A stretch of DNA of 64,000 bases from Desulfobacterales bacterium (GTDB lineage Bacteria; Desulfobacterota; UBA8473). Location of the stretch: NCBI GenBank assembly GCA_016209225.1, contig JACQWO010000025.1, positions 14,548-78,547 on the forward strand, read 5' to 3'. Positions within the stretch are counted from its first letter, which is position 1, and every line of letters begins with the position of its first letter. Under the pieces are notes generated by a model. The model was not told the origin of the DNA. It searched no databases and was given only the letters and a program-made list of their open reading frames with translations. Below are positions 1-64,000 of this stretch, piece after piece. The position numbers and the translations under genes are program-made.

Positions 1-206
1 CACATGGTACCATAATTCTCCGGATAGATTGGGAATACATCCATCGTATAGCAAACTTCAACAGGTGCTACAGACGAAAGCCATGCCACAGGCTTTTTTT
101 GCGCCTTTACCATAGCGGATTCCGTGTAGTAATCGGCCATCAGTTTACCCAATTTTTCAGCTGTCTTCAGCCTCTTCTTTTTTTCAGGTTTTTTATCGCT
201 CATTTT
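1..206 (-). CDS. 2-hydroxyacyl-CoA dehydratase / benzoyl-CoA reductase family subunit (HGD-D family), N-terminal fragment; the gene runs off the window start
   Basis: Minus-strand ATG near 204-206 reads MSDKKPEKKKRLKTAEKLGKLMADYYTESAMVKAQKKPVAWLSSVAPVEVCYTMDVFPIYPENYGTM. This resembles the N-termini of HgdA/BcrC-type subunits. It lies directly upstream of, and on the same strand as, the HGD-D gene 265-1371. Confidence 0.45.
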
Positions 207-264
207 ATAATCCTTTCTTCTTTAAAAGGTTATAAGAGATTACCGTATCTCGTCAGTTAAATAC

Positions 265-1371
265 CTACCTCAACATCTCGATAAATGCTTGAACCCTGGT
301 CTTGAATTGTCCCTCTTCGCCCAACCTGTCTTCTGTTTCCAGGTACAGGAAGGGTATGTCGTTTTTCTGTAGGACATCCTTCATATATGGATATTCGAAC
401 AAATGGGTGTCACAGTACTTCTGTACGATAGAGATTACTCCCTCTACTCGGTGTTTTTTGACCTCTTCCAGTATCCTTTCCATCCTCTCCTCGGATGGAT
501 GTTTGCAGGGGCAGGCTATTCTCATCTGGTAACGGTCTGCCAAAGACCTTATAGGATCGGAAGCAGGCTCCACAAGATCCCAGAAATAACGGCTGCCAAT
601 GCAAAGGTCATCAGCAACAATGCTTCCACCTACCTCTTCTATCATTTTAAGTATATTTACATCCTCAAAGGTTGAACCAGAAACCAGAAAACGTACCTTC
701 CCATCCTTGGAAGACTTAGAAGAGATCAATTCACTCTTGAGAGAGGAAAGCATTTTATTGTATTCTTTTTTAGGTGTCACAAAACCGGCCCTGACAACAT
801 GATAGAAATCACTGCCAGATAAAGGAGAGTTGTCTTTTCCCCTTATCTCATAAAGTTCCTTAAGCAGCTTGCGGCTTTCATTATATGTTTCTATAGACTG
901 ATTTATCGAGTCATCGTCTATAGACTTCCCAATGAATTCCTCTAATTTCGATCGTAGAACCTTAAACTCCTCTATTAAACACTCCCTGGCCGCTTTAGTC
1001 CTTTTTGCCGGCGCACCAATGTAGCCAACAAAAGGAATCTCAATATTCCTTGACCATATCCCTGGCATATTCCTCATAATATCACAGGTCTTAGAGGTTA
1101 CCATTCCATCCAGATAGTTATAAGTGCCTTTCAGTCCCTGATCCAGGCAGCTTCTGCCAAACGCACATATGAAGCTCTGGAGATGTGAATCCGCGAGAGT
1201 AACTTTATCCAGCGAGCCCAATATCCTGACAGGTATAATGCCGGCAGCATCTATTAACTCCTCCGGGGCATAACCACAGAAATAACCGAAAATCCTTTTA
1301 CCTTCTTTCTTCCACCTTTTCGCCAACTCGTGACGTTTTGCGTATCGTTCTTGGAAATCTGCAATCATCAT
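265..1371 (-). CDS. 2-hydroxyacyl-CoA dehydratase / benzoyl-CoA reductase D-component family subunit (HgdB/BcrB-like)
   Basis: 368-aa ORF. The N-terminus FGYFCGYAPEELIDAAGIIPVRILG, the cysteine pattern and the length are typical of the HGD-D family (PF06050). It is paired with the partial upstream paralog at 1-206. Confidence 0.7.
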   Translation of the reverse strand: MMIADFQERYAKRHELAKRWKKEGKRIFGYFCGYAPEELIDAAGIIPVRILGSLDKVTLADSHLQSFICAFGRSCLDQGLKGTYNYLDGMVTSKTCDIMRNMPGIWSRNIEIPFVGYIGAPAKRTKAARECLIEEFKVLRSKLEEFIGKSIDDDSINQSIETYNESRKLLKELYEIRGKDNSPLSGSDFYHVVRAGFVTPKKEYNKMLSSLKSELISSKSSKDGKVRFLVSGSTFEDVNILKMIEEVGGSIVADDLCIGSRYFWDLVEPASDPIRSLADRYQMRIACPCKHPSEERMERILEEVKKHRVEGVISIVQKYCDTHLFEYPYMKDVLQKNDIPFLYLETEDRLGEEGQFKTRVQAFIEMLR

Positions 1372-1436
1372 GGTTCAGTCCTTTCTTCATAATTAATAAT
1401 TAACCCATAGAGTAGGGGTAGGCTTAAAACCTGCCC

Positions 1437-3299
1437 CTACGATGCAAACGACTCCTCAGCTATCTCGACTACACTCTTATCCCCTGATTTTATCGCCCTG
1501 ACCTTACTGATCACCGTAGGAAGAACCGTATTAGCATAGAACTTGGCAGCAGCGATCTTACCGCTGTAAAAAGCGGCATCTTTGTTGCCAGATATGAGTT
1601 TTCTTATGCTCTCCTGATCCAAAGCCCCCTCTTTTGCCATAATCTCCTTGAGTTTCTTATCTGCTATAGTTGCCTGCCAGAGTAGCATCCATCCAAGGGC
1701 AACCATGCCGAAGACTTCCAGATATGGGTACGCGTTGATAATGGGGATAATGAAATCCGGGCCTCTGGCGATCTGGCCAAAGTGCATGCTCACTTCTGCC
1801 AGTGAATTCTTGGCCTTTTCAAACCCCTCTATATAACTCTTGAGTGTTTCGTTTGATTTATTAGCTTCAATGAAACTATTCATGTCAGTCAAGAAATTCA
1901 TTAAGACGCCGCCTTTTTTCATCCCCAACTTCCTGGCCACGAGATCCAGCGCCTGGATACCATTTGCCCCTTCGTAGAGAGATGCAATCTTATTGTCCCT
2001 GAGGAGTTGCTCCACCGGATATTCGGAGCAGTAACCGTATCCACCGTACACCTGGATGGCCTCCTTTATTATATAAAAGGACATATCACTGAAGAATGCC
2101 TTGCACACAGGGGTAAACAGGGCTATGTAATCCGCGTATTTTTCCCTTTCGTTCTCATCTTTTGCCGTAACCTCTTTATCCTCACAATAGGCTATATAGT
2201 ATGCAAACGCCCTCATGCCTTCCACGTAACTCTTCATCCATAGAAGCATTCTTCGGACATCCGGATGATTGATTATGGGAACCTGGGGTGCGTTGGGGTC
2301 CTTCATGCTCATAATACTGGCCCCTTGAAGCCTCTCTTTTGCATAGGCAACGGCATTGAGGTATGCGGAGCTGGCCTGTCCCAAGGATTGGAGTCCCACT
2401 CCCAATCTGGCCTCGTTCATCATGTGGAACATGATCTTCATGCCTTCGTTCTCTCCCCCTAAAAGCTCACCGATGCATCTGCCATTGTCTCCAAAATTCA
2501 GGGTAGTCGTTGCCGAACCGTTAATCCCAAGCTTATGCTCTATACCGCTGCAGAAGACGTCATTGTCTTCACCAAGACTTCCATCTTCATTAACCCTGAT
2601 CTTTGGAACCAAAAACAGGGATATCCCTTTTGTTCCCGGGGGTGCCCCCTGAATCCTGGCGAGAACAGGATGTATTATGTTTTTCGTCAGATTATGTTCC
2701 CCTGCCGTGATAAAGGATTTGGTGCCCATTATAGTATACGTGCCATCTTCGTTCTTTTTTGCAATTGTCTTGGTAGCGCCCACATCGCTTCCTGCACCCG
2801 GCTCAGTAAGGCACATGGTGCCTGCCCATTCACCGGAATACATCCTCTCCATGTATTTCTTCTTCTGCTCTTCCGTACCATATATCTCTATGAGCTTGGC
2901 CGCTCCATGAGTAAGCATTGCATACCCTCCCAGTGCACCATTTGCCGCGGCACAGTATTCTTCTATCGGTGCAAATATGGTAAAAGGCAACCCCTGTCCG
3001 CCTATCTCAGGATCCTCGGTAGGGGTAATCCACCCTCCTTCTTTATAGAGTCTGAATGCCTCATGAAAACATTCAGGCACCGTCACCTTGCCATTTTCAT
3101 ACTTGCAGCCTTCCCTGTCCCCTTTTTCTCTTGTAGGCAGTAACACATTTACCGCCAGCTTCCTCGCCTCCTCAATAACCATATCAAAGTCCTGTTTTGT
3201 AAAATCCTTATATTTCTCAGTCTTACACAGATCCTCAACGCATAACTGTTCGTGCAATACAAACTCTACATCTCTCTCATCGACTAATAGATTTCCCAT
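1437..3299 (-). CDS. Acyl-CoA dehydrogenase, long form with C-terminal extension domain
   Basis: 620 aa. The ACAD N-terminal, middle and C-terminal regions are all recognisable (YEGANGIQALDLV, GGYGY motifs). The roughly 200-aa C-terminal extension is as in FadE/AcdA-type long ACADs. Confidence 0.85.
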   Translation of the reverse strand: MGNLLVDERDVEFVLHEQLCVEDLCKTEKYKDFTKQDFDMVIEEARKLAVNVLLPTREKGDREGCKYENGKVTVPECFHEAFRLYKEGGWITPTEDPEIGGQGLPFTIFAPIEEYCAAANGALGGYAMLTHGAAKLIEIYGTEEQKKKYMERMYSGEWAGTMCLTEPGAGSDVGATKTIAKKNEDGTYTIMGTKSFITAGEHNLTKNIIHPVLARIQGAPPGTKGISLFLVPKIRVNEDGSLGEDNDVFCSGIEHKLGINGSATTTLNFGDNGRCIGELLGGENEGMKIMFHMMNEARLGVGLQSLGQASSAYLNAVAYAKERLQGASIMSMKDPNAPQVPIINHPDVRRMLLWMKSYVEGMRAFAYYIAYCEDKEVTAKDENEREKYADYIALFTPVCKAFFSDMSFYIIKEAIQVYGGYGYCSEYPVEQLLRDNKIASLYEGANGIQALDLVARKLGMKKGGVLMNFLTDMNSFIEANKSNETLKSYIEGFEKAKNSLAEVSMHFGQIARGPDFIIPIINAYPYLEVFGMVALGWMLLWQATIADKKLKEIMAKEGALDQESIRKLISGNKDAAFYSGKIAAAKFYANTVLPTVISKVRAIKSGDKSVVEIAEESFAS

Positions 3300-3328
3300 T
3301 TGTAACCCCCTAATCCTTGTTTAAAAGT

Positions 3329-4432
3329 TTACAGGCTTCCAAGACGAATAAAATCCTCTGCTTGTAAAAAACTATATTCACTAATTCCTAAACCCTCTTC
3401 GATTAGATCCAGGACGACTCCTTTTTCTTCAGGGAGTTTATAACCATCATAGTCCTGTTTTAATAGATGGATAAGATTTCCAGTCCCTGTCCGATAAGCA
3501 GGGTTCCTGAAGTGGTCGAAACAAATCCTGCTGGTTACATCCAACCCCTCTACCATTATTTTCATCTCTTCCAGAATCTCATGGGGAGAAAGAAGCTCCA
3601 TTTTATTTTTTTCGTATTCATCCAGCATGGGTGTTCCAGGCAAAGGGGTAAAGGGTCTTGATCGTATGAAATCAGGATTTATCTCGTTTAACACATTTGC
3701 AGTATTCACGGCATGCTGTTTAGACATCGCCCTTCCACCCAGACCAGGCATTATATATTCTGAAAGTTCTATACCGGCTTCCATCATCTTTTTTCCTGCA
3801 AGGATATGTTCCTCTGCCGTTACCCCTTTCTTGATCTTCCATAATAATTCATCGTCTCCTGTCTCCAATCCTATATGCAATCTCGACAGACCTGCCTTGC
3901 CCAGTTGTTTTAGTTCCCCCGGTTTCTTTTTAAATATGGTCTTCGCCCTGGCATAAGAGGTTATCCTGTTCAGGGCAGGAAACTTCTCCTTTAAATATAC
4001 GATAATTTCAACCAATTGGGGAGTGGGAATTACAATAGAATCAGCATCCTGCAAAAACACCGTCCTTGCCCCAGAATGCAGCCAGTTAAATACATTGACA
4101 AAACTGTGATTGTTGTTGAGTTGGGGGATACTTCTTATAAGGGCGGCACCTACTGCATTGTTTATATCACCGGCATAGCCCAAATCCCAGGACAACTTTC
4201 TTGTCTCATCACTGATAGCGCTCACCGTATCGATATCGGCTTTAACATCATCTACGGACCTCTTCTTGAATTTCTCGTGATTATATGGTCTGCCATAGCA
4301 AAAGGCGCAGTGATTCCAGGGGCAATTCCTCGTAACCCTTATCAGCAAGGAATAGCTTCCACCTTCACTTGGTGGGCGTATGGGCCCCATCTCAAAGGAA
4401 AGTTCGTTAAGTTTGCTGTGATGAATTAGCAT
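3329..4432 (-). CDS. Radical SAM protein with non-canonical CX4CX2C cluster motif
   Basis: 367 aa. The sequence RVTRNCPWNHCAFCYG sits near the N-terminus, where radical-SAM proteins carry their Fe-S cysteine triad. Here the first gap is 4 residues rather than 3. Function unknown. Confidence 0.65.
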   Translation of the reverse strand: MLIHHSKLNELSFEMGPIRPPSEGGSYSLLIRVTRNCPWNHCAFCYGRPYNHEKFKKRSVDDVKADIDTVSAISDETRKLSWDLGYAGDINNAVGAALIRSIPQLNNNHSFVNVFNWLHSGARTVFLQDADSIVIPTPQLVEIIVYLKEKFPALNRITSYARAKTIFKKKPGELKQLGKAGLSRLHIGLETGDDELLWKIKKGVTAEEHILAGKKMMEAGIELSEYIMPGLGGRAMSKQHAVNTANVLNEINPDFIRSRPFTPLPGTPMLDEYEKNKMELLSPHEILEEMKIMVEGLDVTSRICFDHFRNPAYRTGTGNLIHLLKQDYDGYKLPEEKGVVLDLIEEGLGISEYSFLQAEDFIRLGSL

Positions 4433-4468
4433 CTCCTATACCACCATTGACGAGATTTCCGAACCCTT

Positions 4469-4984
4469 TCAAAATTCCTCATCCATCATCTTCTTTGATG
4501 CCTCCTGGCCAATTATTCCATCGGCACTGCCGGTTAAGCTAAAGTAATCTCCAAACTTTTTATCTTGAGGCCATCCCACAAAACAATCAACCTTATCCCT
4601 ATCGGGGTTTACAAGCCACATCATAAAAGAGTGATCCTTAACTGTAAACCACCATTCTTCTTCCCTTATTAGGAATGCAAGGAAAAAATACTCGCTCACC
4701 GGAGGAAGTATCAAGGCATAATCTACCTTGCTGCCCAAAACACACTTAGCAGCGGCCAGCTCTCTGAATCCTTCTATTGCCTCGCTAATATCTTTCTTTA
4801 TCACCCCTATTACTTCGTGTTTCTTGTTCCCTTCTTTTCTCTCCACATGAATATCAGGCAAGGCAAAACCGATGTACTTAGTCTCCAAGATAGTATAGCC
4901 TACATACTTCAGAAAATCCTCTACCCCCTTCTTAATCTCTTCTTTTGTAAACCTCTCTTCTTTTTCCTCATACATATTCAACAT
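4469..4984 (-). CDS. Hypothetical protein (171 aa)
   Basis: Clean ORF with no recognisable motif. It lies downstream of the conserved leader-like element at 5222-5332. Confidence 0.35.
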   Translation of the reverse strand: MLNMYEEKEERFTKEEIKKGVEDFLKYVGYTILETKYIGFALPDIHVERKEGNKKHEVIGVIKKDISEAIEGFRELAAAKCVLGSKVDYALILPPVSEYFFLAFLIREEEWWFTVKDHSFMMWLVNPDRDKVDCFVGWPQDKKFGDYFSLTGSADGIIGQEASKKMMDEEF

Positions 4985-5221
4985 CCTCCCACAACTGTAT
5001 GAAATACAAATTATATCCAGTGTCTTTTATCTTATTTAAACTAACCTCGTCAGATAAGTCAAACAAAAAAATTTTTTTGTATTCCTAGTTTTTCAGGCGT
5101 TTCAAGGACGTGAGATATCGATTGGCCCAATAGGTCCAGAAGGTTAAGCTTTTTTTCGGTACGAGCTTTCGTGAAAGCAGATATTACTGAAAATCGGGAA
5201 GTGTTTGTAAAGGTAATGTTT

Positions 5222-5332
5222 TCTCTCATATAAGCTCCTGCCTGCGACATAGGGATTCTGCATAATATGATATTATGAACTATTTACGGCAGTTAAGAAG
5301 ATTTTTCTTCAAAAATTATTGTTGTCAACAAA
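5222..5332 (-). repeat. Conserved promoter/leader-like block, copy 1 of 2 (roughly 110 nt, reads on the minus strand), ending in an RBS and an ATG (MREN...)
   Basis: Near-identical to 51228-51338 on the opposite strand. The shared core is TTTACGGCAGTTAAGAAGATTTTTCT...ATAATATGATATTA...GGATTCTG...CCTGCC..AGGAGCTTATATGAGAGA. Conservation stops 2-3 codons after the ATG. Confidence 0.5.
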
Positions 5333-6159
5333 TAGAATTGTCCGATTTTGTAGCAAATGAATTGTCCATTTTTTACTATTCCGGTAGAGCATTGTGAGAA
5401 ATGTTCTTAAGGTTCTTTTCTGGAATAGATGGCGAGCGGTGGACTTACGCTGCTTTTTCTTTTTTGGTATTTCTCAAGTTTCCTTGTGCATTATAGTCAG
5501 CCAACTTGCGCGGGCTATGAAAAACTGCGAGAGATCCATCCTCCATATGCCTCTTCAAATCTCATCTTCTGAACTTCCTGTTAATGTCTACTGTCCGTCT
5601 CATACATCATCCCCATTGGTGACCATTGTAAACCGGACAGTTTATGTGCTACAACACCGGACAGTTTACTTGCTTCTAATACTATATGACAATTTATATC
5701 AATAAATAATATCATATGATATTACATTATATCCATCAAGAAGGTCTATGCTGACAAGGGATATTATTCAGGGGATCAAAGATCATTCCAGCAACATAAA
5801 CCAAGGGAGAGGTGTGCCTGGATAGCAAAACCAGGGTAAAACACCTCATAATAATCAACTTTAAGGCACAAAATGCTTCAAAAAAAGAGATTCCGATCAT
5901 ATTAAGATACGATTGACAGAAACAAACCCCTCTGATTTCTAAAAGTTTGATAGAAAACATGAACTTTAAACAGTTAAAGGAAAATTCAAAGGTCTCAGGG
6001 GGCATTGGATGCCCTCTAGATACTGACGTCTCTGTTGGTGATGTTTTGCAGGTTAGATTTGATATAGGGAAAACAAAGGTTGCACAAAAATGTAGAGTAA
6101 GGTGGATTAGGCTTAAATTTGATCAGATGGGCTTAGAATTGTTAGATTTGTCATGCTCA

Positions 6160-6948
6160 TTACCCTCCCTGAAACTTGGCTTTTCTCTTTTTCATAAAGG
6201 CAGCTACACCTTCCCTGTAATCCTCACTCTCAACACAACGGACAGCCAAAGTCCGAACCTTTTCCATGTTCCGCTGCGAGGGAGGTTTCAGAATCTCACG
6301 AATAGAGACCTTGTGGGCAGCTAGACTTAGAGGCACGTTTTTGGCCAGTTCAAGAGCATATTCTCTAGTGTAACTTTCCAGCTTGGCCTTGGGGATTATC
6401 CGATTGATAAGGCCCATGTGATAGGTTTCTTCGGAATTGTAGGTCCGAGCTGTAAGCAGAATCTCAGCAGCGTTGGCTGGACCAACGAGATGAACCAGTC
6501 TTTCTGCCCCTCGCTCCAGAGAATAGGCAATGCCCAGGTGGGCAGCAGGGATGCCGAACTTAGCATCATCCGCAGCCAGACGTATATCACACATCATGGC
6601 TACTGAGCACCCACCACCCATACAAAAGCCATGGATCATAACAATCACGGGCTTTTCCATCTGACTCAAGCTAACCAGCGCCCTCTCGGCGGCTTGGTCA
6701 TATTCACCGCATGAGACCCCAAATCGCACTTTTTCAAACCGGGATATGTCAGCCCCTGAGACAAACGCTTCCTCTCCCGCCCCCCGTATGAGAAGAACCC
6801 TCAGAGTGGTATTCTTCACCACCTCCTCGACTAGCTTGGGCAGGGCCTGCCACATCTCCAGGCTGACAGCATTACGCATCTTGGGTCTGTTAAAAACGGT
6901 CCATGCCAAAGGGGGTTCCTTCTGAAGGTAAATGGGTTGATCTATCAT
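6160..6948 (-). CDS. Enoyl-CoA hydratase/isomerase (crotonase family)
   Basis: 262 aa. FVSGADI, the GGG oxyanion-hole region and MMCDIRLAA are canonical crotonase-fold motifs. Confidence 0.85.
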   Translation of the reverse strand: MIDQPIYLQKEPPLAWTVFNRPKMRNAVSLEMWQALPKLVEEVVKNTTLRVLLIRGAGEEAFVSGADISRFEKVRFGVSCGEYDQAAERALVSLSQMEKPVIVMIHGFCMGGGCSVAMMCDIRLAADDAKFGIPAAHLGIAYSLERGAERLVHLVGPANAAEILLTARTYNSEETYHMGLINRIIPKAKLESYTREYALELAKNVPLSLAAHKVSIREILKPPSQRNMEKVRTLAVRCVESEDYREGVAAFMKKRKAKFQGG

Positions 6949-7073
6949 TACATCACTCCTTTAACAGATCGATACAAGTCTGATGGACTTTTTGCGAAGC
7001 CATAAAGTTTCGGTAAACAACCATTGTAACTTCTGCTATAACTTCAGAAAACATAATACTACTTTTATTGAAG

Positions 7074-7112
7074 ATATGCCATCTATATGTCCCTTTGGTA
7101 ACATTGTCAATA
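7074..7112 (-). promoter_or_regulatory. Candidate sigma70 promoter for the crotonase gene
   Basis: Minus strand reads TTGACA (complement of 7107-7112), a 17-nt spacer, then TATAGAT (complement of 7083-7089). It lies about 125 nt upstream of the ATG at 6948. Confidence 0.3.
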
Positions 7113-7245
7113 ATTGCTTGTAATTGCATGATAATTTGAGAACCGTTTCTACTACGTAACCTATTACGTCAAGAATAGGCAAAGCTCCTTTATTCGTTTG
7201 AAAGAGAGACAGCAGGGAGTCAGAGAGAATTACTAAAAAATTTTC

Positions 7246-8514
7246 TCATACACACTCCTTCATCTCCCACCCGCCATTTTTTCTAACCAGTAAAATCAAC
7301 AAAAGCCCAACAGCAGCCATAGCGGCACTAATCACGAAGGCATAATCATAGGTACCTGTCCTGTCCCGAAGTATACCGGTAACCCAGTGAACCAGGATGG
7401 CCCCCAGGCCATAAAAGGGCGTCCATGCCCCTATAACGGTACCCATCATTTTCCTTGGGAAATAGTCCCCTGCACAAGCCCCATAGATGGGAAATGTTGC
7501 TCCGTAAAAAATTGCCACCCCTCCCACAAGGGCATACAGCATTACCCATGAATCTCCGGTGAAGAGGATTCCCGACATAAAGGCAGCGATAAAGGAGTTG
7601 GAAATAATGATAGTCCTTTTTCGACCGACATAGTCGGACAGGGGTAAGATCGTTAAAACTCCTGCCACCTGACAAATACCGTGCACTGTTGCCAGAAAGC
7701 TTGCCTTTTCCAGAGACAGTCCAATCTGGTATTTAGCATAGTCCACCATAAAAGTAGTAAGGCCGTAGAGGCTGTAAGATATGCAAAAATAGGAGAACCC
7801 AATAAGCCAGAACCTGCTATCCTTTAAAACTATAGAGAGAGAACCGCCCCTGGATTGTGCCAACACGTCTATGGTGTTGACTTGGGATGTTTCCCTCTGT
7901 CCCCAGGGCAAGTGCCCGCAGTTCTCGGGGTCACTTCTAAGTAACAGACCGTTGATAATCACCATCACCAGCGCCCCGGCTCCTAAAAAATACCAGCCAT
8001 AACGCCAGTTGAAGTTGAGCACTATCCATGGAAAGGATACTCCCATGGTTGCGAACCCAAACCCGTATCCTGTGGAGAGTATGCCCAGAGCCAGCCCTCT
8101 GCGGTTTGGAGAGAACCATCGCTGAACTACGGTAATTACCGGTGTCCACATCCCCGTGGCACCAAGGCCGGCTATGGCGTAAAAGAGGCAGGCCTCCCAG
8201 AGGGTTTTTGCCGTTCCCATCAGGAGGACGCCAAGGCTGAGGATGAGACAGCAGGCTGTAATCACACGACGTGCTCCAAGTCTGTCGGTCAGATAACCGG
8301 TAAGGGGGGTCAGGGCGATATAGGAGAAGAGGTAGGAATTATAGATAGATCCGCCGGCAGTTCGATCGAAACCAAGAGTGCGAATCATCTCTGGAAGAAC
8401 AACTCCGTATCCGAGGCGGACAGAATAGTTGATAAAAAGATTGACAAAGCAGGTTGCCAGGATGATCCATGCCCAGTGAAAAGTTTCTCCTTTTTCTACA
8501 ACTTTTTTCAACAT
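7246..8514 (-). CDS. MFS transporter
   Basis: 422 aa with about 12 predicted TM segments. The MFS signature region GYLTDRLGARRV sits between TM2 and TM3. Confidence 0.8.
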   Translation of the reverse strand: MLKKVVEKGETFHWAWIILATCFVNLFINYSVRLGYGVVLPEMIRTLGFDRTAGGSIYNSYLFSYIALTPLTGYLTDRLGARRVITACCLILSLGVLLMGTAKTLWEACLFYAIAGLGATGMWTPVITVVQRWFSPNRRGLALGILSTGYGFGFATMGVSFPWIVLNFNWRYGWYFLGAGALVMVIINGLLLRSDPENCGHLPWGQRETSQVNTIDVLAQSRGGSLSIVLKDSRFWLIGFSYFCISYSLYGLTTFMVDYAKYQIGLSLEKASFLATVHGICQVAGVLTILPLSDYVGRKRTIIISNSFIAAFMSGILFTGDSWVMLYALVGGVAIFYGATFPIYGACAGDYFPRKMMGTVIGAWTPFYGLGAILVHWVTGILRDRTGTYDYAFVISAAMAAVGLLLILLVRKNGGWEMKECV

Positions 8515-8547
8515 TTTATATTACCTGATTGGATAGTTGGCACATCT

Positions 8548-8595
8548 TAGAATTCAGAAGTCAGGAGTCAGAATCCAGATTGGTTAATTCGCTCC
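8548..8595. repeat. Heptanucleotide-periodic repeat element (AGTCAGG/AGTCAGA/ATCCAGA family), short copy
   Basis: cagaagtcaggagtcagaatccagattggttaa is near-identical to 52500-52550, except that the latter carries two extra heptads. Confidence 0.4.
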
Positions 8596-8813
8596 CAGGG
8601 GACTTCTTCAAAGCTCTCGGCAGGTTGTGCAAAGATCTCATTTTAAACAATATTACTGTGGAATTGAGTTTATCACAAGAAAAAAGGGAAGATGATCGGG
8701 AACATCGTTAAAAATATGATCTGAGATGAAAAAGAACTGGATTTAAGTTGATAATTAAGGTATAGATAACTGAGTAGTTAAATGATAGTCCTGAGTTTGC
8801 AAACCCAAATCAA

Positions 8814-9284
8814 GTGGGGGGTAATTTGATTGATCTGGTAAAAAAATTTTTCGGGAAAAGCGCACAGGTTGATACTGGGAATCAAAAAAGAGAAAATTAT
8901 CATGATATCAGGGTGGCAACCTGTGCCATTCTCCTGGAGATGGCTAATATAGACGGTGAGTTTAGTGACGCAGAGCGAGAAGATATTATCTCTATTTTGA
9001 AAAAAGACTATCAATTGTCTGATGAATATACTGCCGAGCTTCTTGAAGCTTCAAATAAGGAGTTGAAACAGAGTATAGACCTATGGCAGTTTACAAACCT
9101 TATCAATCAGAATTATTCAACGGAGGAGAGAATCCATATTATTGAGATGATATGGAAGATTGTTTATGCCGATGGAAAGCTTGATAAACATGAGGATTAC
9201 TTAGTTCACAAACTTGCCAATCTGCTACGTCTTAACCACAAACAACTCATTGATGCCAAAGTAAAGATACCCCACATTGGTTAA
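8814..9284 (+). CDS. TerB-like (tellurite resistance / DjlA N-terminal domain) family protein
   Basis: 156 aa. ATCAILLEMANIDGEFSDAEREDI and a second IHIIEMIWKIVYADGKLDKHEDYLVHKLANLL repeat match the two-lobed TerB fold pattern. Confidence 0.55.
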   Translation: MGGNLIDLVKKFFGKSAQVDTGNQKRENYHDIRVATCAILLEMANIDGEFSDAEREDIISILKKDYQLSDEYTAELLEASNKELKQSIDLWQFTNLINQNYSTEERIHIIEMIWKIVYADGKLDKHEDYLVHKLANLLRLNHKQLIDAKVKIPHIG

Positions 9285-9595
9285 AATCTCCGAGAGCTAA
9301 GGCGGTGTGCCTAATATGATCAATCTGGTAAAAAAGTACCGTGAAACTATACCGTGACTTTTGAAATCCGAAGCACGAAATTTAAAACAAATTCAAATCC
9401 CAAAATTCTAATGTTCTAAACTGTGTTTTGAATTATGGTCATTCGATATTAGGATTTGTTTAGGATCTCGATATTTTATATTCGAATTTATCAATTCTGA
9501 ATATCGAATAATAACTGTTATCGATTAATTGTAAGTATCTTACTGAAACGATATCCTAGAATGATAGATATAGACAAAGGAAAGGAGGAGGGGAG

Positions 9596-10777
9596 ATGAA
9601 CTTCAGATTTACGCCTGAGCAGGAAGCATTAAGGGTAGAGTTTATGGAGTTTTGTAAAGAAGAGGCAGAAAGAGCTCCCACAGGTTGGATAGGTGGCCTG
9701 GCAGCCGAGGAAACAGATGAAGGGTGGGCATATCACCAATCCGTAGTAAAGAGGGTAGCAGCAAAGGGATGGCTATGCTTGCCCTGGCCAAAAGAATATG
9801 GAGGGAAGGGGCATGGACCTGTTGAGCAGCTCATCTTCAACGAGGTAATGGCATACTATAGGGTGCCCGCTATCCCTTTCCACTTTATGACAGTAGCCGC
9901 GGGCATTATGGTGTACGGAACCGAGGAGCAGAAGAAAGAGTGGCTGCCGAAGATAGCCGGAGCAGAAATAAATTGGGCTGAAGGTTTGAGCGAGCCTAAT
10001 GCCGGTTCAGACCTTGCCTCCCTTACTACCACAGCAGTGGCAGATGGTGCTCATTATGTCATCAACGGGCAGAAGGTGTGGACCAGCGGTGCCCACCGTG
10101 CCGACCATATTTTTATCCTGGCAAGAACAGACCCTAACGAGCCAAGGCACAAGGGACTGACCTTCTTCATCAATAAGATTGGGCCTGGCATAGAGTTTCG
10201 TCCCTTAATCTTTATGAATGGAAGCCATTTCTACAATGAGACATTCATAGATGATTTCCGTGTACCCAAGGAAAATGTAGTGGGAAAGGTAAATCAAGGG
10301 TGGTATGTTATGATGGCAGGAAGAAACTTTGCCCGTGCCAATATAGCTTTTGCCGCCGGAGGAAAGCGAGACTTAGAGGATCTGATCTTATATTGCAAGG
10401 AGACACAAGAAGGTGGTGAAATCCTGGCGAAAAAAGCCTTGGTTCGCCACAGGCTTGTCGAACTGGCCATTGATTTTGAAGCGGCCCAAAGATTCGCTTA
10501 CTATGTAGGCTGGCTTCAAAGCAAGGGTAAGGATGTTGCAGTCGAGGCTGCTGCTTGCGGTTATTACGCCAGCGAGCTTAACCTGCGCCTTGCCAACACC
10601 GCGATAGAGATCATGGGGCTCTACGGTACGGTAACAAGAGAATCCAAGTGGGCTCCCCTCTGCGGTAAGTTTCAAGATCTTTGCCAGTGGGGCTCAGGTT
10701 TCACTATCGCCGGGGGTACTACAGAAATAAGGAAAAATATAATCGCCTGGCAGGGGCTCAAACTGCCCAGGAATTAG
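9596..10777 (+). CDS. Acyl-CoA dehydrogenase
   Basis: 393 aa with ACAD N/M/C domains. The RBS GGAGGAGGGG precedes the ATG. Confidence 0.85.
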   Translation: MNFRFTPEQEALRVEFMEFCKEEAERAPTGWIGGLAAEETDEGWAYHQSVVKRVAAKGWLCLPWPKEYGGKGHGPVEQLIFNEVMAYYRVPAIPFHFMTVAAGIMVYGTEEQKKEWLPKIAGAEINWAEGLSEPNAGSDLASLTTTAVADGAHYVINGQKVWTSGAHRADHIFILARTDPNEPRHKGLTFFINKIGPGIEFRPLIFMNGSHFYNETFIDDFRVPKENVVGKVNQGWYVMMAGRNFARANIAFAAGGKRDLEDLILYCKETQEGGEILAKKALVRHRLVELAIDFEAAQRFAYYVGWLQSKGKDVAVEAAACGYYASELNLRLANTAIEIMGLYGTVTRESKWAPLCGKFQDLCQWGSGFTIAGGTTEIRKNIIAWQGLKLPRN

Positions 10778-10821
10778 AAGAGTGGAGGCGTATTTAATGA
10801 CTTCCATTGAAAGGGGGAAAT

Positions 10822-11952
10822 ATGGAGTTAGCTTTTACAGAAGAGCAGGAAATATTAAGAAAGATGGCTCATGACTTCTTGGCAAGGGAATTTCCCAAGA
10901 CATTGGTGAGGGAAATGGAGGAGGATCCGATCGGATTTCGCCCCGACATCTGGAAGAAAATGGCGGAGTTGGGATGGATGGGGTTAATTATCCCGGAGGA
11001 GTATGGCGGCAGCAGTTGCGGCTTAGTGGATTTGATTGTCCTTCTGGAAGAGATGGGACGGGCTTGCCTTGCCTCCCCGTTTTTTTCAACCGCTATCTGC
11101 AGCTTCCTTCTTTTGGATGCCGGTAGTGAAGATCAGAAGAAGGAATGGTTGTCAAAGATAGCATCCGGGGAAAAGGTATTTACCCTGGCTTTAACCGAAC
11201 CCAGTGCCAGCTATGATGCCGGCGGTGTCTCCACAAAGGCTACAGAGGATAAAGACGGATATATTATCAATGGTACCAAGCTATTCGTTCATGATGCCCA
11301 GGTGGCTGATTATTTTCTCTGCGTAGCCAGGACGAATCTCTGGTCGCCGTCAGAGGAAGGCATTACCATCTTTCTGGTGGATGCTAAGAGCCAGGGGATA
11401 AAGATCACCCCTCTGCCTACCATTGCGGATGATAAGCAAAATGAAATTTTATTTGAGGGAGTGATGGTACCAAAAGGGAATATGGTCGGTGGATTAAATG
11501 CTGGATGGCCGGCAGTAAAGAAAACCCTTGACAGGGCTGCCGTAGCAAAATGCGCTGAGATGATTGGTGGTGCCGATTGGACGGTAGAGAACTGTGTGGC
11601 TTATGCTAAGGAGAGGACGCAGTTTTATAAGCCAATTGGCAGCTTTGGGATTATTCAGCACTACCTGGCTGAGATGTGGGCAGAAATCGGCCATGCCAAG
11701 AGACTGGTCTATTACGCAGGTTGGCTTGCAGAACAAGAACTCCCCTGTGCCAAGGAGGCAGCCATGGCAAAGGCACGAATGAGCGAGGTATACAGGCACT
11801 GCACCCGCATGGGTGTTCAAATCTTTGGTGGCATTGGCACCACCAGAGAGCATGATATGGGGCTTTATTACCGTCGTGCCAGACAGTCACTGCCCCTTTT
11901 TGGATCTCCCGATTTTTGTCGGGAGAGGGTGGCTTGTGAGATGGGGCTTTAA
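10822..11952 (+). CDS. Acyl-CoA dehydrogenase (paralog, same operon)
   Basis: The ACAD fold is recognisable. Start set at MELAFTEEQ, with the RBS AAAGGGGGAAAT just upstream. The track ORF begins 15 nt earlier. Confidence 0.85.
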
Positions 11953-11954
11953 GT

Positions 11955-13631
11955 ATGATCAACTTCATTCGCAATATCATAGCGGAGGATTTGAAGGCAA
12001 ACAAGAATGGCGGTCGGGTCCATACTCGATTTCCACCGGAACCAAACGGCTATCTGCATATCGGACATGCCAAGTCTATCTGCCTTAATTTTGGTCTTGC
12101 CGCTGAAAGCCACGGTCTTTGCAATTTACGATTCGATGATACCAACCCCAGTAAAGAAAGCACTGAATACATTGAATCAATAAAATCGGATATCAAATGG
12201 CTTGGTTTCGATTGGGGTGATGGACTCTTTTACACATCTGACTATTTTGAGAAGCTATACCGGTATGCTGTACAGTTAATCAAAAAGGGGAAGGCGTACG
12301 TTTGCGACTTGAGTCCAGAGGAGATTAGAGAGTACCGTGGCACCTTGACCGAGCCTGGCAAAGACAGTCCTTATTGTAAGCGTTCCGCAGAAGAGAACCT
12401 TGACCTGTTCGAACGCATGCGGGCAGGAGAATTCGAGGAAGGCTCCCGGGTGCTTCGAGCAAAAATCGATATGTCATCCCCAAATTTAAATATGCGTGAT
12501 CCGGTACTTTACCGTATCCTTCGCATACCACATCACCGAACGGGCGACAAGTGGTGCATATATCCCATGTATGATTATGCCCATTGCCTTTCTGATTCCA
12601 TTGAAGGGATTACACATTCTATTTGTACGCTGGAATTTGAAGATCATCGTCCGTTATACGATTGGGTGCTTGACCAACTGAACGTCGATTGCCATCCGCA
12701 GCAAATCGAATTCGCTCGTCTCAATCTGAACTACACAGTGATGAGTAAACGTAAGCTTCTGGAATTGGTGGAAAACGGACATGTCAGCGGATGGGACGAT
12801 CCACGGATGCCTACACTATCGGGTCTGCGGAGACGCGGATACACACCAGAGTCAATCCGAAACTTCTGTGAACGCATCGGAGTAGCAAAGAGGGATAGTG
12901 TGGTTGATGTGGCATTACTCGAGCACTGTATTCGTGAAGACCTAAATCAAAGCGCCCCACGGGTTATGGCCGTGTTGCGTCCACTCCGGGTAGTCATTGA
13001 TAATTATCCGGAAGGTAAAATAGAAGAGCTGGATGCACCTTATCATCCGGATGACCCAAGTATGGGGTCACGGAAGATTCCGTTCTCACACGTGCTGTAT
13101 ATAGAACAAGAGGATTTTCTTGAGGATCCGCCGAAAAAGTTCTTCCGTTTGGCCCCTGGCCGTGAAGTGCGCCTACGATATGCTTATTACATCACGTGTG
13201 TAGATGTGGTAAAGGATAAACGAACCGGAGAAGTGGTCGAATTGCACTGTACTTATGATCCTGAGACACGCGGCGGTTGGTCTCGAGATGGACGCAAGGT
13301 TAAGGCTACGCTGCACTGGGTTTCTGGATTCCACTCTATCCCGGCTGAGGTACGCCTCTATGATCATCTGTTCACGAAAGAAAACCCAAACGAAGAAAAG
13401 GACAACATTGACTTCAAGACTTATTTAAATCCGAACTCGCTTGAGATTTTGACTTCGTGCCGTGTTGAACCAGTCCTTGCAAATGCCACACCGGGGAGTC
13501 GGTACCAGTTTGAAAGGATCGGCTATTTCAGCGTCGATTCAGTTGATTCATCCGATGGAGCGCTGGTGTTTAACCGGACTGTGACGTTACGTGATTCGTG
13601 GACAAAGATCGCTAAAAGGGAGAAGTTTTAG
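11955..13631 (+). CDS. glnS: Glutamine--tRNA ligase
   Basis: 558 aa. Contains the HIGH motif ([12 protein letters not shown]), KMSKS motif (VMSKRK), and colinear similarity to E. coli GlnRS throughout ([36 protein letters not shown]). Confidence 0.95.
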
Positions 13632-13651
13632 AATGGCTGGGAGATTTTTAA

Positions 13652-13725
13652 TGGCTGGGAGACCAGGATTCGAACCTGGGTTGACGGAGTCAGAGTCCGT
13701 AGTCCTGCCGCTGGACGATCTCCCA
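13652..13725 (-). tRNA. tRNA-Gln (anticodon CUG), CCA encoded
   Basis: The reverse complement folds as a cloverleaf. It has a U1-A72 acceptor pair, a GGTTCGAATCC T-arm, the anticodon loop CTCTGAC (anticodon CTG), discriminator G and a 3' CCA. It closely resembles E. coli tRNA-Gln and sits next to glnS. Confidence 0.85.
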
Positions 13726-13870
13726 GTAAGATATGTTTACTGCATCTTTGCTTCTTAATTTATATACAAAGGCATAAAAAAGTCAACAAAAAAAACCTGC
13801 CCCTTTGTTTCAGTTTCCAATAAGATTTATACCTATTCTGTTAGATGCAATAATTATAATAGGGGGAAAC

Positions 13871-14452
13871 ATGAGAGGAAAAAATATAATTATCAGCATG
13901 GCAATCGTTTTTTTCTTGTTTTCCTTGCTGTTAAAGCCCACCGTTGCGTCCGAAGAAAATATTTCTAGCTATCATGAAACAATTTCTGTCCTTCGAGAAC
14001 TATATAAAGATGAGACTACTGCCTACAAGACTTATTCAGTATTTGCAAAGAAGGCCATGGAAGAAAAATATGATAGCGTTGCTCGACTTTTTAGTGCATT
14101 AAGCGAATCTGAATCAGTTCACGCACGTAATTTCAAAAGTATTTTGGAGGAAATAGGTGTTACATTAGAAGAATTTCCAGAACCCGATATTAAAGTAAAG
14201 ACCACGAAAAAAAATCTAAAATTTTCTCTAAACACGGAACTTTCCGAGATTGACACTACGTATCCAGGATTTATTGAAAGAATAAAGCCAGAGGGCAATG
14301 AAAGGGCTTTGGTAGATATAACTTATGCATGGAAAGCAGAGATGCAGCACCGGGATTTGATAAAAGGGGGAAAGTCAGCCATTTGGCTTTTATTTGGGAA
14401 GATTGCCGAGGACGATTTGGGGACGTTGTTACTTACGTTGCAAAACTCTTGA
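13871..14452 (+). CDS. Secreted ferritin-like / rubrerythrin-family diiron protein
   Basis: Signal peptide MRGKNIIISMAIVFFLFSLLL. Two E..H-type ferritin-like motifs (ALSESESVHARNF and AEMQHRD). Start chosen at the ATG with the RBS GGGGGAAAC. Confidence 0.5.
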   Translation: MRGKNIIISMAIVFFLFSLLLKPTVASEENISSYHETISVLRELYKDETTAYKTYSVFAKKAMEEKYDSVARLFSALSESESVHARNFKSILEEIGVTLEEFPEPDIKVKTTKKNLKFSLNTELSEIDTTYPGFIERIKPEGNERALVDITYAWKAEMQHRDLIKGGKSAIWLLFGKIAEDDLGTLLLTLQNS

Positions 14453-14483
14453 CAGCGCTGTCAGAAGTTGGTAGAATTACGTT

Positions 14484-15455
14484 ATGCCACGCCAAGCCCG
14501 CTTAGATATCCCCGGCGCCCTGCACCATATCATGGTACGGGGGATCGACAAATCAAACATCTTCCGCGATACTCAGGACAAAGCCCGGTTCCTTGAATGT
14601 CTCGGGCAGAACGTCCAGGACGCCAAATGTTCTGTTTACGCATGGGTGCTCATGGACAACCATGTTCATATACTGTTCCGGAGCGGACAAGGCGGCATCT
14701 CATCTGTCATGAGAAAGCTCCTTACCTGGTACGCCCAATACTTCAACCGCAGGCACGGCCGAAAAGGACATCTCTTTGAAAACCGTTATAAATCCATCCT
14801 GTGCGACGAAGATAATTACCTCCTTGCCCTTGTCCGTTACATCCATCTCAACCCCGTTCGGGCAGAGATCATTCAGACCATGACAGAGATGGACAAATAC
14901 CCATGGAGCGGCCATCCAGCTATTATTGAAAAGGCAAAATACCCATGGATGGATACTGCAACGGTATTGGCGCAATTCGGAGGCATGAAAAGAAAAGCCA
15001 CTGCAGAATACCGGCGGTTTATGCAGGAAGGCATGAATCAGGGACATGAGCCCCAATATTCCGGTGGCGGGCTTGTACGGAGCCTCGGAGGGTGGTCCAA
15101 TGTCCTCTCTATGAGACGGAAAGGCCGGAAGGAAGAGACAGACGAGCGGATCCTTGGGAGTGGTGATTTCGTGCAGCAAGTAATAACGGAGGCAGAAGAC
15201 AAGTCGCTTCGGCAGATGAAGCTCAAAAGATCAGGATTGACGCTGATAAAAATCATCGAACAAGAATGCAAGAAAGGGCAGATCAGCCGGATAGAGCTGG
15301 AGAGCGGCAGTCGCCGGTCAAAGGTAAGCTGGACGCGTGGACAGATCGCCCGACGCGGCATTGAAGAGATCGGCCTCTCAGCGGCTGAGATTGCGCGACA
15401 TCTCGGCGTAGCCACGTCAAGCATAACGCGGGCGATTGCAAAGATGGAAGTCTGA
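14484..15455 (+). CDS. IS200-like Y1 (HUH) transposase domain fused to a DnaA domain-IV-like HTH; RayT/REP-associated tyrosine transposase-like
   Basis: The N-terminus PGALHHIMVRG...AWVLMDNHVHIL (HuH motif)...RYIHLNPVRA matches the Y1 transposase fold. The C-terminus GLSAAEIARHLGVATSSITRAI resembles the DnaA C-terminal HTH. It is the first gene of the GC-rich island. Confidence 0.7.
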   Translation: MPRQARLDIPGALHHIMVRGIDKSNIFRDTQDKARFLECLGQNVQDAKCSVYAWVLMDNHVHILFRSGQGGISSVMRKLLTWYAQYFNRRHGRKGHLFENRYKSILCDEDNYLLALVRYIHLNPVRAEIIQTMTEMDKYPWSGHPAIIEKAKYPWMDTATVLAQFGGMKRKATAEYRRFMQEGMNQGHEPQYSGGGLVRSLGGWSNVLSMRRKGRKEETDERILGSGDFVQQVITEAEDKSLRQMKLKRSGLTLIKIIEQECKKGQISRIELESGSRRSKVSWTRGQIARRGIEEIGLSAAEIARHLGVATSSITRAIAKMEV

Positions 15456-15506
15456 ACTACAACGCAACGCAACGTAAGTAACAACGTCCCCAAAGTCCTT
15501 ATTTAA

Positions 15507-15659
15507 GCGGCGGTAGATGCGGATTGGTTCCTTTCGCAAGAGAAAGCGATTACAGCCGTTCCAACATTTGTGATGAATCATGATAAGTTGGTTGGTGCGC
15601 AGCCCTACGAGATGCTGGAAAGACTTATGGAAGCTCATGGGGTTAAAAAAAGGAAATAA
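15507..15659 (+). pseudogene. DsbA-family (FrnE-like) thiol-disulfide oxidoreductase, C-terminal roughly 50-aa remnant
   Basis: The open frame reads ...AITAVPTFVMNHDKLVGAQPYEMLERLMEAHGVKKRK* with no start codon or N-terminal domain. It follows the Y1/DnaA-IV gene directly. Confidence 0.45.
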
Positions 15660-15732
15660 ACATAGATCAGAAACTAAAAAGCAATCCATTTTTTTGACAT
15701 AGCCATCTGCCACACCAGACAGGACAGGGCTG

Positions 15733-15766
15733 CTCTCTGGTGAGCAGCAGGTTTTTTCTGATTGGA
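15733..15766 (+). terminator. Rho-independent terminator-like hairpin followed by a T-run
   Basis: GCTGCTC-tctggt-GAGCAGC followed by aggTTTTTTct. It sits just downstream of the DsbA remnant. Confidence 0.45.
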
Positions 15767-16056
15767 TATTCCCTGTGCTCTGCATCACATCATGTGGTGC
15801 GGGGGGATCAATAAAGCCAACATCTTTTCATAAATCCGGCCTTCTCTCCATGAACCGAATTCCTTCCTGCTTCCCACCTGCCCGGCGCTCGGTGCGGACA
15901 GGTGTCCCCAAACCCTTGTCATGACGGGTGTCGAAAACGGCGGCTTGTTTGGCTCGCTTCTTGCGTTAAATACTTTCCGCGCCTCCGTGCCTCTCTCTGT
16001 GGAAAGAGCCGATGCCTTTCCACTGCCTGAGAATTGCGGCGCAAAAGGAGTTTCCT

Positions 16057-16851
16057 ATGTGGAAAGGTCTGATGACCTCAGTACTGCTTGCTTTTATCTT
16101 CCTCGCCCTTCCCCCTGCGCAAGGGGCGATGCAGCAAGTGACGGCGAATAGTGGACGGTACAAAGTCCCGATTCTACTCTATCACCGCTTCGGACCCGCT
16201 GTGGCTGACGGGATGACCTTGACCACGCAGGTGTTCGCGTCCCATCTGGAATACCTCGCTAAAAACGGCTACACCATTATCCCTCTGAGGAAACTGATTG
16301 ATTTCTATCTCAGGAAAGTCCCTGATCTCCCTCCCAAATCAGTGGTGATCGTTGTTGACGACGCTCACAAATCGGTCTATACCGATATGTTGCCGCTGGT
16401 CAGGAAATATTCCATTCCGGTCACGCTCTTCATCTACCCGTCGGCGATCTCGAACGCGACCTACGCCATGACCTGGGATGAGTTGAGAGCGTTGAAGAAG
16501 ACCGGATTCTTCGATTTTCAGTCGCACACCTATTGGCACCCAAACTTTCTGAAGGAGCGCCGAAAGCTGGGGCCGGCGGATTTTGAAAAGTTCGTGGATA
16601 CGCAGATGAAAAAACCACTCATCAAGATCGAGAAGGAACTGGGCATCAGACCCGACATGCTCGCCTGGCCCTTCGGCATCTATGACGACTATCTCATCGG
16701 AAAGGCCAGGGAGGCGGGATATATCGCCGCCTTCACCATCGAACGCCGGCGCGTGTGCAACCGCGACGGCCTTCTGAAGCTCCCGCGCTACCTCTTGATC
16801 AATGCGGACACGGGGAAAAAATTCGAGAACATTCTCGCAGGGAAAGGATAA
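16057..16851 (+). CDS. Polysaccharide deacetylase (NodB-homology, PgaB/IcaB-like), secreted
   Basis: Signal peptide MWKGLMTSVLLAFIFLALPPAQG. IVVDDAHKSVY and WPFG are NodB-homology motifs. Confidence 0.8.
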   Translation: MWKGLMTSVLLAFIFLALPPAQGAMQQVTANSGRYKVPILLYHRFGPAVADGMTLTTQVFASHLEYLAKNGYTIIPLRKLIDFYLRKVPDLPPKSVVIVVDDAHKSVYTDMLPLVRKYSIPVTLFIYPSAISNATYAMTWDELRALKKTGFFDFQSHTYWHPNFLKERRKLGPADFEKFVDTQMKKPLIKIEKELGIRPDMLAWPFGIYDDYLIGKAREAGYIAAFTIERRRVCNRDGLLKLPRYLLINADTGKKFENILAGKG

Positions 16852-16858
16852 TTGCAAC

Positions 16859-18178
16859 ATGAAACTTCATAATCACCGGGCAGCCATGTTTCTTGTATTT
16901 CTAGGCTTTTTGTTTGCCGTCCCGTTCCCGGCCTTTGCGGACGGATATGCCACGGGAAGGGTGGTCGATTTCGAGACGAAAAGACCGATCGCTGGGGCAA
17001 TCTTGACACTCCCGAACGAGGTGGTCCGCACGGATGAACAGGGCATGTTCACCATGAAATCCCCTGCGGCAAAGGTCGGCGTGCGGGCATGCGGGTATCG
17101 ACGGGGAGAGGTCACGCTTCCCGCTCTTGCACCGAAGAGCCCCTTGCAGATCGCTCTCCTGGCATTCACTCCCAAGGCACTCTATCTCACCTATTACGGG
17201 ATCGGGGACAGGAAACTGAGAAACTCGGCGCTCAAGCTCATCGACGAGACGGAGCTCAATGCGCTTGTGATCGATGTGAAGGGCGACAGGGGCGTGGTCA
17301 CCTATAAGACGGAAGTCCCTTTCGCTAATCAGATCGGCGCGCAGAAGCTGATCATCGTGAAGGACATAAGAGAACTGATCCGTTCCCTGAGAGAGAGGGG
17401 GGTTTACACCATCGCCCGGATCGTCGTCTTCAAGGACAATGTGCTTGGAACGGCGCGTCCCGACCTTACCATCCGGACCCAGGACGGAAGTGTCTGGCGC
17501 GACCGGGAAAATCTCGTCTGGGTTGATCCTTCGAAACAGGAAGTCTGGGAGTACAACATCAGCCTCGCGGTAGAGGCCGCCAGAAACGGTTTCGACGAAA
17601 TCCAGTTCGACTATGTGAGATTCCCGGACAGGAAGGGATTGAAATTCGCGGTACAGAACTCTGAAGAGAACAGGGTGAAGTACATATCAGGTTTCCTCAA
17701 GGAAGCAAAAAGGCGGCTTGCCCCCTACAATGTTTTTCTCGCCGCCGATATCTTCGGGTATGTGTCATGGAACCTCGACGACACCCAAATCGGGCAGAGG
17801 CTCGATGCGGTCGAGCCGCATGTCGATTACATCTCTCTCATGCTCTACCCATCGGGGTTCCAGTTCGGGATCCCCGGTTACCGGAATCCCTTGGCTCATC
17901 CCTACGAAATCGTCTCGCTTTCGCTGAAGAAGGCACAGGAAAGGACTGCTATTCCAGCGGTCCGTTTTAGGCCGTGGCTGCAAGCCTTCAGGGATTATGC
18001 CTTTGATCGGAGGCATTTCACGGGAACCGAGATCAAAATGCAGATAAATGCCTCCAAGGACTTCGGTTCCGGAGGATGGATGCTCTGGAATCCGCGGAAC
18101 GTCTATCTCGCCGACGGACTGAAGCCGCGTGAGAAGGTCATGCGAATGGGGGCCAGGATTCATGATCCTCAGGGGTAA
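16859..18178 (+). CDS. Secreted putative glycoside hydrolase (DUF4015/GHL-type TIM barrel)
   Basis: Signal peptide followed by ALYLTYYGIGDRKL...ALVIDVKGDRG...DEIQFDYVRFP, which is typical of the DUF4015 (YngK-like) family. Confidence 0.5.
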   Translation: MKLHNHRAAMFLVFLGFLFAVPFPAFADGYATGRVVDFETKRPIAGAILTLPNEVVRTDEQGMFTMKSPAAKVGVRACGYRRGEVTLPALAPKSPLQIALLAFTPKALYLTYYGIGDRKLRNSALKLIDETELNALVIDVKGDRGVVTYKTEVPFANQIGAQKLIIVKDIRELIRSLRERGVYTIARIVVFKDNVLGTARPDLTIRTQDGSVWRDRENLVWVDPSKQEVWEYNISLAVEAARNGFDEIQFDYVRFPDRKGLKFAVQNSEENRVKYISGFLKEAKRRLAPYNVFLAADIFGYVSWNLDDTQIGQRLDAVEPHVDYISLMLYPSGFQFGIPGYRNPLAHPYEIVSLSLKKAQERTAIPAVRFRPWLQAFRDYAFDRRHFTGTEIKMQINASKDFGSGGWMLWNPRNVYLADGLKPREKVMRMGARIHDPQG

Positions 18179-18182
18179 GGCA

Positions 18183-20573
18183 ATGCAGTGCCCGGCGAAA
18201 CCGCTCCATTCTGTGCTCCTGTCTGTGCTGGTCGTGCTTGCGTTCCTCCTGTGCGGGGCGGCCTCCCAGCCGATCTATAAACCCCTCTCTTTACCCTCCC
18301 TGAGCGGGGAACAGCTTACGGGTCTCGACTCCCTCGTGGAAACCGCGATCAGGGAAGGAAAAACCCCGGGCGCCGTTGTCCTTATCGGCAACCGGGAGGA
18401 AATCCTTTACTCCCGCGCCTTAGGTTTCCGGTCACTTGATCCGGAGAAGGTAGCCATGAGCGAGGACACCATTTTCGATCTTGCCTCGCTTACCAAGGTG
18501 ATTGCTACCTCGACCGCGGTCATGCAACTAGCCGAGAAAGGAATCCTCAATATTGACGCTCCGGCAGCGAGGTACTGGCCCGCCTTCGGTAAGAACGGCA
18601 AGAAGCGGATCACGATTCGCCAGCTCCTTACCCATTATTCCGGTCTCCGGGCCAACCTGAAGCTGAAACCGGGCTGGTCCGGATATGAAGCCGCCATGAG
18701 GAAAATCATAGCGGAAAAGCCCTTGCGTCCTCCTGGATCGGGTTTTATCTACAGCGATATGAATTTCGAGGCCTTGGGAGAGATCGTACGCCATGTATCG
18801 GGATTGCCGCTCGATCAGTACTGCGCGCGGCATATCTTCACGCCGCTCGGGATGAAGGAAACGGGATTTAAGATTTCTGCCGACCTCAGGAACCGCATCG
18901 CACCCACGGAGTATCGGAAAAACAGGCTTATCTGTGGAGAGGCACACGATCCCGTATGTTACTTAATGGGAGGGATCGCCGGGCATGCCGGCCTGTTCTC
19001 CAGCGCCGCCGATCTCTCGATCTTCGCGCGTATGCTCCTGCAGGGAGGCGAATACGGAGGTGCCAGAATTCTCTCCCCCCATACCATCGAGACGATGACC
19101 ATCCCCCAGTCTCCGGGAGTCAGGAACGCACGGGGGCTGGGATGGAATATCGAGGCGCCCTTTGCCTCGAACAGGAACGAGCTTCCCTCGGCGGGCGCGT
19201 TCGGACATCTGGGGCACACCGGGACCTCGCTCTGGATTGATCCGGTGACGGGAGTCTACGTGATTTTGCTCACCAACCGGGTACATCCCGACGGCAAGGG
19301 GGACGTGAAGGAGCTCAGGGTGCAGATCAGAGGCCTGATCTCCAGTGCCCTCGGGCCGCTCTCGGAGACGCAGATCCTTGCCAAAAGACCTACCCTTTCC
19401 CGATACTTCGAAAAGATTGGTCACGGGACCTCCGGCCGGCGGGCAGAGATGGTTGCTACGGGTATCGATGTCCTCAAAGAGAGCGGATTTCCCCTCTTGA
19501 AGGGAAAACGTATCGGGCTCATCACGAACCACACGGGTCTTGATTCCTCAGGGACCCGCACGCTCGACCTGCTGCGCAGGGCAAAAGGGATAAGACTAGC
19601 GGCAGTCTTCAGTCCTGAGCACGGCCTGTACGGAGATGCCGACGCAAAGATTGCCTCGCAGCGGGATCCGGCAACGAACCTCACTGTCTACAGTCTTTAC
19701 GGAGACCAGCGGCGGCCCACGCCGAAAATGTTCGCGGGGCTAGACGCCATTGTCTTTGATATTCAGGATGTGGGGGTCCGCTTCTACACCTATATCACCA
19801 CCATGGGATATGCGTTGGAAGCCGCGGCCAAGGCGCGGATTCCTTTCTATGTCCTCGACCGGCCCAACCCCCTTACCGCCATCCGGGTACAGGGGCCGGT
19901 GATGGACAGGGAGATGAAGTCCTTTACCGGATATTTTCCCATGCCGGTGCGCCACGGTATGACCGTAGGAGAGCTGGCAGGACTCTTCAACGGCGAGTAC
20001 GATATTGGGGCGGAGCTGCATGTCGTGAAGATGAAGGGATACCGCCGGGATGCCTGGTTTGACGAGACGGGACTGATGTGGGTAAACCCTTCGCCCAACC
20101 TTAGGAGTATCACGGAAGCCGCTCTCTATCCCGGGGTCGCCATGGTAGAGGGCGCGAATGTGAGCGTCGGCCGGGGGACCAGCACCCCCTTCGAGCTTTT
20201 CGGCGCGCCATGGGTCCGCGGACGGGAGCTTGCGGATTACCTCAATCTCCGGAAAATTGAGGGCGTCGAGTTTCTTCCCGTCGAATTCACACCCGAGAGT
20301 TCCCTCTACAAAGGAAGTACCTGCCGCGGCACGCGCATCCTCCTGAAAGATCGCGGCACACTGGACTCTGGGCTTCTCGGGATCGAGATCATAAGCGCGC
20401 TTTACCGGCTCTTTCCGCAGGATTTCAAGATCGACGAGACGCTCGCCTCGATAGGCTCGCAGCAGATTCTGGAGGCAATCAAGGACGGAGTGAATCCGCG
20501 GACGATTGCGCTCCTGTGGAAGGAGCCGCTCAAACATTTCCTCGGGCTGAGGGAAAAGTACCTGCTTTATTGA
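18183..20573 (+). CDS. Serine hydrolase (beta-lactamase/PBP4-like fold) fused to DUF1343 (NamZ-like exo-beta-N-acetylmuramidase) domain
   Basis: Signal peptide, then the SxxK motif ASLTKVIATS and the YSDMNF region. The C-terminal about 400 aa carry the conserved DUF1343 sequence (GLITNHTGLD, VFDIQDVGVRFYTY, GEYDIG). Start set at 18183 to avoid overlap. Confidence 0.7.
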   Translation: MQCPAKPLHSVLLSVLVVLAFLLCGAASQPIYKPLSLPSLSGEQLTGLDSLVETAIREGKTPGAVVLIGNREEILYSRALGFRSLDPEKVAMSEDTIFDLASLTKVIATSTAVMQLAEKGILNIDAPAARYWPAFGKNGKKRITIRQLLTHYSGLRANLKLKPGWSGYEAAMRKIIAEKPLRPPGSGFIYSDMNFEALGEIVRHVSGLPLDQYCARHIFTPLGMKETGFKISADLRNRIAPTEYRKNRLICGEAHDPVCYLMGGIAGHAGLFSSAADLSIFARMLLQGGEYGGARILSPHTIETMTIPQSPGVRNARGLGWNIEAPFASNRNELPSAGAFGHLGHTGTSLWIDPVTGVYVILLTNRVHPDGKGDVKELRVQIRGLISSALGPLSETQILAKRPTLSRYFEKIGHGTSGRRAEMVATGIDVLKESGFPLLKGKRIGLITNHTGLDSSGTRTLDLLRRAKGIRLAAVFSPEHGLYGDADAKIASQRDPATNLTVYSLYGDQRRPTPKMFAGLDAIVFDIQDVGVRFYTYITTMGYALEAAAKARIPFYVLDRPNPLTAIRVQGPVMDREMKSFTGYFPMPVRHGMTVGELAGLFNGEYDIGAELHVVKMKGYRRDAWFDETGLMWVNPSPNLRSITEAALYPGVAMVEGANVSVGRGTSTPFELFGAPWVRGRELADYLNLRKIEGVEFLPVEFTPESSLYKGSTCRGTRILLKDRGTLDSGLLGIEIISALYRLFPQDFKIDETLASIGSQQILEAIKDGVNPRTIALLWKEPLKHFLGLREKYLLY

Positions 20574-20731
20574 ACCCGGCAGCCACCGGTTCCTTCATCG
20601 GCGAGATACTGCACCAGTGCTTTTTCTTTTGTCCTTGCAATTTATGGCTCAGGGTGTATACTTATCCAAAAGAGGAAGGCAGGTTTATAATGCCATGACC
20701 TTTTTAAATTTACAGTTAATGAAAGTGAAAA

Positions 20732-21154
20732 ATGAAAAGTCTTAGACGTGGTGGTAAGTTTGGCAAAAAGGATTCAAATATGTCCGATAGAGGGGTTTCA
20801 AAAAGGCCTTCTCGGGGAGGTTTTAGCAGGGGCGGAGGAAGGGATTCGGAAAGGCCTGCTTTTGACAAGCAGATGTACAAGGCTACCTGCCAAAAATGCG
20901 GGGACAACTGCGAGGTTCCGTTTAAGCCTACCGGAGGTAGACCCATCTACTGCCGGGATTGTTTTAGGACAATGGAAGGTTCCGAATCGCCAAGACCAAA
21001 ACAGTTTGGAAAACGCGAATATCCCAGATCAAGGCGTCCCGACAATTTTAAGAAAAGTGAATACTCCGAATCAGCAAGGCCCGATCAATTCAAGAGGGAA
21101 CTGGACCAGATAAACTCAAAGCTGGATAAGATTTTAAGAGCACTGGAAGATTAA
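20732..21154 (+). CDS. Arg/Gly-rich zinc-ribbon protein (CxxC-x16-CxxC) with a C-terminal coiled coil
   Basis: RGGFSRGGGRDSERPAFD...CQKCGDNCEVPFKPTGGRPIYCRDCF, then low-complexity RP/K-rich repeats. Confidence 0.5.
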   Translation: MKSLRRGGKFGKKDSNMSDRGVSKRPSRGGFSRGGGRDSERPAFDKQMYKATCQKCGDNCEVPFKPTGGRPIYCRDCFRTMEGSESPRPKQFGKREYPRSRRPDNFKKSEYSESARPDQFKRELDQINSKLDKILRALED

Positions 21155-21322
21155 TAAATCTTATTTTATGACCAAAAAGAAAAGCTTGACGGCTTGTTGC
21201 CCAAACCCATTCATAGCCATATATCTGTTGCACCAGACAGGCCAGAACCGCTCGCTGATGAGTAGCAGGTTGGGCCTAAAATATATTTAATTAATGCCCA
21301 AAATAACATATAATACACATAC

Positions 21323-21571
21323 ATGGTTAAAACCGGATACAAATTCACCGAATACTTTGAGAAAGAGGTTCTGAGAAAACGGCCGTATATAAAAAAAGAA
21401 TGGTGTGTCAGCGTGATAGAACGACCGCTCAGAGTTGAGCCGCAAGAACATAACCGCTTCCGGTTCTGGGGTGTGATTCCAGAACTTGAGGGCCGAATAA
21501 TACGAGTTATTACGTTAAGCGACAAGAAAACCATTCACAATGCATTTCCAGATAGGGGGTTCAAATCATGA
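21323..21571 (+). CDS. DUF4258-family small toxin-like protein
   Basis: 82 aa, overlapping the DUF2283 gene by 4 nt. The family assignment rests on size and gene arrangement. Confidence 0.45.
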   Translation: MVKTGYKFTEYFEKEVLRKRPYIKKEWCVSVIERPLRVEPQEHNRFRFWGVIPELEGRIIRVITLSDKKTIHNAFPDRGFKS

Positions 21572-21783
21572 AATTAAACTACTATCCGGAGACCGATTCT
21601 CTATATATAGACCTATCAGAAAAATCAAGTGTAGAGAGTCGCGAGATTTCCGAAGGTGTTGTCCTTGACTATGATGCAGAAGGTATTCTGGTGGGTATCG
21701 ATATCGACAATGCCAGCACAAAAGTCCAGCTAAAAGAGTTAAGCCTTCGAAAACTGCCAGCAGATATAAAGGCAGTGGCATAG
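21568..21783 (+). CDS. DUF2283-family protein (antitoxin-like partner)
   Basis: MKLNYYPETDSLYIDL...GVVLDYDAEGILVGIDIDNAS is the canonical DUF2283 signature. Confidence 0.6.
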   Translation: MKLNYYPETDSLYIDLSEKSSVESREISEGVVLDYDAEGILVGIDIDNASTKVQLKELSLRKLPADIKAVA

Positions 21784-21829
21784 CCAATCAATCCAGCGAA
21801 TCGGCCTTAAATCCGGCCTCCCGCTGATT

Positions 21830-21925
21830 GCTTCGTTTCCCCCCTCGCTCCGCTCGGGGGGAATGCGGCGCTGAGCGGTTGTGCCTGCCCTCCGCTTCGC
21901 TCCGGGAGAACCAGGCACAGGAGAC
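21830..21925 (-). repeat. REP-like structured element, 5'-truncated copy in inverted orientation
   Basis: The reverse complement equals the right two-thirds of the 125-bp unit: GTCTCCTGTGCCTGGTTCTCCCGGAGCGAAGCGGAGGGCAGGCACAACCGCTCAGCGCCGCATTCCCCCCGAGCGGAGCGAGGGGGGAA. Confidence 0.6.
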
Positions 21926-21929
21926 AAAG

Positions 21930-22304
21930 ATGAAAGTTTCGGAACTGTTCGATCCTGCCATCAAGGGAAAGAAATCGGGAACGGAACGGCATCACCTTTT
22001 CCCCAAGAATTATCTGAAGAAAATGAATATAACCGAAATCCGCGATACGAATCAGATCGCCAACTATGCCTTAGTCGAATGGTCCGATAATATCGAAATC
22101 TCCGACAGCTCGCCTGAAGAGTACTTGCCGCAGTATATTGACCGCTTCAGCCTGGATGAACTGAAAGACATGTACTACTGGCACGCTCTGTCGGATGGTT
22201 GGGAAAACATGGCCTATGAGAAATTTCTTAAAACCCGTCGAAATGGGATGGCAAAGGTAATTCGTGACGGATTCCAGAAGTTATGCGACTTGTCCGATCA
22301 ATGA
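21930..22304 (+). CDS. Stand-alone DUF1524-like (GmrSD C-terminal HNH-type nuclease) domain protein, probably a truncated remnant
   Basis: ERHHLFPKNYL...IANYALVEWSDNIEIS resembles the DUF1524 H..P and N motifs. No DUF262 half is present. The RBS AGGAGA and ATG sit immediately after the REP-like fragment. Confidence 0.4.
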   Translation: MKVSELFDPAIKGKKSGTERHHLFPKNYLKKMNITEIRDTNQIANYALVEWSDNIEISDSSPEEYLPQYIDRFSLDELKDMYYWHALSDGWENMAYEKFLKTRRNGMAKVIRDGFQKLCDLSDQ

Positions 22305-22419
22305 GGAGGTAAAACATGGAAACCAAGACGTACTTGGGGCCGTTGTTCCTATTTGATCTTTTTCTTGTGTGAGAGGTGGCATATACGAACGCAGAGATCG
22401 GAGAGATTTTTGGAAATAA

Positions 22420-22824
22420 TCAAAACTTTGTAAAGGCTCCTGATATGCTTATCTCTTTCTGTATTCCGTATTTCTCCATCCTCCGACGGAGGCTGTTTCT
22501 GTTTATACCCAGTAATGTAGCTGCTTTAACCTGATTCCCTTTTGTTTTTTCCAGTGCCTTTATTACCAGTATCTTTTCCAGATAAGAGAACGTGTCTAAA
22601 TCTTCTTTTGTCGAGAGGGAAGATGCCACTTTGAGAAGTCTATCTAAAATCCCATTCAACCCATAGTCCAGATTCTCCTCTTCCCTTAAGGAATAAACTC
22701 CGTTCGTATCCTCCTCAAAAGAGATGTCTTCAGGGATGATAATATTACTCTTACATCTAATAATAGCCTTCTTGACAACATTCTCAAGCTCTCTGACATT
22801 GCCGGGCCAATGATAACCCATCAA
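22420..22824 (-). pseudogene. Sigma54-dependent activator, C-terminal fragment (134 aa): end of the AAA+ domain plus the Fis-type HTH
   Basis: About 80% identical to the C-terminus of the intact regulator gene 27840-29285 (YHWPGNVRELENVVKKAIIRCKS...LLGINRNSLRRRMEKYG). There is no receiver or Walker region, so I call it a remnant. Confidence 0.6.
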
Positions 22825-22893
22825 CAGTATTTGGGGTCAGGCTTCGGTAATTAGGTATTGACATTCTTATCGTTCTTTGATAGACAGTTATTT

Positions 22894-23868
22894 ATGGCTC
22901 GTAGACCTCGAATTCATTTTCCAGGAGCTTTGTATCATGTCATCACTAGAGGGAATCGAAGACAGGGGATATTCCTTGATGAAAAAGATTTGGAGAAGTT
23001 CCTTGCCTATATTGTGGATTATAAGTCCAGACACTCTTTCCATCTTTATGCTTACGCTTTGATGAAAAATCATCTCCACCTTCTTGTGGAGGTTGAAGAG
23101 ACACCTTTGAGCAAAATCATGCAATCTCTCTTGTTTCGTTATACGCGTTATTTTAATAGGCGATATGGTGAGGTGGGGCATCTTTTTCAGGGACGATATA
23201 AGGCGATTGTGTGTGACAAGGATGCTTATCTTTTAGAATTGGTTCGCTATATTCATTTGAACCCCGTTCGGGCAAAAATTGTGAATATGCCTGAAGATTA
23301 TGGGTGGACTGGTCACCTCAGTTATTTGGGAAGAGGTAGGAATGATTTAATTGATGAGGGTTTTATGTTAGATCAATTGAGCAGGGACATATCTTTGGCG
23401 AGGCGGAGATACCGTCAATTTGTATGGGAAGGGATTGCAAGTGGGCACCAGGAGAAATACTACGAGGTCAAAGATCAGCGGTATCTTGGAGAGGACAGTT
23501 TCATTAATCAGATCGAAGTGGGAAGGAACAAGCCTGAAAGCTGGGTTTATGATGTTCCACTGGAAGCTATATCTCAGGAGGTGAGCAGAGTTACAGGGAT
23601 TACGGAAGAGAGGTTGTACTCTGGGACGAGAGATCGCGAAGGGGCGCGTGGGAGGGGCTTAGTGGCATACTTGGCCAAGACGGTATCGAATTATATGGTG
23701 AAAGATATAGCCAGCCATTTCAAGCGGAGTCCTGTTACTATAGGAGAGGCAATCATCAAGGTTGAAGATATTCTGAAGAGTGATAGTTCATTCGAGAAGG
23801 AGCTAACACGCATGGGGGAGAATCTGATCCAGGGGAGGAAGAGAAAATACCGTATTTCCGTTGCCTGA
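22894..23868 (+). CDS. IS200-like Y1 (HUH) transposase domain fused to a DnaA domain-IV-like HTH (second, low-GC copy)
   Basis: MARRPRIHFPGALYHVITRGNRRQ...YALMKNHLHLL...RYIHLNPVRA. The C-terminus LVAYLAKTVSNYMVKDIASHFKRSPVTIGEAIIKVEDIL resembles DnaA domain IV. The track ORF starts at a TTG at 22858. Confidence 0.7.
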   Translation: MARRPRIHFPGALYHVITRGNRRQGIFLDEKDLEKFLAYIVDYKSRHSFHLYAYALMKNHLHLLVEVEETPLSKIMQSLLFRYTRYFNRRYGEVGHLFQGRYKAIVCDKDAYLLELVRYIHLNPVRAKIVNMPEDYGWTGHLSYLGRGRNDLIDEGFMLDQLSRDISLARRRYRQFVWEGIASGHQEKYYEVKDQRYLGEDSFINQIEVGRNKPESWVYDVPLEAISQEVSRVTGITEERLYSGTRDREGARGRGLVAYLAKTVSNYMVKDIASHFKRSPVTIGEAIIKVEDILKSDSSFEKELTRMGENLIQGRKRKYRISVA

Positions 23869-23932
23869 CCCCATTCTTCTGGACCCCATTCTTCTGCATT
23901 CTTCCTTGACCCCATTCTTCCTAAATTTTTCA
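23869..23932 (+). repeat. Three direct repeats of GACCCCATTCTTC immediately 3' of the Y1/DnaA-IV gene
   Basis: tgACCCCATTCTTCtggACCCCATTCTTCtgcattcttccttgACCCCATTCTTCc. Confidence 0.5.
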
Positions 23933-24029
23933 ATATGTTATGATTCCTCTTTGGCTAACTTTAATAAAGTCCAAAAATCCTTTAAAAATGTGGGGTTACG
24001 TTATTACTTAACGTAGTAGTATTAGTTAA

Positions 24030-24233
24030 TTGCCCGATTCCAGTAAAATGACAAGAAGAGAAACAAAGAATATAACAGGTCTTACCAGGATTGAAGGCAT
24101 TCCCTATCACGATGCGTGGGTAGGTTTTATCTGTCTTTCTTGCGGCTTACTCAATAACATTCGAATCGGGCTTCAGCTTTTAGACCCTAAAACCACATAC
24201 GAAACTGCTGAAATCATACTGGAAGCAATGTAA
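24030..24233 (+). CDS. Small ORF with a CxxC pair; possibly the frameshifted N-terminal part of the HNH endonuclease
   Basis: ...GFICLSCGLL... The +1 frame stays open across the ORF's stop codon and encodes further CxxC pairs (CNACGRILP...CRSCKG) that lead into the HNH ORF. Confidence 0.25.
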   Translation: MPDSSKMTRRETKNITGLTRIEGIPYHDAWVGFICLSCGLLNNIRIGLQLLDPKTTYETAEIILEAM

Positions 24234-24249
24234 TGCTTGCGGCCGAATT

Positions 24250-24879
24250 TTGCCCTTTGCTGCATTTAGCAAACATTCAGGGTGGGGGCCACTTGAACGG
24301 CAAATGGAATGCAGGAGCTGTAAAGGCGCAATAAATGCAGTGCTGAATCCGAAACGAACCAGAGAGCAATTACACGAATCATCGGTCAGGAGAAGGATTG
24401 CGGATTTATTGCTGGAAGGGGAAAACGAAACAGTTGATATAGCGGATTTGTTTAAAAGATTTGGCAGTCGTTGCTTTAAGACAAAGCAACTGCTTGATAT
24501 TAAGAAAAGAGATTCTTGGGCGATTGACCATATCTTGCCTTCAAGATGGCTCTATCCCTTGACAAAAGAAAATGCAGCATTGTTATCAACTGAAGCGAAC
24601 AACAATAAACGAGATAAATGGCCAAGTGAGTTTTATACCAACAACGAATTGATTGAACTTGCCAAAATAACTGGAGCAGATTTAGGATTGTTATCCAGCA
24701 AAACCCCTATCATCAATACCGATATCAATGTCGGTAAATGTGTTGAACGGTATTTGCAAGTCAGGGAAAGGTCTCATTTGCCAAAAAGAATTAATGAGTT
24801 GAAGAAAATTCTGAAAGATTACAATCTTGTTGATAAACTCTCTCGAAGGAATAAAAAATTGTTGGGATTTACTAAGTAA
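24250..24879 (+). CDS. HNH endonuclease (putative restriction nuclease), probably disrupted at its 5' end
   Basis: WAIDHILPSRW...STEANNNKRDKWP is an HNH motif. Zinc-ribbon CxxC pairs lie upstream. There is no in-frame ATG until residue 18; the track start is a TTG. It converges on the methyltransferase gene with a 3-nt gap. Confidence 0.5.
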   Translation: MPFAAFSKHSGWGPLERQMECRSCKGAINAVLNPKRTREQLHESSVRRRIADLLLEGENETVDIADLFKRFGSRCFKTKQLLDIKKRDSWAIDHILPSRWLYPLTKENAALLSTEANNNKRDKWPSEFYTNNELIELAKITGADLGLLSSKTPIINTDINVGKCVERYLQVRERSHLPKRINELKKILKDYNLVDKLSRRNKKLLGFTK

Positions 24880-24882
24880 ATT

Positions 24883-27543
24883 TTACTGCAAAACTAAATA
24901 CTGGTGTGAAGTAACGGTTCCCTTATCACGTATTCCGTGCGATTCGCAATGCTCCACATTTTCCACAAACAAATCAACGATATTGAACCAGCGTTTGCTT
25001 ACCTTTTTTAATTCTTCTGCCATATCGCATTTAATGCTTTTTCCTAAATGCAAAACGCAAACGCCGCCTCGTTTCAGCCGCTCTCTGGATTGTCTGAAGA
25101 TACCTTCATAAATTGCAAAGTCCTTTTTCTGCTTTTCCTCAATATATGAGTTTATCTGATATTTAAAATCATTTTCTGACCATCCGCTAAACCAAATTCT
25201 TATCCAGTTTGCAAGATAAAACCTTGTGCTGTCAAAGAATGGAGGAGAAGTAATAACCGCGTCAAGATTATTTATCTCTTGCGGCCAGATAGATGTTGAA
25301 TCTTGATTATAGATTTTCCCTGGAATAAAATTCAAAGGCAATTCCACTTTCAATGTTCTTTCAACTTTGTCGGTGAGATTTTTGATTAAGTTTTTATAAA
25401 CAAATTCTCCTTGCGGTGCATAAGGGACAATCGGGTGCGACCGTCTGCTCAAGGCATACGGCCTGTTGCCGTGTAGAATATGAAGCAGAGAAGATATTAC
25501 AAGCATTTGGCTTGGATTTTCAGGATAATTAAGTTTTAAAAACCTCCTTGCCAGCAAAATTTCTTTAAGTGTTTTTTCCTCATAATATTCAGCAAGTGTT
25601 TTGTTAAAGCCAAAATGCTTTGCTTCATTCAATTCTTCTTTTGTGCATTTATTTTGCTCTATGAATTCTGCCATCTGCTGAATGTAATTTAAACACTCGT
25701 TTTTTTTATGTATGCTAACCTTAGCAGTTGAAATATAGTAAGCGGGTATGCTGATGTCAAACCCATAAGATCTCCTTCCGTTTAATGCTGCCTCAAAAGG
25801 AACCGTCCCTACTCCCGAAAATGGGTCAAGAACACTGCCGTTTTCCGGGACAAATGTTTTGACAAGGTGATGGGCGATAGATGCCTTTAATTTCCCTTGA
25901 TAAGAGCAAAGGGAATGAAGCGGATTGCCCCAGTTTCTTTTGGAGTATGGGAGTTTTTGGTAGGGCAGGTTATCTTTAAAATGCTCCCAATTCCCCGGAT
26001 TGAAGATTTTTATCTTCTGTTTTTCCTCTGGCATGTATGTTGATTTATTAAATTCTAACACCAGCAGCGTTTGGCTCAATACTTCCTTATTTCTTGACCT
26101 CCGTTTTCTTAAAAGTTTTTTCTCCTTTAATTCATATCCAAGTGCAGCCAATATTTCAATCAGAATATCATCGGTCTTAATGTGAACATCAGCAAAAATA
26201 GAGTCGCCAATATCAATCAAAATTTTTGCTCGGTCTCTTAAGTGTTCTCGCAGATTGGAAAAAATGGCATACATTTCTTCAAAATAACTTTTCGCCATTA
26301 TCGGAATACGTTGGTCATACGATTTTTTATACAGTTTTACAATGGTGTCCTTTAGTAATTTATTTTTAATCATTATGTCCGTTCCGCTGCTGCCCGAAGC
26401 TGCTTTTTTCACATCGTTAATTCCGCTGGTAAGTGCTTGGTCGCGGAAAAGTCGCAAGTCGTCTCCAGACTGGATGTATCGCAGAAACCACAACTCCAGT
26501 TTGGTGTTTCTAAAATAATTTGTCCCGTTAAGATAGGGCGGGCTTGTAATAATAGCGTCAATATTTAAATCATTTACCATATCAATATATTTTGCATTGG
26601 AAAGAATCATCTCCGGTGCCGCCTTTAACACAAATTCCAAATTGAGAATGTCATTGGCTATCTCTTTCAATTTATTTGGTAAAAATTTTCCCAATTCAAC
26701 CTTTGCTTTTTCCAGTTCATTTTTGGTCTTAAACCTAACATCACCCGCCTTTTTCAGAAATGAAACAGGAATTAAGGCAGCCAAAATAGCGATGGTAATA
26801 GTATCCGCCAAAAGTTCATCTTCCAATTTTACAATGTCAATAAATGAGCGTAGACGGAGAATCCGGGTAAAAACATCGTCCTCAAAATATCTGCTGTTGC
26901 CGAAAATGAGACCGTAACTTTTTTTCAAATACTTGTCTTCCTCAAAGTTTTCAATCTTCTCAACGAGTTGCCCTGCAATTTGGGTTACCTTCTCTGCTAA
27001 CTGTTTTCGTATTGTAAAACTTGATTTCAGAATTTTGATTTTTGTATGTATAAGAAATTGAAGAAGTGGATTGATTTCTGAATAAACAGTCTTTATATTT
27101 AATTGGGAGGCGGCAAAAATGGTGGTTCCGGTTCCAATAAATGGATCGTAAATGCAAGCTGCTTTTTTACAATAATTGTTAATAAGAGATTTTACAAACT
27201 CGGGAGAATAACCTTCAATGAAAGGATACCATCTCTGAAAAGGAATTGACTTGCTGCCAATAAAGGTTACATCACGGGGATTAATGATAGAAAATCCGTT
27301 AAGGTTCTTTTTGATTAAGCGTTTGACAACCTGGTTGAGCGACCTTTCCTCTTTCTCAGAAAACAGTGCTAATTGCTTATAACTTTTAATGCCGATTAAT
27401 TCTCTTAACTCCTCGCTGCTCAATTCTTTTATTTTCGTGTAATAGGGCGCTTCCGGCTCGTTGAATGCCAATGTGATTGATTTTTCTTTTGAGTCATCTG
27501 ACGGATAGTCGTCAAAGTAAATGGATTTGAAGTATTGTCCCAT
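24883..27543 (-). CDS. Tandem two-domain DNA methyltransferase (amino-MTase; two FxGxG ... SPP[YF] modules), Type IIS-like
   Basis: 886 aa. The first half carries DPFIGTGTT and ITSPPYLNGTNYF. The second half carries LDPFSGVGTV and ITSPPFFDST. The SPPY/SPPF catalytic motif is the N4-C/N6-A amino-methyltransferase type. Confidence 0.75.
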   Translation of the reverse strand: MGQYFKSIYFDDYPSDDSKEKSITLAFNEPEAPYYTKIKELSSEELRELIGIKSYKQLALFSEKEERSLNQVVKRLIKKNLNGFSIINPRDVTFIGSKSIPFQRWYPFIEGYSPEFVKSLINNYCKKAACIYDPFIGTGTTIFAASQLNIKTVYSEINPLLQFLIHTKIKILKSSFTIRKQLAEKVTQIAGQLVEKIENFEEDKYLKKSYGLIFGNSRYFEDDVFTRILRLRSFIDIVKLEDELLADTITIAILAALIPVSFLKKAGDVRFKTKNELEKAKVELGKFLPNKLKEIANDILNLEFVLKAAPEMILSNAKYIDMVNDLNIDAIITSPPYLNGTNYFRNTKLELWFLRYIQSGDDLRLFRDQALTSGINDVKKAASGSSGTDIMIKNKLLKDTIVKLYKKSYDQRIPIMAKSYFEEMYAIFSNLREHLRDRAKILIDIGDSIFADVHIKTDDILIEILAALGYELKEKKLLRKRRSRNKEVLSQTLLVLEFNKSTYMPEEKQKIKIFNPGNWEHFKDNLPYQKLPYSKRNWGNPLHSLCSYQGKLKASIAHHLVKTFVPENGSVLDPFSGVGTVPFEAALNGRRSYGFDISIPAYYISTAKVSIHKKNECLNYIQQMAEFIEQNKCTKEELNEAKHFGFNKTLAEYYEEKTLKEILLARRFLKLNYPENPSQMLVISSLLHILHGNRPYALSRRSHPIVPYAPQGEFVYKNLIKNLTDKVERTLKVELPLNFIPGKIYNQDSTSIWPQEINNLDAVITSPPFFDSTRFYLANWIRIWFSGWSENDFKYQINSYIEEKQKKDFAIYEGIFRQSRERLKRGGVCVLHLGKSIKCDMAEELKKVSKRWFNIVDLFVENVEHCESHGIRDKGTVTSHQYLVLQ

Positions 27544-27746
27544 AGAAGATTTTCTCTCTGTAATTATGAAAAAACTGATATATTATGATAGTTGTTTCAT
27601 AAAATTTTGTCAACAGTTTTTATTCTTATTCTTGGTGGTGAAAAAAATGGGGGGGTAGAGTGGGGGGTCGCATCTTAGAAAGTTTAGGGACGGTGTCCAA
27701 AATTATCACTTAACAAAACACTTAATTGAGATAAAAAGGTATTATT

Positions 27747-27839
27747 ATGCCCCGACAAGCAAGATTGGATGCGCAGGGAACCCTTCACCATGTGATGATC
27801 CGCGGTATTGAGAGAGGCACGATATTTTGTAATAAATAA
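27747..27839 (+). pseudogene. Y1/IS200-like transposase-like gene, N-terminal 30-aa remnant
   Basis: MPRQARLDAQGTLHHVMIRGIERGTIFCNK*. The first 20 aa are homologous to the N-terminus of the 14484 gene. The stop abuts the stop codon of the sigma54 regulator. Confidence 0.5.
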
Positions 27840-29285
27840 TCAAAACTTTGTGAAAGCTCCTAATATGCTTATCTCTTTCTGTACTCCGTATTTCTCCATC
27901 CTCCTACGGAGACTGTTCCTGTTTATACCCAAAAGCTTTGCTGCCTTCACCTGATTGCCTTTTGTTCTCATAAGCGCCTTTATTACAAGCATTTTCTCCA
28001 GAAATGAGAACACATCCTTATCCCCGGTTAGCGATAAGGGGATTTCTTCAAGAAGTCTATCTAAGATTCCATTCAACCCTGAAACCAGCCCCCCTTCTTT
28101 TTCCAGGGTATGAGCCCTATTTGTTTCCTCCTCAAAAGAGAGGTCTTCCTGGACAATGACTTCCGACTTACATCTAATAATAGCCTTCTTGACAACATTC
28201 TCAAGCTCTCTGACATTGCCGGGCCAATGATAACCCATCAATACCTTGATCGCCGATGGAGCAATATCTTTTATTTCTTTATTCAACTCCGGGCTTGACT
28301 TTTTTATGAAATACCTCACTAAATCCGGTATGTCGCCCTTCCTTTCCCTTAAGGGGGGGAGGTAAATAGAGACTACGTTCAAACGGTAATAGAGGTCTTC
28401 CCTGAACCTTCCCTCAGCGACTTCCTTTCTCAGATCCTTATTGGTGGCGGCTATTACCCTGATGTCAACCTTTATTGTTTCATTTCCTCCCAATCTTTCA
28501 AACTCCATCTCCTGTAATACACGAAGCATCTTGGCTTGAAGAAGAAGGGACATGTCCCCTATTTCATCCAAAAGTATGGTGCCCCCACTTAACTGTTCAA
28601 GCTTCCCGATCTTTCTTAGCCGGGCGTCGGTAAATGCCCCTTTTTCATAACCAAAAAGCTCCGACTCCAGTAGATTGTCGGGTATGGCAGCACAGTTTAT
28701 TGCCATGAAGGGTTTGTCCCTTCTTGTGCTGTGTTTATATATAGCCCTGGCAACCAGCTCTTTTCCAGTGCCACTTTCTCCAGTTAAAAGAACCGTTATA
28801 TCTTTCCCGGCCACCTGCCCTATGTACTTATATACCTTCTGCATTTCAGGCGAGTTTCCAACCATGATGTCCCCGTTTAGTTCCCCCTCTTGGGAAGGGG
28901 ACAGGGCAACCTTTCTCTTCATCATCTCTGTTACGGATAAGGCGCTGGATATGGTTGCCTTCATCCAATCGATATCAAAGGGTTTCAGGGTGTAGTCGTA
29001 TGCTCCTAACCTCATGGCCTCCACCGCGGTTTCCATAGTTCCATACGCCGTCATAATTATAATATGGAGTTTGGGATCTATATTCTTGATTTTTCTCAGG
29101 GTGGTGATTCCATCTATCCCGGGCATCCTGATATCCATTATTACCAGGTCTGGGGTATCCCTGCTGATGATGTCTACGGCCTCTTCTCCGGACGAGGCAG
29201 AAAGGACAACATAACTCTTGGAGAAGACCTTTTTAAAAGAGTAATGAACATTGGGCTCATCATCAACGATCAGTATCTTTTTCAT
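27840..29285 (-). CDS. Sigma54-dependent Fis-family response regulator (NtrC-like)
   Basis: Receiver domain (DDEPNV...DLVIMDIRMPGIDG). AAA+ sigma54-interaction domain with Walker A GESGTGKE and a GAFTDA variant of GAFTGA. C-terminal Fis HTH. Confidence 0.85.
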   Translation of the reverse strand: MKKILIVDDEPNVHYSFKKVFSKSYVVLSASSGEEAVDIISRDTPDLVIMDIRMPGIDGITTLRKIKNIDPKLHIIIMTAYGTMETAVEAMRLGAYDYTLKPFDIDWMKATISSALSVTEMMKRKVALSPSQEGELNGDIMVGNSPEMQKVYKYIGQVAGKDITVLLTGESGTGKELVARAIYKHSTRRDKPFMAINCAAIPDNLLESELFGYEKGAFTDARLRKIGKLEQLSGGTILLDEIGDMSLLLQAKMLRVLQEMEFERLGGNETIKVDIRVIAATNKDLRKEVAEGRFREDLYYRLNVVSIYLPPLRERKGDIPDLVRYFIKKSSPELNKEIKDIAPSAIKVLMGYHWPGNVRELENVVKKAIIRCKSEVIVQEDLSFEEETNRAHTLEKEGGLVSGLNGILDRLLEEIPLSLTGDKDVFSFLEKMLVIKALMRTKGNQVKAAKLLGINRNSLRRRMEKYGVQKEISILGAFTKF

Positions 29286-30952
29286 TGTACTGCCTCTATG
29301 GGCAGACTTACAGTAAATGTAGTGCCAATATCCGGGGTACTCTCCACTTCGATCGTCCCTCTATGTTCTTCAACAACCCGATGGACTATGGCCAGCCCCA
29401 ACCCCAGTCCTTTGGCCTTTGTGGTTACAAAAGGCTGAAATATCCTTTCCTTTATTGACTCCGGGATGCCAGAACCGCTATCCTTTATCTTGACCTGGAT
29501 AAAACCTCCGATAGCCCCTGAGGAGACTTCCAGCTCTCCGCCATCTTCCATAGCGTCTATGGCATTAAGAAACAGGTTGAGAAATAGCTGAGCTGCCTTC
29601 TCAGGATAACAGGATATATAGGGGAGTGGTAAAAGTGTCTTTTTGAGTTTCATCCTCTGTTGAGAAAGACGGTGCTCTATGAGAAGAAGGGTGTTTTCTA
29701 AGACCTGGTTTATATCCATTTTCTGCCGCTCTGGCTTTTCTCCCCGGGCGTAGTTCAAAAACTGGGTCACTATTCTATTCATGCGATCCAGTTCATTCTC
29801 GATTATAGTCGCATCCTTTTTGTCGGGGATAGACAGGGAGTGGAAAAGCATCTTGACTATGGTAAGGGGGTTTCTAATCTCGTGGGCCACCTCGATTGCC
29901 ATCTCTCCCAATACCCCGAGTTTCTCTGTCTCACGTATTCTCTCTTCCAGGCCTATCATCTGTTCATACAACCTGGCATTCTCAATAGCAATGGCAGATT
30001 GGTCGGCAAGGCTGGAAAGGAGCTGGATTTCTTCTGAGGTAAACCTGTGTTGTGCAGCCGTATAGGTGTTAATAACGCCTATTATTCTCTCTTTCACCAT
30101 CATGGGAACAGAAAGGAGGGAACAGAGGCCCACTTTTTTTGCCAGATCAAGATGTCTGTATCCCTTCTCTTTTCGAACATCCAGGATCATCAGAGGTTTT
30201 TTAGTCCTGACCACCTGACCTATTAAGCTCTCATCCACTTTAAGGTTGGGCTTCAATGTATAGTCCATACCCCCTCCATGGACGGCTTTAATCACTAATT
30301 CGTCTCTATCCGGATTCAGCAGCATGAGTGAAGAGACTTTGGTGTTCATCAGATGTGAGGCTTTCTCCACGATTGTCTCAAGAACCTTCTCTAAGTTCAG
30401 TGTCCCGGTAATGACCTTTCCTATGTCAAATAAGGCTGAAAGCTCTTCTACTCTCCATTTCAGGGTCTCATAGAGCTTGGCGTTCTGAATGATTTTAGCC
30501 GATTGGCCGGCCAGGGTGAAGATCAGTTCCATATCTTCCTGGGTGAAGGCGGATGTCCTTGTGCTGTCCACATTCACCACCCCGATAACCTGGTCTTCCA
30601 ATATCAGGGGAACTGCCAGCTCTGATTTTACGTCTTTATCTATCTTTACGTATCTTTCATCTTTTGTCACATCAGGCACCAGGACCGGTTTCCCCTCTTT
30701 TGCCACCCAGCCTGTAATGCCTTCACCTATCTTGAGTTTGGTGTCACTAACCACCCGGGGAGAGAATCCACGGGCTACCTCGATATTCAAGACCCCGGAA
30801 TCCCTGTCAATCAACATCAACGAGCCTGTTGTGGCCTTGGTAATCTTTACTGCGGCATCTATAATCAGATTCAGAACCTCTTGGGGCTCCAGGGTTGAAC
30901 TGATGACCCTCGACAGGTTGTAAAGTTCGGTCAGTCTGGAATTCTTAAGCAT
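29282..30952 (-). CDS. Cytoplasmic sensor histidine kinase with two GAF domains (NtrB-like partner)
   Basis: Two GAF regions, a HisKA H-box (AHEIRNPL), and HATPase_c G-boxes (DSGSGIP, GLGLGL). No TM segment. Overlaps the regulator gene by 4 nt. Confidence 0.85.
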   Translation of the reverse strand: MLKNSRLTELYNLSRVISSTLEPQEVLNLIIDAAVKITKATTGSLMLIDRDSGVLNIEVARGFSPRVVSDTKLKIGEGITGWVAKEGKPVLVPDVTKDERYVKIDKDVKSELAVPLILEDQVIGVVNVDSTRTSAFTQEDMELIFTLAGQSAKIIQNAKLYETLKWRVEELSALFDIGKVITGTLNLEKVLETIVEKASHLMNTKVSSLMLLNPDRDELVIKAVHGGGMDYTLKPNLKVDESLIGQVVRTKKPLMILDVRKEKGYRHLDLAKKVGLCSLLSVPMMVKERIIGVINTYTAAQHRFTSEEIQLLSSLADQSAIAIENARLYEQMIGLEERIRETEKLGVLGEMAIEVAHEIRNPLTIVKMLFHSLSIPDKKDATIIENELDRMNRIVTQFLNYARGEKPERQKMDINQVLENTLLLIEHRLSQQRMKLKKTLLPLPYISCYPEKAAQLFLNLFLNAIDAMEDGGELEVSSGAIGGFIQVKIKDSGSGIPESIKERIFQPFVTTKAKGLGLGLAIVHRVVEEHRGTIEVESTPDIGTTFTVSLPIEAVQ

Positions 30953-33605
30953 TCCACTCTTCCAGCCCGTCTTCCGCTATGGTCTCTCCCCTTTTGGGCT
31001 GTACCTTTCTGTAGACTTCGATAGGGTCTTTCCTCTCTCCGCTAACCTTTAAGAGGTCATCTTCGATTGAAATCCCAAACAACCGTTCATTCTCTTGCAG
31101 GTAAGGAAGGATCAGCTCCCAGTCTCTCCGTTCCAGAGGCACGATTTCTCCTCCATTTAACTGCTGATCGTCCACCGTACGGTGAGGATCACGAACATAA
31201 ATCGCACCGCCCGATGCCAGGGAAAAGAGGTTGGAACCCGGATACGAAACAGATTGAGGTATGACGGTTCCGTCATTGTTGAATTCCATACCGTTCAACA
31301 CTACAAAGCCGCCTCCGTTATGAGGGTCGCCGGCCATAAACGATTCGGCAAGGTAATCGAGGCAAGTCCCGTTTATGACCACCCGTGGCCGGCCCACTGC
31401 ATTGATAAGCGGCCGGCCGGCTGCGTTGCCCATAACATAGACTTCGCCTCCCTTAGCACCATACATGAAGGTCTGACCGGTGTCCCCGTAAATGACCATC
31501 TTCCCTGATTTCATAATCTGTCCAACCTGGTCTTGTGCATTACCATGGACATAGATGGAGAGCCCGTCAATCCCGGAGCCAAGATAATCTCCCGAACTGC
31601 CGTAGATATCGATCCGCACATCCCCGGAGTCGGGGCCGATACCGCATCCGTGAAAACGCTGCCCCTTCAGCCCAAATACGATAAACCGGCGCCAACCCAT
31701 ACAATAGGCATCTACAATCAGGCGGCTTTCACAGTCCTCTCCTTCCGGCGGGAAGAGAGAACCGTCAATAATCAAGGTGTCTTCCCCTTCAACCGGCCCC
31801 CTGAGAAGATCTCTGCTATCCCAATCTATCAGTCTGCATGACACTCCATTGTTTTCCCTGTTCCTGCTGCTATCCGGTGTCTCAAGAGAAGGGAAACTGC
31901 GGAATATACTATCAAGTGTACGGTCTATCATTTGAAGGATAGACCGTCGCTTCTTGTTATATGTTGGGTAACGCCTGTCTATCAGTCTGCTCAGAGCATC
32001 GAGTGCCGTCTCAAAGCAGTCATTTCCCCTTGATGCCCATGTCTTCACCTCCATCAGGGAATCAAAGAAGTCTTCGTAGCTAAAGTCCTTGATTCTGTCT
32101 TTCAGATATTCATACAGGAGATCAGGCTGCTTTTTATGGAAAAAAACGGACAGATCAGCCCCTGATTTCTCCTCCTTATCTCTTAGGGAATATCCCTTAT
32201 CGGTTATATAGGCGGATTGATTGGTCGGAATAGTAATCTCATTCCCGAACTTGTCAGCGCAGGTCAATTTGCGCTCAAGATAGTTGCCATCGCTTTCTTC
32301 TAGATTGAATACAAATGCCCCTCCATCGGTATAGCTTCCCCCGCGTGCATTCCAGTATCGATCCGCCACCGTACCAACCCTTGGATCTTCCTCTGCCAGG
32401 CTCTTCAATGTAGCATCGATAGCCTGTTTCTCAGAACATACCAGCCCTATCTGAACTTCCCCGTCATGCAGGGCAAAGACCTGGGGTCTGAGCATCGAGG
32501 TATCGGTAATACCAATGAGCTGTAAACGCTTATTCTCCGTGTCATTCCTCGCAATAATAAAAAACCAGGGGCCGTCCGGGGATCCGTGAATATGGGTCGC
32601 CTGAATAGCCCGGTAGATCTTCTGTTTTTCTATAGGCAACTGATCAAAATCCCTCTCCATGGTGGGAGCGAGCGCTTCAATAACATATTCCAGAGGATAA
32701 TCGTAGGTTCTGCTATATAAATCGAAAAGAAGAGCAGATACCTCCGTATCGGTCAAAAAGAGAGGGTAGATATTCCTCTGTCTCAAATATTCCGCAACTG
32801 AGCGGTAGTTTGCAAAATCTCCGTTGTGGACAAGTGCCTCATTAAGACCGACAAAGGGATGGGCGCCACCCGGATGCCAGACCCTTCCTTTGGTGGGATA
32901 GCGTTGATGAGCGATCCAGACATGTGCCCTGAAATCTTCGAGTTTGTAGTATTGCACCACTTCCTCAGCATAGCCGACAATCTTAAGTATAATGAAGTTC
33001 CTGCCATGGGAAACAACAAAGGCATGCTGCTTTCCAAAGGCATCATAAAATGTCTTGTTTATATTAAAGCTGTTTCTGTAAACAAACTCATCCTCGGCCT
33101 TCCTTCTGTCCAGACCCTTTAAGCCTGTTTCATTTACAAAAGCATCGAGGACATTGGACTTTACACGGACAAAATAACGCCGGATTTCCGGAGGGCGCAC
33201 TATCATACCGGGAATGTCCCTGTAATCATCTATATGAGACAAACGTTCCGAAAAATCTACCCTGAAGCATGGCTTTATAAAACGATTCTCAAGGTCACTC
33301 ATAACCCCTTCTTCCAGCACAGCGATCTGAAGGATATAATCCTCTTCCAGTACCTCCTTAGTCACCCCCAGAGCGTTGTGGTCGAACCCCATAGCCGCGA
33401 TTCCTCCTCCGCGGCCGTTCCCCCTGTTGTGCATCTGTTTTGAAGGCTCAAAGATATGCTTCCCCCTGACCGGCACGCTACAGGCAAATCCGGTAACGCC
33501 GCAGCCGCCTTCGGCTTCTATCTCATAATTTATCCTTCCGGGCAGATCCTGCACCAGCGGCTTTCTCGATTCTATAATCCTTGAAATGACTTCCTTTCTT
33601 TCCAT
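30945..33605 (-). CDS. Glutamate-synthase-like fusion: class II glutamine amidotransferase (Ntn) domain plus GXGXG (GltB C-terminal) domain, lacking the FMN/synthase domain
   Basis: An N-terminal region with Cys in EGGCGVTGF is preceded by a 34-aa extension. The C-terminal roughly 250 aa carry GXGXG-domain repeats (IVFGLKGQRFHGCGIG...VMGNAAGRP...). Confidence 0.75.
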   Translation of the reverse strand: MERKEVISRIIESRKPLVQDLPGRINYEIEAEGGCGVTGFACSVPVRGKHIFEPSKQMHNRGNGRGGGIAAMGFDHNALGVTKEVLEEDYILQIAVLEEGVMSDLENRFIKPCFRVDFSERLSHIDDYRDIPGMIVRPPEIRRYFVRVKSNVLDAFVNETGLKGLDRRKAEDEFVYRNSFNINKTFYDAFGKQHAFVVSHGRNFIILKIVGYAEEVVQYYKLEDFRAHVWIAHQRYPTKGRVWHPGGAHPFVGLNEALVHNGDFANYRSVAEYLRQRNIYPLFLTDTEVSALLFDLYSRTYDYPLEYVIEALAPTMERDFDQLPIEKQKIYRAIQATHIHGSPDGPWFFIIARNDTENKRLQLIGITDTSMLRPQVFALHDGEVQIGLVCSEKQAIDATLKSLAEEDPRVGTVADRYWNARGGSYTDGGAFVFNLEESDGNYLERKLTCADKFGNEITIPTNQSAYITDKGYSLRDKEEKSGADLSVFFHKKQPDLLYEYLKDRIKDFSYEDFFDSLMEVKTWASRGNDCFETALDALSRLIDRRYPTYNKKRRSILQMIDRTLDSIFRSFPSLETPDSSRNRENNGVSCRLIDWDSRDLLRGPVEGEDTLIIDGSLFPPEGEDCESRLIVDAYCMGWRRFIVFGLKGQRFHGCGIGPDSGDVRIDIYGSSGDYLGSGIDGLSIYVHGNAQDQVGQIMKSGKMVIYGDTGQTFMYGAKGGEVYVMGNAAGRPLINAVGRPRVVINGTCLDYLAESFMAGDPHNGGGFVVLNGMEFNNDGTVIPQSVSYPGSNLFSLASGGAIYVRDPHRTVDDQQLNGGEIVPLERRDWELILPYLQENERLFGISIEDDLLKVSGERKDPIEVYRKVQPKRGETIAEDGLEEWNA

Positions 33606-33620
33606 GACTTCAGCACTTCC

Positions 33621-35108
33621 TTACATATAGTCTAGGTGTATCAGACAATCTGTCCTTCCTACAAGCTCTTTTATGCTTTTCATACCCAGTTTCTTGAGTA
33701 TCCTGATCAGTTCTCTTAGCCAGGCCAGGTACATATTGATTATCCGCTGAGTTCCCCACTCAATATTCATCAATTCTGACAATTCAGGATCTGTTGTGGC
33801 AATTCCACGGGCACACCCTCTCCCGCTTTCGCAATTCTGACATCGCACACACTCCAATGCCACCAGATCCGCCGTGCCTATACAGACCCCATCGGCCCCC
33901 AGGGCTATAATCTTTGCTACATCATGAGGTGTCCTTATACCGCCACTGGCAATAACTGTCATCTTGTCCCTTACGCCTTCTTCCTGTAAGAACCGGTGAA
34001 CCTTGGGTACCGCATATTCAATAGGCATGGCAATATTCTTCTTGGCAATATCAGGGGCAGCGCCAGTGCCTCCATAGCTCCCGTCGAGATGTATGATATG
34101 AGCACCGGCGTAATAGCTCCCTACAGCCACCATATCAACGTCGGTGGGCGTAGATACCTTTACCGATACGAGCGCTTTTGGATTTATCGCTTTAATCCAG
34201 TCAACATGTTTCTTGTGATCCTCTACGGAATATACGCTGTGAAAGGGAAAAGGCGAAAAAAGAGGATATCCGACCACAGCCTCCCGCATACGCGCAACGC
34301 CTGGGGTCACCTTATCCCCCAGGAGATGTCCGCCAAGACCCGGTTTTGCACCTTGGGCATATTTAAATTCAACAATCTTGACCCGCTGTATGGTCTCCTC
34401 TTTTACCCCGAAAAGGCCTGTTGCAACCTGGGTGATCATATGGTCATCATAAGGCTTCAACTCATCCGGATATCCGCCCTCACCTGTACATGAAAAAGTG
34501 CCGAGTGCCGCGGCTGCCCTGGCCCTGCTCACCATAGTTGTAACGCTAACAGAGCCATAGGACATCCCTCCTCCGTAGACAGGTATCTCAATCCTTATCC
34601 TGTGAGCGTTATCATCCCTCCTGTTCAATTCAAGGCTCACATCAATATCATCATCCGTAATATCCTCCAAGCATGACCTGGTGCCCTTAAAAATCAGACG
34701 GAGTTTATCGAAGCCTCCTCCGGAGTTTCCCACCTTGTATTCTAAGCCCGCAAGAGGTCTCTCCCCAAATTCTGCCATATACCAGGTACCGGCAAGTAGT
34801 TCATTTGTCCATCTAAAATCCCCCAGTGTATCGAAAACAGGGTTCCTCCGGACAGAAAGGGCCTGCACCGGACAGGCTTTGTAACACGGTTCAGGGCACC
34901 CGGTTCCTAAACACAGGTAATTATTCTCAACAAAAACCTGCCCCCTTCTTTTCACGTGTACTCCATAAGGACATATCTCCACACATTTTCCACAGGCTAT
35001 GCAGTCACCTGTCCTGTTTACCCTGAATTTTCCAATAGGGTTTCTAAAACGAGACCGCGTCCGCACAGCTTCCGGAAATTGAAAAACATTCGGATTACTC
35101 AAGCTCAC
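33621..35108 (-). CDS. Fe-S plus FMN glutamate-synthase central-domain-like protein (archaeal-type GltB domain 2), paralog 2
   Basis: N-terminal ferredoxin-like cysteines (CIACGKCVEICP). Glu_synthase FMN-domain motifs follow (GEGGYP, ASGGIRT). Start set at a GTG with RBS GGAGGG just after the upstream stop; the track ORF would otherwise overlap by 68 nt. Confidence 0.7.
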   Translation of the reverse strand: MSLSNPNVFQFPEAVRTRSRFRNPIGKFRVNRTGDCIACGKCVEICPYGVHVKRRGQVFVENNYLCLGTGCPEPCYKACPVQALSVRRNPVFDTLGDFRWTNELLAGTWYMAEFGERPLAGLEYKVGNSGGGFDKLRLIFKGTRSCLEDITDDDIDVSLELNRRDDNAHRIRIEIPVYGGGMSYGSVSVTTMVSRARAAAALGTFSCTGEGGYPDELKPYDDHMITQVATGLFGVKEETIQRVKIVEFKYAQGAKPGLGGHLLGDKVTPGVARMREAVVGYPLFSPFPFHSVYSVEDHKKHVDWIKAINPKALVSVKVSTPTDVDMVAVGSYYAGAHIIHLDGSYGGTGAAPDIAKKNIAMPIEYAVPKVHRFLQEEGVRDKMTVIASGGIRTPHDVAKIIALGADGVCIGTADLVALECVRCQNCESGRGCARGIATTDPELSELMNIEWGTQRIINMYLAWLRELIRILKKLGMKSIKELVGRTDCLIHLDYM

Positions 35109-36492
35109 ATCCCTCCTCGACCTGTCCCATAGATTCAAAGGCGGCTCTATCCATATCCTCAAAAAACATGGCGCGTCCTACCTCTCCCCTCAATCGGCGG
35201 GCATCCCTGATACCCATTGCTCCCATCACTTCGATTAGTTGATTGTGCCATGCCCCGATCAGGTTTACGACACGGGAGGCAACCCAGCCAGGTGAGGCTG
35301 TATCTATCTCTACAGGACACGAGAGCCCTTTGGTGCATCTGCGACACATACGGCATTCCAGGGCTATGAGAATAGGGAAGTCTACAAAGACAGTGTCTGC
35401 CCCGCATATTATTGCCTTAGCCACATGCTCTGCCATGGCCAGTCCACCGCTGGCAAGGAGAGTAACCCCATCCCGGATGTTCTCTTCAACAAGTTTCATA
35501 TGGACCAATCTAATCCCATCTTTAAGATTACGGGTGTTATCATCCATAAACCGAGACATCGAGCTTCCTTCCAGATGGATAATGGATATACCGCCTCTTG
35601 CCAGAGAAAGCGCCTTCTCCTCCATCCCTTCAGCCATAGGTATCCTTACCGACACAAAGAGGTTCGGGATGTATCCTTTGATATCCTCAACAACTCCCTG
35701 CCATTCTTCTGTCCAGGGAATCTCTATAATTTTTGCATTCTTCGGGATATTGCCAATTGAAGTTCCTCTGGGCAAAACCAGCGGCATCAAGCAGCCGCCC
35801 ATGTCCTCCAATGCTGAATCGATCTTCTCCATGGGAAGGGCTATAAGAGTCCCAAGACGCCGCGCACCCATTGCCCATCCTTTTATTGTGTTTGGGCTGA
35901 TTGTGCCAAAGGAAGGCATCTTCAAGATTATAGGCAGAGGAATGTCAATAATGGAAGGGACCTCCCCTTCAAGTGTATCGCTGCCATTGAACATCAAATG
36001 TTCCGGAGTTTTACCCATGTCCACTGCAGTGCTTATATATTCACGACCGTGGATACCGTCCCTCGTCGGACGGACTATCTCTGACATATCCGTCCACATG
36101 GAATCAAACCCGGGGCCGCTGAAAGGACCGGGATATCCGGCGCCTGAAACCGGTATCTTTCCCGTTTGAGACTGGTTCCACAACCTCACAATAATCGGCG
36201 GTGACCAATGAGAATCCCCCATGGCATTAAACTCGGGATTCAAGGATTTATGTATCAGCTCCTTAGGGCAATTCTGAACGCACCTGTAACAGTTCATACA
36301 GAGGTTGTCAATGGATTCGATCATGTGACGGGAATCAATGCCCCTTTTATCATAGACGTTGTAAACACACCTCTTCTTCACGCAGACGGCGCACTTCAAA
36401 CAACCCTCTTCCCATGCAATAATCCCCGATTTGCTTACAGGCTGGAAGCGATTAGTCACGGTTTTTGTGTGTATCATGTATTTGGACGGCAT
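35095..36492 (-). CDS. Fe-S plus FMN glutamate-synthase central-domain-like protein, paralog 1
   Basis: CAVCVKKRC, CMNCYRCVQNCP, then LASGGLAMAEHVAKAIICGADTV, an FMN-domain signature. Confidence 0.75.
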   Translation of the reverse strand: MPSKYMIHTKTVTNRFQPVSKSGIIAWEEGCLKCAVCVKKRCVYNVYDKRGIDSRHMIESIDNLCMNCYRCVQNCPKELIHKSLNPEFNAMGDSHWSPPIIVRLWNQSQTGKIPVSGAGYPGPFSGPGFDSMWTDMSEIVRPTRDGIHGREYISTAVDMGKTPEHLMFNGSDTLEGEVPSIIDIPLPIILKMPSFGTISPNTIKGWAMGARRLGTLIALPMEKIDSALEDMGGCLMPLVLPRGTSIGNIPKNAKIIEIPWTEEWQGVVEDIKGYIPNLFVSVRIPMAEGMEEKALSLARGGISIIHLEGSSMSRFMDDNTRNLKDGIRLVHMKLVEENIRDGVTLLASGGLAMAEHVAKAIICGADTVFVDFPILIALECRMCRRCTKGLSCPVEIDTASPGWVASRVVNLIGAWHNQLIEVMGAMGIRDARRLRGEVGRAMFFEDMDRAAFESMGQVEEGCELE

Positions 36493-36514
36493 ACGTTTAC
36501 CCCTTGTAACTACG

Positions 36515-36592
36515 CAGGTGTTTAGGCTGAAGGCTGAAGGCTGAAGTGTCCTAACAGTCTTCCACCTTCAGTCTATCCACCTGAGGTGTTAC
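36515..36592. repeat. Heptad-repeat element (GCTGAAG x3) with conserved terminus GGTGTTTAGGCTG
   Basis: caggtgtttaGGCTGAAGGCTGAAGGCTGAAGtgtcctaacagtcttcCACCTTCAGtc. Lies between metF and the gltB-like operon. Confidence 0.4.
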
Positions 36593-36604
36593 CCCCCCTT
36601 ATTT

Positions 36605-37531
36605 CTAATCGAAGACAGGTCTCGGCAGAAGCCCGGCCCTCTCCACGATTTCACCAACCACCTCTTCCCACTCGATGGCCATGATATGAACCCCTTTTAT
36701 ACCAGGTACCTCTCTCAACCTCCGGATTGTCTCTACACAAATATTAATACCTTCCTCCCGTTGTTTGTACTTAGGTACCCCCTCCATCCTCTTTATAATT
36801 TCATCCGGTATATCCATCCCTGACACCTTGTTCTTCATGTATTTCGCCATGCCGGGCGACTTTAGAGGTGTGACCCCACCAAGGATGTAGGCCTTGTCGG
36901 TAAGCCCCCTGTCTCCGGCCATTCCCATCCACCTTTCGAACCTATCAAGGTTGTAGATACACTGGGTTTGGATAAAATCAGCGCCTGCCCTTATCTTCTT
37001 GGCAAGGCGTATCACTCTGAAATCGAACGGATCGGCAAAGGGATTAGCAGCTGCCCCGATAAAAAGATCCGGGGGCTGACTCAGGTCATCGCCTCCGAGA
37101 ATCTTCCCCTCATCCCGCATCGTTCTCACCACCTGAACAAATTGTATGGAGTCCAGGTCAAAGACGCCCATCGCCTGGGGCTGATTTCCAAAGATGTGAT
37201 GATCACCTGAGAGACATAAAACATTCCTTATGCCAAGTGCAGATGCACCCAGAATGTCAGACTGCAAGGCGATTCTATTACGATCCCGCACCACCATCTG
37301 GAGCACAGGGTCAAGCCCCGCTGTTTTCAACAGGCTGCAAGCCGCAATACTCGACATCCTGACTATGGCAGTCTGATTGTCTGTAACATTAACGGCATCC
37401 ACATTGTTTCGCAACATTTCAGCTTTCTTTAGCACAACATCGGAGTTTGCCCCTCTGGGGGGACCACACTCTGCTGTAACTGCAAAACCGCCTCCCTCAA
37501 GCACTCTTTTTAACTTGCTGCTATTGTTCAC
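36605..37531 (-). CDS. metF: Methylenetetrahydrofolate reductase
   Basis: 308 aa. FAVTAECGPPRG and LCLSGDH are MTHFR motifs. Overlaps metV by 4 nt. Confidence 0.8.
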   Translation of the reverse strand: MNNSSKLKRVLEGGGFAVTAECGPPRGANSDVVLKKAEMLRNNVDAVNVTDNQTAIVRMSSIAACSLLKTAGLDPVLQMVVRDRNRIALQSDILGASALGIRNVLCLSGDHHIFGNQPQAMGVFDLDSIQFVQVVRTMRDEGKILGGDDLSQPPDLFIGAAANPFADPFDFRVIRLAKKIRAGADFIQTQCIYNLDRFERWMGMAGDRGLTDKAYILGGVTPLKSPGMAKYMKNKVSGMDIPDEIIKRMEGVPKYKQREEGINICVETIRRLREVPGIKGVHIMAIEWEEVVGEIVERAGLLPRPVFD

Positions 37532-38196
37532 TTTTGTTGGTCCTCCCTGACTATCTTTCTCGGTCCCCCGCCCTGCTTTCTCGACCAGTCCTTAGGCGGG
37601 TAGATATTTTCAAGCCTGTCAAGTGCCCCGAACTTTGTTAAACGATCAACAATCAGATGCCAGGCGCACTTGACATCAGGATTGATCTCACACCTGCCGT
37701 CCATCGAACCCCCACACGGTCCGTTTAAAAGCTGTTTAGAACATCGAGCCACAGGGCAAATGCCCCCGAAGTGGTGAAGCATGCAGTCACCACATCCCAG
37801 ACAGCTCTCTACCCAATAGCCTTGATCCCTTGTCTCACCTAGAAACTCGGTGTTTATTGCAGGTATTATAGGCACTTCCGTAAACATCTCGGCAACAGCC
37901 TGAACTCCTGCCCCGCATCCCAGAGAAAGTACTGCATCATATTTCTCGATTATGTCATCGAGAAGGATGACAAAGTCCCTCACACATTGGCGGTCAAGGG
38001 TTTTTTCTTCAATAAGCACATCTTCTCCCTTCATCTTGGCTGCCATACGTAAAGTAGACGCAAGCATTGCCGTCTCTTTTTCCCCTCCGGCCGCACATTC
38101 GGCTACACAAGAGGCACAGCCAAGGACGAGGATTCGTTTGTAAGGGGCGATCATCTCCCTGATCTCGTCTATGGGCTTTTGTTCTCCGGTAATCAT
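37528..38196 (-). CDS. metV: MTHFR-associated Fe-S/zinc subunit MetV (MTHFR_C domain)
   Basis: 222 aa. CASCVAECAAGG ... CLGCGDCMLHHFGGICPVARCSKQLLNGPCGG is the typical MetV cysteine pattern. Confidence 0.7.
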   Translation of the reverse strand: MITGEQKPIDEIREMIAPYKRILVLGCASCVAECAAGGEKETAMLASTLRMAAKMKGEDVLIEEKTLDRQCVRDFVILLDDIIEKYDAVLSLGCGAGVQAVAEMFTEVPIIPAINTEFLGETRDQGYWVESCLGCGDCMLHHFGGICPVARCSKQLLNGPCGGSMDGRCEINPDVKCAWHLIVDRLTKFGALDRLENIYPPKDWSRKQGGGPRKIVREDQQK

Positions 38197-38422
38197 AGGT
38201 TGTCTCCTCTCTCCAATTCAGATACTGAACTCCAGACGTCAGACACCAGACTTTTCTGTAACTGTTCACGGTTTACGGTAATTACAACAGCAGGCTTAAG
38301 CCCGCTGTTATATAAAGCTTGGAGCATTTTTGCCAACTGTTAACTGCAAATCGTAAACTGTAAACAGATACCCCAAGTCTAATGTCTTAGGTCTATAGTC
38401 TTACTGTCTGAATCACGGTTAC

Positions 38423-38836
38423 TTAATTGTGTACAGGGGATGGAGGTAATTTCAAAGTTCTTTCCATTGCGGCCCTGGCATGATCGGCTAATGATATTGG
38501 GTTCTCTTTTGAACCGATTATCATACCTATCCGTTCTACCTCCAGCCCGATGCTTGCAATGATTGCCCTGGTCTTCTCCACCCGCTTTTTTGCCCTTTTA
38601 TTTCCTTCAGAATATCTACATACCCCTTCAGGGCATGTAATTATAAAGACAACGTCAGCAAATTCCTCCAGCGCCAGCAGCAGATGAATAGGTTCCAGCC
38701 TTCCACTGCAAGGAACAGTAAAAAGCCTTATGCCTCTCCCATACTTCTCCTCCAAATCCTGTCTTTCCCTTTCGCCACTTGCGGGAACATTCTGACAATA
38801 ATAAAGAGCAAGTGTCCGTTTCTGTTCGCTGGTCAT
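38423..38836 (-). CDS. MvhD/FlpD-like hydrogenase iron-sulfur subunit family protein
   Basis: 137 aa. LFTVPCSGRLEP...FIITCPEGVCRY is the MvhD-family cysteine pattern. Confidence 0.65.
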   Translation of the reverse strand: MTSEQKRTLALYYCQNVPASGERERQDLEEKYGRGIRLFTVPCSGRLEPIHLLLALEEFADVVFIITCPEGVCRYSEGNKRAKKRVEKTRAIIASIGLEVERIGMIIGSKENPISLADHARAAMERTLKLPPSPVHN

Positions 38837-38849
38837 TTGTAATAAACCC

Positions 38850-39010
38850 CTTTCAGTGACTGCTTAGGTTGTTTAGACTGTAGGCTGTTAGTCTACAGTC
38901 TACAGGCTACAGGCTAACAGTCTACAGGCTACAGGCTATCCGTTCAGGTCGCACATGATTTCCTCCCACAGGCTAACTGCCTACAGCCTAAACACCCGAG
39001 TAGTTACCAT
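38850..39010. repeat. Heptad-repeat element (CTACAGG family) flanked by inverted termini (GGTTGTTTAGACTGTAGGCTGTTAG and CTAACTGCCTACAGCCTAAACACC)
   Basis: ctacaggctacaggctaacagtctacaggctacaggcta between roughly 24-bp inverted arms. The terminus resembles that of element 36515-36592. Confidence 0.45.
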
Positions 39011-39166
39011 CCTGAACCCAAAAAAAAAGGTGCCCTCTTTGATCAGACACCTTTGTCCCTTTTTAGTATTACAGTACCCCATCGTACTGTACTAACTTTT
39101 CACTGCGCTAAAGTTCCCATAGTATTTGGGCAATAGCCTTTGTCATCTTTTACGAGTTTTTTGACA

Positions 39167-39361
39167 TTAGACTTTATAATAAAGTAATTCTAATATCCTG
39201 GCAGTCTCAAGTTGATTGCCTTTGTTTTTCTCCATTACTTTTTCTGCCAGAGGCCTTCCCAAAACTTCTTGAATAAAGGTATACAAGTCCTTGTCTGTCC
39301 TGCTCAAAAAAAAGTCTTCGACTATTTTTACCGCCTGTTCTTGAATATTCAAGCTTTCCAA
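39167..39361 (-). pseudogene. Third, degenerate copy of the sigma54-activator C-terminal (Fis-HTH) segment, 64 aa
   Basis: DKDLYTFIQEVL...KNKGNQLETARILEL aligns with DKDVFSFLEKML...RTKGNQVKAAKLLGI of gene 27840-29285. It lacks the end of the HTH. Confidence 0.4.
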
Positions 39362-39399
39362 AATTCTACAACCTTCCGTTATTCCCTACCCCCCTAAAA

Positions 39400-39760
39400 C
39401 AAATTTAAGGAACTTTCCACAAGAAGGGTGGAATTAGCGTTTAGGGTTAAATTAATATGAAATATGTTAAATATTGCTTAACTTAATCCTTGTTTAGAAA
39501 AATAAATAAATCGCTTATGCTTTAGCAATGATTAATATTTTAATCATGCTTAAATTAAATGTCAAGATAAAAATTGCGCCCAATAAAAATATTTACATAC
39601 TAATTAAGCACTGCTTAATTAGTTGAATTTGCAAAACTTATGAATTAAATTATTAAAAACAAATTGTTTTGACTTTTCCCTGTATTTAGTTACACTGAAT
39701 AAATTAATAAAAGAACCTTAGAAAAGTATCCCTTTTTAGCTTAAGCATCCATTTTTTGAG
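39400..39760. promoter_or_regulatory. AT-rich region with TTAAGCA-type palindromes upstream of the KaiC-like/HTH gene
   Basis: Perfect palindrome TTAAGCAcTGCTTAA. Related sites: ATTGCTTAA, ATGCTTTAGCAAT, ATGCTTAAATTAAAT, AGCTTAAGCAT. Confidence 0.3.
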
Positions 39761-39769
39761 GTGGGTCTT

Positions 39770-40846
39770 ATGAAAGAATTTTATAGCAGCGGAATTCCGT
39801 ATTTAGATGATCTCATGGGAGGGGTTTTACTTGGGGATAATGTAGTTTGGGTATTGGGGCCAGGGACGTATTATGATTATTTTTTGGAATGTTTTTTGAC
39901 TGTAAGGGAGGATAACCCTTTCAAGAATATCTATGTGAGCTTTGATTTCCCTCCTCAAAAGATATACACACGTTATAAGGAGTTTTTCGATAAAGAGGAT
40001 TTTATACTTGTGGATGCCTTTACATTCGGAAAGGCAAAGGGCGATGAGTTCTTTCAATCCTTTTACAAAAGTGAAACTACCGGATCCGAGTCGTTTCGTG
40101 TACACTGCATAAAAGACCTGTCTGACCCTATCGAATTTATAAAAGTCATTCGTGAATTGCAAAATGAATTTAAAGAGGGTAGCTTGTGTAAATATGCCTT
40201 TGATAGCCTGACGGGAATGCAAGAACTATGGGGTGAAAAAGAGACCCTTCATTTCTTTACATATACCTGTCCCAAACTTTTTGAGCTAAAGGCATTGGCT
40301 TACTGGCCCCTGGCTAAGGATGCTCATTCTAAAGCGTTCTTGGCAAATATAAGCCATATAACCCAATTGGTAATTCATTTAGATTCTCAGGGAGACAGTA
40401 CCTGTACGGCAGGATTTTTAAAGATGGATGGCAGGCCTTCTCAGTTGTTGAACGGCGTTCATTACTATAATTTTCAAGACAATGAGATAAATTTTCTAGA
40501 ACCCTCTGAACAGGCAGATGAACGAAGATTTAAAACATATGGATTGTCTTATCAAGGGAGAGATTCGGAAAGAATTCCGAGTTTTTTACGCAATAAAGAC
40601 CGGATAAATATAGGAGGCCGTATCAAGGATTTTCGACTGAAAAAAAACATTTCACAGGTAGAATTAGCCAGAATATTGGATATTACACCAAGTGCGTTAT
40701 CTCAAATAGAGAGCAATCAGAGCCTTCCATCACTTAAACTCTTCGTGGATATTGCCCGATGTCTTGAAAAATCCCTGGATTCTTTCTTTATCGATTCTCA
40801 TGCTCCCCTTAAAAATCAAAGGCAAAACAGAAGAGAACGAGGGTAG
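39770..40846 (+). CDS. KaiC/RecA-superfamily-like domain with degenerate Walker A, fused to a C-terminal XRE-type HTH
   Basis: GIPYLDDLMGGVLLGDNVVWVLGPGTYYDYF, with no GKT/S. The C-terminus LKKNISQVELARILDITPSALSQIESNQSLPSLKLFVDIARCL is the HTH_XRE pattern. RBS GAGGTGGG before the ATG at 39770. Confidence 0.55.
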   Translation: MKEFYSSGIPYLDDLMGGVLLGDNVVWVLGPGTYYDYFLECFLTVREDNPFKNIYVSFDFPPQKIYTRYKEFFDKEDFILVDAFTFGKAKGDEFFQSFYKSETTGSESFRVHCIKDLSDPIEFIKVIRELQNEFKEGSLCKYAFDSLTGMQELWGEKETLHFFTYTCPKLFELKALAYWPLAKDAHSKAFLANISHITQLVIHLDSQGDSTCTAGFLKMDGRPSQLLNGVHYYNFQDNEINFLEPSEQADERRFKTYGLSYQGRDSERIPSFLRNKDRINIGGRIKDFRLKKNISQVELARILDITPSALSQIESNQSLPSLKLFVDIARCLEKSLDSFFIDSHAPLKNQRQNRRERG

Positions 40847-40859
40847 GTTCTTAGTGTTC

Positions 40860-42053
40860 TCAGTACATCTCGTATTTAACCAGCCTGCCGTCAAGCCCGC
40901 CGGCTTTGATCGGTTTTTTCCATGATGCTTTAAGCCCGATTTTTTTGATATACTTCCGTTCTCCGAAATAAACAAAAGCGGCCGAGCCTTTGCATTTCTG
41001 TTTCAGAAAATCGCCGAGATTTTTATAAAACATTTCAAGGTTCTCATTTCCCCCCATCCGAATGCCATAAGACGGATTGGTCACAATTACATGCTCTTCA
41101 AGGGCAGGCAGCTTTCTGAAGTCCGCCCTTTCAACGCTTACGTTATTTCCGAAATGGAGCCCCATCAGGTTTGTCCTCGACGCCCTAACAGCCTCCGCGG
41201 ACACATCACTACCTGCAATCAGCCCTTTCGGGAGTTCCCGGATGTGTCCGTCGGCCTCTTTTTTTACCTGCTTCCAGACAGCGCCATCAAAGTCGGGCAG
41301 AAATTCAAAACCGAATTGATTCCTGAAAACACCCGCAGGAATATTGCTATACCGCATGAGCGCTTCACACAAAAGGGTTCCCGAACCGCACAAAGGATCA
41401 TATAAAGGAACAGAACCGTCCCATTCGCTGAATCGAATAATCGCGGCGGCGACGGTTTCCTGCATCGGTGCCGAAACGGTCTCTTCTCTGTATCCTCTCC
41501 GGTGAAGCGCGCCGCCTGAGGTATCGAGGCTTATCACTGCCTCATTGTTCCTGATATGAAGGTTCAGCAGGATATCCGGATTCCTTACCGACACATTTGG
41601 ACGCCGACCGGTTTTTTCTTTAAAATAGTCTGCAACCGCATCTTTAAGTCGGAGGGCAGCGTACTTTGAATGCGAAATCGAACTGTTGGAAACATTCCCC
41701 GATACGGCAAAGGTATTGCCTTTTGCAAAAAAATCTTCCCAGGAGATTTGTTTGGCCTTCTGATACAGAGTATCGGGATCATGACAAGGGTATGATATTA
41801 ACGGCGCCAGGCACCGTGAAAGAAGCCTGGTCAAATAATTAATTCGATACAGGGTTGATTTGTCCGCCCTGAAATGAATTCCGCTGAATTCCGGCCTTAC
41901 ATCTTCAGCGCCGAGTTCAGCAAGTTCCTCCGCACCGGCTTCTTTTAAACCGTCGGCTATCTGGGCAAAATAACGGCAATCCTTCTGATACTGATATACC
42001 GCCGTTTGCCGCTTTTCTCTTCTAAGGCATTTGACCCTATCGGCTGATGCCAT
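40860..42053 (-). CDS. THUMP-domain class I SAM methyltransferase (RlmL/YpsC-like)
   Basis: 397 aa. The N-terminus is THUMP-like. DPLCGSGTLL (motif I) and VTNPSYGIRM (an NPPY-type motif) are typical of RlmL-family RNA methyltransferases. Confidence 0.7.
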   Translation of the reverse strand: MASADRVKCLRREKRQTAVYQYQKDCRYFAQIADGLKEAGAEELAELGAEDVRPEFSGIHFRADKSTLYRINYLTRLLSRCLAPLISYPCHDPDTLYQKAKQISWEDFFAKGNTFAVSGNVSNSSISHSKYAALRLKDAVADYFKEKTGRRPNVSVRNPDILLNLHIRNNEAVISLDTSGGALHRRGYREETVSAPMQETVAAAIIRFSEWDGSVPLYDPLCGSGTLLCEALMRYSNIPAGVFRNQFGFEFLPDFDGAVWKQVKKEADGHIRELPKGLIAGSDVSAEAVRASRTNLMGLHFGNNVSVERADFRKLPALEEHVIVTNPSYGIRMGGNENLEMFYKNLGDFLKQKCKGSAAFVYFGERKYIKKIGLKASWKKPIKAGGLDGRLVKYEMY

Positions 42054-42317
42054 TTATCACCGCTTTCGTTTCAATCGGAGCAGGAAAGAACGGTCGAGAT
42101 ATTGCTTGACCATTTCAAACCTTTTGCAGTATTAGTTGTAACACGCCTGAATGAACTCTTTCGTTGCCGCATCAGGGTATATTGCAAGAGTTTGGGTATA
42201 AAATCAACTGAATTGTGCGTAAGTCCGTTCTTTGGTGGGAAGAATGCGAGCGCGCAGCCGGAGGAAAATTTTTACGGGTATTGATGTTGGGTAAACAGGA
42301 AGGGGGAGGCCTGCAAA

Positions 42318-42593
42318 ATGGATACGGATTATAAAAGCAGAACCCGGAAAAAAAATGAAGACAAGGCACTACAGCGCCTGGGCGAACAGTTGGTCGCCCT
42401 GCCGTTAGGCCAGCTTGAGACCATGGGGCTGCCGGATGAGCTTCTGACTGCCATCGAATTAGCACGCAGAATAAGGAGCCATAGCGCCAAGCGCAGGCAG
42501 ATTCAGTACATCGGCGTCCTCATGCGGCATATCGACCCGCAACCCATCGAAACCGCCCTCGATCGCATCCGGTCAGGAAACTTACGGAAATAA
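42318..42593 (+). CDS. YjgA/DarP-family (DUF615) ribosome-associated protein, short form (N-terminal half only)
   Basis: ALQRLGEQLVALPLGQLETMGLPDELLTAIELARRIRSHSAKRRQIQYIGVLMR is colinear with E. coli YjgA residues about 20-90. It stops at 91 aa. Confidence 0.5.
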   Translation: MDTDYKSRTRKKNEDKALQRLGEQLVALPLGQLETMGLPDELLTAIELARRIRSHSAKRRQIQYIGVLMRHIDPQPIETALDRIRSGNLRK

Positions 42594-42768
42594 CCCGGCG
42601 CCCGCCGAAAACGCGGAATTTTAACCCCGTACCCTTATAACGGTGCAATTTTCGGGTTAACTCTGCCTTCAGTGGCCCAATATCCGAGATAAGCCGCCGC
42701 GCGGCGGGAACAAGGTCGAATGCAACGTGTGTGGTCAGGGGATTCATTTGCTTCAGCGCATCGGCTGG

Positions 42769-43839
42769 TTATTCATTCAGTTTCACATTGCCGAGAAACA
42801 CGATAAACTTCTTGAGCAGATCTCTGTCGAAGCATCGTCTCATGCCCATATCGCGATCATCCTGCTTCGGATCCTCATCCTCTTCTTTATCTTCAGGCAT
42901 TCCGATCATGATCTGCGCTGCCTTCATGGGGGGCATGGGATCTTTGTAGGACCGGCGGGACGTCATGGCGTCAAACACGTCGATAATCCTCAATACACGG
43001 GCCAAGATGTTTATGTTCTGTCCTTCCAGGCTCATGGGATATCCTCCACCTTCGAAATCCTCATGATGATGCAACACCGCTTTTTTCACGAACGTGGGGA
43101 TTTCCGTATCGATAAGCATCGCCATACCGTTGAGCGGATGGCGTTTCATGATTTCCCACTCTACCTCGTTGAGGGGTTCGTTTTTTGTGAGTATATCTTG
43201 CGAAACAAAGGCTTTGCCGATGTCGTGCAGCAGGGCACCGATGCCGCATTGTTTCATCATATCCATTCTCCGGGTTTCATCGAGTAGCTGATACCCCGGC
43301 TCGATCTGTTCCATGATGTACGGGTTAAGTTGGAGAAACGCCACGGTAAACCAGAGGACCTTGGTTGAATGTTCATATGTCCGGTAGTCATGGCCGATCA
43401 TTTTCGCCAGCGCCTGAAGGGATTTTGCTTCCTTTATGAATATCAGGGCATTTTCAATAAATTGCTGCGTCCGCTGGATAGCTGCGGTGCCCATAGTGCC
43501 CAGCCCGTAGGACGTTTCAAAGGCTACCTTGAGGACATTGGTGGAAACTTTACTGAATACCTCTGCTTTATGGTCGTCCGCCATCGATTGATTACCCAGG
43601 ATATTCCCCAGATTGCTCTCAAGATAAAGTTCGTATTTGAACTGTTCTTCGAGGGCGATAAATACCTCGATGGTTCCGCTCTCGGAAAGTTTGGCGAGTT
43701 GTTCTGTAGTGACTTTTTTGCCTTCCAACGCCCAGAGGACATGTTTCCCCTGCGGCGTGACGACATAAATTCTAAAATCTGGTAAGGCCCCTGGTATAAT
43801 CGCACCAGGTGGGACGGCTATGTACCTGCTGTCTGTCAT
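42769..43839 (-). CDS. HD-GYP domain protein (candidate c-di-GMP phosphodiesterase)
   Basis: HDIGK and HHHEDFEGGGYP motifs. The N-terminal roughly 150 aa are unassigned. Confidence 0.75.
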   Translation of the reverse strand: MTDSRYIAVPPGAIIPGALPDFRIYVVTPQGKHVLWALEGKKVTTEQLAKLSESGTIEVFIALEEQFKYELYLESNLGNILGNQSMADDHKAEVFSKVSTNVLKVAFETSYGLGTMGTAAIQRTQQFIENALIFIKEAKSLQALAKMIGHDYRTYEHSTKVLWFTVAFLQLNPYIMEQIEPGYQLLDETRRMDMMKQCGIGALLHDIGKAFVSQDILTKNEPLNEVEWEIMKRHPLNGMAMLIDTEIPTFVKKAVLHHHEDFEGGGYPMSLEGQNINILARVLRIIDVFDAMTSRRSYKDPMPPMKAAQIMIGMPEDKEEDEDPKQDDRDMGMRRCFDRDLLKKFIVFLGNVKLNE

Positions 43840-43971
43840 CCGATATGCTCTCTACTGTTCGATTTTCTCCCGCGTAAAAGGAGCCGGTTATATTAGCTCA
43901 ATAATTTGGTAACTTTTTGGAGTTTATCAAAAGGTGTTTCATAATTCAACCCTCCACGACAGGATTAAATT

Positions 43972-44334
43972 CTATGTACCTTGCAGCAACCGGAAGATAG
44001 GTTTCATCCAATAGGGCATGATGAAAACCTCCCCTGCCAAAGATAACCGCCATCCCTTGAGAAAGTTTATGTATCGGGTATATCGGTGTGCCTCTCCAAT
44101 TGCCCTTCTCAAGTCATCTTCCGAAGCCGGAATGGCAATAAGATGAACGTGGTTGGGCATCAGGCAGTAAGCCCATATCTCCACATTACACCGTTTGCAC
44201 CATTCAGACATGAGGGCTATATATTCCCTGTAATCTTCCTCTCTGAAAAAGGTCCGCTGTCTTCGATTGCCACGTTGTGTTATATGGTGGGGAAGCCCAG
44301 GTGAAACTACACGACCTATTCTCGCCATAGTCAA
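43972..44334 (-). CDS. IS200-like Y1 (HUH) transposase, short stand-alone form (RayT-like)
   Basis: PGLPHHITQRGNRRQ...AYCLMPNHVHLI...HRYTRYIN. It lacks the DnaA-like tail. About 350 nt from REP-like copy A. Confidence 0.6.
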   Translation of the reverse strand: MTMARIGRVVSPGLPHHITQRGNRRQRTFFREEDYREYIALMSEWCKRCNVEIWAYCLMPNHVHLIAIPASEDDLRRAIGEAHRYTRYINFLKGWRLSLAGEVFIMPYWMKPIFRLLQGT

Positions 44335-44442
44335 ATAATACTATCGCAAATCTCTCTTGTCAATAATTAGGTATTGAGTCCCCGGAATTCTGTTAAGGAC
44401 CGAGTCCCGAGATCGGATACAGTTCCCGGATCAATCCGTGCT

Positions 44443-44652
44443 TTACGAAGTTTTTTTCGGTTGATTATCCGACTTCTTTTTATCCTTTTGATCCTGTTTG
44501 CTTTTTTTCTGTTTTTGACTCTTGTCCTTATCCTTCTTTCCGCCTTTGTCTCCCATTGTGCACTCCTTTCCTTTTATCAATCCCGTTCTTGCCGCAAAGG
44601 GCGCTCTGTCGTAAGTTATAGCTTTTCGTGTCTTCATTGACCTTTCGGTCAA
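44443..44652 (-). CDS. Small hypothetical protein with an extremely Lys-rich tail
   Basis: TTG start. GDKGGKKDKDKSQKQKKSKQDQKDKKKSDNQPKK. Low-complexity; coding status uncertain. Confidence 0.25.
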   Translation of the reverse strand: MTERSMKTRKAITYDRAPFAARTGLIKGKECTMGDKGGKKDKDKSQKQKKSKQDQKDKKKSDNQPKKTS

Positions 44653-44688
44653 TTATACTACACACTGAAATAATGTTTTATAATGTAT

Positions 44689-44800
44689 AATGCGGCGCTG
44701 AGCGGTGTCCCGAAGGGACATCCGTCTCCTGTGCCTGGTTCTCCCTGAGAGAAGCGGAGGGCAGGCACAACCGCTCAGCGCCGCATTCCCCCTGAGGGTT
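44689..44800 (+). repeat. REP-like structured element, copy A
   Basis: AATGCGGCGCTGAGCGGTGTCCCGAAGGGACATCCGTCTCCTGTGCCTGGTTCTCCC...GAGGGCAGGCACAACCGCTCAGCGCCGCATT, with a variant 3' hairpin. Confidence 0.6.
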
Positions 44801-44874
44801 GAGCCGCCGAGTTTACGAGGTAGGCTCCACCCTCTTGTTGGGCCGGAGCGCTAGCGATCGGCTGTATTGATTTG

Positions 44875-45048
44875 TTATGCCAATTCTTTTATTATATGCT
44901 TTGCAAGGTTCTCATCAATCTCGCCATGTCTTGGAACAGGTTGTTTCTTGCCTGTTTTAGGATTCGCATAAAGATCGTGGCGGCCGCCGTGCCTCACAAG
45001 CACACACCCTACAGACAATATTCTCTTCAGCAATTCTTTTCTTTTCAT
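44875..45048 (-). CDS. hicA: HicA-family mRNA interferase toxin (57 aa)
   Basis: Hand translation of the minus strand gives MKRKELLKRILSVGCVLVRHGGRHDLYANPKTGKKQPVPRHGEIDENLAKHIIKELA. It forms an ATGA start/stop overlap with hicB. It is not in the ORF track because it is under 60 aa. Coordinates may be off by about 1 nt. Confidence 0.65.
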   Translation of the reverse strand: MKRKELLKRILSVGCVLVRHGGRHDLYANPKTGKKQPVPRHGEIDENLAKHIIKELA

Positions 45049-45242
45049 ACATTTATGGCAAGTTCTTTGATTTCGTGCTGCTCCGGGACATCTTCCAGTG
45101 TCATCATCGCGTAAGCGTCCTTCATGTTATCTTCAAGTTCTTCCAACGTCCCGCCTTGCGTCATTATTTCTGGATGTTCTAGGAGTTTCCCCACCCAAAA
45201 CTTTTCGCCTTTCCAATAGATCATTTTTAGCTTTGTTTCCAT
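45045..45242 (-). CDS. hicB: HicB-family antitoxin, short form
   Basis: KMIYWKGEKFWVGKLLEHPEIMTQGGTLEELEDNMKDAYAMM matches the HicB N-domain. Confidence 0.6.
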   Translation of the reverse strand: METKLKMIYWKGEKFWVGKLLEHPEIMTQGGTLEELEDNMKDAYAMMTLEDVPEQHEIKELAINV

Positions 45243-45529
45243 GCTGCAACCTCCTAAGCTTGGTATTTCTTTATCAATATAATATCACATGAAGTGAGGA
45301 TAGGAAATATCTTTTATAATCCTTGCCCAACGAGTCTGTAGAAAAAGTCCTTTTACAGGGGAGTAGTTTCCTGACCAAGACCGATTTTTTTTAGACTTTT
45401 AACTTAGCATAGACGATGCATTTTCCCGGCGGAGCATTATTGCCCTTCCTTCAATCTGTGAAGATATCGAGTGGCGTTGCTTTGTTAAGCTTCATCCCTG
45501 CTTTATCCGGTCTTCATCCTTTGGGTATA

Positions 45530-46137
45530 TCAGGCAAATCCCAAACCATACCTGTGTATCTTCTTCACATTGTGAATAATACAGAACAGATTCCACTGCA
45601 TGTTTACCTTTTTTTTACCCCGCAATGTGAAACGGTTAAGGCCAATAGCTGATGCGATATGGTCAAACGGCGGCTCACTTATTGCCGGCCGCATCCCGTA
45701 AAGAACTCTACCTGAAGCAGAGTCAATCTTCCGCTTCATTCTCTCTGTAAAGGTAATCTCGCCTTTTGCCGACCTTCCCACAAAATAAGCAACCTGCCGT
45801 ATCTCTGTACGCTCCGGATACCGCAGGCATTGGGAACGAAGGGCACATGGAAGGCAGACCGACTTGGGTCCCTTAAACTTATATGCCCGAAAGTTCTTCA
45901 CTACAACGTTGGCGCCGCTGCGGTAGAGTCGTTTACCTGCCGGGCATAAACAATAACGCAACTCTTTGTCAAAGATGAAGTCTTTGGTACTAAAAAGTGG
46001 AGTGTGTCCCTTCCGACCAGCTCGTTATCGATGAGATGATTCAGAGAGTATTCAAAGGTGCAGGGAAGGATTTGTTTCTCGAAATGGATGGGGATGAATT
46101 TACCTTGTTCGTATGAATAGGGTTTGTAACGTGCCAT
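45530..46137 (-). pseudogene. IS1182-family transposase remnant (N- and C-terminal pieces, frameshifted and internally deleted)
   Basis: The N-terminal piece MARYKPYSYEQGKFIPIHFEKQILPCTFEY and the C-terminal piece ...FTLRGKKKVNMQWNLFCIIHNVKKIHRYGLGFA match IS1182 transposase ends. Total coding is about 220 aa versus about 450 expected. Confidence 0.6.
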
Positions 46138-46253
46138 GCAACACCTCGGTAAATGGTTAAGCGGTTACCAACTCCAATGTTGCAGCAATATTACAATAAA
46201 ATGCTCATGGTTACAATCATTTTACCTCTATATCACCCTTTTCCTACAGATTC

Positions 46254-46380
46254 AACGCGGCGCTGAGCGGTGTCCCGAAGGGACATCCGTCTTCCTGTGC
46301 CTGGTTCTCCCGGAGCGAAGCGGAGGGCAGGCACAACCGCTCAGCGCCGCGTTCCCCCTGAGCGAAGCGAAGGGGGAATG
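46254..46380 (+). repeat. REP-like structured element, copy B
   Basis: AACGCGGCGCTGAGCGGTGTCCCGAAGGGACATCCGTCTTCCTGTGCCTGG...CAGGCACAACCGCTCAGCGCCGCGTTCCCCCTGAGCGAAGCGAAGGGGGAA. Confidence 0.65.
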
Positions 46381-46447
46381 ATAAAGTCACCTGCCAGTGT
46401 GAAGCGTAGCGAAACACCGGTCAGGTGGACTGACAGGTTGGGCGGGC

Positions 46448-46777
46448 TCAAAATGCAAATAGCCGTTGTAAGAGAGAAATAACCTCCAACTGAGTTTCTG
46501 AATCAATAGAACCAAGCTTTTTTATGAGTCGTGTTTTATCTATTGTTCGAATCTGATCCAAGACGATTTGCCCTTTTTTCTTTTTAAATTTGCATGATAT
46601 CCTTGTGGGATAGTCCTTGCCGGCAGTAGTCATCGGGGCAACTATAACGGTGCGGATATGCCGGTTCATTTCATCTGGCGAAATAATCACGCAAGGTCGC
46701 GTTTTCTGTATTTCAGAACCAACAGTAGGATCAAGATTGATCAAATACACATCGAATCGATTCACTACCATTGCCAT
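46448..46777 (-). CDS. mazF: MazF/PemK-family endoribonuclease toxin
   Basis: FDVYLINLDPTVGSEIQKTRPCVIIS is the canonical PemK/MazF motif. Confidence 0.8.
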   Translation of the reverse strand: MAMVVNRFDVYLINLDPTVGSEIQKTRPCVIISPDEMNRHIRTVIVAPMTTAGKDYPTRISCKFKKKKGQIVLDQIRTIDKTRLIKKLGSIDSETQLEVISLLQRLFAF

Positions 46778-47019
46778 TCCTCTTCATCCCAGGAATTTGA
46801 AATATTATCGTTTCCGTCTATCAATGTGTCATGACCGTTTTGAGCCATTGTTCTAAAAGCATTATCCCAACCTGGCCTTGGATTTGAGATCGGGCGAATA
46901 ATGATTTGGTTTTTCTCTACTTCAAGCTCAACGTCCTCGATAATTCCTGTTTGCTCAAGTATAGGTTTTGGAATACGGACACCTTGGGAATTGCCAATTT
47001 TTACAACACGTACTCTCAT
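46765..47019 (-). CDS. mazE: MazE/AbrB-SpoVT-family antitoxin
   Basis: VKIGNSQGVRIPKPILEQ is a swapped-hairpin AbrB/MazE motif. Overlaps mazF by 13 nt. Confidence 0.7.
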   Translation of the reverse strand: MRVRVVKIGNSQGVRIPKPILEQTGIIEDVELEVEKNQIIIRPISNPRPGWDNAFRTMAQNGHDTLIDGNDNISNSWDEEEWQW

Positions 47020-47050
47020 GGTTTACCTCCTTGACTTGATAGGTGTCTAC

Positions 47051-47079
47051 ATTGTAATTACATCGGGATTGAATGTCAA
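47051..47079 (-). promoter_or_regulatory. Candidate sigma70 promoter for mazEF with an operator-like palindrome TGTAATTACA overlapping the -10
   Basis: Minus strand reads TTGACA, a 17-nt spacer, TACAAT, then RBS AGGAGG and ATG. Confidence 0.5.
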
Positions 47080-47360
47080 GGATTTATTGTATTTTTCCCC
47101 AGTTTTTGCCGCCCAACGGGCAGCGAGATGAGCCGCCCCCCAACCGACCAAGCGGAGTAATTACTCAAAAATTTCCTCTTTACCTAAAAGAAATGGAATT
47201 TCGTTACAATAATAGGCATCGTTCGATATTTATGTTTAGCCATTCGGAATTCTCCTTATATTATTGTTAAGTAAAAATTGTAAAAATGAAAGCAATGGGG
47301 ATCAAGTCTGCGTTTGACTCTTAATGGGAATATTCAAAGGTCAAACGTAGACCTGAGCCT

Positions 47361-47663
47361 TTATCCCACTTTGTGGAATTGCTCAAAGTGATGCACCCAA
47401 CATTCCTTAACATATTTTTCCATTCCATGTGGTATTAGGGCTCGTTCCCAAGCCTCACCACAAAATGCAACCAATGCGTCTTGATTTTCCCATGTGGTTA
47501 TTAAAACATACTCATCTTTATCTTGATCCATTACCTTACCAGCCGACAAGGAAACTAATCCTTTTTGTGCTTTTACTAACGGGATAGAAATTTGGTTAAA
47601 ATCATTTTCGAAATCTTCTTTCAATCCTTTATTAATCCTAACTCTAAAAATCCTTACTATCAT
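47361..47663 (-). CDS. Hypothetical protein, ABM (antibiotic biosynthesis monooxygenase / Dabb)-like fold
   Basis: 100 aa. EYVLITTWENQDALVAF is ABM-like. The N-terminus MIVRIFRVRI could alternatively be a displaced ParE C-terminal piece. Confidence 0.35.
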   Translation of the reverse strand: MIVRIFRVRINKGLKEDFENDFNQISIPLVKAQKGLVSLSAGKVMDQDKDEYVLITTWENQDALVAFCGEAWERALIPHGMEKYVKECWVHHFEQFHKVG

Positions 47664-47691
47664 TTAATGTCTCCAATCTTGATTGGTGAAT

Positions 47692-47856
47692 TCATCCTAT
47701 ATTTCCAATGAATGGAAAATCCTTAACACTTCTCGCTACATCAAGAATTTTCGTAACAACTGCACGTGCATAAAACTCAGAATCCCTTGTAATATAATCT
47801 GAAATTGATTCAATATCTTCAATGGCTTCTGGGGACCAGACTACTTTATAGGTCAT
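47692..47856 (-). pseudogene. RelE/ParE-family toxin, truncated at 54 aa
   Basis: MTYKVVWSPEAIEDIESISDYITRDSEFYARAVVTKILDVARSVKDFPFIGNIG* matches ParE/RelE N-terminal halves. The C-terminal catalytic half is missing. An 11-codon ORF follows (MNSPIKIGDIK), joined through ATGA overlaps. Confidence 0.45.
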
Positions 47857-48029
47857 CTGCTGAATCTCTTCTCTACTTCTTCTTGGCTCATCGTTCCCTC
47901 TTTCTCTGCCCTATCGATTCCACGTTGAATCTTCTCGATTACATATAGGTGGTATTGGATATCTTCAAACGTGCAACTATCTGGCAGCTTATCTATTAAT
48001 GATACGGCTTCTTCTTTCGCAGTGTTCAT
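47853..48029 (-). CDS. ParD/RelB-like antitoxin partner (58 aa)
   Basis: Hand-translated as MNTAKEEAVSLIDKLPDSCTFEDIQYHLYVIEKIQRGIDRAEKEGTMSQEEVEKRFSR. It forms an ATGA overlap with the toxin ORF. Confidence 0.5.
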   Translation of the reverse strand: MNTAKEEAVSLIDKLPDSCTFEDIQYHLYVIEKIQRGIDRAEKEGTMSQEEVEKRFSR

Positions 48030-48058
48030 ACTTGTCTCCTTTCTATGATTTTACACAT

Positions 48059-48184
48059 AATGCGGCGCTGAGCGGTGTCCCGAAGGGACATCCGTCTCCT
48101 GTGCCTGGTTCTCCCGGAGCGAAGCGGAGGGCAGGCACAACCGCTCAGCGCCGCATTCCCCCCGAGCGGAGCGAGGGGGGAATG
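48059..48184 (+). repeat. REP-like structured element, copy C (most complete consensus-like copy)
   Basis: AATGCGGCGCTGAGCGGTGTCCCGAAGGGACATCCGTCTCCTGTGCCTGGTTCTCCCGGAGCGAAGCGGAGGGCAGGCACAACCGCTCAGCGCCGCATTCCCCCCGAGCGGAGCGAGGGGGGAATG. The outer 18-bp inverted repeat is perfect. Inner hairpins: GTCCCgaaGGGAC and TGTGCCTG...CAGGCACA. A 3' hairpin follows: CCCCCC...GGGGGG. Confidence 0.65.
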
Positions 48185-48253
48185 TTTTGCATAACTGGCT
48201 GGCAATGGAGCACAGCGGAATTGCCAGCCCGAGTTGATGCGGTTGTTATGCTT

Positions 48254-49450
48254 TTATTTTAACAAGTTTCTAATTGCATTTCCCAGTTTCCGGATTCCAA
48301 TCTGAATGGTTCCTTCATCTACGCATGAGAAATTAAGTCGCAAAGTTCGTGTTCTCATCTTCTTGACATAAAAAGGATCACCCGGCACGAATACAACATT
48401 GTCTTTCACTGCCAGATCAAATAAATCAAGTGATGCTACATTTTGCGGTAATTCAGCCCATAAAAACATTCCACCCTCTGGTTTGGTATAAGTTACACTT
48501 GGGGGGAAATAATTTTGTATACTATTCAACATGGCCCGGCATTGATTCCCATATGCCTCTCTGATTCTGCTTATATGTTTATCAATATCATTATCTTTTA
48601 AGTACTGATAAATAATACTCTGCGTAAAATGGCTTGTGTGGAGGTCAGCTGCCTGTTTTGCAATAATAAGTTTCTCCATGATGTGTTTTGGAGTAACAAT
48701 CCACCCTAACCGGAATCCGGGAATAATAGTTTTGGAAAAAGAACCCAACAGTACAGTATTATCCGGTAATAAATCCTTGAAGGACTGTTTGCTTTCACCA
48801 GTAAATCGTAAATCACCATATGCATCATCTTCAATTAATATTATATTGGTTTCTTGGAGTATTTCCGAAACCTCAAGTCTGTTTTCTTGGGAATAGGAAA
48901 TGCCGGACGGATTTTGGAAATTTGGAACTGTATACATCAGTTTTGGTTTATGAGAGGATATTATTTTCCGCAGTCTCTGTGTATCCATTCCTTCTTCGGA
49001 GACCGGAACAGGGAAAAACTCCGGTCTGTATATTGAAAATGCCTGGATAGCTCCCAAATAGCCGGGTTCTTCTATTATCACACCATTGCCGTCGTTAAGA
49101 AGAATTTTTCCCAGAAGATCTAATCCTTGCTGAGAACCGCTTGTAATCAGTATGTTTTCTACAGGTATATCAAGATTTTTCGTTTGATGATACCGCTCTG
49201 CGATATATTCTCTCAATTTCAGATAACCTTCTGAATTGCTATATTGGAAAATATCCTTCCCATGCATACTAAATACCTTATTTGTCGCCTTCTTAATTTC
49301 CTCAGCGGGGAAAAGCTCTCTGTTGGGAAGTCCGCCAGCAAAAGAAATCACTGCAGGATCCAAAGCAACCTTGAGTATTTCACGAATGAATGAACGTGGA
49401 ACGTCCGTAATTCTATCAGAAAATATGCTATCCATATTATTTTCCTTCAT
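48254..49450 (-). CDS. PLP-dependent aminotransferase (class I/II; LysN/2-aminoadipate aminotransferase-like)
   Basis: DVPRSFIREILKV N-terminal motif and the SFSKT PLP-lysine region. Start set at MKENNMDS with RBS AGGAAAC. The track ORF extends into REP-like copy D. Confidence 0.8.
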   Translation of the reverse strand: MKENNMDSIFSDRITDVPRSFIREILKVALDPAVISFAGGLPNRELFPAEEIKKATNKVFSMHGKDIFQYSNSEGYLKLREYIAERYHQTKNLDIPVENILITSGSQQGLDLLGKILLNDGNGVIIEEPGYLGAIQAFSIYRPEFFPVPVSEEGMDTQRLRKIISSHKPKLMYTVPNFQNPSGISYSQENRLEVSEILQETNIILIEDDAYGDLRFTGESKQSFKDLLPDNTVLLGSFSKTIIPGFRLGWIVTPKHIMEKLIIAKQAADLHTSHFTQSIIYQYLKDNDIDKHISRIREAYGNQCRAMLNSIQNYFPPSVTYTKPEGGMFLWAELPQNVASLDLFDLAVKDNVVFVPGDPFYVKKMRTRTLRLNFSCVDEGTIQIGIRKLGNAIRNLLK

Positions 49451-49465
49451 GTTTCCTATTTGCAT

Positions 49466-49596
49466 AATGCGGCAGTTGAGCAGTGCCCGAAGGGCATCTG
49501 TCTCGAACTCCTGGTTCTCCCCGCAGCGGAGCGAAGGGGAAATCAGGAGTTCGCTGCTCAACTGCCGCATTCTCCCCGAGCGAAGCGAGGGGAGAA
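49466..49596 (+). repeat. REP-like structured element, copy D (divergent, with compensatory stem changes), plus an extra GC hairpin to about 49650
   Basis: AATGCGGCAGTTGAGCAGTGCCCGAAGGGCATCTGTCTCGAACTCCTGG...CAGGAGTTCGCTGCTCAACTGCCGCATTCTCCCCGAGCGAAGCGAGGGGAGAA. Every stem retains complementarity despite substitutions. Confidence 0.55.
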
Positions 49597-49787
49597 CGCC
49601 TGAATTAAGCCGCGCCGCGAAGCGGCGTCGGCTTGAATGAATTGTTAGGCCTGCCTGAGACAGGCCTTTCTGTTGATTGCACGGATAACCAGACCATAAG
49701 AAATGAATTCAGGCGCAATCACATCTTGACGAGCCACCAGCTGTTGCGCGGCACAGCCGTTGACGATCCGCCGGATGCGCCAACGCA

Positions 49788-50534
49788 TCACCGCGGCATC
49801 AGCGCGAACACACCCCAGCCCAGGTATTCACGCGTGTAAGCGGCGTAGCGCTCGGGTTCCGAGGTCAGTTTGGCTCGAACATCTTTCGCGAACTCGTCGT
49901 CAGGATTGGCTTCAAGCCATCGGCGCATGGTGAGCCATTTGGTCGCCTCGTATCTGTCCCAGCCGTCTTGGTCAGCCAGAACCATTTCAACGACGTCGTA
50001 GCCAAGGTGGCCGAAAGACGCGAGAAGTTCTGGAAGCATGAGAAAATCGGAGATTGAGTTGGCAAGACACCCCTTGGCAACATCTTCCGTCGGCGGTAAC
50101 TGCCGCCAGTAGGGCTCGCCGATGAGGATGATCCCTCCGGTGCGCAGGCTCCGCGTCAGAAGCTCGATAGTGCCGATGACTCCCCCGGCGATCCAAGTGG
50201 CACCGACACAGGCTGCCACACTGGCCTTCTCGTCAGAGACATAGCCGGAAGCATCGCCATGGATGAACTTGACTTGATCGGCGACGCCGAGTTCTACAGC
50301 ACGGAGTTTCGCTTGCTCGGTGAACAACTGGCTCATGTCGATGCCGGTGCCGATGACGCCGTGATCGCGTGCCCAGGTGCACAGCATCTCCCCCGAACCG
50401 CTGCCGAGGTCGAGCACTCGGGCCCCCGATTCCAGACGCAGCGCCGCGCCGAGAGTGGCGAGCTTTTCGGGTGTGATCGGGTTGTGGATGCGGTGAGCAC
50501 TTTCAGTGATGTTGAATATCCGTGGGATGTCCAT
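49788..50534 (-). CDS. Class I SAM-dependent methyltransferase (GC-rich, likely acquired)
   Basis: VLDLGSGSGEM is motif I. This single gene is about 60% GC, against about 45% background. Confidence 0.75.
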   Translation of the reverse strand: MDIPRIFNITESAHRIHNPITPEKLATLGAALRLESGARVLDLGSGSGEMLCTWARDHGVIGTGIDMSQLFTEQAKLRAVELGVADQVKFIHGDASGYVSDEKASVAACVGATWIAGGVIGTIELLTRSLRTGGIILIGEPYWRQLPPTEDVAKGCLANSISDFLMLPELLASFGHLGYDVVEMVLADQDGWDRYEATKWLTMRRWLEANPDDEFAKDVRAKLTSEPERYAAYTREYLGWGVFALMPR

Positions 50535-50642
50535 TGTGAAAAATTTCCTTACGGGTGTGAATAGATTCGGTCATGGCCTAACGATTTGAACTCACTGGTG
50601 GCGGGTAGCCATCCAGTGGAGTGATTGGTTGTGTGAGGTGTT

Positions 50643-51083
50643 TCATTTATGTTTAGCAACTTTAAGCAATTTCTCAATATTTGCAATAGCCATATCCGTA
50701 CATTCTTTTACTGTGTTGTTTCCCAAATAGGGGGAATATTTAAAAAGAAACTCTGTCGTCTCCTCTCCTTCATAATCATCTTGTGCATAATAGTTGCGCC
50801 ATGCTTGGTTAAATTCTCTTTTGCGGGGTTCTTCCAAAAAATGTCGGAAGGTAGTTGCGGCAGTCCTATGTTTATTGAAAGCATCGGTGAGCAATTTATG
50901 GGGGTCAACAGTTTTGTTGTAAGTGGGGTTTTCGAGGGTAGAGAGTTCAGAAGCAAAGGCTTCATGCAAGGTATTATAAGCGATATTAAAGCGTTCTTTG
51001 TCTTTATATTTTCTAGTGACGATGCTAGTGATCAATACACCAATCAAGACAGGAAAAATGCCGAGGAGGATTTTTTCAATCAT
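50643..51083 (-). CDS. Hypothetical membrane-anchored protein
   Basis: An N-terminal TM segment (ILLGIFPVLIGVLITSIV), then a soluble domain. Confidence 0.4.
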   Translation of the reverse strand: MIEKILLGIFPVLIGVLITSIVTRKYKDKERFNIAYNTLHEAFASELSTLENPTYNKTVDPHKLLTDAFNKHRTAATTFRHFLEEPRKREFNQAWRNYYAQDDYEGEETTEFLFKYSPYLGNNTVKECTDMAIANIEKLLKVAKHK

Positions 51084-51227
51084 ATGTTTTACCCCATTTG
51101 TGCATTTGTTACTATATGGCTGGTGGTAGGATTACCATTTTATTTATTATTCTTCACACAACGATGATTATACTGAACCGGTTTATTCCTTCGATTTATG
51201 CTTAACCATAGTATAGTTTAACCAAAG

Positions 51228-51338
51228 AAACAAATATTTTTGTAGAAAAATCTTCTTAACTGCCGTAAATTATCCATTAATATCATATTATACAGAATCC
51301 GTATATCGTAGGCAGGAACTTTATATGAGAGAGAATTT
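51228..51338 (+). repeat. Conserved promoter/leader-like block, copy 2 of 2 (reads on the plus strand, ends in an RBS and ATG that point antisense into the 3' end of fba)
   Basis: TTTACGGCAGTTAAGAAGATTTTTCT shared with 5222-5332. Then ...ATAATATGATATTAATGG..GGATTCTGTAT..CGTAGGCAGGAACTTTATATGAGAGAGAAT. Confidence 0.5.
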
Positions 51339-51339
51339 A

Positions 51340-52335
51340 TTAGTATCGATCTGCGCTGCCCAGCACATTTTTGTTCTTTTCAATGATCATCTTCATAAGC
51401 TCATCGCGGGCAGGACCTAAGTATTTGCGCGGGTCAAATTCAGCCGGCTTTTCTTTGAATATTTTCCGGATCATGGCTGTAATAACCAAACGCCCATCGG
51501 AATCTATGTTGATCTTGCAGACAGCAGATCTTGCCGCCTTTCTCAACTGATCCTCGGGAATGCCAACAGCGTCTGCCAGAGCTCCACCATTACTATTGAT
51601 AAGGTCAACGTATTTGAGCAGGACGGAACTGGCTCCGTGCAAAACAATGGGGAAGCCGGGAATTCGCTTTTCGATTTCCTCAAGGATGTCAAAGCGCAGT
51701 GGCGGAGGAGTAAGGATGCATTCTTTGCTGAGGGTGCACTGCTCTGGCTTGAATTTATAAGCGCCATGAGAGGTGCCTATTGAAATTGCAAGAGAGTCAA
51801 CGCCGGTCTTCTTTACAAAGTCTTCAACCTCTTCAGGCTGAGTATAAGTAGACCTGGCTGCAGCTACGTCGTCTTCGATGCCTGCCAGTATACCGAGTTC
51901 TCCCTCAACAGTGACATCGTGCCTGTGGGAGTACTCGACGACCTTCCTGGTCAGTTCGACGTTTTCCTGATAGGACAGGTGGGAGCCGTCGATCATTATT
52001 GAAGAGAATCCGCTTTCAATACAGGAAACACAAAGTTCATAGCTGTCGCCATGGTCCAGGTGAAGAGCGATGGGAATACTGTAGCCAAGCTCACGGGCCA
52101 TTTCCACAGCGCCTTTTCCCATGTTGAGGAGAAGGGTGGCGTTAGCGTAATTGCGGGCGCCCTTAGAGACCTGAAGGATTACCGGGGATCTGGATTGACC
52201 ACACCCGTTGATAATGGCCTGAATCTGCTCCATATTGTTAAAGTTATAAGCAGGGACGGCATATCCGCCATCCATGGCTTTTTTGAACATTTCACGCGTG
52301 TTGACAAAGCCTAGTTCTTTATAGCTGATAGCCAT
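51340..52335 (-). CDS. fba: Fructose-bisphosphate aldolase, class II
   Basis: MAISYKELGFVNTREMFKKA...AYNFNNMEQIQAI and the metal-binding His regions are typical of class II FBA. Start set at MAIS with RBS GGAGG. The track ORF begins 19 codons upstream. Confidence 0.9.
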   Translation of the reverse strand: MAISYKELGFVNTREMFKKAMDGGYAVPAYNFNNMEQIQAIINGCGQSRSPVILQVSKGARNYANATLLLNMGKGAVEMARELGYSIPIALHLDHGDSYELCVSCIESGFSSIMIDGSHLSYQENVELTRKVVEYSHRHDVTVEGELGILAGIEDDVAAARSTYTQPEEVEDFVKKTGVDSLAISIGTSHGAYKFKPEQCTLSKECILTPPPLRFDILEEIEKRIPGFPIVLHGASSVLLKYVDLINSNGGALADAVGIPEDQLRKAARSAVCKINIDSDGRLVITAMIRKIFKEKPAEFDPRKYLGPARDELMKMIIEKNKNVLGSADRY

Positions 52336-52496
52336 GATAACCCTCCTCTCTTTTTTCTGCGTATTATCAAATAAATTTCTTAAAAAATACAATATAACAC
52401 CAAAAATATCAAGGAATTTTACCTGTTTCTGTCAAAAAATTTCCGCTACCAAAAGTTCCTTGACAAAAATGCAATCTATAAGATAAAACATAACTA

Positions 52497-52625
52497 AGTC
52501 AGGAGTCAGAATCCAGAATTCAGAATAGAGATTGGTTAACCTTATGCCTTGAGTCCCAAACAAAACAAGGAAGGATTGTCTTTTTATTCTGACTTCTGAC
52601 TCCTGACTTCTGACTCCTAGATTAT
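52497..52625. repeat. Heptad-repeat element (AGTCAGG family), long copy, with a partially complementary right arm (TTCTGACTTCTGACTCCTGACTTCTGACTCC)
   Basis: aAGTCAGGAGTCAGAATCCAGAATTCAGAATAGAGATTGGTTAA ... attctgacttctgactcctgacttctgactcct. Lies between the divergent fba and GGDEF-like genes. Confidence 0.45.
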
Positions 52626-52638
52626 TGAGGTCTATCGG

Positions 52639-53964
52639 ATGAAGCTGACCATAAAGCGAAAGCTGCTCTTTAGTTATATGGCTATGGTTCTATTGACTGT
52701 TCTGGCCAGCACCTATGCTGTAATCAGTTTGCAGAACCTCAATAAGCTGGCATACACCATAATCAATCAGGATTTTATGGCACTTGAAACCAGCAAGGCG
52801 ATGATGGATGCCCTGCTTGCCCAGGAAAGCGCCGAAAAAAAATATCTGATCCTTAAAGACCCATCCCTTGCAGAGATATTCTGGACACGAAGCCAGGGAT
52901 TCAGTAACAGAATGAAGAATCTCAAAAAAAATCGTCTTTACGGTATGACTATTATGCTTTCAAAACTATCATCGCTCCATACTCAATATGATGATCTCTT
53001 CCATCAGGAAATAGCGCTGGTCCAAGAAAATCGTGTTGAGGATGCGTTAAATGTCTCTGAGGGGAATGGCAAAAAATTGATAGATGATATGGCATCGTAT
53101 CTGCGTGGTATCCAGAATAAGGCTGAAAAGGACATTGATACGCGGATGAACCTGATTAAGTCACGGGGCATCGAGGCATCCAGGATGACAGCCATTCTCA
53201 GCGGTATAAGTCTTATTGCAGGATTGTCTCTTGCCTTTCTGATTACCCATAATATTTCCATGCCCCTCAAGAAGCTCGAAAAAGGGACAGGCATGATTGC
53301 CGAAGGACGGTTCGATTATGACCTTACCATTAACCGCCGTGACGAAATAGGCAGCTTAGCCAGCGCCTTTACTTTCATGGCTGGGCGTCTCAAGATACTC
53401 GAGGCACTCAATCTCGATGCGTCTCCTCTGACCCGGCTTCCCGGTAATATAGCGATAGAGAAAGAGATTGAAAAACGACTGTCAGAGAAAAAAAGTTTTT
53501 CCCTCTGCCATGTGGATCTTGATAACTTTAAGCCCTTTGCGGATAAATACGGTTATGCCTGGGCCAGTGAGGTTATCAAAGAAGTCGCCGATATCCTGAC
53601 GAATCAGACAAAGACATCAGTCCAGGAAGATGACTTCATCGGGCATATCGGGGGTGATGATTTTGTTTTTATTTCCGAACCTAAGAGGTCAGAACAGATA
53701 TGTAAACAAGTTGTCTTAGAGTTTGATCGGCATATCTCGAGATTTTACAGCGATAAAGACAGAGAGAAAGGTTTCATTGTCGGGAAGGACAGAAAAGGTG
53801 CTCAGCAAAAATTTCCTCTCCTCACTGTGACGATTGCTATTGTGACCGATGACGGGACCCGTTTTAAAAACCCCCTTGACATGGCAAAGATGGCTGCAGA
53901 GTTAAAGGAATATGGAAAAACATTACCTGGCAGCAACTATGTGAAACTCCCAGAACATGCCTGA
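52639..53964 (+). CDS. Membrane sensor with HAMP domain and a GGDEF-like domain (degenerate GGDDF motif)
   Basis: N-terminal TM plus a 4-helix sensory region, a second TM, HAMP, then LTRLPGN...CHVDLDNFKPFADKYGYAWASEVIKE...IGHIGGDDFVFI. Confidence 0.65.
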   Translation: MKLTIKRKLLFSYMAMVLLTVLASTYAVISLQNLNKLAYTIINQDFMALETSKAMMDALLAQESAEKKYLILKDPSLAEIFWTRSQGFSNRMKNLKKNRLYGMTIMLSKLSSLHTQYDDLFHQEIALVQENRVEDALNVSEGNGKKLIDDMASYLRGIQNKAEKDIDTRMNLIKSRGIEASRMTAILSGISLIAGLSLAFLITHNISMPLKKLEKGTGMIAEGRFDYDLTINRRDEIGSLASAFTFMAGRLKILEALNLDASPLTRLPGNIAIEKEIEKRLSEKKSFSLCHVDLDNFKPFADKYGYAWASEVIKEVADILTNQTKTSVQEDDFIGHIGGDDFVFISEPKRSEQICKQVVLEFDRHISRFYSDKDREKGFIVGKDRKGAQQKFPLLTVTIAIVTDDGTRFKNPLDMAKMAAELKEYGKTLPGSNYVKLPEHA

Positions 53965-53980
53965 TACAAGGAACCATGAT

Positions 53981-54496
53981 ATGGATAGAAAAAGATGGTT
54001 TGTCCTTTTCCTAGCAGTTATGTTTTTAACGGCATGCGCTTCTGCTGTGCCAACCTTTCCCGACAGAGATATTCACCCTCCGAAGGGGGTTCCGATAACT
54101 AAAGATAAGACCGTAGTCAAAGATAAGGCCATAGTCGATAGATCGATGTCAGACACGGATCTTTTTCATGACGCTGTTTCATATCTGGGCAACCCTGAGG
54201 TAACGGTTGACTATTTAAGAGCGAGATCGGCATTTGAACTATTAGTAAAAACCTATCCTAAGAGCAAATGGCGCAACCTTTCTGAAACATTTATCAGGAT
54301 CATTGATGACATAAAGGCATACCAGGCAAAGAGTATATCTGATCAATTGTTGCTTGATAAAGCCCAGGCAGATAAGGGCAGGCTTTTTCAGGAGAATGAG
54401 CAGTTAAAGAAAGATAGCGAGCAGTTAAAGAAAGATATCCAGCTTTTGAAGAATCTGGAGATTCAATTAGAAAAAAGGGAGAGGACGCTCCGATAA
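53981..54496 (+). CDS. Lipoprotein with a C-terminal coiled coil
   Basis: MDRKRWFVLFLAVMFLTAC is a lipobox. The C-terminus QENEQLKKDSEQLKKDIQLLKNLEIQLEKRE shows heptad periodicity. The track ORF begins 8 codons upstream, overlapping the previous gene. Confidence 0.45.
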   Translation: MDRKRWFVLFLAVMFLTACASAVPTFPDRDIHPPKGVPITKDKTVVKDKAIVDRSMSDTDLFHDAVSYLGNPEVTVDYLRARSAFELLVKTYPKSKWRNLSETFIRIIDDIKAYQAKSISDQLLLDKAQADKGRLFQENEQLKKDSEQLKKDIQLLKNLEIQLEKRERTLR

Positions 54497-54531
54497 ATAG
54501 TTTATCCATGTACCTCGTTCATCTGTACACA

Positions 54532-57105
54532 CTATCTCTCCCTGGGTGGACTAACCACAGCAAGGGAATACCGATCCAGATCAATGTATTTCCTCGCTAC
54601 CCTTAGAACATCATCAGCCGTTACCTCGGATATCTTTCCCGGATACTCCATAAAATTAGAGAATCCCAGACCATATCTTTCACCAAATGCCATAGTGGAT
54701 GCCTTGGCAGAGTTTGTCTGTAAACCGATCTCGAAACTGCCTAGAAGATATCTCCTTGCTCGTTCTAACTCCGCAGAGTCTATTTTCTCCTCTCTAACCT
54801 TTTTAAGCTCCTTTTTTATGCCATCGATGGCCGTATCTAGTTTTTCAGGGCTGGTACCGATATAAACCCCCATAAAACCAGGATCTATACCATCCTGGAA
54901 GAAAGAGGTGACGGCATACGCCAGACTCAGTTTATCCCGGAGCTCCATAAAGAGCCTTCCTCCCTGTCCTGACAAGACTGTGTTCAGAACTTCCAGAGGG
55001 TACCTATCAGGGCTATATATTGTTGTTCCCAAAAATCCCAGGACAATATGTGCCTGTTTTTTATCCTTGTATGCCTCCACATTTTTGATGGACTCTGGGG
55101 GAACCTCCTTCAAGATTTTTGGGATTTTAAAGTTAGTGGCTGCAAAATCCTGAAAGGACTGTTTCACCTTTTTAATTGTGTCTTCTGCCCTGACATCGCC
55201 TACTATACTTAAAACCAGGTTTTTTGGACTGGCATAAGTTCTATAATAATCTGTCAAATCATCCCTGGCCATATTGATTATGGATTTCCTGTTGCCCAGT
55301 ATATTCATCCCATAAGGGTGATAATTGTATAGAGTTTTGGCAAAGATGTTAAAGGTGTAGGAGGCAAGATTGTCTTCTTGCTGCTTCAGGGCTGCGAGTA
55401 TATCCGCCCTCTCCTTCTCTAATTCATCCTTATCAAAGGTGGGATTGATTATGATGTCTGCGAAGAGTTTTAACCCCCTGTCAAAGAATCTGCTCAAAAT
55501 TTCAGAGGTTAACCCAAAACTGTTCCTGCCTGAAAATCCATGGATACCCCCGGCCATGGATTCAATCCTTTGGGCGATCTCAAGGGCATTATGACCCTTG
55601 GTTCCCTTGGTAATCATCTCTGCTATGAAGTTATTTACCCCGTTCAATTTCTTCTTTTCAAATCGCAGCCCTCCTAAAAAAACTGCTCTCATTGCAACAA
55701 TGGGGGTAGAATGATCTTCCTTAATCAAAAGGGTCATACCGTTTTCCATAGTTATTTTTTCTATCTGTTCTACCCCTTTTGTGCAGGGTTTTGAATAGTG
55801 ATGCCTCAATCTACTCTCTTCTTTTGCGGCGATATCCTTGATTGCGTCTTTGTTTATGTCGTCTCCATCTCCATCAGGCAGTAGAAACACGGCCGTTAGG
55901 TTTTTATTGTTTAGATACCTTTTTGCCACTCTCATAATGTCCTGGCTTTTAACCTTAGATATCAGGCTGATATATTCCTTTTCAAAATCTATGTTCTCTG
56001 CAACTACGTCAAAATGCCCTAATTGTCTGGCCTGCCCCTGGACTGTTTCCTTGCCATATAGAAATTCACTCTCGATATTTAATTTGGCCTTTTCTAATTC
56101 ATCATCGTTTATCTTTTCGGATTTTAATCTATATGTCTCTTCTAATATAGCTGCCAGGGCATCCCTGGATTTCTCCCTTTCCAGTACGCCGGTTATAGCT
56201 AAAAGCCCCGGTTCTCTAGGGATAAAACTATAGGAATATATGGTATATACAAGACCCCGTTGGTCTTTTACCTTCCTGAATAACCGTGAAGAGTCACCAT
56301 TGCCCAGTATAAAGGAGAGGACATCGAGGGCTGGCGTATCTTTGTGGTTGATGCCGGGGATATGGAATGCCGCGCTCATGTAACCTTCCATTACGTTATC
56401 AATCATAACGCTGCTTCTTATGGTTTTCTGAGGCAATTCCTGAACTCTGCTCTGACTGGCTCCTTGATTTGATGTAAAATCTTTAAATGCCAGTTCTATT
56501 TTAGGAGAGATAGCAGTATTGTCAATATCTCCAACTACTATAAGGGTAATATTGCTCGGGGTATACCATCTTTTATAAAAATCCAGAAGATTGTCTCTGG
56601 TGAAACTCTTTAATGTATTTTCGAAACCGATTATAGGGCGACGATATGTATGTAACTTATAACTGGTGGAGAAGAGGGCTTGCGTCAACTTTACCATAGG
56701 CTGGTCCTCGCACCGCTTAATCTCTTCCAGGATTACTTCCTTCTCCTTTTCCAGCTCTATCGCGTCAAAAGAAGGATGCATCACAGCATCGGAGAGTACG
56801 TCAAGCCCCATGTCGAAGAATCTGCTGGCTATTACTATATGATAGACCGTTTCATCAAATGATGTGTAGGCATTGATCTCTCCACCCGATGCCTCTATCT
56901 CATAGGCAATTTCTCCCACTCCCCTCTTCTCTGTACCCTTAAAGAGCATGTGCTCTATTACATGGCAGATACCGGCTTCCTCATCCGTCTCATCACTACT
57001 GCCAACCTTTATCCAGACCTGGATGGCAACTACAGGGGCCGAACGGTTTTCTTTCAAGATAACCGTCATACCGTTTTCCAATTTGGATTTTTGATAATCT
57101 TTCAA
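54532..57105 (-). CDS. M16-family zinc peptidase, duplicated (two-unit, PqqL-like)
   Basis: 857 aa. HVIEHMLFKGT is the inverted zincin HxxEH motif in the first half. The second M16 unit is inactive-type. Confidence 0.8.
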   Translation of the reverse strand: MKDYQKSKLENGMTVILKENRSAPVVAIQVWIKVGSSDETDEEAGICHVIEHMLFKGTEKRGVGEIAYEIEASGGEINAYTSFDETVYHIVIASRFFDMGLDVLSDAVMHPSFDAIELEKEKEVILEEIKRCEDQPMVKLTQALFSTSYKLHTYRRPIIGFENTLKSFTRDNLLDFYKRWYTPSNITLIVVGDIDNTAISPKIELAFKDFTSNQGASQSRVQELPQKTIRSSVMIDNVMEGYMSAAFHIPGINHKDTPALDVLSFILGNGDSSRLFRKVKDQRGLVYTIYSYSFIPREPGLLAITGVLEREKSRDALAAILEETYRLKSEKINDDELEKAKLNIESEFLYGKETVQGQARQLGHFDVVAENIDFEKEYISLISKVKSQDIMRVAKRYLNNKNLTAVFLLPDGDGDDINKDAIKDIAAKEESRLRHHYSKPCTKGVEQIEKITMENGMTLLIKEDHSTPIVAMRAVFLGGLRFEKKKLNGVNNFIAEMITKGTKGHNALEIAQRIESMAGGIHGFSGRNSFGLTSEILSRFFDRGLKLFADIIINPTFDKDELEKERADILAALKQQEDNLASYTFNIFAKTLYNYHPYGMNILGNRKSIINMARDDLTDYYRTYASPKNLVLSIVGDVRAEDTIKKVKQSFQDFAATNFKIPKILKEVPPESIKNVEAYKDKKQAHIVLGFLGTTIYSPDRYPLEVLNTVLSGQGGRLFMELRDKLSLAYAVTSFFQDGIDPGFMGVYIGTSPEKLDTAIDGIKKELKKVREEKIDSAELERARRYLLGSFEIGLQTNSAKASTMAFGERYGLGFSNFMEYPGKISEVTADDVLRVARKYIDLDRYSLAVVSPPRER

Positions 57106-57108
57106 GTT

Positions 57109-57975
57109 CTATAACCTCAACAGTCTTTTGGCGTTCTCACCATATATCTTGTCAATCTCCTCCTTGGAAAGACCGCAGTTCTCTATCTGTTTCCTGTATC
57201 TCCTCTGGTCTATCAGAGGATAGTCAGTGCCAAATAGGATTTTATCGGGACCGATTGTCTTTACCGCAACAGGATATATTTTGTGAGTGTATAAAAATAT
57301 AGACGCTGCAGTATCGTAATAGACCCTTTCTGCAGCCTTTGCTACCTCTGGCATCAATTCATAAAAGAGGAATCCACCTCCCCAGTGGGCCATAATAATA
57401 TCTATGTCAGGATAAGAAAGGATAAAATCATAATACTGCCTGATCTCTGTTTTCGCCTTTCCCACATAGTAATGACCTACGGTCTCATTGGTATGCAGCA
57501 TGATTGGGACATTGAGACCCTTTACAACCTCTACAATCGGACGCATAACCTTTTCGTCATCTATCGCTACCCTGTGAGCCTCTGTAACTATCTCACCAAC
57601 GCCTTTCAAGCCCAATCCAACACACCGCTCAATCTCTTTAATCGTTTTGCCCCTATCCTTTAATTGAATAGAAGCGAAACCTATAAGTCTGTCAGGGTAT
57701 CTCTTAATAGATTCCAGGAGGTAGTCATTCCCATCCCTACAGAGTCCTTGATCTGACCATGTAAACCCACACACTACACTTTTATCCACCCCTGATTGGT
57801 CCATTGCGGCTATCAATTCTTCAGCACCTATCATGCCGGCATTCTTTGATTCTCCCAGCATATTGGACCGCTGTCCGCCAAATAACAAGCGGAAAAGAGG
57901 GTCCTTTTTCCGATACTTATCCAGATTGTTCCTCACCTCTTTGGAGAATATATGGGTATGGAAGTCTATTATCAT
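57109..57975 (-). CDS. Amidohydrolase-2 family metal-dependent hydrolase (TIM barrel)
   Basis: MIIDFHTHIF is the N-terminal metal-binding motif. The rest matches the Amidohydro_2 pattern. Confidence 0.7.
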   Translation of the reverse strand: MIIDFHTHIFSKEVRNNLDKYRKKDPLFRLLFGGQRSNMLGESKNAGMIGAEELIAAMDQSGVDKSVVCGFTWSDQGLCRDGNDYLLESIKRYPDRLIGFASIQLKDRGKTIKEIERCVGLGLKGVGEIVTEAHRVAIDDEKVMRPIVEVVKGLNVPIMLHTNETVGHYYVGKAKTEIRQYYDFILSYPDIDIIMAHWGGGFLFYELMPEVAKAAERVYYDTAASIFLYTHKIYPVAVKTIGPDKILFGTDYPLIDQRRYRKQIENCGLSKEEIDKIYGENAKRLLRL

Positions 57976-58502
57976 ATACCCCCTCCATCCGGTGATTCTT
58001 CATAGCGGGCCAAAGTGAATATCAAATCTGCCGATCTATTAAGGTATGCCAGTATCTTATCGTTGAGCAAAATATTATCTTCCTTTAACCCTACAGCCCT
58101 CCTTTCTCCCCTTCTGATTATGGTACGGGCCATATCCAAAGAAGCAGAGACCATGGATGCCCCTGGAATGATAAAGCTTTTAGGGAGCTTTACCTTGTCT
58201 TCTATCTCTTCAATAAGGTTTTGCAATTCCTGAACGTCATCTTCTTCAATCTTCTTCTTTAATTTTCCATAATCCTTCGGATCGGTGGCCAGTTCTCCCC
58301 CTATCACAAAGAGCATTTCCTGAACCTTATAGATAATCTCCTTAACTCTCTCATTCTTGGAAAGGGCTCTGGCAAAACCCAGTGTAGAATTGGCCTCGTC
58401 CAGGGTGCCGTAGGTTTCAGGTCTCGGATCGGATTTGCGTATTCTCTGACCATACAGCATACTGGTGTATCCTTCATCGCCTTTTTTATTAAACAGCTTC
58501 AT
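57972..58502 (-). CDS. PduO-type ATP:cob(I)alamin adenosyltransferase
   Basis: KKGDEGYTSMLYGQRIRKSDPRPETYGTLDEANSTLGFARA matches the Cob_adeno_trans N-terminal signature. Confidence 0.75.
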   Translation of the reverse strand: MKLFNKKGDEGYTSMLYGQRIRKSDPRPETYGTLDEANSTLGFARALSKNERVKEIIYKVQEMLFVIGGELATDPKDYGKLKKKIEEDDVQELQNLIEEIEDKVKLPKSFIIPGASMVSASLDMARTIIRRGERRAVGLKEDNILLNDKILAYLNRSADLIFTLARYEESPDGGGI

Positions 58503-58582
58503 AAATCCTCCCTATTTTACACTTAAATACGGAAGTCGTAAATCGTAAATCGTGAATGAGTTTTTTATTTTCGACTCACGAC

Positions 58583-59797
58583 TCACGAGTTCTTCCCTTG
58601 CATACTGATCTTTCCATAAACACCATCATACCCTGGTGTAATATCCAATTTTCCTTCTCTTACCTTCATGATTCCCTCTAAGATATTTGGTTGGGTAAGC
58701 CCGACCAGTTCATCCCTGGATATATCTAAGAGGATGTTAAACTCATTTCCCCCCTTTGCTATCATCTTTCCATACTCTCTTCTCACTTTGGCTGTATTTA
58801 CACCGCATCCCAGCACTTCAGCGATAATTTCCTCCAGTGGAACCAGATGCCTGGCAGGGATCGCCCCCTCTGGCACAAAACCCTCAGTGCGATCCGAGAG
58901 GGCCTCTACGCGGTGCATTACCCCGATAGTAAGCCTTTTTTTGCACACCGGACATATATTATCGTTGTTTCTGCTCTCAGATGGAGAAAAGAGAATACCA
59001 CAGTTTCTGTGTCCATCATAGTGATATTTCCCCTCTTCAGGAAAGAATTCAACAGTAAAGAGCAGCTTACTGCGATCCTTTTCTCTCAGACACTTCATGA
59101 TTTGATTATAGTTCAAATCACAATTAAAGACATTTGCCTCCCTGCCTATTTTGGCGGGTGAATGAGCATCGGAGTTGGAAATAAGGGCGATTCTGTCCAA
59201 GGCAGAAAGCCTCCAGTTCATTGCCGGGTCCGAAGATAAGCCGGTTTCAATAGCATGTATATGCTCAGATTGATCCCCGAAACACTCCTCCAGGGAATCA
59301 AAACCTGAGTTAGCCCCGAAGAGAGAGAACCAGGGAGTCCATGCGTGTGCAGGTACTAGAAAACACTCTTCTGATGTATCCAATACCAGCTTGACCAGAT
59401 CTTTGACATGGAATCCGAAGGTGGGTCTGCCGTCGGAACCAAGCTTGCCTCTTCTCCCCAATTTTGCGTTTACCTTCTCCACTACCTCTAAAGTAGGGGC
59501 AAAGATAAGTGTATGAACCTTATGGAGCTTCCCCGCCTGAGAGAAGATATTGCTTACCTCGGCAGTCAAGACAAAGCGAACGTTTTTGCTTCCGTTCTTT
59601 AAGGTTAGAAGGTTACCATCAGAAGGTTCAAGTTTCGTTTTAAGTTCAGCAAAGTATAGGGGATGGGTAAAGTCTCCTGTTCCCAACAGGGTGATTCCCT
59701 TAATCTCTGCCCATTTGCTCAGGGTTTCAACTTCCATATCCTTGCTTGTTGCCCTGCTATATCTGGAATGGACATGGAAATCTGCTATGAATCTCAT
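58583..59797 (-). CDS. PHP-domain protein, endonuclease Q (EndoQ/TIGR00375)-like
   Basis: ADFHVHSRYSRATSKDM...LLGTGDFTHP, PAHAWTPWFSLFG and SNSDAHSP follow the EndoQ PHP motif order. The zinc finger CPVCKK is in the C-terminal half. Confidence 0.55.
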   Translation of the reverse strand: MRFIADFHVHSRYSRATSKDMEVETLSKWAEIKGITLLGTGDFTHPLYFAELKTKLEPSDGNLLTLKNGSKNVRFVLTAEVSNIFSQAGKLHKVHTLIFAPTLEVVEKVNAKLGRRGKLGSDGRPTFGFHVKDLVKLVLDTSEECFLVPAHAWTPWFSLFGANSGFDSLEECFGDQSEHIHAIETGLSSDPAMNWRLSALDRIALISNSDAHSPAKIGREANVFNCDLNYNQIMKCLREKDRSKLLFTVEFFPEEGKYHYDGHRNCGILFSPSESRNNDNICPVCKKRLTIGVMHRVEALSDRTEGFVPEGAIPARHLVPLEEIIAEVLGCGVNTAKVRREYGKMIAKGGNEFNILLDISRDELVGLTQPNILEGIMKVREGKLDITPGYDGVYGKISMQGKNS

Positions 59798-59819
59798 ACA
59801 CCTTTTCCCAGGGTTACTG

Positions 59820-60215
59820 TTATATAATCTTCACCAAAAACTTTCTGTTTCTTGGGCCATCGAACTCGCAGAAGAATACCGACTGCCATGTTCCTAAAAC
59901 CAGCCTTCCGTCCTCTACAATGATAGTTTCGGAAGACCCCACAAGGCTGGCCTTTATATGGGCGTCTGAGTTTCCTTCGGTATGGCGATAGTTATCATCA
60001 AAGGGGATAACCTTTCCAAGCCCCATAATGATATCCCTTGGAACATTGGGATCAGCATTCTCATTTATAGTGACAGCCGCTGTGGTATGGGGAACAAAGA
60101 CACAACAGATTCCATTTCTCACCTTACTTTCAGTAACTGCCTTTTGAATCTGATGGGTAATGTCCAGCATCTCTGTCCGTTGGCCGGTTTTAACTGAAAA
60201 TGTCTGCATTTCCAA
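59820..60215 (-). CDS. YjbQ/UPF0047-family protein (secondary thiamine-phosphate synthase-like)
   Basis: VPHTTAAVTINENADP...HTEGNSDAHIKASLVGSS matches YjbQ throughout. Confidence 0.75.
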   Translation of the reverse strand: MEMQTFSVKTGQRTEMLDITHQIQKAVTESKVRNGICCVFVPHTTAAVTINENADPNVPRDIIMGLGKVIPFDDNYRHTEGNSDAHIKASLVGSSETIIVEDGRLVLGTWQSVFFCEFDGPRNRKFLVKII

Positions 60216-60610
60216 TAATCTCCACTTATTCTACTTTCTGCCATTTAACTCAAGGCTATTTTTCAGCATAACTTTTAGACAAGGGTTAGTCAAACCTTTT
60301 TTGATTGTGTCAAGTTTAACCATATGCATTCTTATACTGCCTGATGTCCAACCCCCCTATATTTTTGGGCTATTTGACTCTTGACATACAAGCCCCTTTC
60401 CACTATATTAATGTCCTTCCTTCTAAGGGAGGAGTTTAAGGGGAATTCAGAAGGGCTTATGAAAAAAATTATTGTTTGAGATTCTTGTTCCCATGCTCTG
60501 CATAGGAATGCAGAGCATCGCTGGTTATTGCAGATGAAAAGCCCCAGATTTTTGTGCAGATGGGAACCAAAAGTGATATAATACAAACAAATTTAAAACT
60601 GGAGTTTATT

Positions 60611-60802
60611 ATGAAGGTGGTTATAGAAGTTGAAAACGAGGAGGAAATAAAGAGGGTTAGAGGGATTCTAAAAGGGGAACATATTACAGTAGTTAAGACA
60701 CGAAAAGAGAGAGATATGATATTGGAAGATATTTTCAATAAGTTTAATATAAGACTGCCTAAAGACTTCAAACTTGACAGGGAAGAATTACATGCAAGAT
60801 AG
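60611..60802 (+). CDS. VapB-like antitoxin (small; partner of the PIN gene)
   Basis: MKVVIEVENEEEIKRVRGILK..., with RBS GGAG. Its end overlaps the PIN gene start by 11 nt. An extended -10 (TGATATAAT) lies about 30 nt upstream. Confidence 0.45.
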   Translation: MKVVIEVENEEEIKRVRGILKGEHITVVKTRKERDMILEDIFNKFNIRLPKDFKLDREELHAR

Positions 60803-61156
60803 GGTCTTTATAGATACAAATGTTCTCATCTATTTTATAAGCGATGACATAAAAAAGAAGATAAAGGCAAAAGAAATACTATTTTTAAGAGGCGAACCTG
60901 TCATCAGTTCTCAAGTTATAAGTGAATTTGTTAATGCCTGCCTGACAAAATTATGGATGCTCTGGAATTTTCTTTAATAGAGGAAACCACCATAAAGAAA
61001 TCCCTTCAAATAAAGAAAACCTATAACTACTCCTATTGGGATTGCCTGATAATAGCCTCTGCCTTAGAAAACAACTGCACGATTTTATACACCGAAGATA
61101 TGCAGGATGGACATACCATTGAAAATAGATTAAAGATTGTTAATCCATTTGTTTAA
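60792..61156 (+). pseudogene. VapC PIN-domain toxin, split by a frameshift in an A4 run around 60950
   Basis: MQDRVFIDTNVLIYF...SSQVISEFVNACLTK shifts frame into ...SLIEETTIKK...YWDCLIIASALENNCTILYTEDMQDG. Together these give a complete roughly 121-aa PIN domain with the conserved D, E, D and D positions. Confidence 0.6.
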
Positions 61157-61212
61157 GGTGATTTTGTATGCCTTAACGGGTAATATAGAAATCGCTGTTA
61201 GGAGGCTTATAA

Positions 61213-61425
61213 ATGCCTGTTTTAAAGTATAAGACGTTTGAGGCTGCAGAGAAGAGTCTCTGGAATTTTATGCCTGATGATAATTATTTTAAGATGGTTC
61301 TGTCTTTAAACAACACGATGTTTAAGAAAACAATAGTCAAAGATTTTCCTCACGGCGTTCACAAATATAAATCTCTGAAAGACGCTCAAAAGGACATAGA
61401 AAATTGGCTGATGAAAAGAGCATAG
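61213..61425 (+). CDS. Small hypothetical protein (70 aa) preceding and overlapping the NTase-fold gene
   Basis: No recognisable motif. Overlaps the next ORF by 22 nt, suggesting translational coupling. Confidence 0.3.
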   Translation: MPVLKYKTFEAAEKSLWNFMPDDNYFKMVLSLNNTMFKKTIVKDFPHGVHKYKSLKDAQKDIENWLMKRA

Positions 61426-61886
61426 ATGAAATTCTGCTTAATATCTGCAAGGCATTCAATTCCGAAGGCGTTTCATACGTCCTTATTGGCGGATGGGCAG
61501 TAATAATTCACGGATTTCCCCGCCTTACAAACGATATAGATTTTCTGATAGACAGTTCTGAAGAGAATATATCAAAGATAAAACTCGCACTGAATAAGGT
61601 GTTTAATGATAAATCTATTGATGAAATCGGGCTGAAGGATGTCGCTGAATATTCTGTTATAAGATACGTTTCTCCTGATTGGGTAACAATAGACTTAATG
61701 GCGAAGATCGGCGAGGTTGCAGAATATAAGAGCGTAACCGGGCATATAGTTGTATTTGAGATTCTTGGGAATGAGATTCCTGTTTTAGATGTGGAGGCTT
61801 TAATTAAGCTAAAAGATACAGTCAGAGATAAAGACAAAATGGACTTGGGTTTTCTGAAAGAAAAACTCAAAAAGGGAAAAACGTAA
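61404..61886 (+). CDS. Nucleotidyltransferase-fold protein (AbiEii/NTP_transf_5-like minimal NTase)
   Basis: VLIGGWAVIIHGFPRLTNDIDFLID matches the G[GS]x9-13Dh[DE]h NTase signature. 160 aa. Confidence 0.5.
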   Translation: MADEKSIDEILLNICKAFNSEGVSYVLIGGWAVIIHGFPRLTNDIDFLIDSSEENISKIKLALNKVFNDKSIDEIGLKDVAEYSVIRYVSPDWVTIDLMAKIGEVAEYKSVTGHIVVFEILGNEIPVLDVEALIKLKDTVRDKDKMDLGFLKEKLKKGKT

Positions 61887-61928
61887 TATCAAAAGTTGAT
61901 GCAAACCCCCGAATTAAGGAGGGTGAGA

Positions 61929-64000
61929 ATGAAAATATTCAATAAAATAACCCTGCCGGGAATTTTGATTATTTTTGCAATCCTATTTCTTGCATCATGT
62001 ACGACAACACCTAAACTTAATCTTATTAAAAGCTCCGGGGTTTCCATGGAGTTAACAAAACCAGCATCTTATGTTTTTTCTGTACTTTTTTCTCCAGATG
62101 GCAAATATGCGTTATCAGGAAGTTTGGATAACAACGTCACCATTTGGGACATTAAAACAGGGAACAAAAGCAGAACTTTAAACTTACTATCTGGTGACGT
62201 TCCCGGCGTTTCCGCTCTGTCGATGTCCCATGATGGTAAATATCTGCTTGCCGGGATGAAAGGCGGCGGATGGGTCAAACTGTGGAACGTTGAAACAGGG
62301 AAAGAAATAAGGAGTCTGCCTGGGCATTCTTTTACCGAGGCAATGGAAGCGCTGGCTTTTTCTCCGGACGGCAAGTATGCAGTCACAGGAGGATCATATC
62401 TCATTAAACAGTGGAATGTGACAACAGGAAAAGAGTTGGGAACCATCGAACATGCAACTTTTTTCGAGAGGAACCAGCCTTATGCCATGGCTTTTTCCCC
62501 TGATAGAAGATATGCATTCGCCAAGGGGTTAGCTGGTTTTATCAGTCTTTGGGATATCCAGGCCAGAAAAAGGCTTTGGATCTACGGCGCAAACACCGGG
62601 CACTACCCACGGGGCGGCCTTTTTAACACTTCTGTACAATTTTCCCCTGACGGAGAATATATTCTGTCGGGGGAGGGAGAAAAACTGAAGCTCCGGGATG
62701 CCGCTTCCGGGCAAACCATCAGGACTTTTGTCGATGAAGCTTCCGGCCGAATAGATGCCGTGGCATTTTCCTCCGATGGGAAATATGCCCTTTCAGGTTC
62801 TATGGATGGAAACATAAGACTCTGGGATGTTCAGACAGGAGTAAAGTTAAAGAAATTTGCCGGGCACTCGGACGAGGTATCTTCCGTTGCTTTTTCCCCT
62901 GATGGGAAGTACGTTCTTTCCGGTGGAGACGCATCAACAAGGTTGTGGGATGCATCAACTGGTGCAGAGATAGCAACAATGATGCAATTTGACGAAAGAG
63001 AATGGCTTGTAATCACATCGGAAGGTTATTACAACTCATCTGAGAAGGGCGCACAGTATCTGAATGTTAAATTTGAGGGGAAAGACTACACTGTAGAGCA
63101 ATTTTACGACGTTTTTTACCGCCCAGACATAGTAGCAGCAAAGCTAAGGGGAGAAGACATAAGCGGTTTGATAACTATTACGATGAAAGACGCAATAAAA
63201 AGTCCACCACCTGTTGTTGAGATAAGCCCAGTCACACCATCCCCAACCTCTCCAAAGGCAAAGGTCTGCTATAACATAAAAAGCACAGGAGGAGGCATTG
63301 GAGAGATAAGGCTATTCCATAACGGAAAACTCATAGAATCAGACGGATACTACAAAGAGGCGGCAAAAACATCTGATAAGATGCAATTAGCTTCCCTTAC
63401 AAGCAATAAAATCTATGAAGATATGAGAAGCGTGAAGATTAAAGGTGTTGGTGAAATAAGCCCAATAACAAGCAAAACAAAGGGAGAGGTTTTTGAAGAC
63501 TGCAAAGAGGTGGATGCGATACACGGGGAAAACGAGATAAGTATAACAGCCTTTAACAAAGACAACACAGTGCAGGGCTACATGCAGACAGCAAAATTCA
63601 ACTCAACAATAAAACGAGAAGAACCGCATCTCTACATTCTTTCTGTAGGCATTGATAAATATAATGACAGCACCGTAACGCTCAAATATGCCACTAAAGA
63701 CGCAACCGATATCGAGCAGAAACTACTCAAGCAAACGGCTACAGTGTATAAGCCCCAGAACATTCATTATGAACTCTTGACAGATGATAAAGCCAGTAAA
63801 GGAAGCATCATCAACAAGATCAACGAGCTTTCCCGTGTTGTTAAGCCGAATGACGGTTTTATCTTCTTTGTGGCAGGTCACGGCGTGCTTCTCCAGAGCC
63901 AGTATTACATGCTTACCCATGAGTATAACGGCACGGCCAATGAAAACGCCATGATCAGCTCCAACGAGATAGTGGAGATGTCAAAAAAGATAAAGTCCTT
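61929..64000 (+). CDS. Lipoprotein with WD40 repeats and a C-terminal caspase-like (peptidase C14) domain; partial, runs off the window end
   Basis: Not in the ORF track because there is no stop in the window. MKIFNKITLPGILIIFAILFLASC is a lipobox. At least 7 WD repeats of the form FSPDGKY..SGS.D..I.LWD follow. The C-terminus HLYILSVGIDKYNDSTVTLKYATKDATD...DGFIFFVAGHGV carries the caspase H and G dyad region. Confidence 0.75.
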   Translation, partial: MKIFNKITLPGILIIFAILFLASCTTTPKLNLIKSSGVSMELTKPASYVFSVLFSPDGKYALSGSLDNNVTIWDIKTGNKSRTLNLLSGDVPGVSALSMSHDGKYLLAGMKGGGWVKLWNVETGKEIRSLPGHSFTEAMEALAFSPDGKYAVTGGSYLIKQWNVTTGKELGTIEHATFFERNQPYAMAFSPDRRYAFAKGLAGFISLWDIQARKRLWIYGANTGHYPRGGLFNTSVQFSPDGEYILSGEGEKLKLRDAASGQTIRTFVDEASGRIDAVAFSSDGKYALSGSMDGNIRLWDVQTGVKLKKFAGHSDEVSSVAFSPDGKYVLSGGDASTRLWDASTGAEIATMMQFDEREWLVITSEGYYNSSEKGAQYLNVKFEGKDYTVEQFYDVFYRPDIVAAKLRGEDISGLITITMKDAIKSPPPVVEISPVTPSPTSPKAKVCYNIKSTGGGIGEIRLFHNGKLIESDGYYKEAAKTSDKMQLASLTSNKIYEDMRSVKIKGVGEISPITSKTKGEVFEDCKEVDAIHGENEISITAFNKDNTVQGYMQTAKFNSTIKREEPHLYILSVGIDKYNDSTVTLKYATKDATDIEQKLLKQTATVYKPQNIHYELLTDDKASKGSIINKINELSRVVKPNDGFIFFVAGHGVLLQSQYYMLTHEYNGTANENAMISSNEIVEMSKKIKS

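Follow-up and report, generated by a model that had tools for sequence, protein, structure and literature searches.

Intergenic heptad-repeat hairpins in a Desulfobacterales genome: probable relics of a very small mobile cassette related to 23S rRNA intervening sequences

What are the tandem arrays of degenerate heptamers that lie in the intergenic spacers of this Desulfobacterales genome, and how did they come to be there? In the window analysed (the whole 64,000-nt stretch), an initial annotation had described such arrays at six intergenic loci, here designated A to F, and period-7 arrays were recovered at all six, exclusively in intergenic spacers. The period-7 arrays found by TRF are:

Locus A, 8549-8573: 3.6 copies
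Locus C, 36524-36546: 3.3 copies, 100% matches
Locus D, 38335-38365: 4.4 copies, weak
Locus E, 38893-38938: 6.4 copies
Locus B: 52507-52526 and 52587-52615
Locus F: 58524-58557 and 58572-58588

The suspected excess over chance is borne out within the window, where the lag scan returned seven runs at period 7 and 0-1 runs at each other period from 4 to 12, and a stricter scan five runs at period 7 versus 0.0 across 20 Markov shuffles. A scan of 39 spacers, in which locus A was hidden by a spurious ORF, gave a strong heptad signal in four and a moderate one in D. Inverted arms are present in B (31-38 nt), C (38 nt), D (three nested pairs), E (28 nt, 86% complementarity) and F (16-17 nt), and very stable hairpins are predicted for all of these; A consists of one arm only and has no fold (z about 0). 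The description of the loci as structured intergenic elements with conserved inverted termini is supported, and the gene names given to their neighbours were confirmed by Pfam. Their placement had been called promoter-proximal or divergent, and divergent it is for A and B only; C, D and F each have co-directional genes of a single operon on both sides, and E lies past a terminator-like hairpin, upstream of flpD.

Elements C and E belong to one family, and E contains what remains of a gene start:

36506..36592, minus strand: element C, which is complete, ORF-less, 87 nt long and of the GGCTGAA-heptad family, laid out as GTAACTACGCAGGTGTTTAGG(CTGAAGG)x3, an 11-nt loop and CCTTCAGTCTATCCACCTGAGGTGTTAC
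38856..39007, minus strand: element E, 152 nt long, a GGCTGTA variant of this family
38948..38966, minus strand: remnant of a cassette ribosome-binding site (RBS) and start codon within E, GGAGGAAATCATGTGCGAC

The sequence GGTGTTTAGGCTG, already recognised as common to both, is part of a longer common stretch, GTAACTAC..GGTGTTTAGGCTG.AGGC, and the shared motif has four matches in the window versus 0.23 expected; the whole terminus of roughly 30 nt reads GTAACTACTCAGGTGTTTAGGCTGAAGG...CCTTCAG..CCTGAGTAGTTAC. C lies between the MTHFR stop codon and the GltB-like gene's RBS, matches the family at both termini, has the commoner arm orientation and is predicted to fold at -41.6 kcal/mol on the sense strand (z -5.6) and -45.3 on the plus strand (z -6.9). 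The 8-mers beside it, TACCCCTT (36498-36505) and CCCCCCTT (36593-36600), are identical at 6/8 positions and appear to be a decayed target-site duplication. E extends between the terminator-like hairpin and the flpD RBS, has the termini GTGACTGCTTAGG and CCCGAGTAGTTAC and an interior made of a CCTGTAG/CTACAGG heptad expansion, and folds at -52.2 and -57.7 kcal/mol, with z at -4.6 on the plus strand only and -2.0 on the mRNA strand; no target-site duplication was recognisable at its flanks. The remnant in E matches the RBS-ATG-CGx-GAC start of a full-length four-helix-bundle ORF in the related locus L092 (and in L087, L109 and L016). In the relative L121 (93% identity), E occupies the same place and has a gene remnant where the window copy has its expansion, the equivalent positions reading ATG TGC GAC CAT ACG AAG CTC (MCDHTKL). 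The E site is empty in L126 (79% FlpD identity), and C is missing from the same spacer in both relatives.

The terminus is not confined to this lineage. Using its 16-nt core only as the search pattern, we found it mostly in Desulfobacterota and also in Nitrospirota, Methylomirabilis, Elusimicrobia, Desantisbacteria, Brocadiaceae and Verrucomicrobia MAGs, and dozens of the core matches also carry the adjacent GTAACTACTCAGG and the partner arm CCTTCAG..CTATC.ACCTGAGTAGTTAC, both outside the pattern. Perfect 8-bp direct repeats stand directly outside GTAAC/GTTAC in 13 of the 26 elements with both termini, and near-perfect ones in five more. Across all loci, a duplication with no more than one mismatch flanks 32 elements; these are 102-229 nt (n=25) or 432-469 nt (n=7) long, and none is larger. 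The 150 ORFs beside the elements fall into 144 different Pfam families, all of them housekeeping; neither integrases nor transposases are enriched, and no transposase was found in or beside any copy.

What the longer form encodes is seen in L092, where a full 118-aa ORF between the arms matches TIGR02436 at E 5.6e-34. The product, a four-helix-bundle protein, is the S23p of 23S rRNA intervening sequences (TIGR02436 / PF05635) and has a relative in diversity-generating retroelements, the Avd protein. Nearly all of 80 metagenome loci encoding relatives at 72-92% are flanked by the same arms, which in 69 related cassettes hold 0-17 heptads, with means of 3.8 and 2.5 per side versus 0.5 and 0.7 in controls 540-700 nt away and at least two heptads on both sides in 51/69. 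Decayed pieces of the ORF were detected by tblastn and jackhmmer within mid-sized elements of at least 12 loci. Where a full-length cassette lies between co-directional genes, it points the same way as they do in 25 cases and the opposite way in 0, which fits a gene and RNA dependent on host read-through, and the gene remnants in window elements E and D are co-oriented with the operon as well.

Locus D is composite:

38213..38255, minus strand: outer D, arm on the metV-RBS side, GTCTGGT GTCTGAC GTCTGGA GTTCAGT ATCTGAA
38258..38371, minus strand: inner D, GTTCACG/GTTTACG-heptad family (GTAAC...GATAC), nested within outer D
38372..38422, minus strand: outer D, arm by the flpD stop codon, GTAACCGTGATTCAGACAGTAAGACTATAGACCTAAGACATTAGACTTGGGG

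Inner D is 89-95% similar to L109 and L080; the hairpin at its core, ACAACAGCAGGCTTAAGCCCGCTGTT, and the reading ..AKMLQALYNS.. on the minus strand resemble the 3' end of a four-helix-bundle ORF. In L096, inner-D heptads surround an ORF remnant ending ..ISKMLQSLHSSLKKL before the stop, and the same locus also contains a copy without the ORF, bounded by GTAAC..GTTAC and flanked by GATAAAGG as a perfect 8-bp duplication; both the heptads and the ..KMLQ.L.. reading of inner D match this family. Within the window itself, inner D included, tblastn and jackhmmer gave no significant protein match to the four-helix-bundle family. The outer arm by metV, whose terminus is cut off at the RBS, is kept at the orthologous site in L121 and L126 and has family members in L099, where arms of this type enclose a C-terminal remnant of the four-helix-bundle gene (jackhmmer E 0.08) and CACCAGCC stands on either side as a duplication. 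The left arm, at the flpD stop, is missing from L121 and L126; inner D is also missing from L126, and L121 keeps only a 32-nt mini element of its family (GTAACTGTTCACGGTTCTCAGTTTACAGTTAC), most of inner D being absent. The whole D spacer folds at -82.4 kcal/mol (z -6.9). The two parts of D are members of sister families that share the same build.

Taken together, the termini, 8-bp duplications, empty site and remnants of the gene mark C, D and E out as mobile-element copies. Hence, at least three of the six loci appear from sequence comparison to be relics, without the gene, of a widespread and very small mobile cassette of the type called the 23S rRNA "intervening sequence", and we consider it likely that C, E and both nested parts of D are ORF-less, MITE-like relics of very small transposable cassettes whose transcripts would be processed as set out below. 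The full-length cassette would measure about 430-470 bp and consist of a 5' arm (GTAAC, about 10 nt and 1 to >10 degenerate heptads), its own RBS, one gene for a 116-118-aa four-helix-bundle protein and a complementary 3' arm ending GTTAC. Its insertion would duplicate 8 bp of an AT-rich target, which implies a transposase acting in trans; copies would lose the gene via internal deletion with the arms kept, the arms may gain or lose heptads by slippage, and elements may insert into each other, as in D.

In Coxiella, Leptospira and Salmonella, RNase III cuts the intervening sequences out of 23S rRNA without religation. Among studied systems, that of Coxiella is the cassette's nearest relative: it is 428/444 nt long, has terminal inverted repeats that form a 28-bp stem in which RNase III cuts, encodes S23p and carries two to three tandem GACAGAT heptamers, in strain-variable number, upstream of the ATG (PMC4990558). 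Shared with the intervening sequences of Coxiella burnetii and Leptospira are the length of about 430-470 nt, the terminal inverted repeats forming a long stem, the single TIGR02436 / PF05635 ORF that tends to decay, the tandem heptamers of variable number between 5' stem and ATG, and a sporadic distribution that suggests horizontal transfer (PMC4990558). In contrast, the copies described here lie in mRNA spacers and not in 23S rRNA helices 9, 25 or 45, those of the window have lost the ORF, and the GTAAC/GTTAC ends and 8-bp duplications are not reported in the intervening-sequence literature searched (including PMC4990558). An rRNA gene was present at 0/20 cassette loci tested, and what equates the cassette with rRNA intervening sequences is thus the protein family and architecture that the two have in common. 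The elements also resemble bacterial MITEs and mobile insertion cassettes in their terminal inverted repeats, fixed-length target-site duplication, many dispersed intergenic copies, small size without a transposase, internal-deletion derivatives, nesting and hairpin-forming transcripts. Unlike those, they have no identifiable parent insertion sequence, the largest form carrying only the 118-aa four-helix-bundle gene, and their inverted repeats are long and made of expandable heptads, with the same termini in several phyla.

The remaining three loci are less tightly tied to this family:

8550..8587, no strand assigned: element A, a solo arm that matches B's left arm but is shorter by about two heptads
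52490..52625, no strand assigned: element B, a 136-nt hairpin with ends ATAACTAAGTCAGG and CCTAGATTAT
58531..58596, minus strand: element F, a small TCGTAAA/CGACTCA-heptad hairpin

B, with AGTCAGG/AGTCAGA/ATCCAGA heptads on the left and TTCTGAC on the right, occupies the divergent spacer between fba and a GGDEF-HAMP gene, ends 13 nt before the ATG of the latter and folds at -46.2 and -46.0 kcal/mol (z -4.2 and -3.7). A, 35 nt upstream of an MFS transporter gene on its non-coding side, forms no hairpin (z -0.6 and +0.6). F lies between a 404-aa gene, whose stop codon (58583-58585) its right arm overlaps, and the gene for a PduO-type adenosyltransferase; because of G-U pairs it is more stable in the sense (-24.1 kcal/mol, z -4.0) than in the antisense direction (-17.9, z -2.1). 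Judging by architecture, A, B and F are probably transposon-relic copies of the same kind. Neither a target-site duplication nor a link to the four-helix-bundle gene was found for A or B, and no relatives of F with gene or duplication were found. Plain slippage without mobility, in which a heptamer bias builds arrays and template switching makes palindromes, could hold for these three even with C, D and E as transposon relics. Cyanobacterial STRR sequences, to which such products would be akin, are heptamer arrays. According to Mrazek 2007 (cited in PMC4679880), no class of long simple-sequence repeats is commoner in prokaryotes than heptamers, and >40 different heptad sequences, many of them solo, occur in about 1 Mb of related loci. 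However, as had been noticed, A is by sequence the left arm of B, and this mutual copy includes the non-repetitive tail TTGGTTAA, which indicates that a unit was duplicated or dispersed rather than generated by local slippage; moreover, B has ends (ATAACTAAGTCAGG) similar to the family terminus GTAACTACTCAGG, and arrays related to B are nested within a GGCTGTA-family element in L066. We regard slippage without mobility as possible but unlikely.

A second possibility is that the host selects these sites, either as heptads bound by an RNA or DNA regulator or as hairpins domesticated for mRNA stability or processing. In Beggiatoaceae, a translational regulator has been proposed to act on TAACTGA repeats, heptamers that precede start codons and occur also in cyanobacteria and Bacteroidetes (MacGregor 2015, PMC4679880). 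Like the elements here, these are short intergenic arrays (2-6 heptamers), often a few nucleotides upstream of start codons and within operons, whose patchy phylogenetic distribution suggests horizontal spread; unlike them, they have another heptamer sequence and are direct repeats with only one inverted case, whereas ours are mostly paired inverted arms with defined termini, and that paper links its arrays neither to the four-helix-bundle gene nor to target duplications (PMC4679880). Each window element ends 5-35 nt upstream of the next gene's RBS or start codon, the outer D arm by metV has been kept in relatives at 93% and 79% identity, and F is clearly more stable on the mRNA strand, all of which would suit selection by the host. 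Nevertheless, the absence of C (L121, L126) and E (L126) from orthologous sites of close relatives means that the operon functions in their absence, copies lacking the ORF are found in either orientation (39 vs 18), the same sequences adjoin 144 unrelated gene families, and no heptad family is tied to any regulator. Host selection is therefore improbable.

The proposal that the arrays are phase-variable switches, in which slipped-strand changes in heptad number turn adjoining promoters or leaders on and off, fares worse. Heptad number does change over evolutionary time, as suggested initially, between L121 and window element E, across the 69 cassettes and between Coxiella strains (PMC4990558), and A and B lie in divergent, promoter-bearing spacers. 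However, the arrays are paired hairpin arms and lie neither between -35 and -10 promoter hexamers nor within reading frames, three of the six loci are inside operons, promoter and terminator scans gave chance-level results, the neighbours are central-metabolism and not surface or virulence genes, and the elements bear transposon hallmarks. Array sequences are also identical across same-lineage assemblies from different samples (window = L001 = L002; L121 = L123 = L125), an identity of consensus assemblies, beneath which single reads may still vary. With at least three of them cassette relics, the loci are therefore probably not phase-variation switches, a reading that we consider very unlikely, and the initial interpretation as a whole is partly supported.

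REP/BIME sequences of enterobacteria are intergenic palindromes within operons, a likeness to our elements, and their RNA hairpins can affect mRNA processing and stability; REPs are GC-rich, 20-40 nt long, without target duplications and tied to RAYT genes, unlike the 66-226-nt, heptad-built elements here with their 8-bp duplications. Spread as REP/BIME palindromes by a RAYT (IS200-like Y1 transposase), or as integron attC sites, can be dismissed as extremely improbable, even given imperfect palindromes with a conserved asymmetric bulge (GTTTAGG vs CTATCTA), AAC...GTT ends, and a Y1_Tnp fragment (43972-44334) and attC-like site (49598-49652) in the window, since 8-bp target duplications, present in these elements, are to our knowledge not produced by Y1 transposases or integron integrases, the Y1_Tnp gene is >4 kb from any heptad element, and the flanks are housekeeping genes, not cassette ORFs, with no integrase or Y1 enrichment among 150 neighbours.

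For relics of transposable cassettes, a consequence at the RNA level may be envisaged. Once the host operon is transcribed, the arms would pair into a long double-stranded stem, and the window hairpins would, by analogy with the intervening sequences for which RNase III excision has been demonstrated, be substrates of this enzyme. The same cut in a polycistronic mRNA would excise the element and leave the cistrons separately translatable, which would explain the tolerance of insertions immediately upstream of RBSs in essential operons (flpD-metV-metF-gltB-like); effects on neighbouring genes, through mRNA processing or stability, would then be a by-product. In 34 of 50 elements the predicted fold is slightly better for the A-arm (top) strand than for that of the mRNA, so that a role as single-stranded DNA would fit as well as one as RNA.

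The initial annotation had described degenerate heptanucleotide arrays with conserved inverted termini at six intergenic loci of the window (A to F), and all six are reported by Tandem Repeats Finder. The arrays exceed chance: a lag scan gives seven runs at period 7 and none or one at the other periods within 4–12, and a stricter scan gives five period-7 runs and none in 20 Markov shuffles. Array positions are exclusively intergenic spacers, and among 39 spacers the heptad signal is strong in four and moderate in D, with A masked by a spurious ORF. The inverted termini are equally well founded, as the arrays occur as inverted pairs, A being a lone arm that equals the left arm of B less about two heptads, and GGTGTTTAGGCTG, common to C and E, belongs to a longer shared end. 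The placement in promoter-proximal or divergent regions is correct for A and B, which lie in divergent spacers, but not for C, D and F, which lie between co-directional genes; E stands after a terminator-like hairpin upstream of flpD. This hairpin, with a 9-T run (GGGACAAAGGTGTCTGATCAAAGAGGGCACCTTTTTTTTT; 39019-39058, minus strand), follows a 64-aa gene just before E, is kept in two relatives (L121 and L126) and is missed by a consensus terminator scan. The folds of B, C, D and F are far more stable than those of shuffled controls.

Heptad elements of the window, with folding energies (kcal/mol) and z-scores
A, 8550-8587: solo arm; no fold.
B, 52490-52625: inverted pair of arrays; -46.2 and -46.0, z about -4.
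C, 36506-36592, minus strand: complete small member of the family; -41.6 (sense, z -5.6) and -45.3 (plus, z -6.9).
D, inner part 38258-38371 nested within outer arms 38213-38255 and 38372-38422; -82.4, z -6.9.
E, 38856-39007, minus strand: CTGTAGG-variant member; -52.2 (mRNA strand, z -2.0) and -57.7 (plus, z -4.6).
F, 58531-58596, minus strand: inverted pair of arrays; -24.1 (mRNA strand, z -4.0) and -17.9 (antisense, z -2.1).

Rfam assigns no family to these elements, returning for the window weak generic (microRNA-like) hairpin matches at C and E and one tRNA. Among 50 complete elements (L003-L120 and the window), the strand with the 5' GTTTAGG arm is the better-folding one of the two in 34 (p 0.008), a gain due to G-T pairs on the strand antisense to the cassette gene described below; this modest bias (34 versus 16) was not used to choose between a DNA-level and an RNA-level function.

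The 16-nt core of the conserved terminus, TGTTTAGRCTGWAGGC, was scanned in one genome per species and at least 118 stretches matched. By our estimate that collection would yield roughly a thousand matches by chance alone, which makes the context of each match important. In most of the matches listed the unsearched flank is also conserved, with GTAACTACTCAGG on the 5' side of the core, (CTGAAGG)n or (CTGTAGG)n on its 3' side, and a partner arm, ...CCTTCAG(C/T)CTATC(T/C)ACCTGAGTAGTTAC, is located 20–200 nt downstream of the core. Terminal inverted repeats (GTAACTACTCAGG...CCTGAGTAGTTAC) are found at C, E and dozens of other loci, and GTAAC..GTTAC ends are also present in the inner-D family. The host genomes among the matches listed are mostly Desulfobacterota MAGs, together with Nitrospirota, Methylomirabilis, Elusimicrobia, Desantisbacteria, Brocadiaceae, Verrucomicrobia and Bacteroidia. 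A 162–168-nt subfamily that is found across many Desulfobacterales MAGs (L048 787-946; L085 2830-2989 and 25-183; L096, L113, L046, L079, L098 and others) combines these arms with a well-conserved interior (..GGGGTCAGAAGAGCACGATTGCCGTACTTTGGCGGAAATATCTGATTCTTGCACCAAACATGGCTTCAAAATGCGC..), and copies carry perfect 8-bp duplications.

Perfect 8-bp direct repeats occur immediately outside GTAAC/GTTAC in 13 of the 26 elements with both ends (for instance AAGATGAC, GATTTCGG, TTAAGTTC and GAATTATC) and near-perfect ones in five more, the probability of a single perfect pair by chance being 1.5e-5. Across all loci, 32 elements carry a duplication mismatched at no more than one position and fall into size classes of 102–229 nt (n = 25) and 432–469 nt (n = 7). 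Within the window, C has 6/8 matching positions, E has no duplication and outer D is truncated. The duplications are direct sequence evidence for transposition, and elements with the conserved terminus can be regarded as probable transposed units. No terminal inverted repeat pair above 469 bp with a duplication, as expected of an autonomous partner, was found in ~1 Mb of loci, and blastn of a full cassette against plasmids gave no match. The 150 ORFs adjoining elements are ordinary housekeeping genes from 144 Pfam families and show no excess of integrases, transposases or toxin-antitoxin genes; the largest unit detected codes for a four-helix-bundle protein alone.

C, D and E are located in a flpD-metV-metF-gltB-like operon, which was fetched from relatives via FlpD homologues (L121 and L126, with 93% and 79% FlpD identity) for comparison of the spacers.

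Orthologous sites in the window and two relatives
E site: window, 152-nt element; L121, element at the same place with a different interior; L126, empty (18 nt).
D spacer: window, 226 nt; L121, 89 nt; L126, 111 nt.
C site: window, present; L121, absent, with a conserved ~190-nt hairpin instead; L126, absent, with the same hairpin.

The sites are thus polymorphic for presence and absence, parts of D also being missing from both relatives. Same-lineage assemblies made from separate samples do not differ along the arrays, although, being consensus assemblies, they may hide variation within populations. Because the sites differ between relatives and are identical within the lineage, the elements turn over between species-level relatives. 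The only part of the D site kept in all three genomes is the arm adjoining the metV RBS; this arm, or F, may have a regulatory role for the host, which is unneeded for C and E, as relatives lack them. The MTHFR-to-GltB-like spacer orthologous to window 36493-36604 (L121 3792-4079, L126 4707-4927) holds the ~190-nt hairpin (GCCGGCTGCCTGTTTCTTGTTGCTT ... AAGCAACAAGAAACAGGCAGCCGGC), which has compensatory changes between both genomes and an interior that includes CTTTTAGGGG, resembling the cassette leader.

Mid-sized elements contain decayed pieces of a small ORF that lies on the strand opposite the GTTTAGG arm, begins with MRDHTK... and finishes with ...ETEKVLNGLIRAL. An intact 118-aa ORF is present in L092, a locus from a Nitrospira MAG; its product matches TIGR02436, 'four helix bundle protein', at E 5.6e-34 and, more weakly, Avd, a protein of diversity-generating retroelements, and tblastn and jackhmmer identified ORF remnants in at least 12 further loci. 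A metagenome scan with the L092 protein yielded 80 loci (L127-L206) encoding relatives at 72–92% identity. In nearly all of them the gene is preceded by (GTAACTACTCAGG)TAGATAGGCTGAAGG(CTGAAGG)n..TTTTAGGGGTCAATC-ATG and followed by ..TAGCCTTCAG(CCTTCAG)n..CCTGAGTAGTTAC, and seven complete cassette units of 432–469 bp have 8-bp duplications. Beside 69 cassettes there are 0–17 heptads upstream and 0–9 downstream, compared with averages of 0.5 and 0.7 in nearby control stretches, and the two counts are weakly correlated (rho 0.36); we infer that heptad variation is most simply due to slippage. No rRNA was detected in 20 cassette loci tested with Rfam. Between co-directional genes, cassettes are co-oriented in 25 cases and opposed in none, and judging from this arrangement the cassette seems to rely on read-through transcription from the host; the orientation bias is weaker in ORF-less copies (39 versus 18).

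The window copies are themselves ORF-less, and a search of the window for four-helix-bundle remnants (tblastn, two jackhmmer runs) gave no significant match; what is left is an RBS-ATG remnant in E and a putative C-terminal-like reading in D. On the operon strand, E retains the RBS and start of the cassette, GGAGGAAATCATGTGCGAC, and the element at the E site of L121 reads MCDHTKL... fused to a C-terminal remnant where the window shows an expansion of CCTGTAG heptads. D is composite: its inner part has GTTCACG/GTTTACG heptads and a core hairpin in common with L109, L080 and L096. In L096 an ORF remnant ending in ..ISKMLQSLHSSLKKL* lies between these heptads, and the same locus contains an ORF-less copy bounded by GTAAC..GTTAC, with a perfect duplication, GATAAAGG. 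The outer arms match an element in L099 with a C-terminal remnant inside and CACCAGCC on either side. As the relatives of both inner and outer D share the cassette build, at least three heptad families have one build. Two short-read assemblies of the same strain (L001 and L002, equivalent to window 38292-42934) both stop at the very apex of D's central palindrome (GCAGGCTTAAGCC); element hairpins break short-read assemblies.

The ends of B resemble the family terminus (ATAACTAAGTCAGG), and B-type arrays are nested within a GGCTGTA element of L066. Since no duplication and no gene link was found for A, B and F, we infer their membership in the element family, and slippage without any mobility is a possible explanation for these three loci. 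When A/B and F heptads were scanned in viral contigs, 93 and 61 pattern matches were obtained, with 15-mer matches at about chance level on a rough guess of the collection size, and no four-helix-bundle ORF was found in those loci. Phase variation by heptad number, as put forward in the initial annotation, fares worse: the tracts are hairpin arms in spacers rather than lying in reading frames or between promoter elements, promoter-like matches in a scan are at chance level with none spanning the tracts, and no variation was observed among the consensus assemblies. In annotation, such hairpins should not be taken for regulatory switches.

Among studied systems the closest is Coxiella's 23S rRNA intervening sequence (IVS), of 428/444 nt, whose terminal inverted repeats pair into a 28-bp stem and which carries an S23p ORF belonging to the protein family of the cassette gene (PMC4990558). 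Two or three tandem GACAGAT heptamers, variable between strains, precede the ATG, and the IVS is removed by RNase III cleavage inside the stem; as to its origin, transposition is a published hypothesis (PMC4990558). Like the IVS, the window elements and their relatives have inverted repeats forming a long stem and heptamers 5' of the ORF. Unlike the IVS, the window elements are located between protein genes and not in an rRNA helix, and the IVS-type ORF (PF05635, TIGR02436) is present in relatives (L092 and the 80 metagenome copies) and lost from the window copies. By analogy, the window elements would be transcribed together with their operons and the transcripts would fold into long stems to be cut by RNase III; the stems, of 17 to ~80 bp, are long enough for this enzyme. 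Such a cut in polycistronic mRNA would remove the element and leave each cistron translatable. We propose that insertions a few nt upstream of RBSs in a core Wood-Ljungdahl-type operon are tolerated because of this removal, suggesting how an element could reside harmlessly inside an essential operon.

MITEs, rRNA IVSs with S23p genes and heptamer repeats in bacteria are known individually. A literature search of incomplete coverage found no paper linking the three or describing such cassettes as having defined ends and 8-bp duplications, nothing that connects MITEs or target duplications to IVS or four-helix-bundle genes, and unrelated primer matches only for the arm sequences. To our knowledge, the origin of 23S IVSs and the role of the conserved S23p gene have been open questions since about 1990; transposition of IVSs has been proposed, but a demonstration was not found in the same incomplete coverage. 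The relatives of the window elements provide direct sequence evidence for transposition, with defined ends, 8-bp duplications, empty sites and a size series that runs from gene-bearing 440-bp cassettes down to 100-nt hairpins. Elements of this kind occur mostly outside rRNA, within ordinary operon spacers of several phyla, and are a candidate vehicle for the patchily distributed bacterial heptamer repeats; for TAACTGA heptamers no vehicle was evident, and the S23p/four-helix-bundle family is unmentioned (MacGregor 2015, PMC4679880). A speculative reading, which we think improbable, is that the ~440-bp cassette, with heptad arms and one four-helix-bundle, Avd-like gene, is a complete mobile unit for which the small protein itself acts as mobility or specificity factor; a protein multimer, for instance, might bind the tandem arm heptads and bring in a nuclease, polymerase or reverse transcriptase of the host. 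If so, it would be a new minimal transposable element that makes 8-bp duplications and avoids harm by RNase III self-excision from transcripts, classical 23S rRNA IVSs would be cassette insertions into rRNA, and many unexplained heptamer arrays (STRR and TAACTGA; cyanobacteria, Beggiatoaceae, Bacteroidetes) would be cassette footprints.

Several other assignments were rejected. Integron attC sites end each single-ORF cassette of arrays beside, or derived from, an intI platform; this interim idea, based on the GTAAC/GTTAC ends, an asymmetric bulge and same-strand triplets in L050, was dropped because the neighbours are housekeeping genes (144 families) and because of the 8-bp duplications. REP/BIME elements, which are associated with a Y1 (RAYT) transposase gene and lack target duplication, are, in our view, excluded by the 8-bp duplications and the neighbouring genes, and the Y1_Tnp fragment at 43972-44334 adjoins no heptad element. 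An intrinsic terminator is contradicted by the absence of a sense-strand T run after C, D, E and F and by scan sites that match no C, D or E hairpin, the sole hit within D (38391-38372, minus strand) being a 6-bp stem in the outer arm (total 4 versus 2.1 expected, no more than chance). A sigma-54 promoter reading of TTGGAGCATTTTTGCC in D fails since the motif is antisense and the consensus has one base more between GG and GC.

Elsewhere in the window, the reverse complement of 49598-49652 (GCCTGAATTAAGCCGCGCCGCGAAGCGGCGTCGGCTTGAATGAATTGTTAGGC) has what we take to be a likeness to the classical aadA-type integron attC (59-base element; GCCTAAC...GTTAGGC-like). A small mobile-DNA island at 43972-46777 comprises the IS200-like Y1 transposase fragment (43972-44334), a DDE_Tnp_1_6 transposase fragment (45530-45961), a MazF/PemK toxin gene (46448-46777) and a long, GC-rich palindrome (GCGGCGCTGAGCGGT...ACCGCTCAGCGCCGC) at about 44690-44795 with an MFE of -0.47 kcal/mol per nt. 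Perfect or near-perfect tandem duplications, unrelated to the heptads, are present at 23867-23920 (15/26 nt) and 54398-54443 (21 nt), with TRF scores of 82 and 80.

Follow-up and report, generated by a model that had tools for sequence, protein, structure and literature searches.

Within a stretch of 64,000 nucleotides from a Desulfobacterales bacterium (the window), two genes each pair a RayT-like Y1/HUH nuclease domain with a C-terminal DNA-binding domain, and the second is followed by three short direct repeats; the question raised by this locus is whether such genes are host genes, initiators of replication or mobile units, and what the repeats represent. The reading argued for below, which is probably correct, is that the window holds two intact TIRtrons of mobile type together with decayed copies, and that the triple repeat is the right tip of the second element with local reiterations. 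A TIRtron is a unit of ~1.05 kb consisting of one TIRYT gene, its own promoter and two terminal inverted repeats tipped (TT)GGGGWC; the TIRYT protein joins a Y1/HUH tyrosine nuclease of RayT-like type to a helix-turn-helix (HTH) domain at its C-terminus.

Both open reading frames lie where an earlier note on this DNA had placed them, on the plus strand at 14484–15455 (gene 1, 323 aa) and 22894–23868 (gene 2, 324 aa), and the RayT-type Y1/HUH domain with a C-terminal DNA-binding domain that it described in each is borne out by matches to Pfam Y1_Tnp (E 8.6e-14 and 2.7e-16, respectively) and by intact catalytic residues. The HUH histidines H60 and H62 and the tyrosine Y119 are invariant among 79 aligned homologs, as are N123 and P124 of the class 2 signature Y-x3-NP, which reads RYIHLNP in both genes; judged by sequence, both are intact Y1/HUH proteins. 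In the AF2 models of gene 1 (pLDDT 74.6, E 3.8e-6) and gene 2 (pLDDT 82.5, E 1.5e-7), the catalytic domain finds its best structural match in E. coli TnpA_REP (PDB accession: 4ER8). At 33% identity the two are distant relatives, as had been proposed, with a GC content of 52.6% in gene 1 and 44.0% in gene 2 against a background of ~44%; a GC-rich island (15500–21150) reaches 54.8%, and the putative DsbA-gene remnant reported next to gene 1 is represented by a weak Pfam match to the DSBA C-terminus (E 0.024).

The further claim that both C-termini resemble DnaA domain IV stands for gene 2, by sequence and fold, and is not independently shown for gene 1: profile searches for the fusion recovered Y1_Tnp in both proteins and Bac_DnaA_C significantly in gene 2 only (36.7 bits, above the Pfam gathering score of 31.5). 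Residues ~222 to 310 of gene 2, spanning the whole domain, match DnaA domain IV (1J1V) with a TM score of 0.87 and an rmsd of 1.5 Å over 92 columns, and its profile matches DnaA in the PDB at E 1e-6 to 1e-5, so that the modelled C-terminus has a real DnaA-domain-IV fold. The C-terminus of gene 1 is colinear with that of the gene 2 clade in a profile alignment; its matches to HTH_23 (E 0.002) and Bac_DnaA_C (E 0.064) are both under the Pfam gathering score, a PDB profile search gave no sequence match to it, and the top 50 Foldseek matches of the gene 1 model include no DnaA structure. It is a generic HTH, not detectably DnaA-like by itself. Likeness to DnaA (1J1V, 3PVP) is confined to domain IV, the AAA+ domain and the rest of DnaA being absent; the match to the full-length model TIGR00362 reaches 38.8 bits, far from the 343.9 required, and spans model positions 345–434 only. 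Arginines matching E. coli DnaA R399 and R407 (R246 and R254) are nearly invariant among the family, whereas the residues that read the DnaA box (E. coli D433, H434, T435 and H439) are not kept: where DnaA has the base-reading DHTTVLH, gene 2 reads SPVTIGE and gene 1 ATSSITR, and the ends of the two elements do not resemble a DnaA box.

Those ends had been missed: the earlier note recorded no IS ends, and terminal inverted repeats bound both genes. Element A (14416–15494, plus strand, 1079 bp), a complete TIRtron around gene 1 with ends of the GGGGACG class, is delimited both by its bounding inverted repeat and by the points at which its DNA ceases to match that of relatives from unrelated contexts (92.5% for locus L082, 83.9% for L081), which fall at window positions 14398/14417 and 15495/15496. 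Its left arm TTTGGGGACGTTGTTACTTACGTTGC (14416–14441, plus) is complementary at 26 of 26 positions to the right arm (15469–15494, minus), a score of 26 compared with a shuffle maximum of 11; the tip GGGGACGT fits the consensus GGGGWSAS at six of eight positions, and the motif lies 64 nt 5′ of the ATG. Between them, a promoter-like TTGACA-17-TAGAAT (14449–14477, plus) agrees with the consensus at 11 of 12 positions and carries a TG extension, and because its −10 element ends 6 nt 5′ of the ATG, the gene 1 mRNA is probably leaderless.

Element B (22833–23872, plus strand, 1040 bp), a complete TIRtron around gene 2 with ends of the GGGGTCAGGC class, shares ~87% nucleotide identity with three relatives (L083–L085) from 22829/22840 to 23872/23877, beyond which the flanks are unrelated, and these limits recur in at least 40 metagenome relatives. 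Its left arm GGGGTCAGGCTTCGGTAATTA (22833–22853, plus) and its right arm (23852–23872, minus; reverse complement GGGGTCAGGCAACGGAAATAC) agree at 16 of 21 positions, the first 10 being identical, and both are tipped GGGGTCAG, which fits GGGGWSAS at all eight positions. The motif lies 60 nt 5′ of the ATG; downstream of the left arm stand TTGACA (22858–22863) and then TAGACA (22881–22886), and the right arm encodes the final six codons of gene 2 (YRISVA) and its TGA stop.

A fusion of a Y1/HUH domain with a DNA-binding domain, bounded by GGGG-tipped inverted repeats, places elements A and B in the published TIRYT/TIRtron family, also called TnpA_REP subclass 2.1, as far as sequence features define it; the fusion of Y1 and DnaA-C domains has therefore already been described. 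TIRtrons were introduced as RayT-like Y1 genes with terminal inverted repeats in place of REPs, the repeats sharing GGGGWSAS and keeping a near-constant spacing to the gene (Di Nocera, De Gregorio & Rocco 2013, BMC Genomics 14:522, PMC3733652). In the accessible portions of that description, A and B differ from TIRtrons in no defining feature, A's tip fitting six of eight consensus positions, and four points reported here go beyond those portions: the end classes, a right arm within the coding sequence, covariation of the arms and a scar boundary at 6–8 nt. Subclass 2.1 proteins are known to end in Bac_DnaA_C or HTH_23/28, the fusion thus being on record (Quentin et al. 2018, BMC Genomics 19:475, PMC6006769); with its subdivision 2.1.2 the present genes share Y-x3-NP, long proteins and the lack of nearby REPs, and of the two kinds of C-terminal extension gene 2 has one like Bac_DnaA_C and gene 1 one like the short HTH_23/28, at sub-threshold scores.

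It is very unlikely that these are ordinary RAYT/REPtron or IS200/IS605 transposases acting on REP-like or subterminal hairpins, even with TnpA_REP as the best fold match and with homologs that some sources call 'REP element-mobilizing transposase RayT'. Scores for REP_Tyr_transpos (NF047646; 70.2 and 77.9 bits) stay under the NCBIfam cut-off of 80, and those for transpos_IS200 (NF033573; 13.6 and 19.1 bits) far below the cut-off of 55. E. coli RayT likewise has its own recognition sequences flanking the gene in inverted orientation, at which it probably nicks and rejoins DNA; it is, however, ~165 aa long and lacks an HTH, the present proteins being about twice RAYT length, and its targets are GTAG-tagged single-stranded hairpins dispersed in hundreds of copies. 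Elements A and B are instead flanked by non-palindromic, GGGG-tipped inverted repeats, not GTAG REP hairpins, and one solo copy is the single occurrence of their end sequences outside the elements within the 64 kb. The TnpA proteins of IS200/IS605 (IS608, ISDra2) share the HUH/Y1 fold and presumably the chemistry, through a 5′-phosphotyrosine intermediate, but are ~130–150 aa long, often accompanied by tnpB, and act on one-strand subterminal hairpins with no inverted repeats. No tnpB-like ORF adjoins either gene, and the earlier view that these are not classical IS200 elements is upheld.

Across the family, a flanking inverted repeat scoring well above shuffled controls was found at ~50 of 68 distant homolog loci, tipped GGGGTCAG or GGGGACG, and in most loci the motif lies 51–64 nt 5′ of the ATG and 0–40 nt past the stop; the repeats, and their fixed spacing to the gene, are conserved across phyla. 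A −35-like hexamer starts 34–36 nt 5′ of the ATG in 37 of 73 family loci. The two end classes, GGGGTCAGGC and GGGGACGY, are paired with two types of recognition helix, a DnaA-like 'RD..S' helix in the T class (27 loci) and a generic helix in the A class (43 loci), and the left and right arms show compensatory changes over 38 loci (covariation 0.187 compared with 0.102 when shuffled; none of 500 shuffles reached 0.187, and slid controls did not exceed 0.078), both the helix pairing and the covariation being confounded by shared ancestry. On this evidence, the left and right arms would act as a pair.

The ends also bear on whether the units move. Relatives at 94% and 87% amino-acid identity to gene 1, and at 82–84% to gene 2, have other neighbours, with DNA homology ending at the tips; close relatives overall are 84–92% identical in nucleotides and stand in unrelated contexts, which argues that the units relocate as units. 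One relative of element A (L081) carries an internally deleted mini-derivative, and an identical protein is often found at contig ends. Neither an empty site nor an identical copy pair within one genome was found, the other contigs with the window's GlnS belonging to the same genome, so the case for movement is a comparative one; no target-site duplication is visible. The family turns up rarely among plasmid records (29 of 72,556) and hardly at all in phages. For class 2 genes, low copy number and no evidence of mobility have been reported (Quentin et al. 2018, PMC6006769), whereas here close relatives occur in unrelated contexts with homology that ends at the tips.

Domesticated host genes, with inverted repeats serving as operators for autoregulation by the HTH and with contexts changed by ordinary transfer or rearrangement, would account for a left arm directly 5′ of the conserved −35 element, for the low copy number and the divergence among a genome's copies in published surveys and for rarity on plasmids. 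Such a reading gives no promoter role to the matching arm 3′ of the gene, which co-varies even where it lies within the coding sequence, and it sits poorly with homology that ends exactly at both tips, with at least four decayed copies in the window and with an internal-deletion derivative elsewhere; it is accordingly held to be unlikely. The label 'domesticated or REP-associated' likewise lacks support: REP hairpins do not flank the genes, the proteins score below the NCBI RAYT cut-off, and close relatives occupy unrelated contexts with homology that ends at the tips. Mobile-type TIRtrons remain the preferred reading.

The triple repeat lies at element B's right end. Three exact copies of GACCCCATTCTTC are present 3′ of gene 2, as first reported, with positions corrected to 23867–23920 (plus strand): 23867–23879, which overlaps the gene 2 stop codon and is the true right terminus, 23882–23894 and 23908–23920, the array being detected by TRF also. 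No fourth exact copy occurs in the 64 kb. By its sequence, the region is B's right end with two extra local copies of 'tip + flank', each reiterating the terminal GACCCC with the flanking ATTCTTC. The same type of junction reiteration is found at 25 of 192 family ends, compared with 4 among 192 controls and none in the opposite orientation. It occurs at either end (~13% of ends), in units of ~12 to 55 nt at variable spacing, and in 22 of 32 units the inner limit falls 6–8 nt inside the element.

DnaA domain IV binds repeated boxes, and a gene 2 that matches 1J1V, a conserved terminal hexamer in each copy and the recurrence of similar arrays across the family could together suggest a functional iteron-like array, for example one loading several protomers of the DnaA-like domain at the right end. 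That such an array is built in is improbable, given that the nearest relatives (83–87% identical; L086, L089 and L091 at 82–85% in amino acids) lack it, that ~13% of ends carry one, at either end and with such varied units and spacing, and that 6–8 nt of the element are repeated and the remainder is locus-specific flank. Of the two options first offered, iteron or element end, the element end is retained. The extra copies are more likely side products of nicking and rejoining, or of replication slipping at an end occupied by protein, than a designed binding array. The pairing of an HUH nuclease with a DnaA-type DNA-binding domain, next to short direct repeats, is also superficially origin-like and might recall rolling-circle initiators left by plasmids or phages that integrated and then degraded, the repeats being origin iterons; a fold of the Y1 transposase and not the Rep type, a conserved unit consisting of a single ~1 kb gene in chromosomal contexts, and the near absence of the family from plasmids and phages make this the least credible of the alternatives, with hardly any weight.

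To our knowledge, the TIRYT/TIRtron family has been described and never experimentally tested. In the mechanism proposed here, the HTH would bind each arm in its subterminal, double-stranded stretch and position the Y1 domain, which would nick and rejoin DNA near the GGGGWC tip, so that the unit might move like an insertion sequence. A more specific proposal, put forward tentatively and rather doubtful as a whole, is that TIRtrons are autonomous insertion sequences following an undescribed pathway, in which a monomer-type Y1/HUH nuclease would be brought to inverted-repeat ends by a duplex-binding module of the DnaA-domain-IV type, the arms may pair as a single-stranded 'panhandle', and cleavage would fall 6–8 nt inside the G-run, leaving the reiterated 'tip + flank' units as footprints. 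Such pairing would account for the compensatory changes; where cleavage falls is guessed from the scar boundaries.

Alongside its two intact TIRtrons, the 64-kb window carries at least four decayed ones. Near element A lies an N-terminal remnant of a gene-1-type TIRYT, LDIPCALHHIMWCGGINKANIFS* (15759–15830, plus; tblastn 73% identity over 22 aa, E 4.5e-4). Beyond element B stands a solo end-like sequence of A type, GGGGTTACGTTATTACTTAACGTAG (23992–24016, plus), sharing the core ACGTTRTTACTTA, which occurs three times in the window, here and in A's two arms, where 0.09 occurrences are expected; the TIRtron description likewise mentions, for some genomes, additional repeat copies that are solo, dimeric or clustered (PMC3733652). 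The remnant at 15759–15830 and this solo end had both been overlooked in the earlier note. Decayed copy C (27686–27839, plus) has an end-like AGGGACGG ~60 nt 5′ of a 30-codon N-terminal remnant (27747–27839), already noticed and confirmed here by 67% identity to gene 1 over 27 aa (E 8e-8); the remnant is truncated where it meets the 3′ end of the NtrC-like gene. Copy D (43958–44383, minus), formerly taken for a short stand-alone Y1 at 43972–44334, is a frameshifted, C-terminally truncated Y1 pseudogene on the minus strand, with its Y-x3-NP motif in another frame (43958–44026); it keeps the left-end layout of the family, with GGGGAC at 44383–44378, TTGACA at 44363–44358 and ATG at 44328.

Gene 1 (14484-15455, plus strand, an ORF of 323 aa) and gene 2 (22894-23868, plus strand, 324 aa) encode proteins that are 33% identical over their full length and both match Pfam Y1_Tnp (8.6e-14 and 2.7e-16, respectively), narrowly missing the NCBIfam cut-off of 80 for REP-associated tyrosine transposases (70.2 and 77.9) and falling far under that for IS200. 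Across alignments of 25 and of 79 homologs, no variation occurs at the HUH histidines (H60 and H62, numbered as in gene 2) or at the tyrosine of Y119-x3-N-P. For gene 2, the AlphaFold model (pLDDT 82.5) finds its best PDB match in 4ER8, Escherichia coli TnpA_REP bound to a REP hairpin (E 1.5e-7), which is again the top match for the gene 1 model (pLDDT 74.6). A C-terminal likeness to DnaA domain IV had been claimed in the earlier note for both proteins, and for gene 2 the fusion of a Y1 domain to a DnaA-like domain is solid: Bac_DnaA_C scores 36.7 bits, above the Pfam gathering score of 31.5; the C-terminal domain of the model superposes on DnaA domain IV (1J1V: TM 0.87, rmsd 1.5 Å, 92 columns; 3PVP similar); and DnaA domain IV is likewise recovered by a family sequence profile (E 1e-6 to 1e-5). 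Within the profile alignment with DnaA, the family almost always keeps R246 and R254, which correspond to E. coli R399 and R407, and the DnaA base-reading segment DHTTVLH is replaced. The claim did not carry over to gene 1 as an independent finding: Bac_DnaA_C reaches E 0.064 only, beside several generic HTH models (HTH_23, E 0.002), and neither the PDB profile search nor the top 50 Foldseek hits supported a DnaA likeness for this protein on its own. The fusion is indirect for gene 1, since gene 1 is linked to DnaA solely through its profile-profile alignment to the gene 2 clade, which is colinear and extends through the HTH (probability 100%, E 3e-66).

IS ends had been thought absent; both genes are in fact bounded by inverted repeats. 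A perfect 26-bp inverted repeat, TTTGGGGACGTTGTTACTTACGTTGC, encloses gene 1 (14416-14441 and 15469-15494; together element A), and gene 2 lies between a left arm GGGGTCAGGCTTCGGTAATTA at 22833-22853 and a right arm at 23852-23872, the reverse complement of GGGGTCAGGCAACGGAAATAC, which therefore doubles as coding sequence for the final six codons and the TGA stop (together element B). No REP-like hairpins were found flanking gene 1 or gene 2, and the suggested REP association is not supported. Loci of 80 distant homologs (30-47% identity, many phyla) were searched over 250 nt to either side of the gene, and a flanking inverted repeat far exceeding shuffled controls was present in about 50 of the 68 usable loci, nearly always starting GGGGTCAG(G/A)C or GGGGACG(T/C), with tips that precede the ATG by 51-64 nt and follow the stop by 0-40 nt. 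In 37 of 73 loci a -35-like TTGACA precedes the ATG, its start lying 34-36 nt upstream; in gene 1 the promoter-like site TTGACA-17-TAGAAT ends 6 nt ahead of the ATG, which suggests a leaderless transcript. Direct repeats of 7-8 nt, paired and spaced at a period of 8 nt, usually occur inside the arms, just inward of GGGGWS (loci L001-L080 and elements A and B; in element B, GGTAATTA/GGTATTGA), the inner unit often overlapping the -35 element; in left arms, 27 of 56 loci have 8 as their best period, and the mean match is 5.5/7 versus 4.4/7 in controls. These subterminal repeats may be binding sites of the HTH.

This architecture is that of a family already in print. RayT-like genes with flanking terminal inverted repeats were named 'TIRYTs', residing in 'TIRtrons', by Di Nocera et al. 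2013, who described a common motif GGGGWSAS at an unvarying spacing from the gene (PMC3733652), and were assigned by Quentin et al. 2018 to TnpA_REP subclass 2.1, with a C-terminal Bac_DnaA_C or HTH_23/28 extension, REPs not found nearby, and a GGGGWSAS motif unlike the DnaA box (PMC6006769). The combination of Y1 and DnaA-C domains is therefore published, and elements A and B are members of the TIRYT/TIRtron family; set against GGGGWSAS, element B agrees at 8/8 positions on both arms and element A at 6/8. No experimental study of the family was found in the searchable literature. Close homologs number in the thousands for each window gene, nearly all of 320-330 aa, and the family spans many phyla; exhaustive search gave 2,104 clusters (50% identity) at E<=1e-30 and 18,540 at E<=1e-10, the looser count probably taking in other RayT-like proteins. 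Plasmids rarely carry the family (29 of 72,556 records, full length in two, one of them Sporomusa termitida DSM 4440 pSPTER with ends GGGGTCAGGCC / GGCCTGACCCC), and it is almost absent from phages.

Comparison of relatives indicates that the repeats delimit what relocates. A relative of gene 1 with 94% aa identity adjoins hisS and a PIN toxin, another with 87% adjoins an RHS toxin, and the relatives of gene 2 (82-84% aa) sit among other, unrelated genes; DNA homology (84-92%) runs from 14398/14417 to 15495/15496 in element A and from 22829/22840 to 23872/23877 in element B, and thus stops at the repeat tips. Identical limits with unrelated flanks were observed in 40 further gene-2-clade metagenome loci. 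One 2.35-Mb contig (L081) holds, 4.6 kb away from an intact copy, an internally deleted mini-derivative of a gene-1-type element (11500-11665), in which a degenerate left arm, TTGACA and an ATG with 13 codons (MPRQARLDVPGAL) are joined directly to the right arm. One exact protein lies about 130-370 nt from a contig end in 6 of 6 places shown, a placement that repeats often show; both observations are indications pointing toward unit-wise movement. A look-up with the window's GlnS for an empty site returned only contigs 100% identical to the window and no element-free site: Logan contigs L174 (SRR12113399) and L175 (SRR12113406) match 9092-14352 and 11684-15024, one stopping 64 nt short of the left arm of element A, and their identity places the same genome in both runs. 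Neither an identical element pair in one genome nor a target-site duplication at element A or element B was seen, so the case for movement is a comparative one, from which we infer that A- and B-type elements relocate as units. A palindromic target GGGGWC/GWCCCC was rejected, since from one context to another the tips move together with the element. Element A, with its perfect 26-bp ends, is a clean and probably active example.

For 38 elements of the gene 2 clade, left arm and right arm were written out as a pseudo-hairpin and scored for covariation. Repeat positions 11-14 change together on both arms (A-T to T-A or C-G; C-G to T-A; G-C to C-G), despite the right arm being coding, and the score of 0.187 compares with 0.102 after shuffling (none of 500 shuffles as high) and at most 0.078 in slid controls. 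Because shared ancestry inflates such scores, the covariation is supportive, not decisive, of arms that act as a pair; it would be compatible with one protein reading both ends, with end pairing in single-stranded DNA, or with end-to-end copying. Two end classes also differ in their helix: loci with GGGTCAG tips (n=27) carry a DnaA-like helix with 'RD..S', and those with GGGACG tips (n=43) a generic '(I/L)S..(A/G)VS' helix. The window holds one element of each class, which explains the weak DnaA score of gene 1. The pairing fits an HTH that serves as the module reading the end; the correlation runs along the phylogeny.

Three exact copies of a short repeat (23867-23879, 23882-23894 and 23908-23920) span the right end of element B, and had been proposed as iteron-like sites or an element end. 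The second proposal holds, in that copy 1 is the right tip GACCCC, in which GA completes the TGA stop, plus 7 nt of flank, and copies 2 and 3 are reiterations of this tip-flank junction. Similar reiteration is found elsewhere, with four copies of GACCCCAAGTAT in locus L119 and two or three units in L013, L074, L100, L121, L134, L139 and others. The valid test of reiteration used the junction 12-mer (7 nt of flank plus 5 nt of tip), sought within about 90 nt outside each end: it recurs at 25 of 192 ends and never in the opposite orientation, versus 4 of 192 for a control 12-mer taken 30 nt further out. A 10-mer test of element sequence only was weak (5 versus 0-2), because the reiterated units are mostly flank, and loosely counting additional GGGWS 5-mers beyond the ends gave no discrimination (18 ends versus 12-16 in controls). 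A built-in iteron array is disfavoured, since reiteration is missing from the closest relatives of element B; the triple repeat is instead read as something ordinary, a sporadic scar left when an end is processed or when slippage occurs at a bound end. The element contributes 6-8 nt in 22 of 32 reiterated units, and breakage is likely to be favoured immediately past GGGGWC, at 6-8 nt from the tip.

The window holds no new kind of element, rather a clean example with decayed copies, and its added value lies in comparative leads on how TIRtrons may work. To our knowledge, every Y1 transposase investigated to date acts on hairpins of single-stranded DNA, and a Y1 enzyme coupled to a duplex-binding domain and inverted-repeat ends would therefore, if true, represent a mechanistically different kind of DNA movement. 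Unit-wise relocation, co-varying arms, two pairings of end class and helix, and a likely break 6-8 nt from the tip are each testable.

The Y1-HTH family in several states of decay is real, the two Y1_Tnp matches being accompanied by at least four decayed traces: an N-terminal TIRYT remnant at 15759-15830; a solo A-type end at 23992-24016; a 30-codon remnant at 27747-27839, confirmed as N-terminal TIRYT sequence, with end-like AGGGACGG about 60 nt upstream; and, where a stand-alone Y1 gene had been placed at 43972-44334, a minus-strand frameshifted pseudogene (43958-44334) with GGGGAC at -55 and TTGACA at -35 from its ATG. A possible further trace, GGGGCCGTTGTTCC at 22336-22349, has degenerated too far to be assigned.

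Element A (52.6% GC) is flanked by a rubrerythrin gene, which extends with its final codons into the left arm, and by a DsbA C-terminal remnant, about 0.7 kb from tRNA-Gln; its position at the margin of a 54.8% GC island agrees with the earlier note, and the DsbA remnant beside it is weakly supported. The island (15500-21150, against a 44% background) starts immediately beyond element A, at about 1.8 kb from tRNA-Gln (13652-13725), and its genes are all cell-wall-related: a polysaccharide deacetylase, a DUF4015 glycosyl hydrolase and a beta-lactamase-NamZ (exo-N-acetylmuramidase) fusion. Element B adjoins a truncated NtrC-type gene. A C-terminal sigma-54 response regulator fragment of 134 aa (22414-22824) has 80-84% DNA identity to 27834-28241, the 3' end of a full gene (27840-29285) 5.4 kb off; the 3' end of that gene abuts the 27747-27839 remnant, and GGGGCCGTTGTTCC is equivalently placed beside the fragment. 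Between element B and this remnant, a low-GC block (24030-27543, 37.6%) encodes an 886-aa minus-strand protein with two DNA-methylase regions (N6_N4_Mtase, MethyltransfD12) and a 209-aa ORF lacking a Pfam match, and is probably an inserted restriction-modification-type island.

A family of repeats of about 110-136 nt occurs at 21837-21925 (minus) and at 44687-44796, 46253-46378, 48057-48182 and 49483-49604 (plus), with up to 100% identity between copies 26 kb apart. Each comprises an 18-bp inverted pair, AATGCGGCGCTGAGCGGT / ACCGCTCAGCGCCGCATT, around two hairpins, followed by a C6/G6 hairpin; folded as RNA, the repeat reaches -83.7 kcal/mol (z -7.25). Only a tRNA passes the Rfam threshold in the window, three of the repeat copies giving weak GA-cis matches (23 bits against a gathering score of 34.7), and the family may represent a MITE or a structured RNA not described before. 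Since its own 18-bp inverted ends lack GGGG, it appears to have no relation to the GGGG-tipped ends. Inverted-repeat segments of 44 and 49 nt, adjacent to one another and 88-89% complementary, occur 46 kb apart at 5232-5323 and 51229-51321, and, separately, a 29-nt inverted pair (36506-36534 / 38979-39007) encloses 2.4 kb.

Follow-up and report, generated by a model that had tools for sequence, protein, structure and literature searches.

The window, a stretch of 64,000 nucleotides, comes from a metagenome-assembled genome (MAG) of an uncultured Desulfobacterales bacterium. It contains a hypervariable slot, limited on one side by the gene of a two-component regulator and on the other by a conserved zinc-finger gene (20732-21154). 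The regulator belongs to the sigma54-dependent NtrC family and has the domains Response_reg (REC), Sigma54_activat, AAA_lid_14 and HTH_8 (Pfam). The 3' end of its gene is found twice in direct orientation, and between the two copies lie a restriction-modification (RM) cassette of 3.6 kb, a TIRtron of ~1.05 kb and 128 nt of the native flank of the regulator gene (Table 1).

Table 1. Features of the locus, numbered from the first letter of the window.
Feature	Position	Strand	Basis or description
Flank E	22329-22409		directly downstream of the relic; 86% identity to L001 13304-13384, there after queE
Left repeat copy, B2 type	22414-22824	-	134-codon pseudogene relic of a diverged regulator allele, truncated at LMGYHW
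Identical tract, 75 nt	22750-22824	-	100% identical to 28167-28241; at the relic's truncated end
TIRtron, ~1.05 kb	22825-23873	+	Y1 gene with DnaA-C tail, terminal inverted repeats
TIR-L	22832-22859		inverted-repeat search
Y1 (TIRYT) gene	22894-23868	+	Pfam Y1_Tnp and Bac_DnaA_C
TIR-R	23846-23873		inverted-repeat search
Three tandem GACCCCATTCTTC units	23867-23920	+	TIRtron right end
Restriction-modification cassette, 3.6 kb	24042-27619		extent of blastn homology with the cassettes of unrelated genomes
HNH restriction-nuclease pseudogene	24048-24879	+	codons 1-55 and 105-325 kept; frame shifted by loss of 146 bp at 24212/24213
DNA methyltransferase, intact, 886 aa, two tandem alpha-type modules	24883-27543	-	Pfam N6_N4_Mtase
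Putative sigma70-like promoter TTGACA-17-TATCAT	27585-27613	-	11/12 consensus matches; pattern match only; upstream of the methyltransferase gene, inside the cassette
Native flank 3' of the regulator gene, 128 nt	27712-27839	-	90% identity to L095 6533-6661
Right repeat copy, B1 type	27834-28241	-	last 134 codons of the live regulator and ~7 nt past the stop; repeat search, alignment
Sigma54-dependent NtrC-family response regulator, intact, 481 aa	27840-29285	-	Pfam and NCBIfam ntrC-like

The two repeat copies align in ungapped blocks that are 80% and 84% identical, with a 3-nt indel between them (repeat search and alignment). The initial annotation had described repeats of ~470 bp with ~80% identity; the direct repeat and its level of identity hold, but the length comes to ~410 bp. 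It had also taken one copy as the 3' end of the intact sigma54 gene and the other as a gene fragment, and the domain search and alignment agree with this. In the relic, only the end of AAA_lid_14 and HTH_8 are found (Pfam), and the source MAG lists it as a 133-aa hypothetical protein. The repeat holds only the last 134 codons of the regulator and ~7-10 nt, and both copies end in AFTKF and a stop codon. The repeat does not include the Y1 5' stub that it was once thought to have. At 22824/28241 the similarity comes to an exact stop, and there the transposon-like element directly adjoins the left copy. The supposed junction sequences are only the final codons of the regulator (KF and the stop) with ~14 nt of the 3' UTR.

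The divergence between the relic and the live copy is mostly synonymous (dN/dS 0.24, dS 0.69). It follows from these values that the copies diverged as working genes under purifying selection, and that they are not the outcome of a recent in-place duplication. Moreover, the diagnostic sites of the relic are common to the live regulator gene of the relative L001, so B2 is a population allele and not a decaying duplicate. A tandem duplication of the regulator 3' end in place, with the spare then decaying neutrally and foreign DNA arriving later in between, would agree with the direct orientation, the same reading-frame limits and the AFTKF end of both copies; it is nevertheless very improbable, given that both copies evolved as functional genes and that L001 shares the relic's sites. 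What had been supposed to be the product of an insertion is a pair of old alleles of the regulator 3' end. In the 75-nt tract, no difference is observed where ~12 are expected (P ~6e-6, or 0.009 with the most conservative rate), which indicates a recent exchange between the copies by gene conversion or crossover.

The relatives provide further information on these alleles. The regulator gene is collinear with those of L001, L095 and L096 at ~92-94% nucleotide identity, and the 3' ends of the relatives' genes are B1/B2 mosaics. B2 is linked to flank E in the window and in L001, and B1 to the 128-nt flank in the window and in L095. Related populations appear to share two circulating types of allele, one (B1) accompanied by the 128-nt flank and the other (B2) by flank E, and the window has both in tandem. 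In L095, an AF[T/I]KF tail and the 128-nt flank are present as in the window, followed by an IS110-like transposase gene. Since the live tail and this flank are common to both, they are native and not element-borne. The contig L097 ends exactly at the point where L095 and L096 diverge, which fits co-existing haplotypes. As for an empty site, L001 and L096 are without the cassette but carry other insertions: in both, the regulator gene is fused to a 35-nt relic of a TIRtron end, and queCDE follows. L095 is cut off by the IS110-type element and the contig end, and whether it has the cassette is not visible there. The exact empty state and the exact donor state are seen in no relative examined, so that the succession of events cannot be retraced. 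The region is an ordinary variable hotspot of recombination, in which two haplotypes are united.

The element next to the relic carries a Y1 gene with a Y1_Tnp domain (Pfam, E 3e-16), the HUH motif being HLH at aa 60-62 and the Tyr lying in VRYIHLNP. A Bac_DnaA_C helix-turn-helix is present at aa 236-301 (Pfam, E 4.5e-9), so that the earlier designation as a Y1/DnaA-IV gene is borne out. The NCBIfam model REP_Tyr_transpos gave 77.7 bits, slightly below its cut-off of 80. The terminal inverted repeat arms are 28 nt long and complementary at 23/28 positions, with a perfect 11-nt tip, TGGGGTCAGGC, that fits the published GGGGWSAS consensus (PMC3733652, PMC6006769); TIR-R overlaps the 3' end of the Y1 gene. 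Known TIRtrons (Di Nocera et al. 2013, PMC3733652; Quentin et al. 2018, PMC6006769) likewise have a RAYT-like Y1 domain with the HUH motif and a catalytic Tyr, a C-terminal Bac_DnaA_C helix-turn-helix, GGGGWSAS terminal inverted repeats (here TGGGGTCAG) and a right-hand repeat overlapping with the gene at its 3' end. The helix-turn-helix at the C-terminus of a TIRYT is of one of the types Bac_DnaA_C, HTH_23 and HTH_28. The element is a TIRtron (TIRYT, Y1 HUH subclass 2.1) with no essential difference from those described, except that the copy here abuts a truncated gene.

TIRtrons with identical ends occur in four unrelated contexts, L086 (96%), L087, L089 and L090 (86%), the L086 copy having two GACCCCATTCTTC units versus three here; many close homologues lie on contigs of 1.0-1.5 kb. 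The Y1 gene, considered part of the island in the initial annotation, belongs to a separate, self-contained element that has its own terminal inverted repeats and stands alone in other genomes. At the junction of its left end with the relic, no clear microhomology was found. The 35-nt relic on the relatives' regulator gene hints at rearrangements at this left end.

The RM cassette is also known from other genomes. In blastn comparisons with L081-L085, which are unrelated genomes, it shows 76-90% nucleotide identity with sharp ends of homology at both limits, and its GC content is 36-39% against ~45% in the window. The convergent arrangement of the two genes is conserved in L081 and L082-L084, with 323-325 aa for the nuclease and 886 aa for the methyltransferase; L085 ends early. 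In the unrelated genomes, the pair has an intact nuclease and is accompanied neither by these repeats nor by the Y1 gene. Of the proposal that an RM cassette was inserted or captured, the horizontal acquisition is upheld by the low GC content and by the identity to cassettes of unrelated genomes. The cassette is a predicted compact, two-gene Type II RM system that was acquired horizontally. Its family, a zinc-ribbon nuclease with a Cas9-like HNH domain together with a double alpha-type methyltransferase, has >700 members across phyla and is widespread and uncharacterised.

With an intact homologue (P0001) as the tblastn query, the small ORF 24030-24233 and the ORF 24250-24879 were recognised as two pieces of one nuclease gene. 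Global alignment to L081, L082 and L085 leaves a single 146-nt gap in this gene; codons 56-104 are taken out, one CxxC pair among them, and no further stop or frame-disrupting lesion is found in the remaining gene. The view that the nuclease had decayed through a frameshift is correct in that the gene is disrupted and its two ORFs are one gene. The lesion is, however, an internal deletion of 146 bp and not a single-base one, and re-sequencing of 24180-24260 offers no cure. The nuclease is inactivated in the window, with the methyltransferase retained. Intact homologues of 323-325 aa do exist, in unrelated genomes. At its N-terminus, the nuclease has two zinc ribbons, and its HNH domain is Cas9-like. 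Its designation as a probable HNH nuclease is supported by weak sequence similarity to HNH_4 and to the HNH domains of Cas9, by the fold of the AF2 model of an intact homologue (pLDDT 77.6), for which the PDB matches were Cas9 HNH domains only (probability 1.0, target TM ~0.46-0.53), and by the residues D209, H210, N224 and N233, which are invariant across 46 homologues.

The methyltransferase matches Pfam N6_N4_Mtase (E 7e-23) and PADLOC MTase_II (E 5e-57), and its alignment to the 886-aa homologues is gap-free. Module 1 has motif I (FIGTGT) at ~aa 137 and motif IV (SPPY) at ~aa 335; in module 2, they lie at ~aa 565 (FSGVGT) and ~aa 762 (SPPF). From motif I to motif IV, the modules align in register (aa 117-353 vs 557-785, E 1e-11), which confirms the earlier reading of two homologous FxGxG...SPP[YF] halves. 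In PADLOC, a stand-alone MTase_II model of 445 positions spans aa 92-495 and other models span aa 541-795, so each half matches stand-alone Type II methyltransferase models. The gene is probably transcribed from its own promoter within the cassette, and the enzyme is now probably solitary.

Two methyltransferase activities are the usual answer to an asymmetric site, and dual methyltransferases for such sites have a precedent in HpyAV (PMC2816704). As in HpyAV/Hin4II, which are Type IIS systems, an HNH nuclease gene here adjoins a gene that fuses two complete methyltransferase domains, a likeness by architecture (PMC2816704). In contrast to HpyAV, which combines C5 and N6A methyltransferases, both modules here are alpha-type SPP[YF] amino-methyltransferases (PMC2816704); the convergent genes, the two N-terminal zinc ribbons, the Cas9-like HNH domain and the dead nuclease are further differences. 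Each module would then modify one strand of an asymmetric site, and a Type IIS assignment may be inferred; m4C would be the most likely chemistry, as the two modules and their SPP[YF] motifs suggest (PMC2816704, PMC6712171). An alpha-class N4-cytosine methyltransferase, M.DraR1, is known from plasmid CP1 of Deinococcus radiodurans and has the same motif order of FxGxG, central target-recognition region and SPPY; unlike the enzyme here, it has a single module, a palindromic site (CCGCGG) and a GIY-YIG nuclease partner (PMC6712171). On pCP1, an annotated site-specific methyltransferase, possibly M.DraR1, shares 24% identity with module 1 (aa 90-470), and the protein adjoining it is unrelated to the nuclease here.

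The whole 5.4-kb segment could be seen as one inserted island of RM and Y1 genes whose insertion or capture made the flanking repeats, as happens when an element replaces the 3' end of its target. Direct repeats of a gene 3' end do flank foreign, low-GC DNA, and the 75-nt identical core at one repeat end is similar to an att core. As in genomic islands that integrate at 3' ends, the live gene is intact and a truncated 3' copy lies beyond the foreign DNA. Unlike such islands, the segment is without a tyrosine or serine integrase: none of the ORFs between the repeats gave an integrase or resolvase domain in Pfam and NCBIfam searches, the sole recombinase-like gene there being the Y1 HUH gene (Pfam). 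In addition, elsewhere the cassette is found without the Y1 element and the Y1 element without the cassette, both with sharp boundaries of their own, the tail and 128-nt flank of the live gene are native, as shared with L095, and the segment as one unit was found at no other locus. An island bracketed by its own repeats is thus quite unlikely. A restriction-modification cassette with a broken nuclease, a small transposon-like element and a leftover regulator tail, mutually unrelated, have collected beside the regulator gene. The explanation that we favour, and hold to be likely, is that the locus is a patchwork of independent parts in a hypervariable slot and not one mobile unit.

The most probable origin of this patchwork would be a recombination event that joined DNA of the B1 type to a B2-type chromosome. 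The donor would have been a B1-type strain in which the cassette and the TIRtron already lay downstream of the regulator gene. The joining may have occurred by single-crossover, Campbell-type integration or by a homology-anchored illegitimate join at the left end of the TIRtron; the simple Campbell model needs a circular donor closed exactly at the TIRtron end, which counts against it. The apparent bracketing repeat consists of the tail of the live gene and of 134 dead codons left over from another, old allele. The deletion of 146 bp killed the HNH nuclease and left a methyltransferase that probably now acts alone, and the 75-nt identical tract shows a later exchange between the copies. RecA-mediated recombination between the copies could also loop out the 5.4 kb, leaving one chimeric, intact regulator gene.

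Another route is that a break or strand transfer by the TIRYT at the left end of the TIRtron mobilised the cassette and the regulator tail, for example as a circle, which then entered the regulator gene of a sister strain by homologous recombination. This is considered improbable. The mobility of TIRtrons was not demonstrated in the studies that describe them (PMC3733652, PMC6006769).

As the source is a MAG, it was the assembler that set the phase of the repeat tails beyond the identical 75 nt. It may be asked if the haplotypes of B1 and B2 strains were stitched together via shared sequence, so that the tandem arrangement occurs in no single cell. Related metagenomes vary at this locus and have contigs that break in it (L097, L098, L003), and a 75-nt identity is long enough to mislead short k-mers. 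Nevertheless, the sequence at 22824/22825, where the TIRtron left end meets the regulator fragment, is unique, and real reads must contain this junction unless a read was itself chimeric; the path from the live gene to the B1 tail is confirmed by the relatives. Other phasing would at most give a chimeric regulator gene and a 5.4-kb circle or tandem array, a recombination product of the same structure. An assembly artefact is, therefore, unlikely.

What appeared to be a repeat-bounded RM island is corrected by these results to three ordinary things in one hypervariable slot. The locus provides a natural example of an RM system decaying to a solitary methyltransferase through a single recent lesion, and of two deeply diverged alleles of a regulator 3' end recombining within and between strains. 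It is also a natural case in which rearrangement breakpoints coincide with the end of a TIRtron, a class whose mobility has not been demonstrated. If mobilisation by the TIRYT were true, the locus, along with the fusions of the regulator gene to a TIRtron end in L001 and L096, would be natural evidence of active TIRtrons that capture and move cargo. Further, expression of intact homologues from the cassette family could lead to a new Type II specificity.

The direct repeat that the initial annotation had placed around the methyltransferase, nuclease and Y1 genes does exist, and repeat search and alignment resolve it into two ungapped blocks with a 3-nt indel between them. The right copy (the live copy, B1) comprises the final 134 codons of a gene for an NtrC-family sigma54 activator, which is intact at 481 aa and in which profile searches identify REC, Sigma54_activat, AAA_lid_14 and HTH_8 domains. 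The left copy (the relic, B2) is a 134-codon fragment whose domains are limited to the end of the AAA lid and HTH_8. The similarity sets in ~7-10 nt beyond the stop codon and breaks off sharply at 22824/28241, so the Y1 stub said to lie within the repeat is absent. The quoted 'junction sequences' are present, but they are merely the last codons (KF*) and a few bases of the 3' UTR.

Coordinates of features in the window
Feature	Position	Strand	Remark
Repeat block 1	22414-22591 vs 27834-28011		84% identity
Repeat block 2	22629-22824 vs 28046-28241		80% identity
Identical tract at truncated end	22750-22824 = 28167-28241		75 nt, 100% identical
sigma54 activator gene	27840-29285	-	481 aa
TIRtron (Y1 element)	~22825/22832 to 23873		left end 22825-22866
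Tandem at TIRtron right end	23867-23920		three copies
Cassette (nucleotide homology)	24042-27619		nuclease and methyltransferase
89-nt repeat copy	21837-21925	+	
89-nt repeat copies	48094-48182, 46293-46378, 44724-44796, 49510-49596	-	
Fragment of defence-candidate gene	21927-22304	+	HHLFPKNYL...ANYALVEWSDN
Mechanical ORF	21828-22304		begins within 89-nt repeat
Two small overlapping ORFs	21323-21783	+	
GC-rich segment	16000-20500		includes 814-aa ORF (18129-20573)

The differences between the two copies are dominated by third codon positions (24, 20 and 42 at positions 1, 2 and 3), and the NG86 estimates for live copy against relic are dN 0.17 and dS 0.69, a ratio of 0.24. Both copies have therefore long evolved as functional genes, and this codon-position pattern rules out a fresh in-place duplication followed by decay. 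The 75 nt at the truncated end are nevertheless identical, with 0 differences vs ~12 expected when the segment's relative rate is taken from twelve other homologue pairs (P(0) ~6e-6, or 0.009 at the most conservative rate). This tract indicates that the live copy and the relic have exchanged sequence recently. No full-length donor of the relic was found: apart from the source MAG's own ORF, the search gave nothing above 75% identity.

The Y1 gene, which was taken to be part of the restriction-modification island, belongs to a separate element. It encodes Y1_Tnp and Bac_DnaA_C domains with the HUH motif and the catalytic Tyr, and has more than 7,800 homologues, many of them on contigs of just 1.0-1.5 kb. 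The limits of the element are set by copies in four unrelated contexts (L086, 96% identity; L087, L089 and L090, 86%), and its ends are 28-nt imperfect inverted repeats with an 11-nt perfect tip, TGGGGTCAGGC. The unit in the window belongs to the published TIRtron/TIRYT class (Y1 HUH superfamily, subclass 2.1), which has a C-terminal DnaA-like helix-turn-helix and TIRs with GGGGWSAS (PMC3733652, PMC6006769).

At the right end of the TIRtron, its last 7 nt and 6 nt of flank form a tandem of GACCCCATTCTTC, with three copies in the window and two in L086 (1280-1310), while L087 carries a different short tandem, TAATTTTC, at the equivalent position. The tandem GACCCCATTCTTC copies may have been left by several rounds of cleavage and rejoining, or may have arisen by slippage. 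No further exact copies of the GACCCCATTCTTC and GCCTGACCCCA motifs occur within the window, and no microhomology explains the junction of TIRtron and relic. The L086 copy, the closest one, adjoins (L086 131-274) a 3-hydroxyacyl-CoA dehydrogenase gene that is cut off after ~38 codons, so that a truncated gene is seen twice at the TIRtron left end; the ~130 nt past the other TIRtron end do not resume the dehydrogenase gene.

The regulator gene and ~8 kb upstream are 92-94% identical in four relatives: L001 (a Deltaproteobacteria MAG), L095, L096 and L097. L095 shares with the window both the AF[T/I]KF* tail and the 128 nt that follow it (window 27839-27712), so this tail and flank are native. 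An IS110-like transposase gene (MSTFYYIGLDIHKR..., L095 6662-6929) begins exactly where this homology ends, at window 27712, and the contig then ends; a third kind of mobile element thus uses the slot, the variable stretch between the regulator gene and a zinc-finger gene. In L001 (11426-11473) and L096 (9427-9469), codon 476 of the regulator gene runs directly into a 35-nt remnant of a TIRtron left end, which encodes the last codons of the gene, the ESQ* tail. The terminal part of the regulator beside this fusion is of the B2 type in both. It is followed by queC-queD-queE, which are absent from the whole window, as the cassette is from all the relatives compared. After queE, L001 carries 81 nt (13304-13384) with homology to flank E, which immediately follows the relic in the window (22409-22329), and in L096 the slot terminates at the zinc-finger gene, syntenic with window 20620-21182. 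It had been considered that the ...GESQ* tail of L001 and L002 is the ancestral C-terminus and window 22825-22866 its relic; the TIRtron ends mapped in L086-L090 overturned this, as that segment is the TIRtron left end. The GES* tail of L002 has only ~8 nt in common with the TIRtron end, a resemblance that is probably coincidence.

Site-by-site comparison shows the regulator 3' end of L001 to be a mosaic (relic-like, live-copy-like, relic-like), and L096 to be identical to L095 until ~60 nt before the gene end and then to turn to the relic type. The L097 contig stops exactly at this switch point. The regulator tail therefore exists as two old allele types, which circulate and recombine. In the window and L095, B1 goes with the 128-nt flank; in the window and L001, B2 goes with flank E; the window has both types in tandem.

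The restriction-modification cassette is likewise found elsewhere and is, as had been suggested, foreign DNA. In L081 and L082-L084, where the gene neighbourhoods are quite different, the nuclease forms a convergent pair with a methyltransferase whose length is exactly 886 aa; in L085 the nuclease gene is intact and the contig ends early. When ORF 24030-24233 was conceptually fused to ORF 24250-24879, a search gave 734 homologues, nearly all of 323-325 aa (query coverage 97-98%), from many phyla, with one assigned to an archaeon. A tblastn search with P0001, an intact homologue, found residues 1-55 (96% identical) and 104-325 (91%) retained in differing frames, and global nucleotide alignment to three intact genes places a single 146-nt gap in the window gene. 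The window gene has therefore lost codons 56-104, and with them the second CxxC of the first zinc ribbon, through an internal deletion that also shifts the frame. Thus, the nuclease gene is dead, as had been proposed, but through this deletion and not through a simple, one-base frameshift. As the rest of the gene contains no other stops or frame-disrupting lesions, its inactivation looks recent. D209, H210, N224 and N233 of the intact nuclease are invariant in 46 homologues. Its sequence is weakly similar to Cas9 HNH domains and HNH_4, and the only PDB matches of an AlphaFold model (pLDDT 77.6) are Cas9 HNH domains.

The double methyltransferase is intact, aligning gap-free across 886 residues at 77% identity, and a well-scoring sigma70-like promoter for it (pattern match only) lies inside the homology limits of the cassette. 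The two halves of the enzyme are homologues that align in register between FxGxG and SPP[YF] (aa 117-353 vs 557-785, E 1e-11); aa 92-495 are covered by a 445-position stand-alone Type II methyltransferase model and aa 541-795 by other models. An exact-sequence look-up found it on no other contig, and no sequence-related solved structure was found. The motif order (I, ~198 residues, IV) is the one found in alpha-class enzymes, among them M.DraR1, which makes m4C (PMC6712171). Module 1 is 24% identical to the methyltransferase on the Deinococcus plasmid carrying M.DraR1, which may be M.DraR1 itself. The protein adjoining the pCP1 methyltransferase of Deinococcus proved unrelated to the nuclease. 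Asymmetric sites are usually served by two methyltransferase activities (PMC2816704), and S/DPPY/F motifs are described as a hallmark of N4-cytosine methyltransferases (PMC6712171); given the two modules and the SPP[YF] motifs, the Type IIS-like reading put forward earlier is a reasonable hypothesis.

The window has other features. A GC-rich repeat of ~89 nt has five copies in the window, one pair being 100% identical; it forms two hairpins, TTCCCCCC...GGGGGGAA and GTGCCTG...CAGGCAC, matches no Rfam family and looks REP- or MITE-like. An Rfam search of the region likewise gave no match. The slot contains a further gene relic, the C-terminal fragment of a ~600-aa defence-candidate protein (PADLOC HEC-05, E 1e-5, profile positions 485-592 of 600). 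Also inside the slot, the two small overlapping ORFs, one for an 82-aa protein without family match and one for a DUF2283 protein, resemble a toxin-antitoxin-type pair. The GC-rich segment (55-61% vs ~45% in the rest of the window) may be another acquired segment.

As the cassette and the Y1 element are each separate and found elsewhere, the proposal that the region is one island with repeats of its own as boundaries does not hold; together with domain searches, this also rejects an integrase-type island. Read in the direction of the regulator gene, the parts come in the order regulator 5' part, B1 tail, 128-nt native flank, ~90 nt, cassette, spacer, TIRtron with its left end last, B2 relic and flank E. 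In the simplest reading, DNA of a B1-type strain, with cassette and TIRtron already downstream of the regulator gene, would have been joined to a B2-type chromosome. Exactly this order would arise from one crossover of a circular intermediate within the conserved 75-nt stretch, or from a homology-anchored illegitimate join at the TIRtron end with subsequent gene conversion. It is possible that the assembler mis-phased the tails past the identical tract, the source being a MAG. The junction of TIRtron end and relic falls in unique sequence and should therefore be genuine. The length of the identical tract suffices for RecA-type recombination, so that in principle the 5.4-kb segment can loop out, leaving a chimeric but intact regulator gene.

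The initial annotation is thus borne out in part, both in what it observed and in how it read it. Each component is of a known kind, and the arrangement is an ordinary hypervariable slot. Only two points are mildly unusual: the cassette represents an uncharacterised restriction-modification family of wide spread, and breakpoints repeatedly coincide with the TIRtron end.
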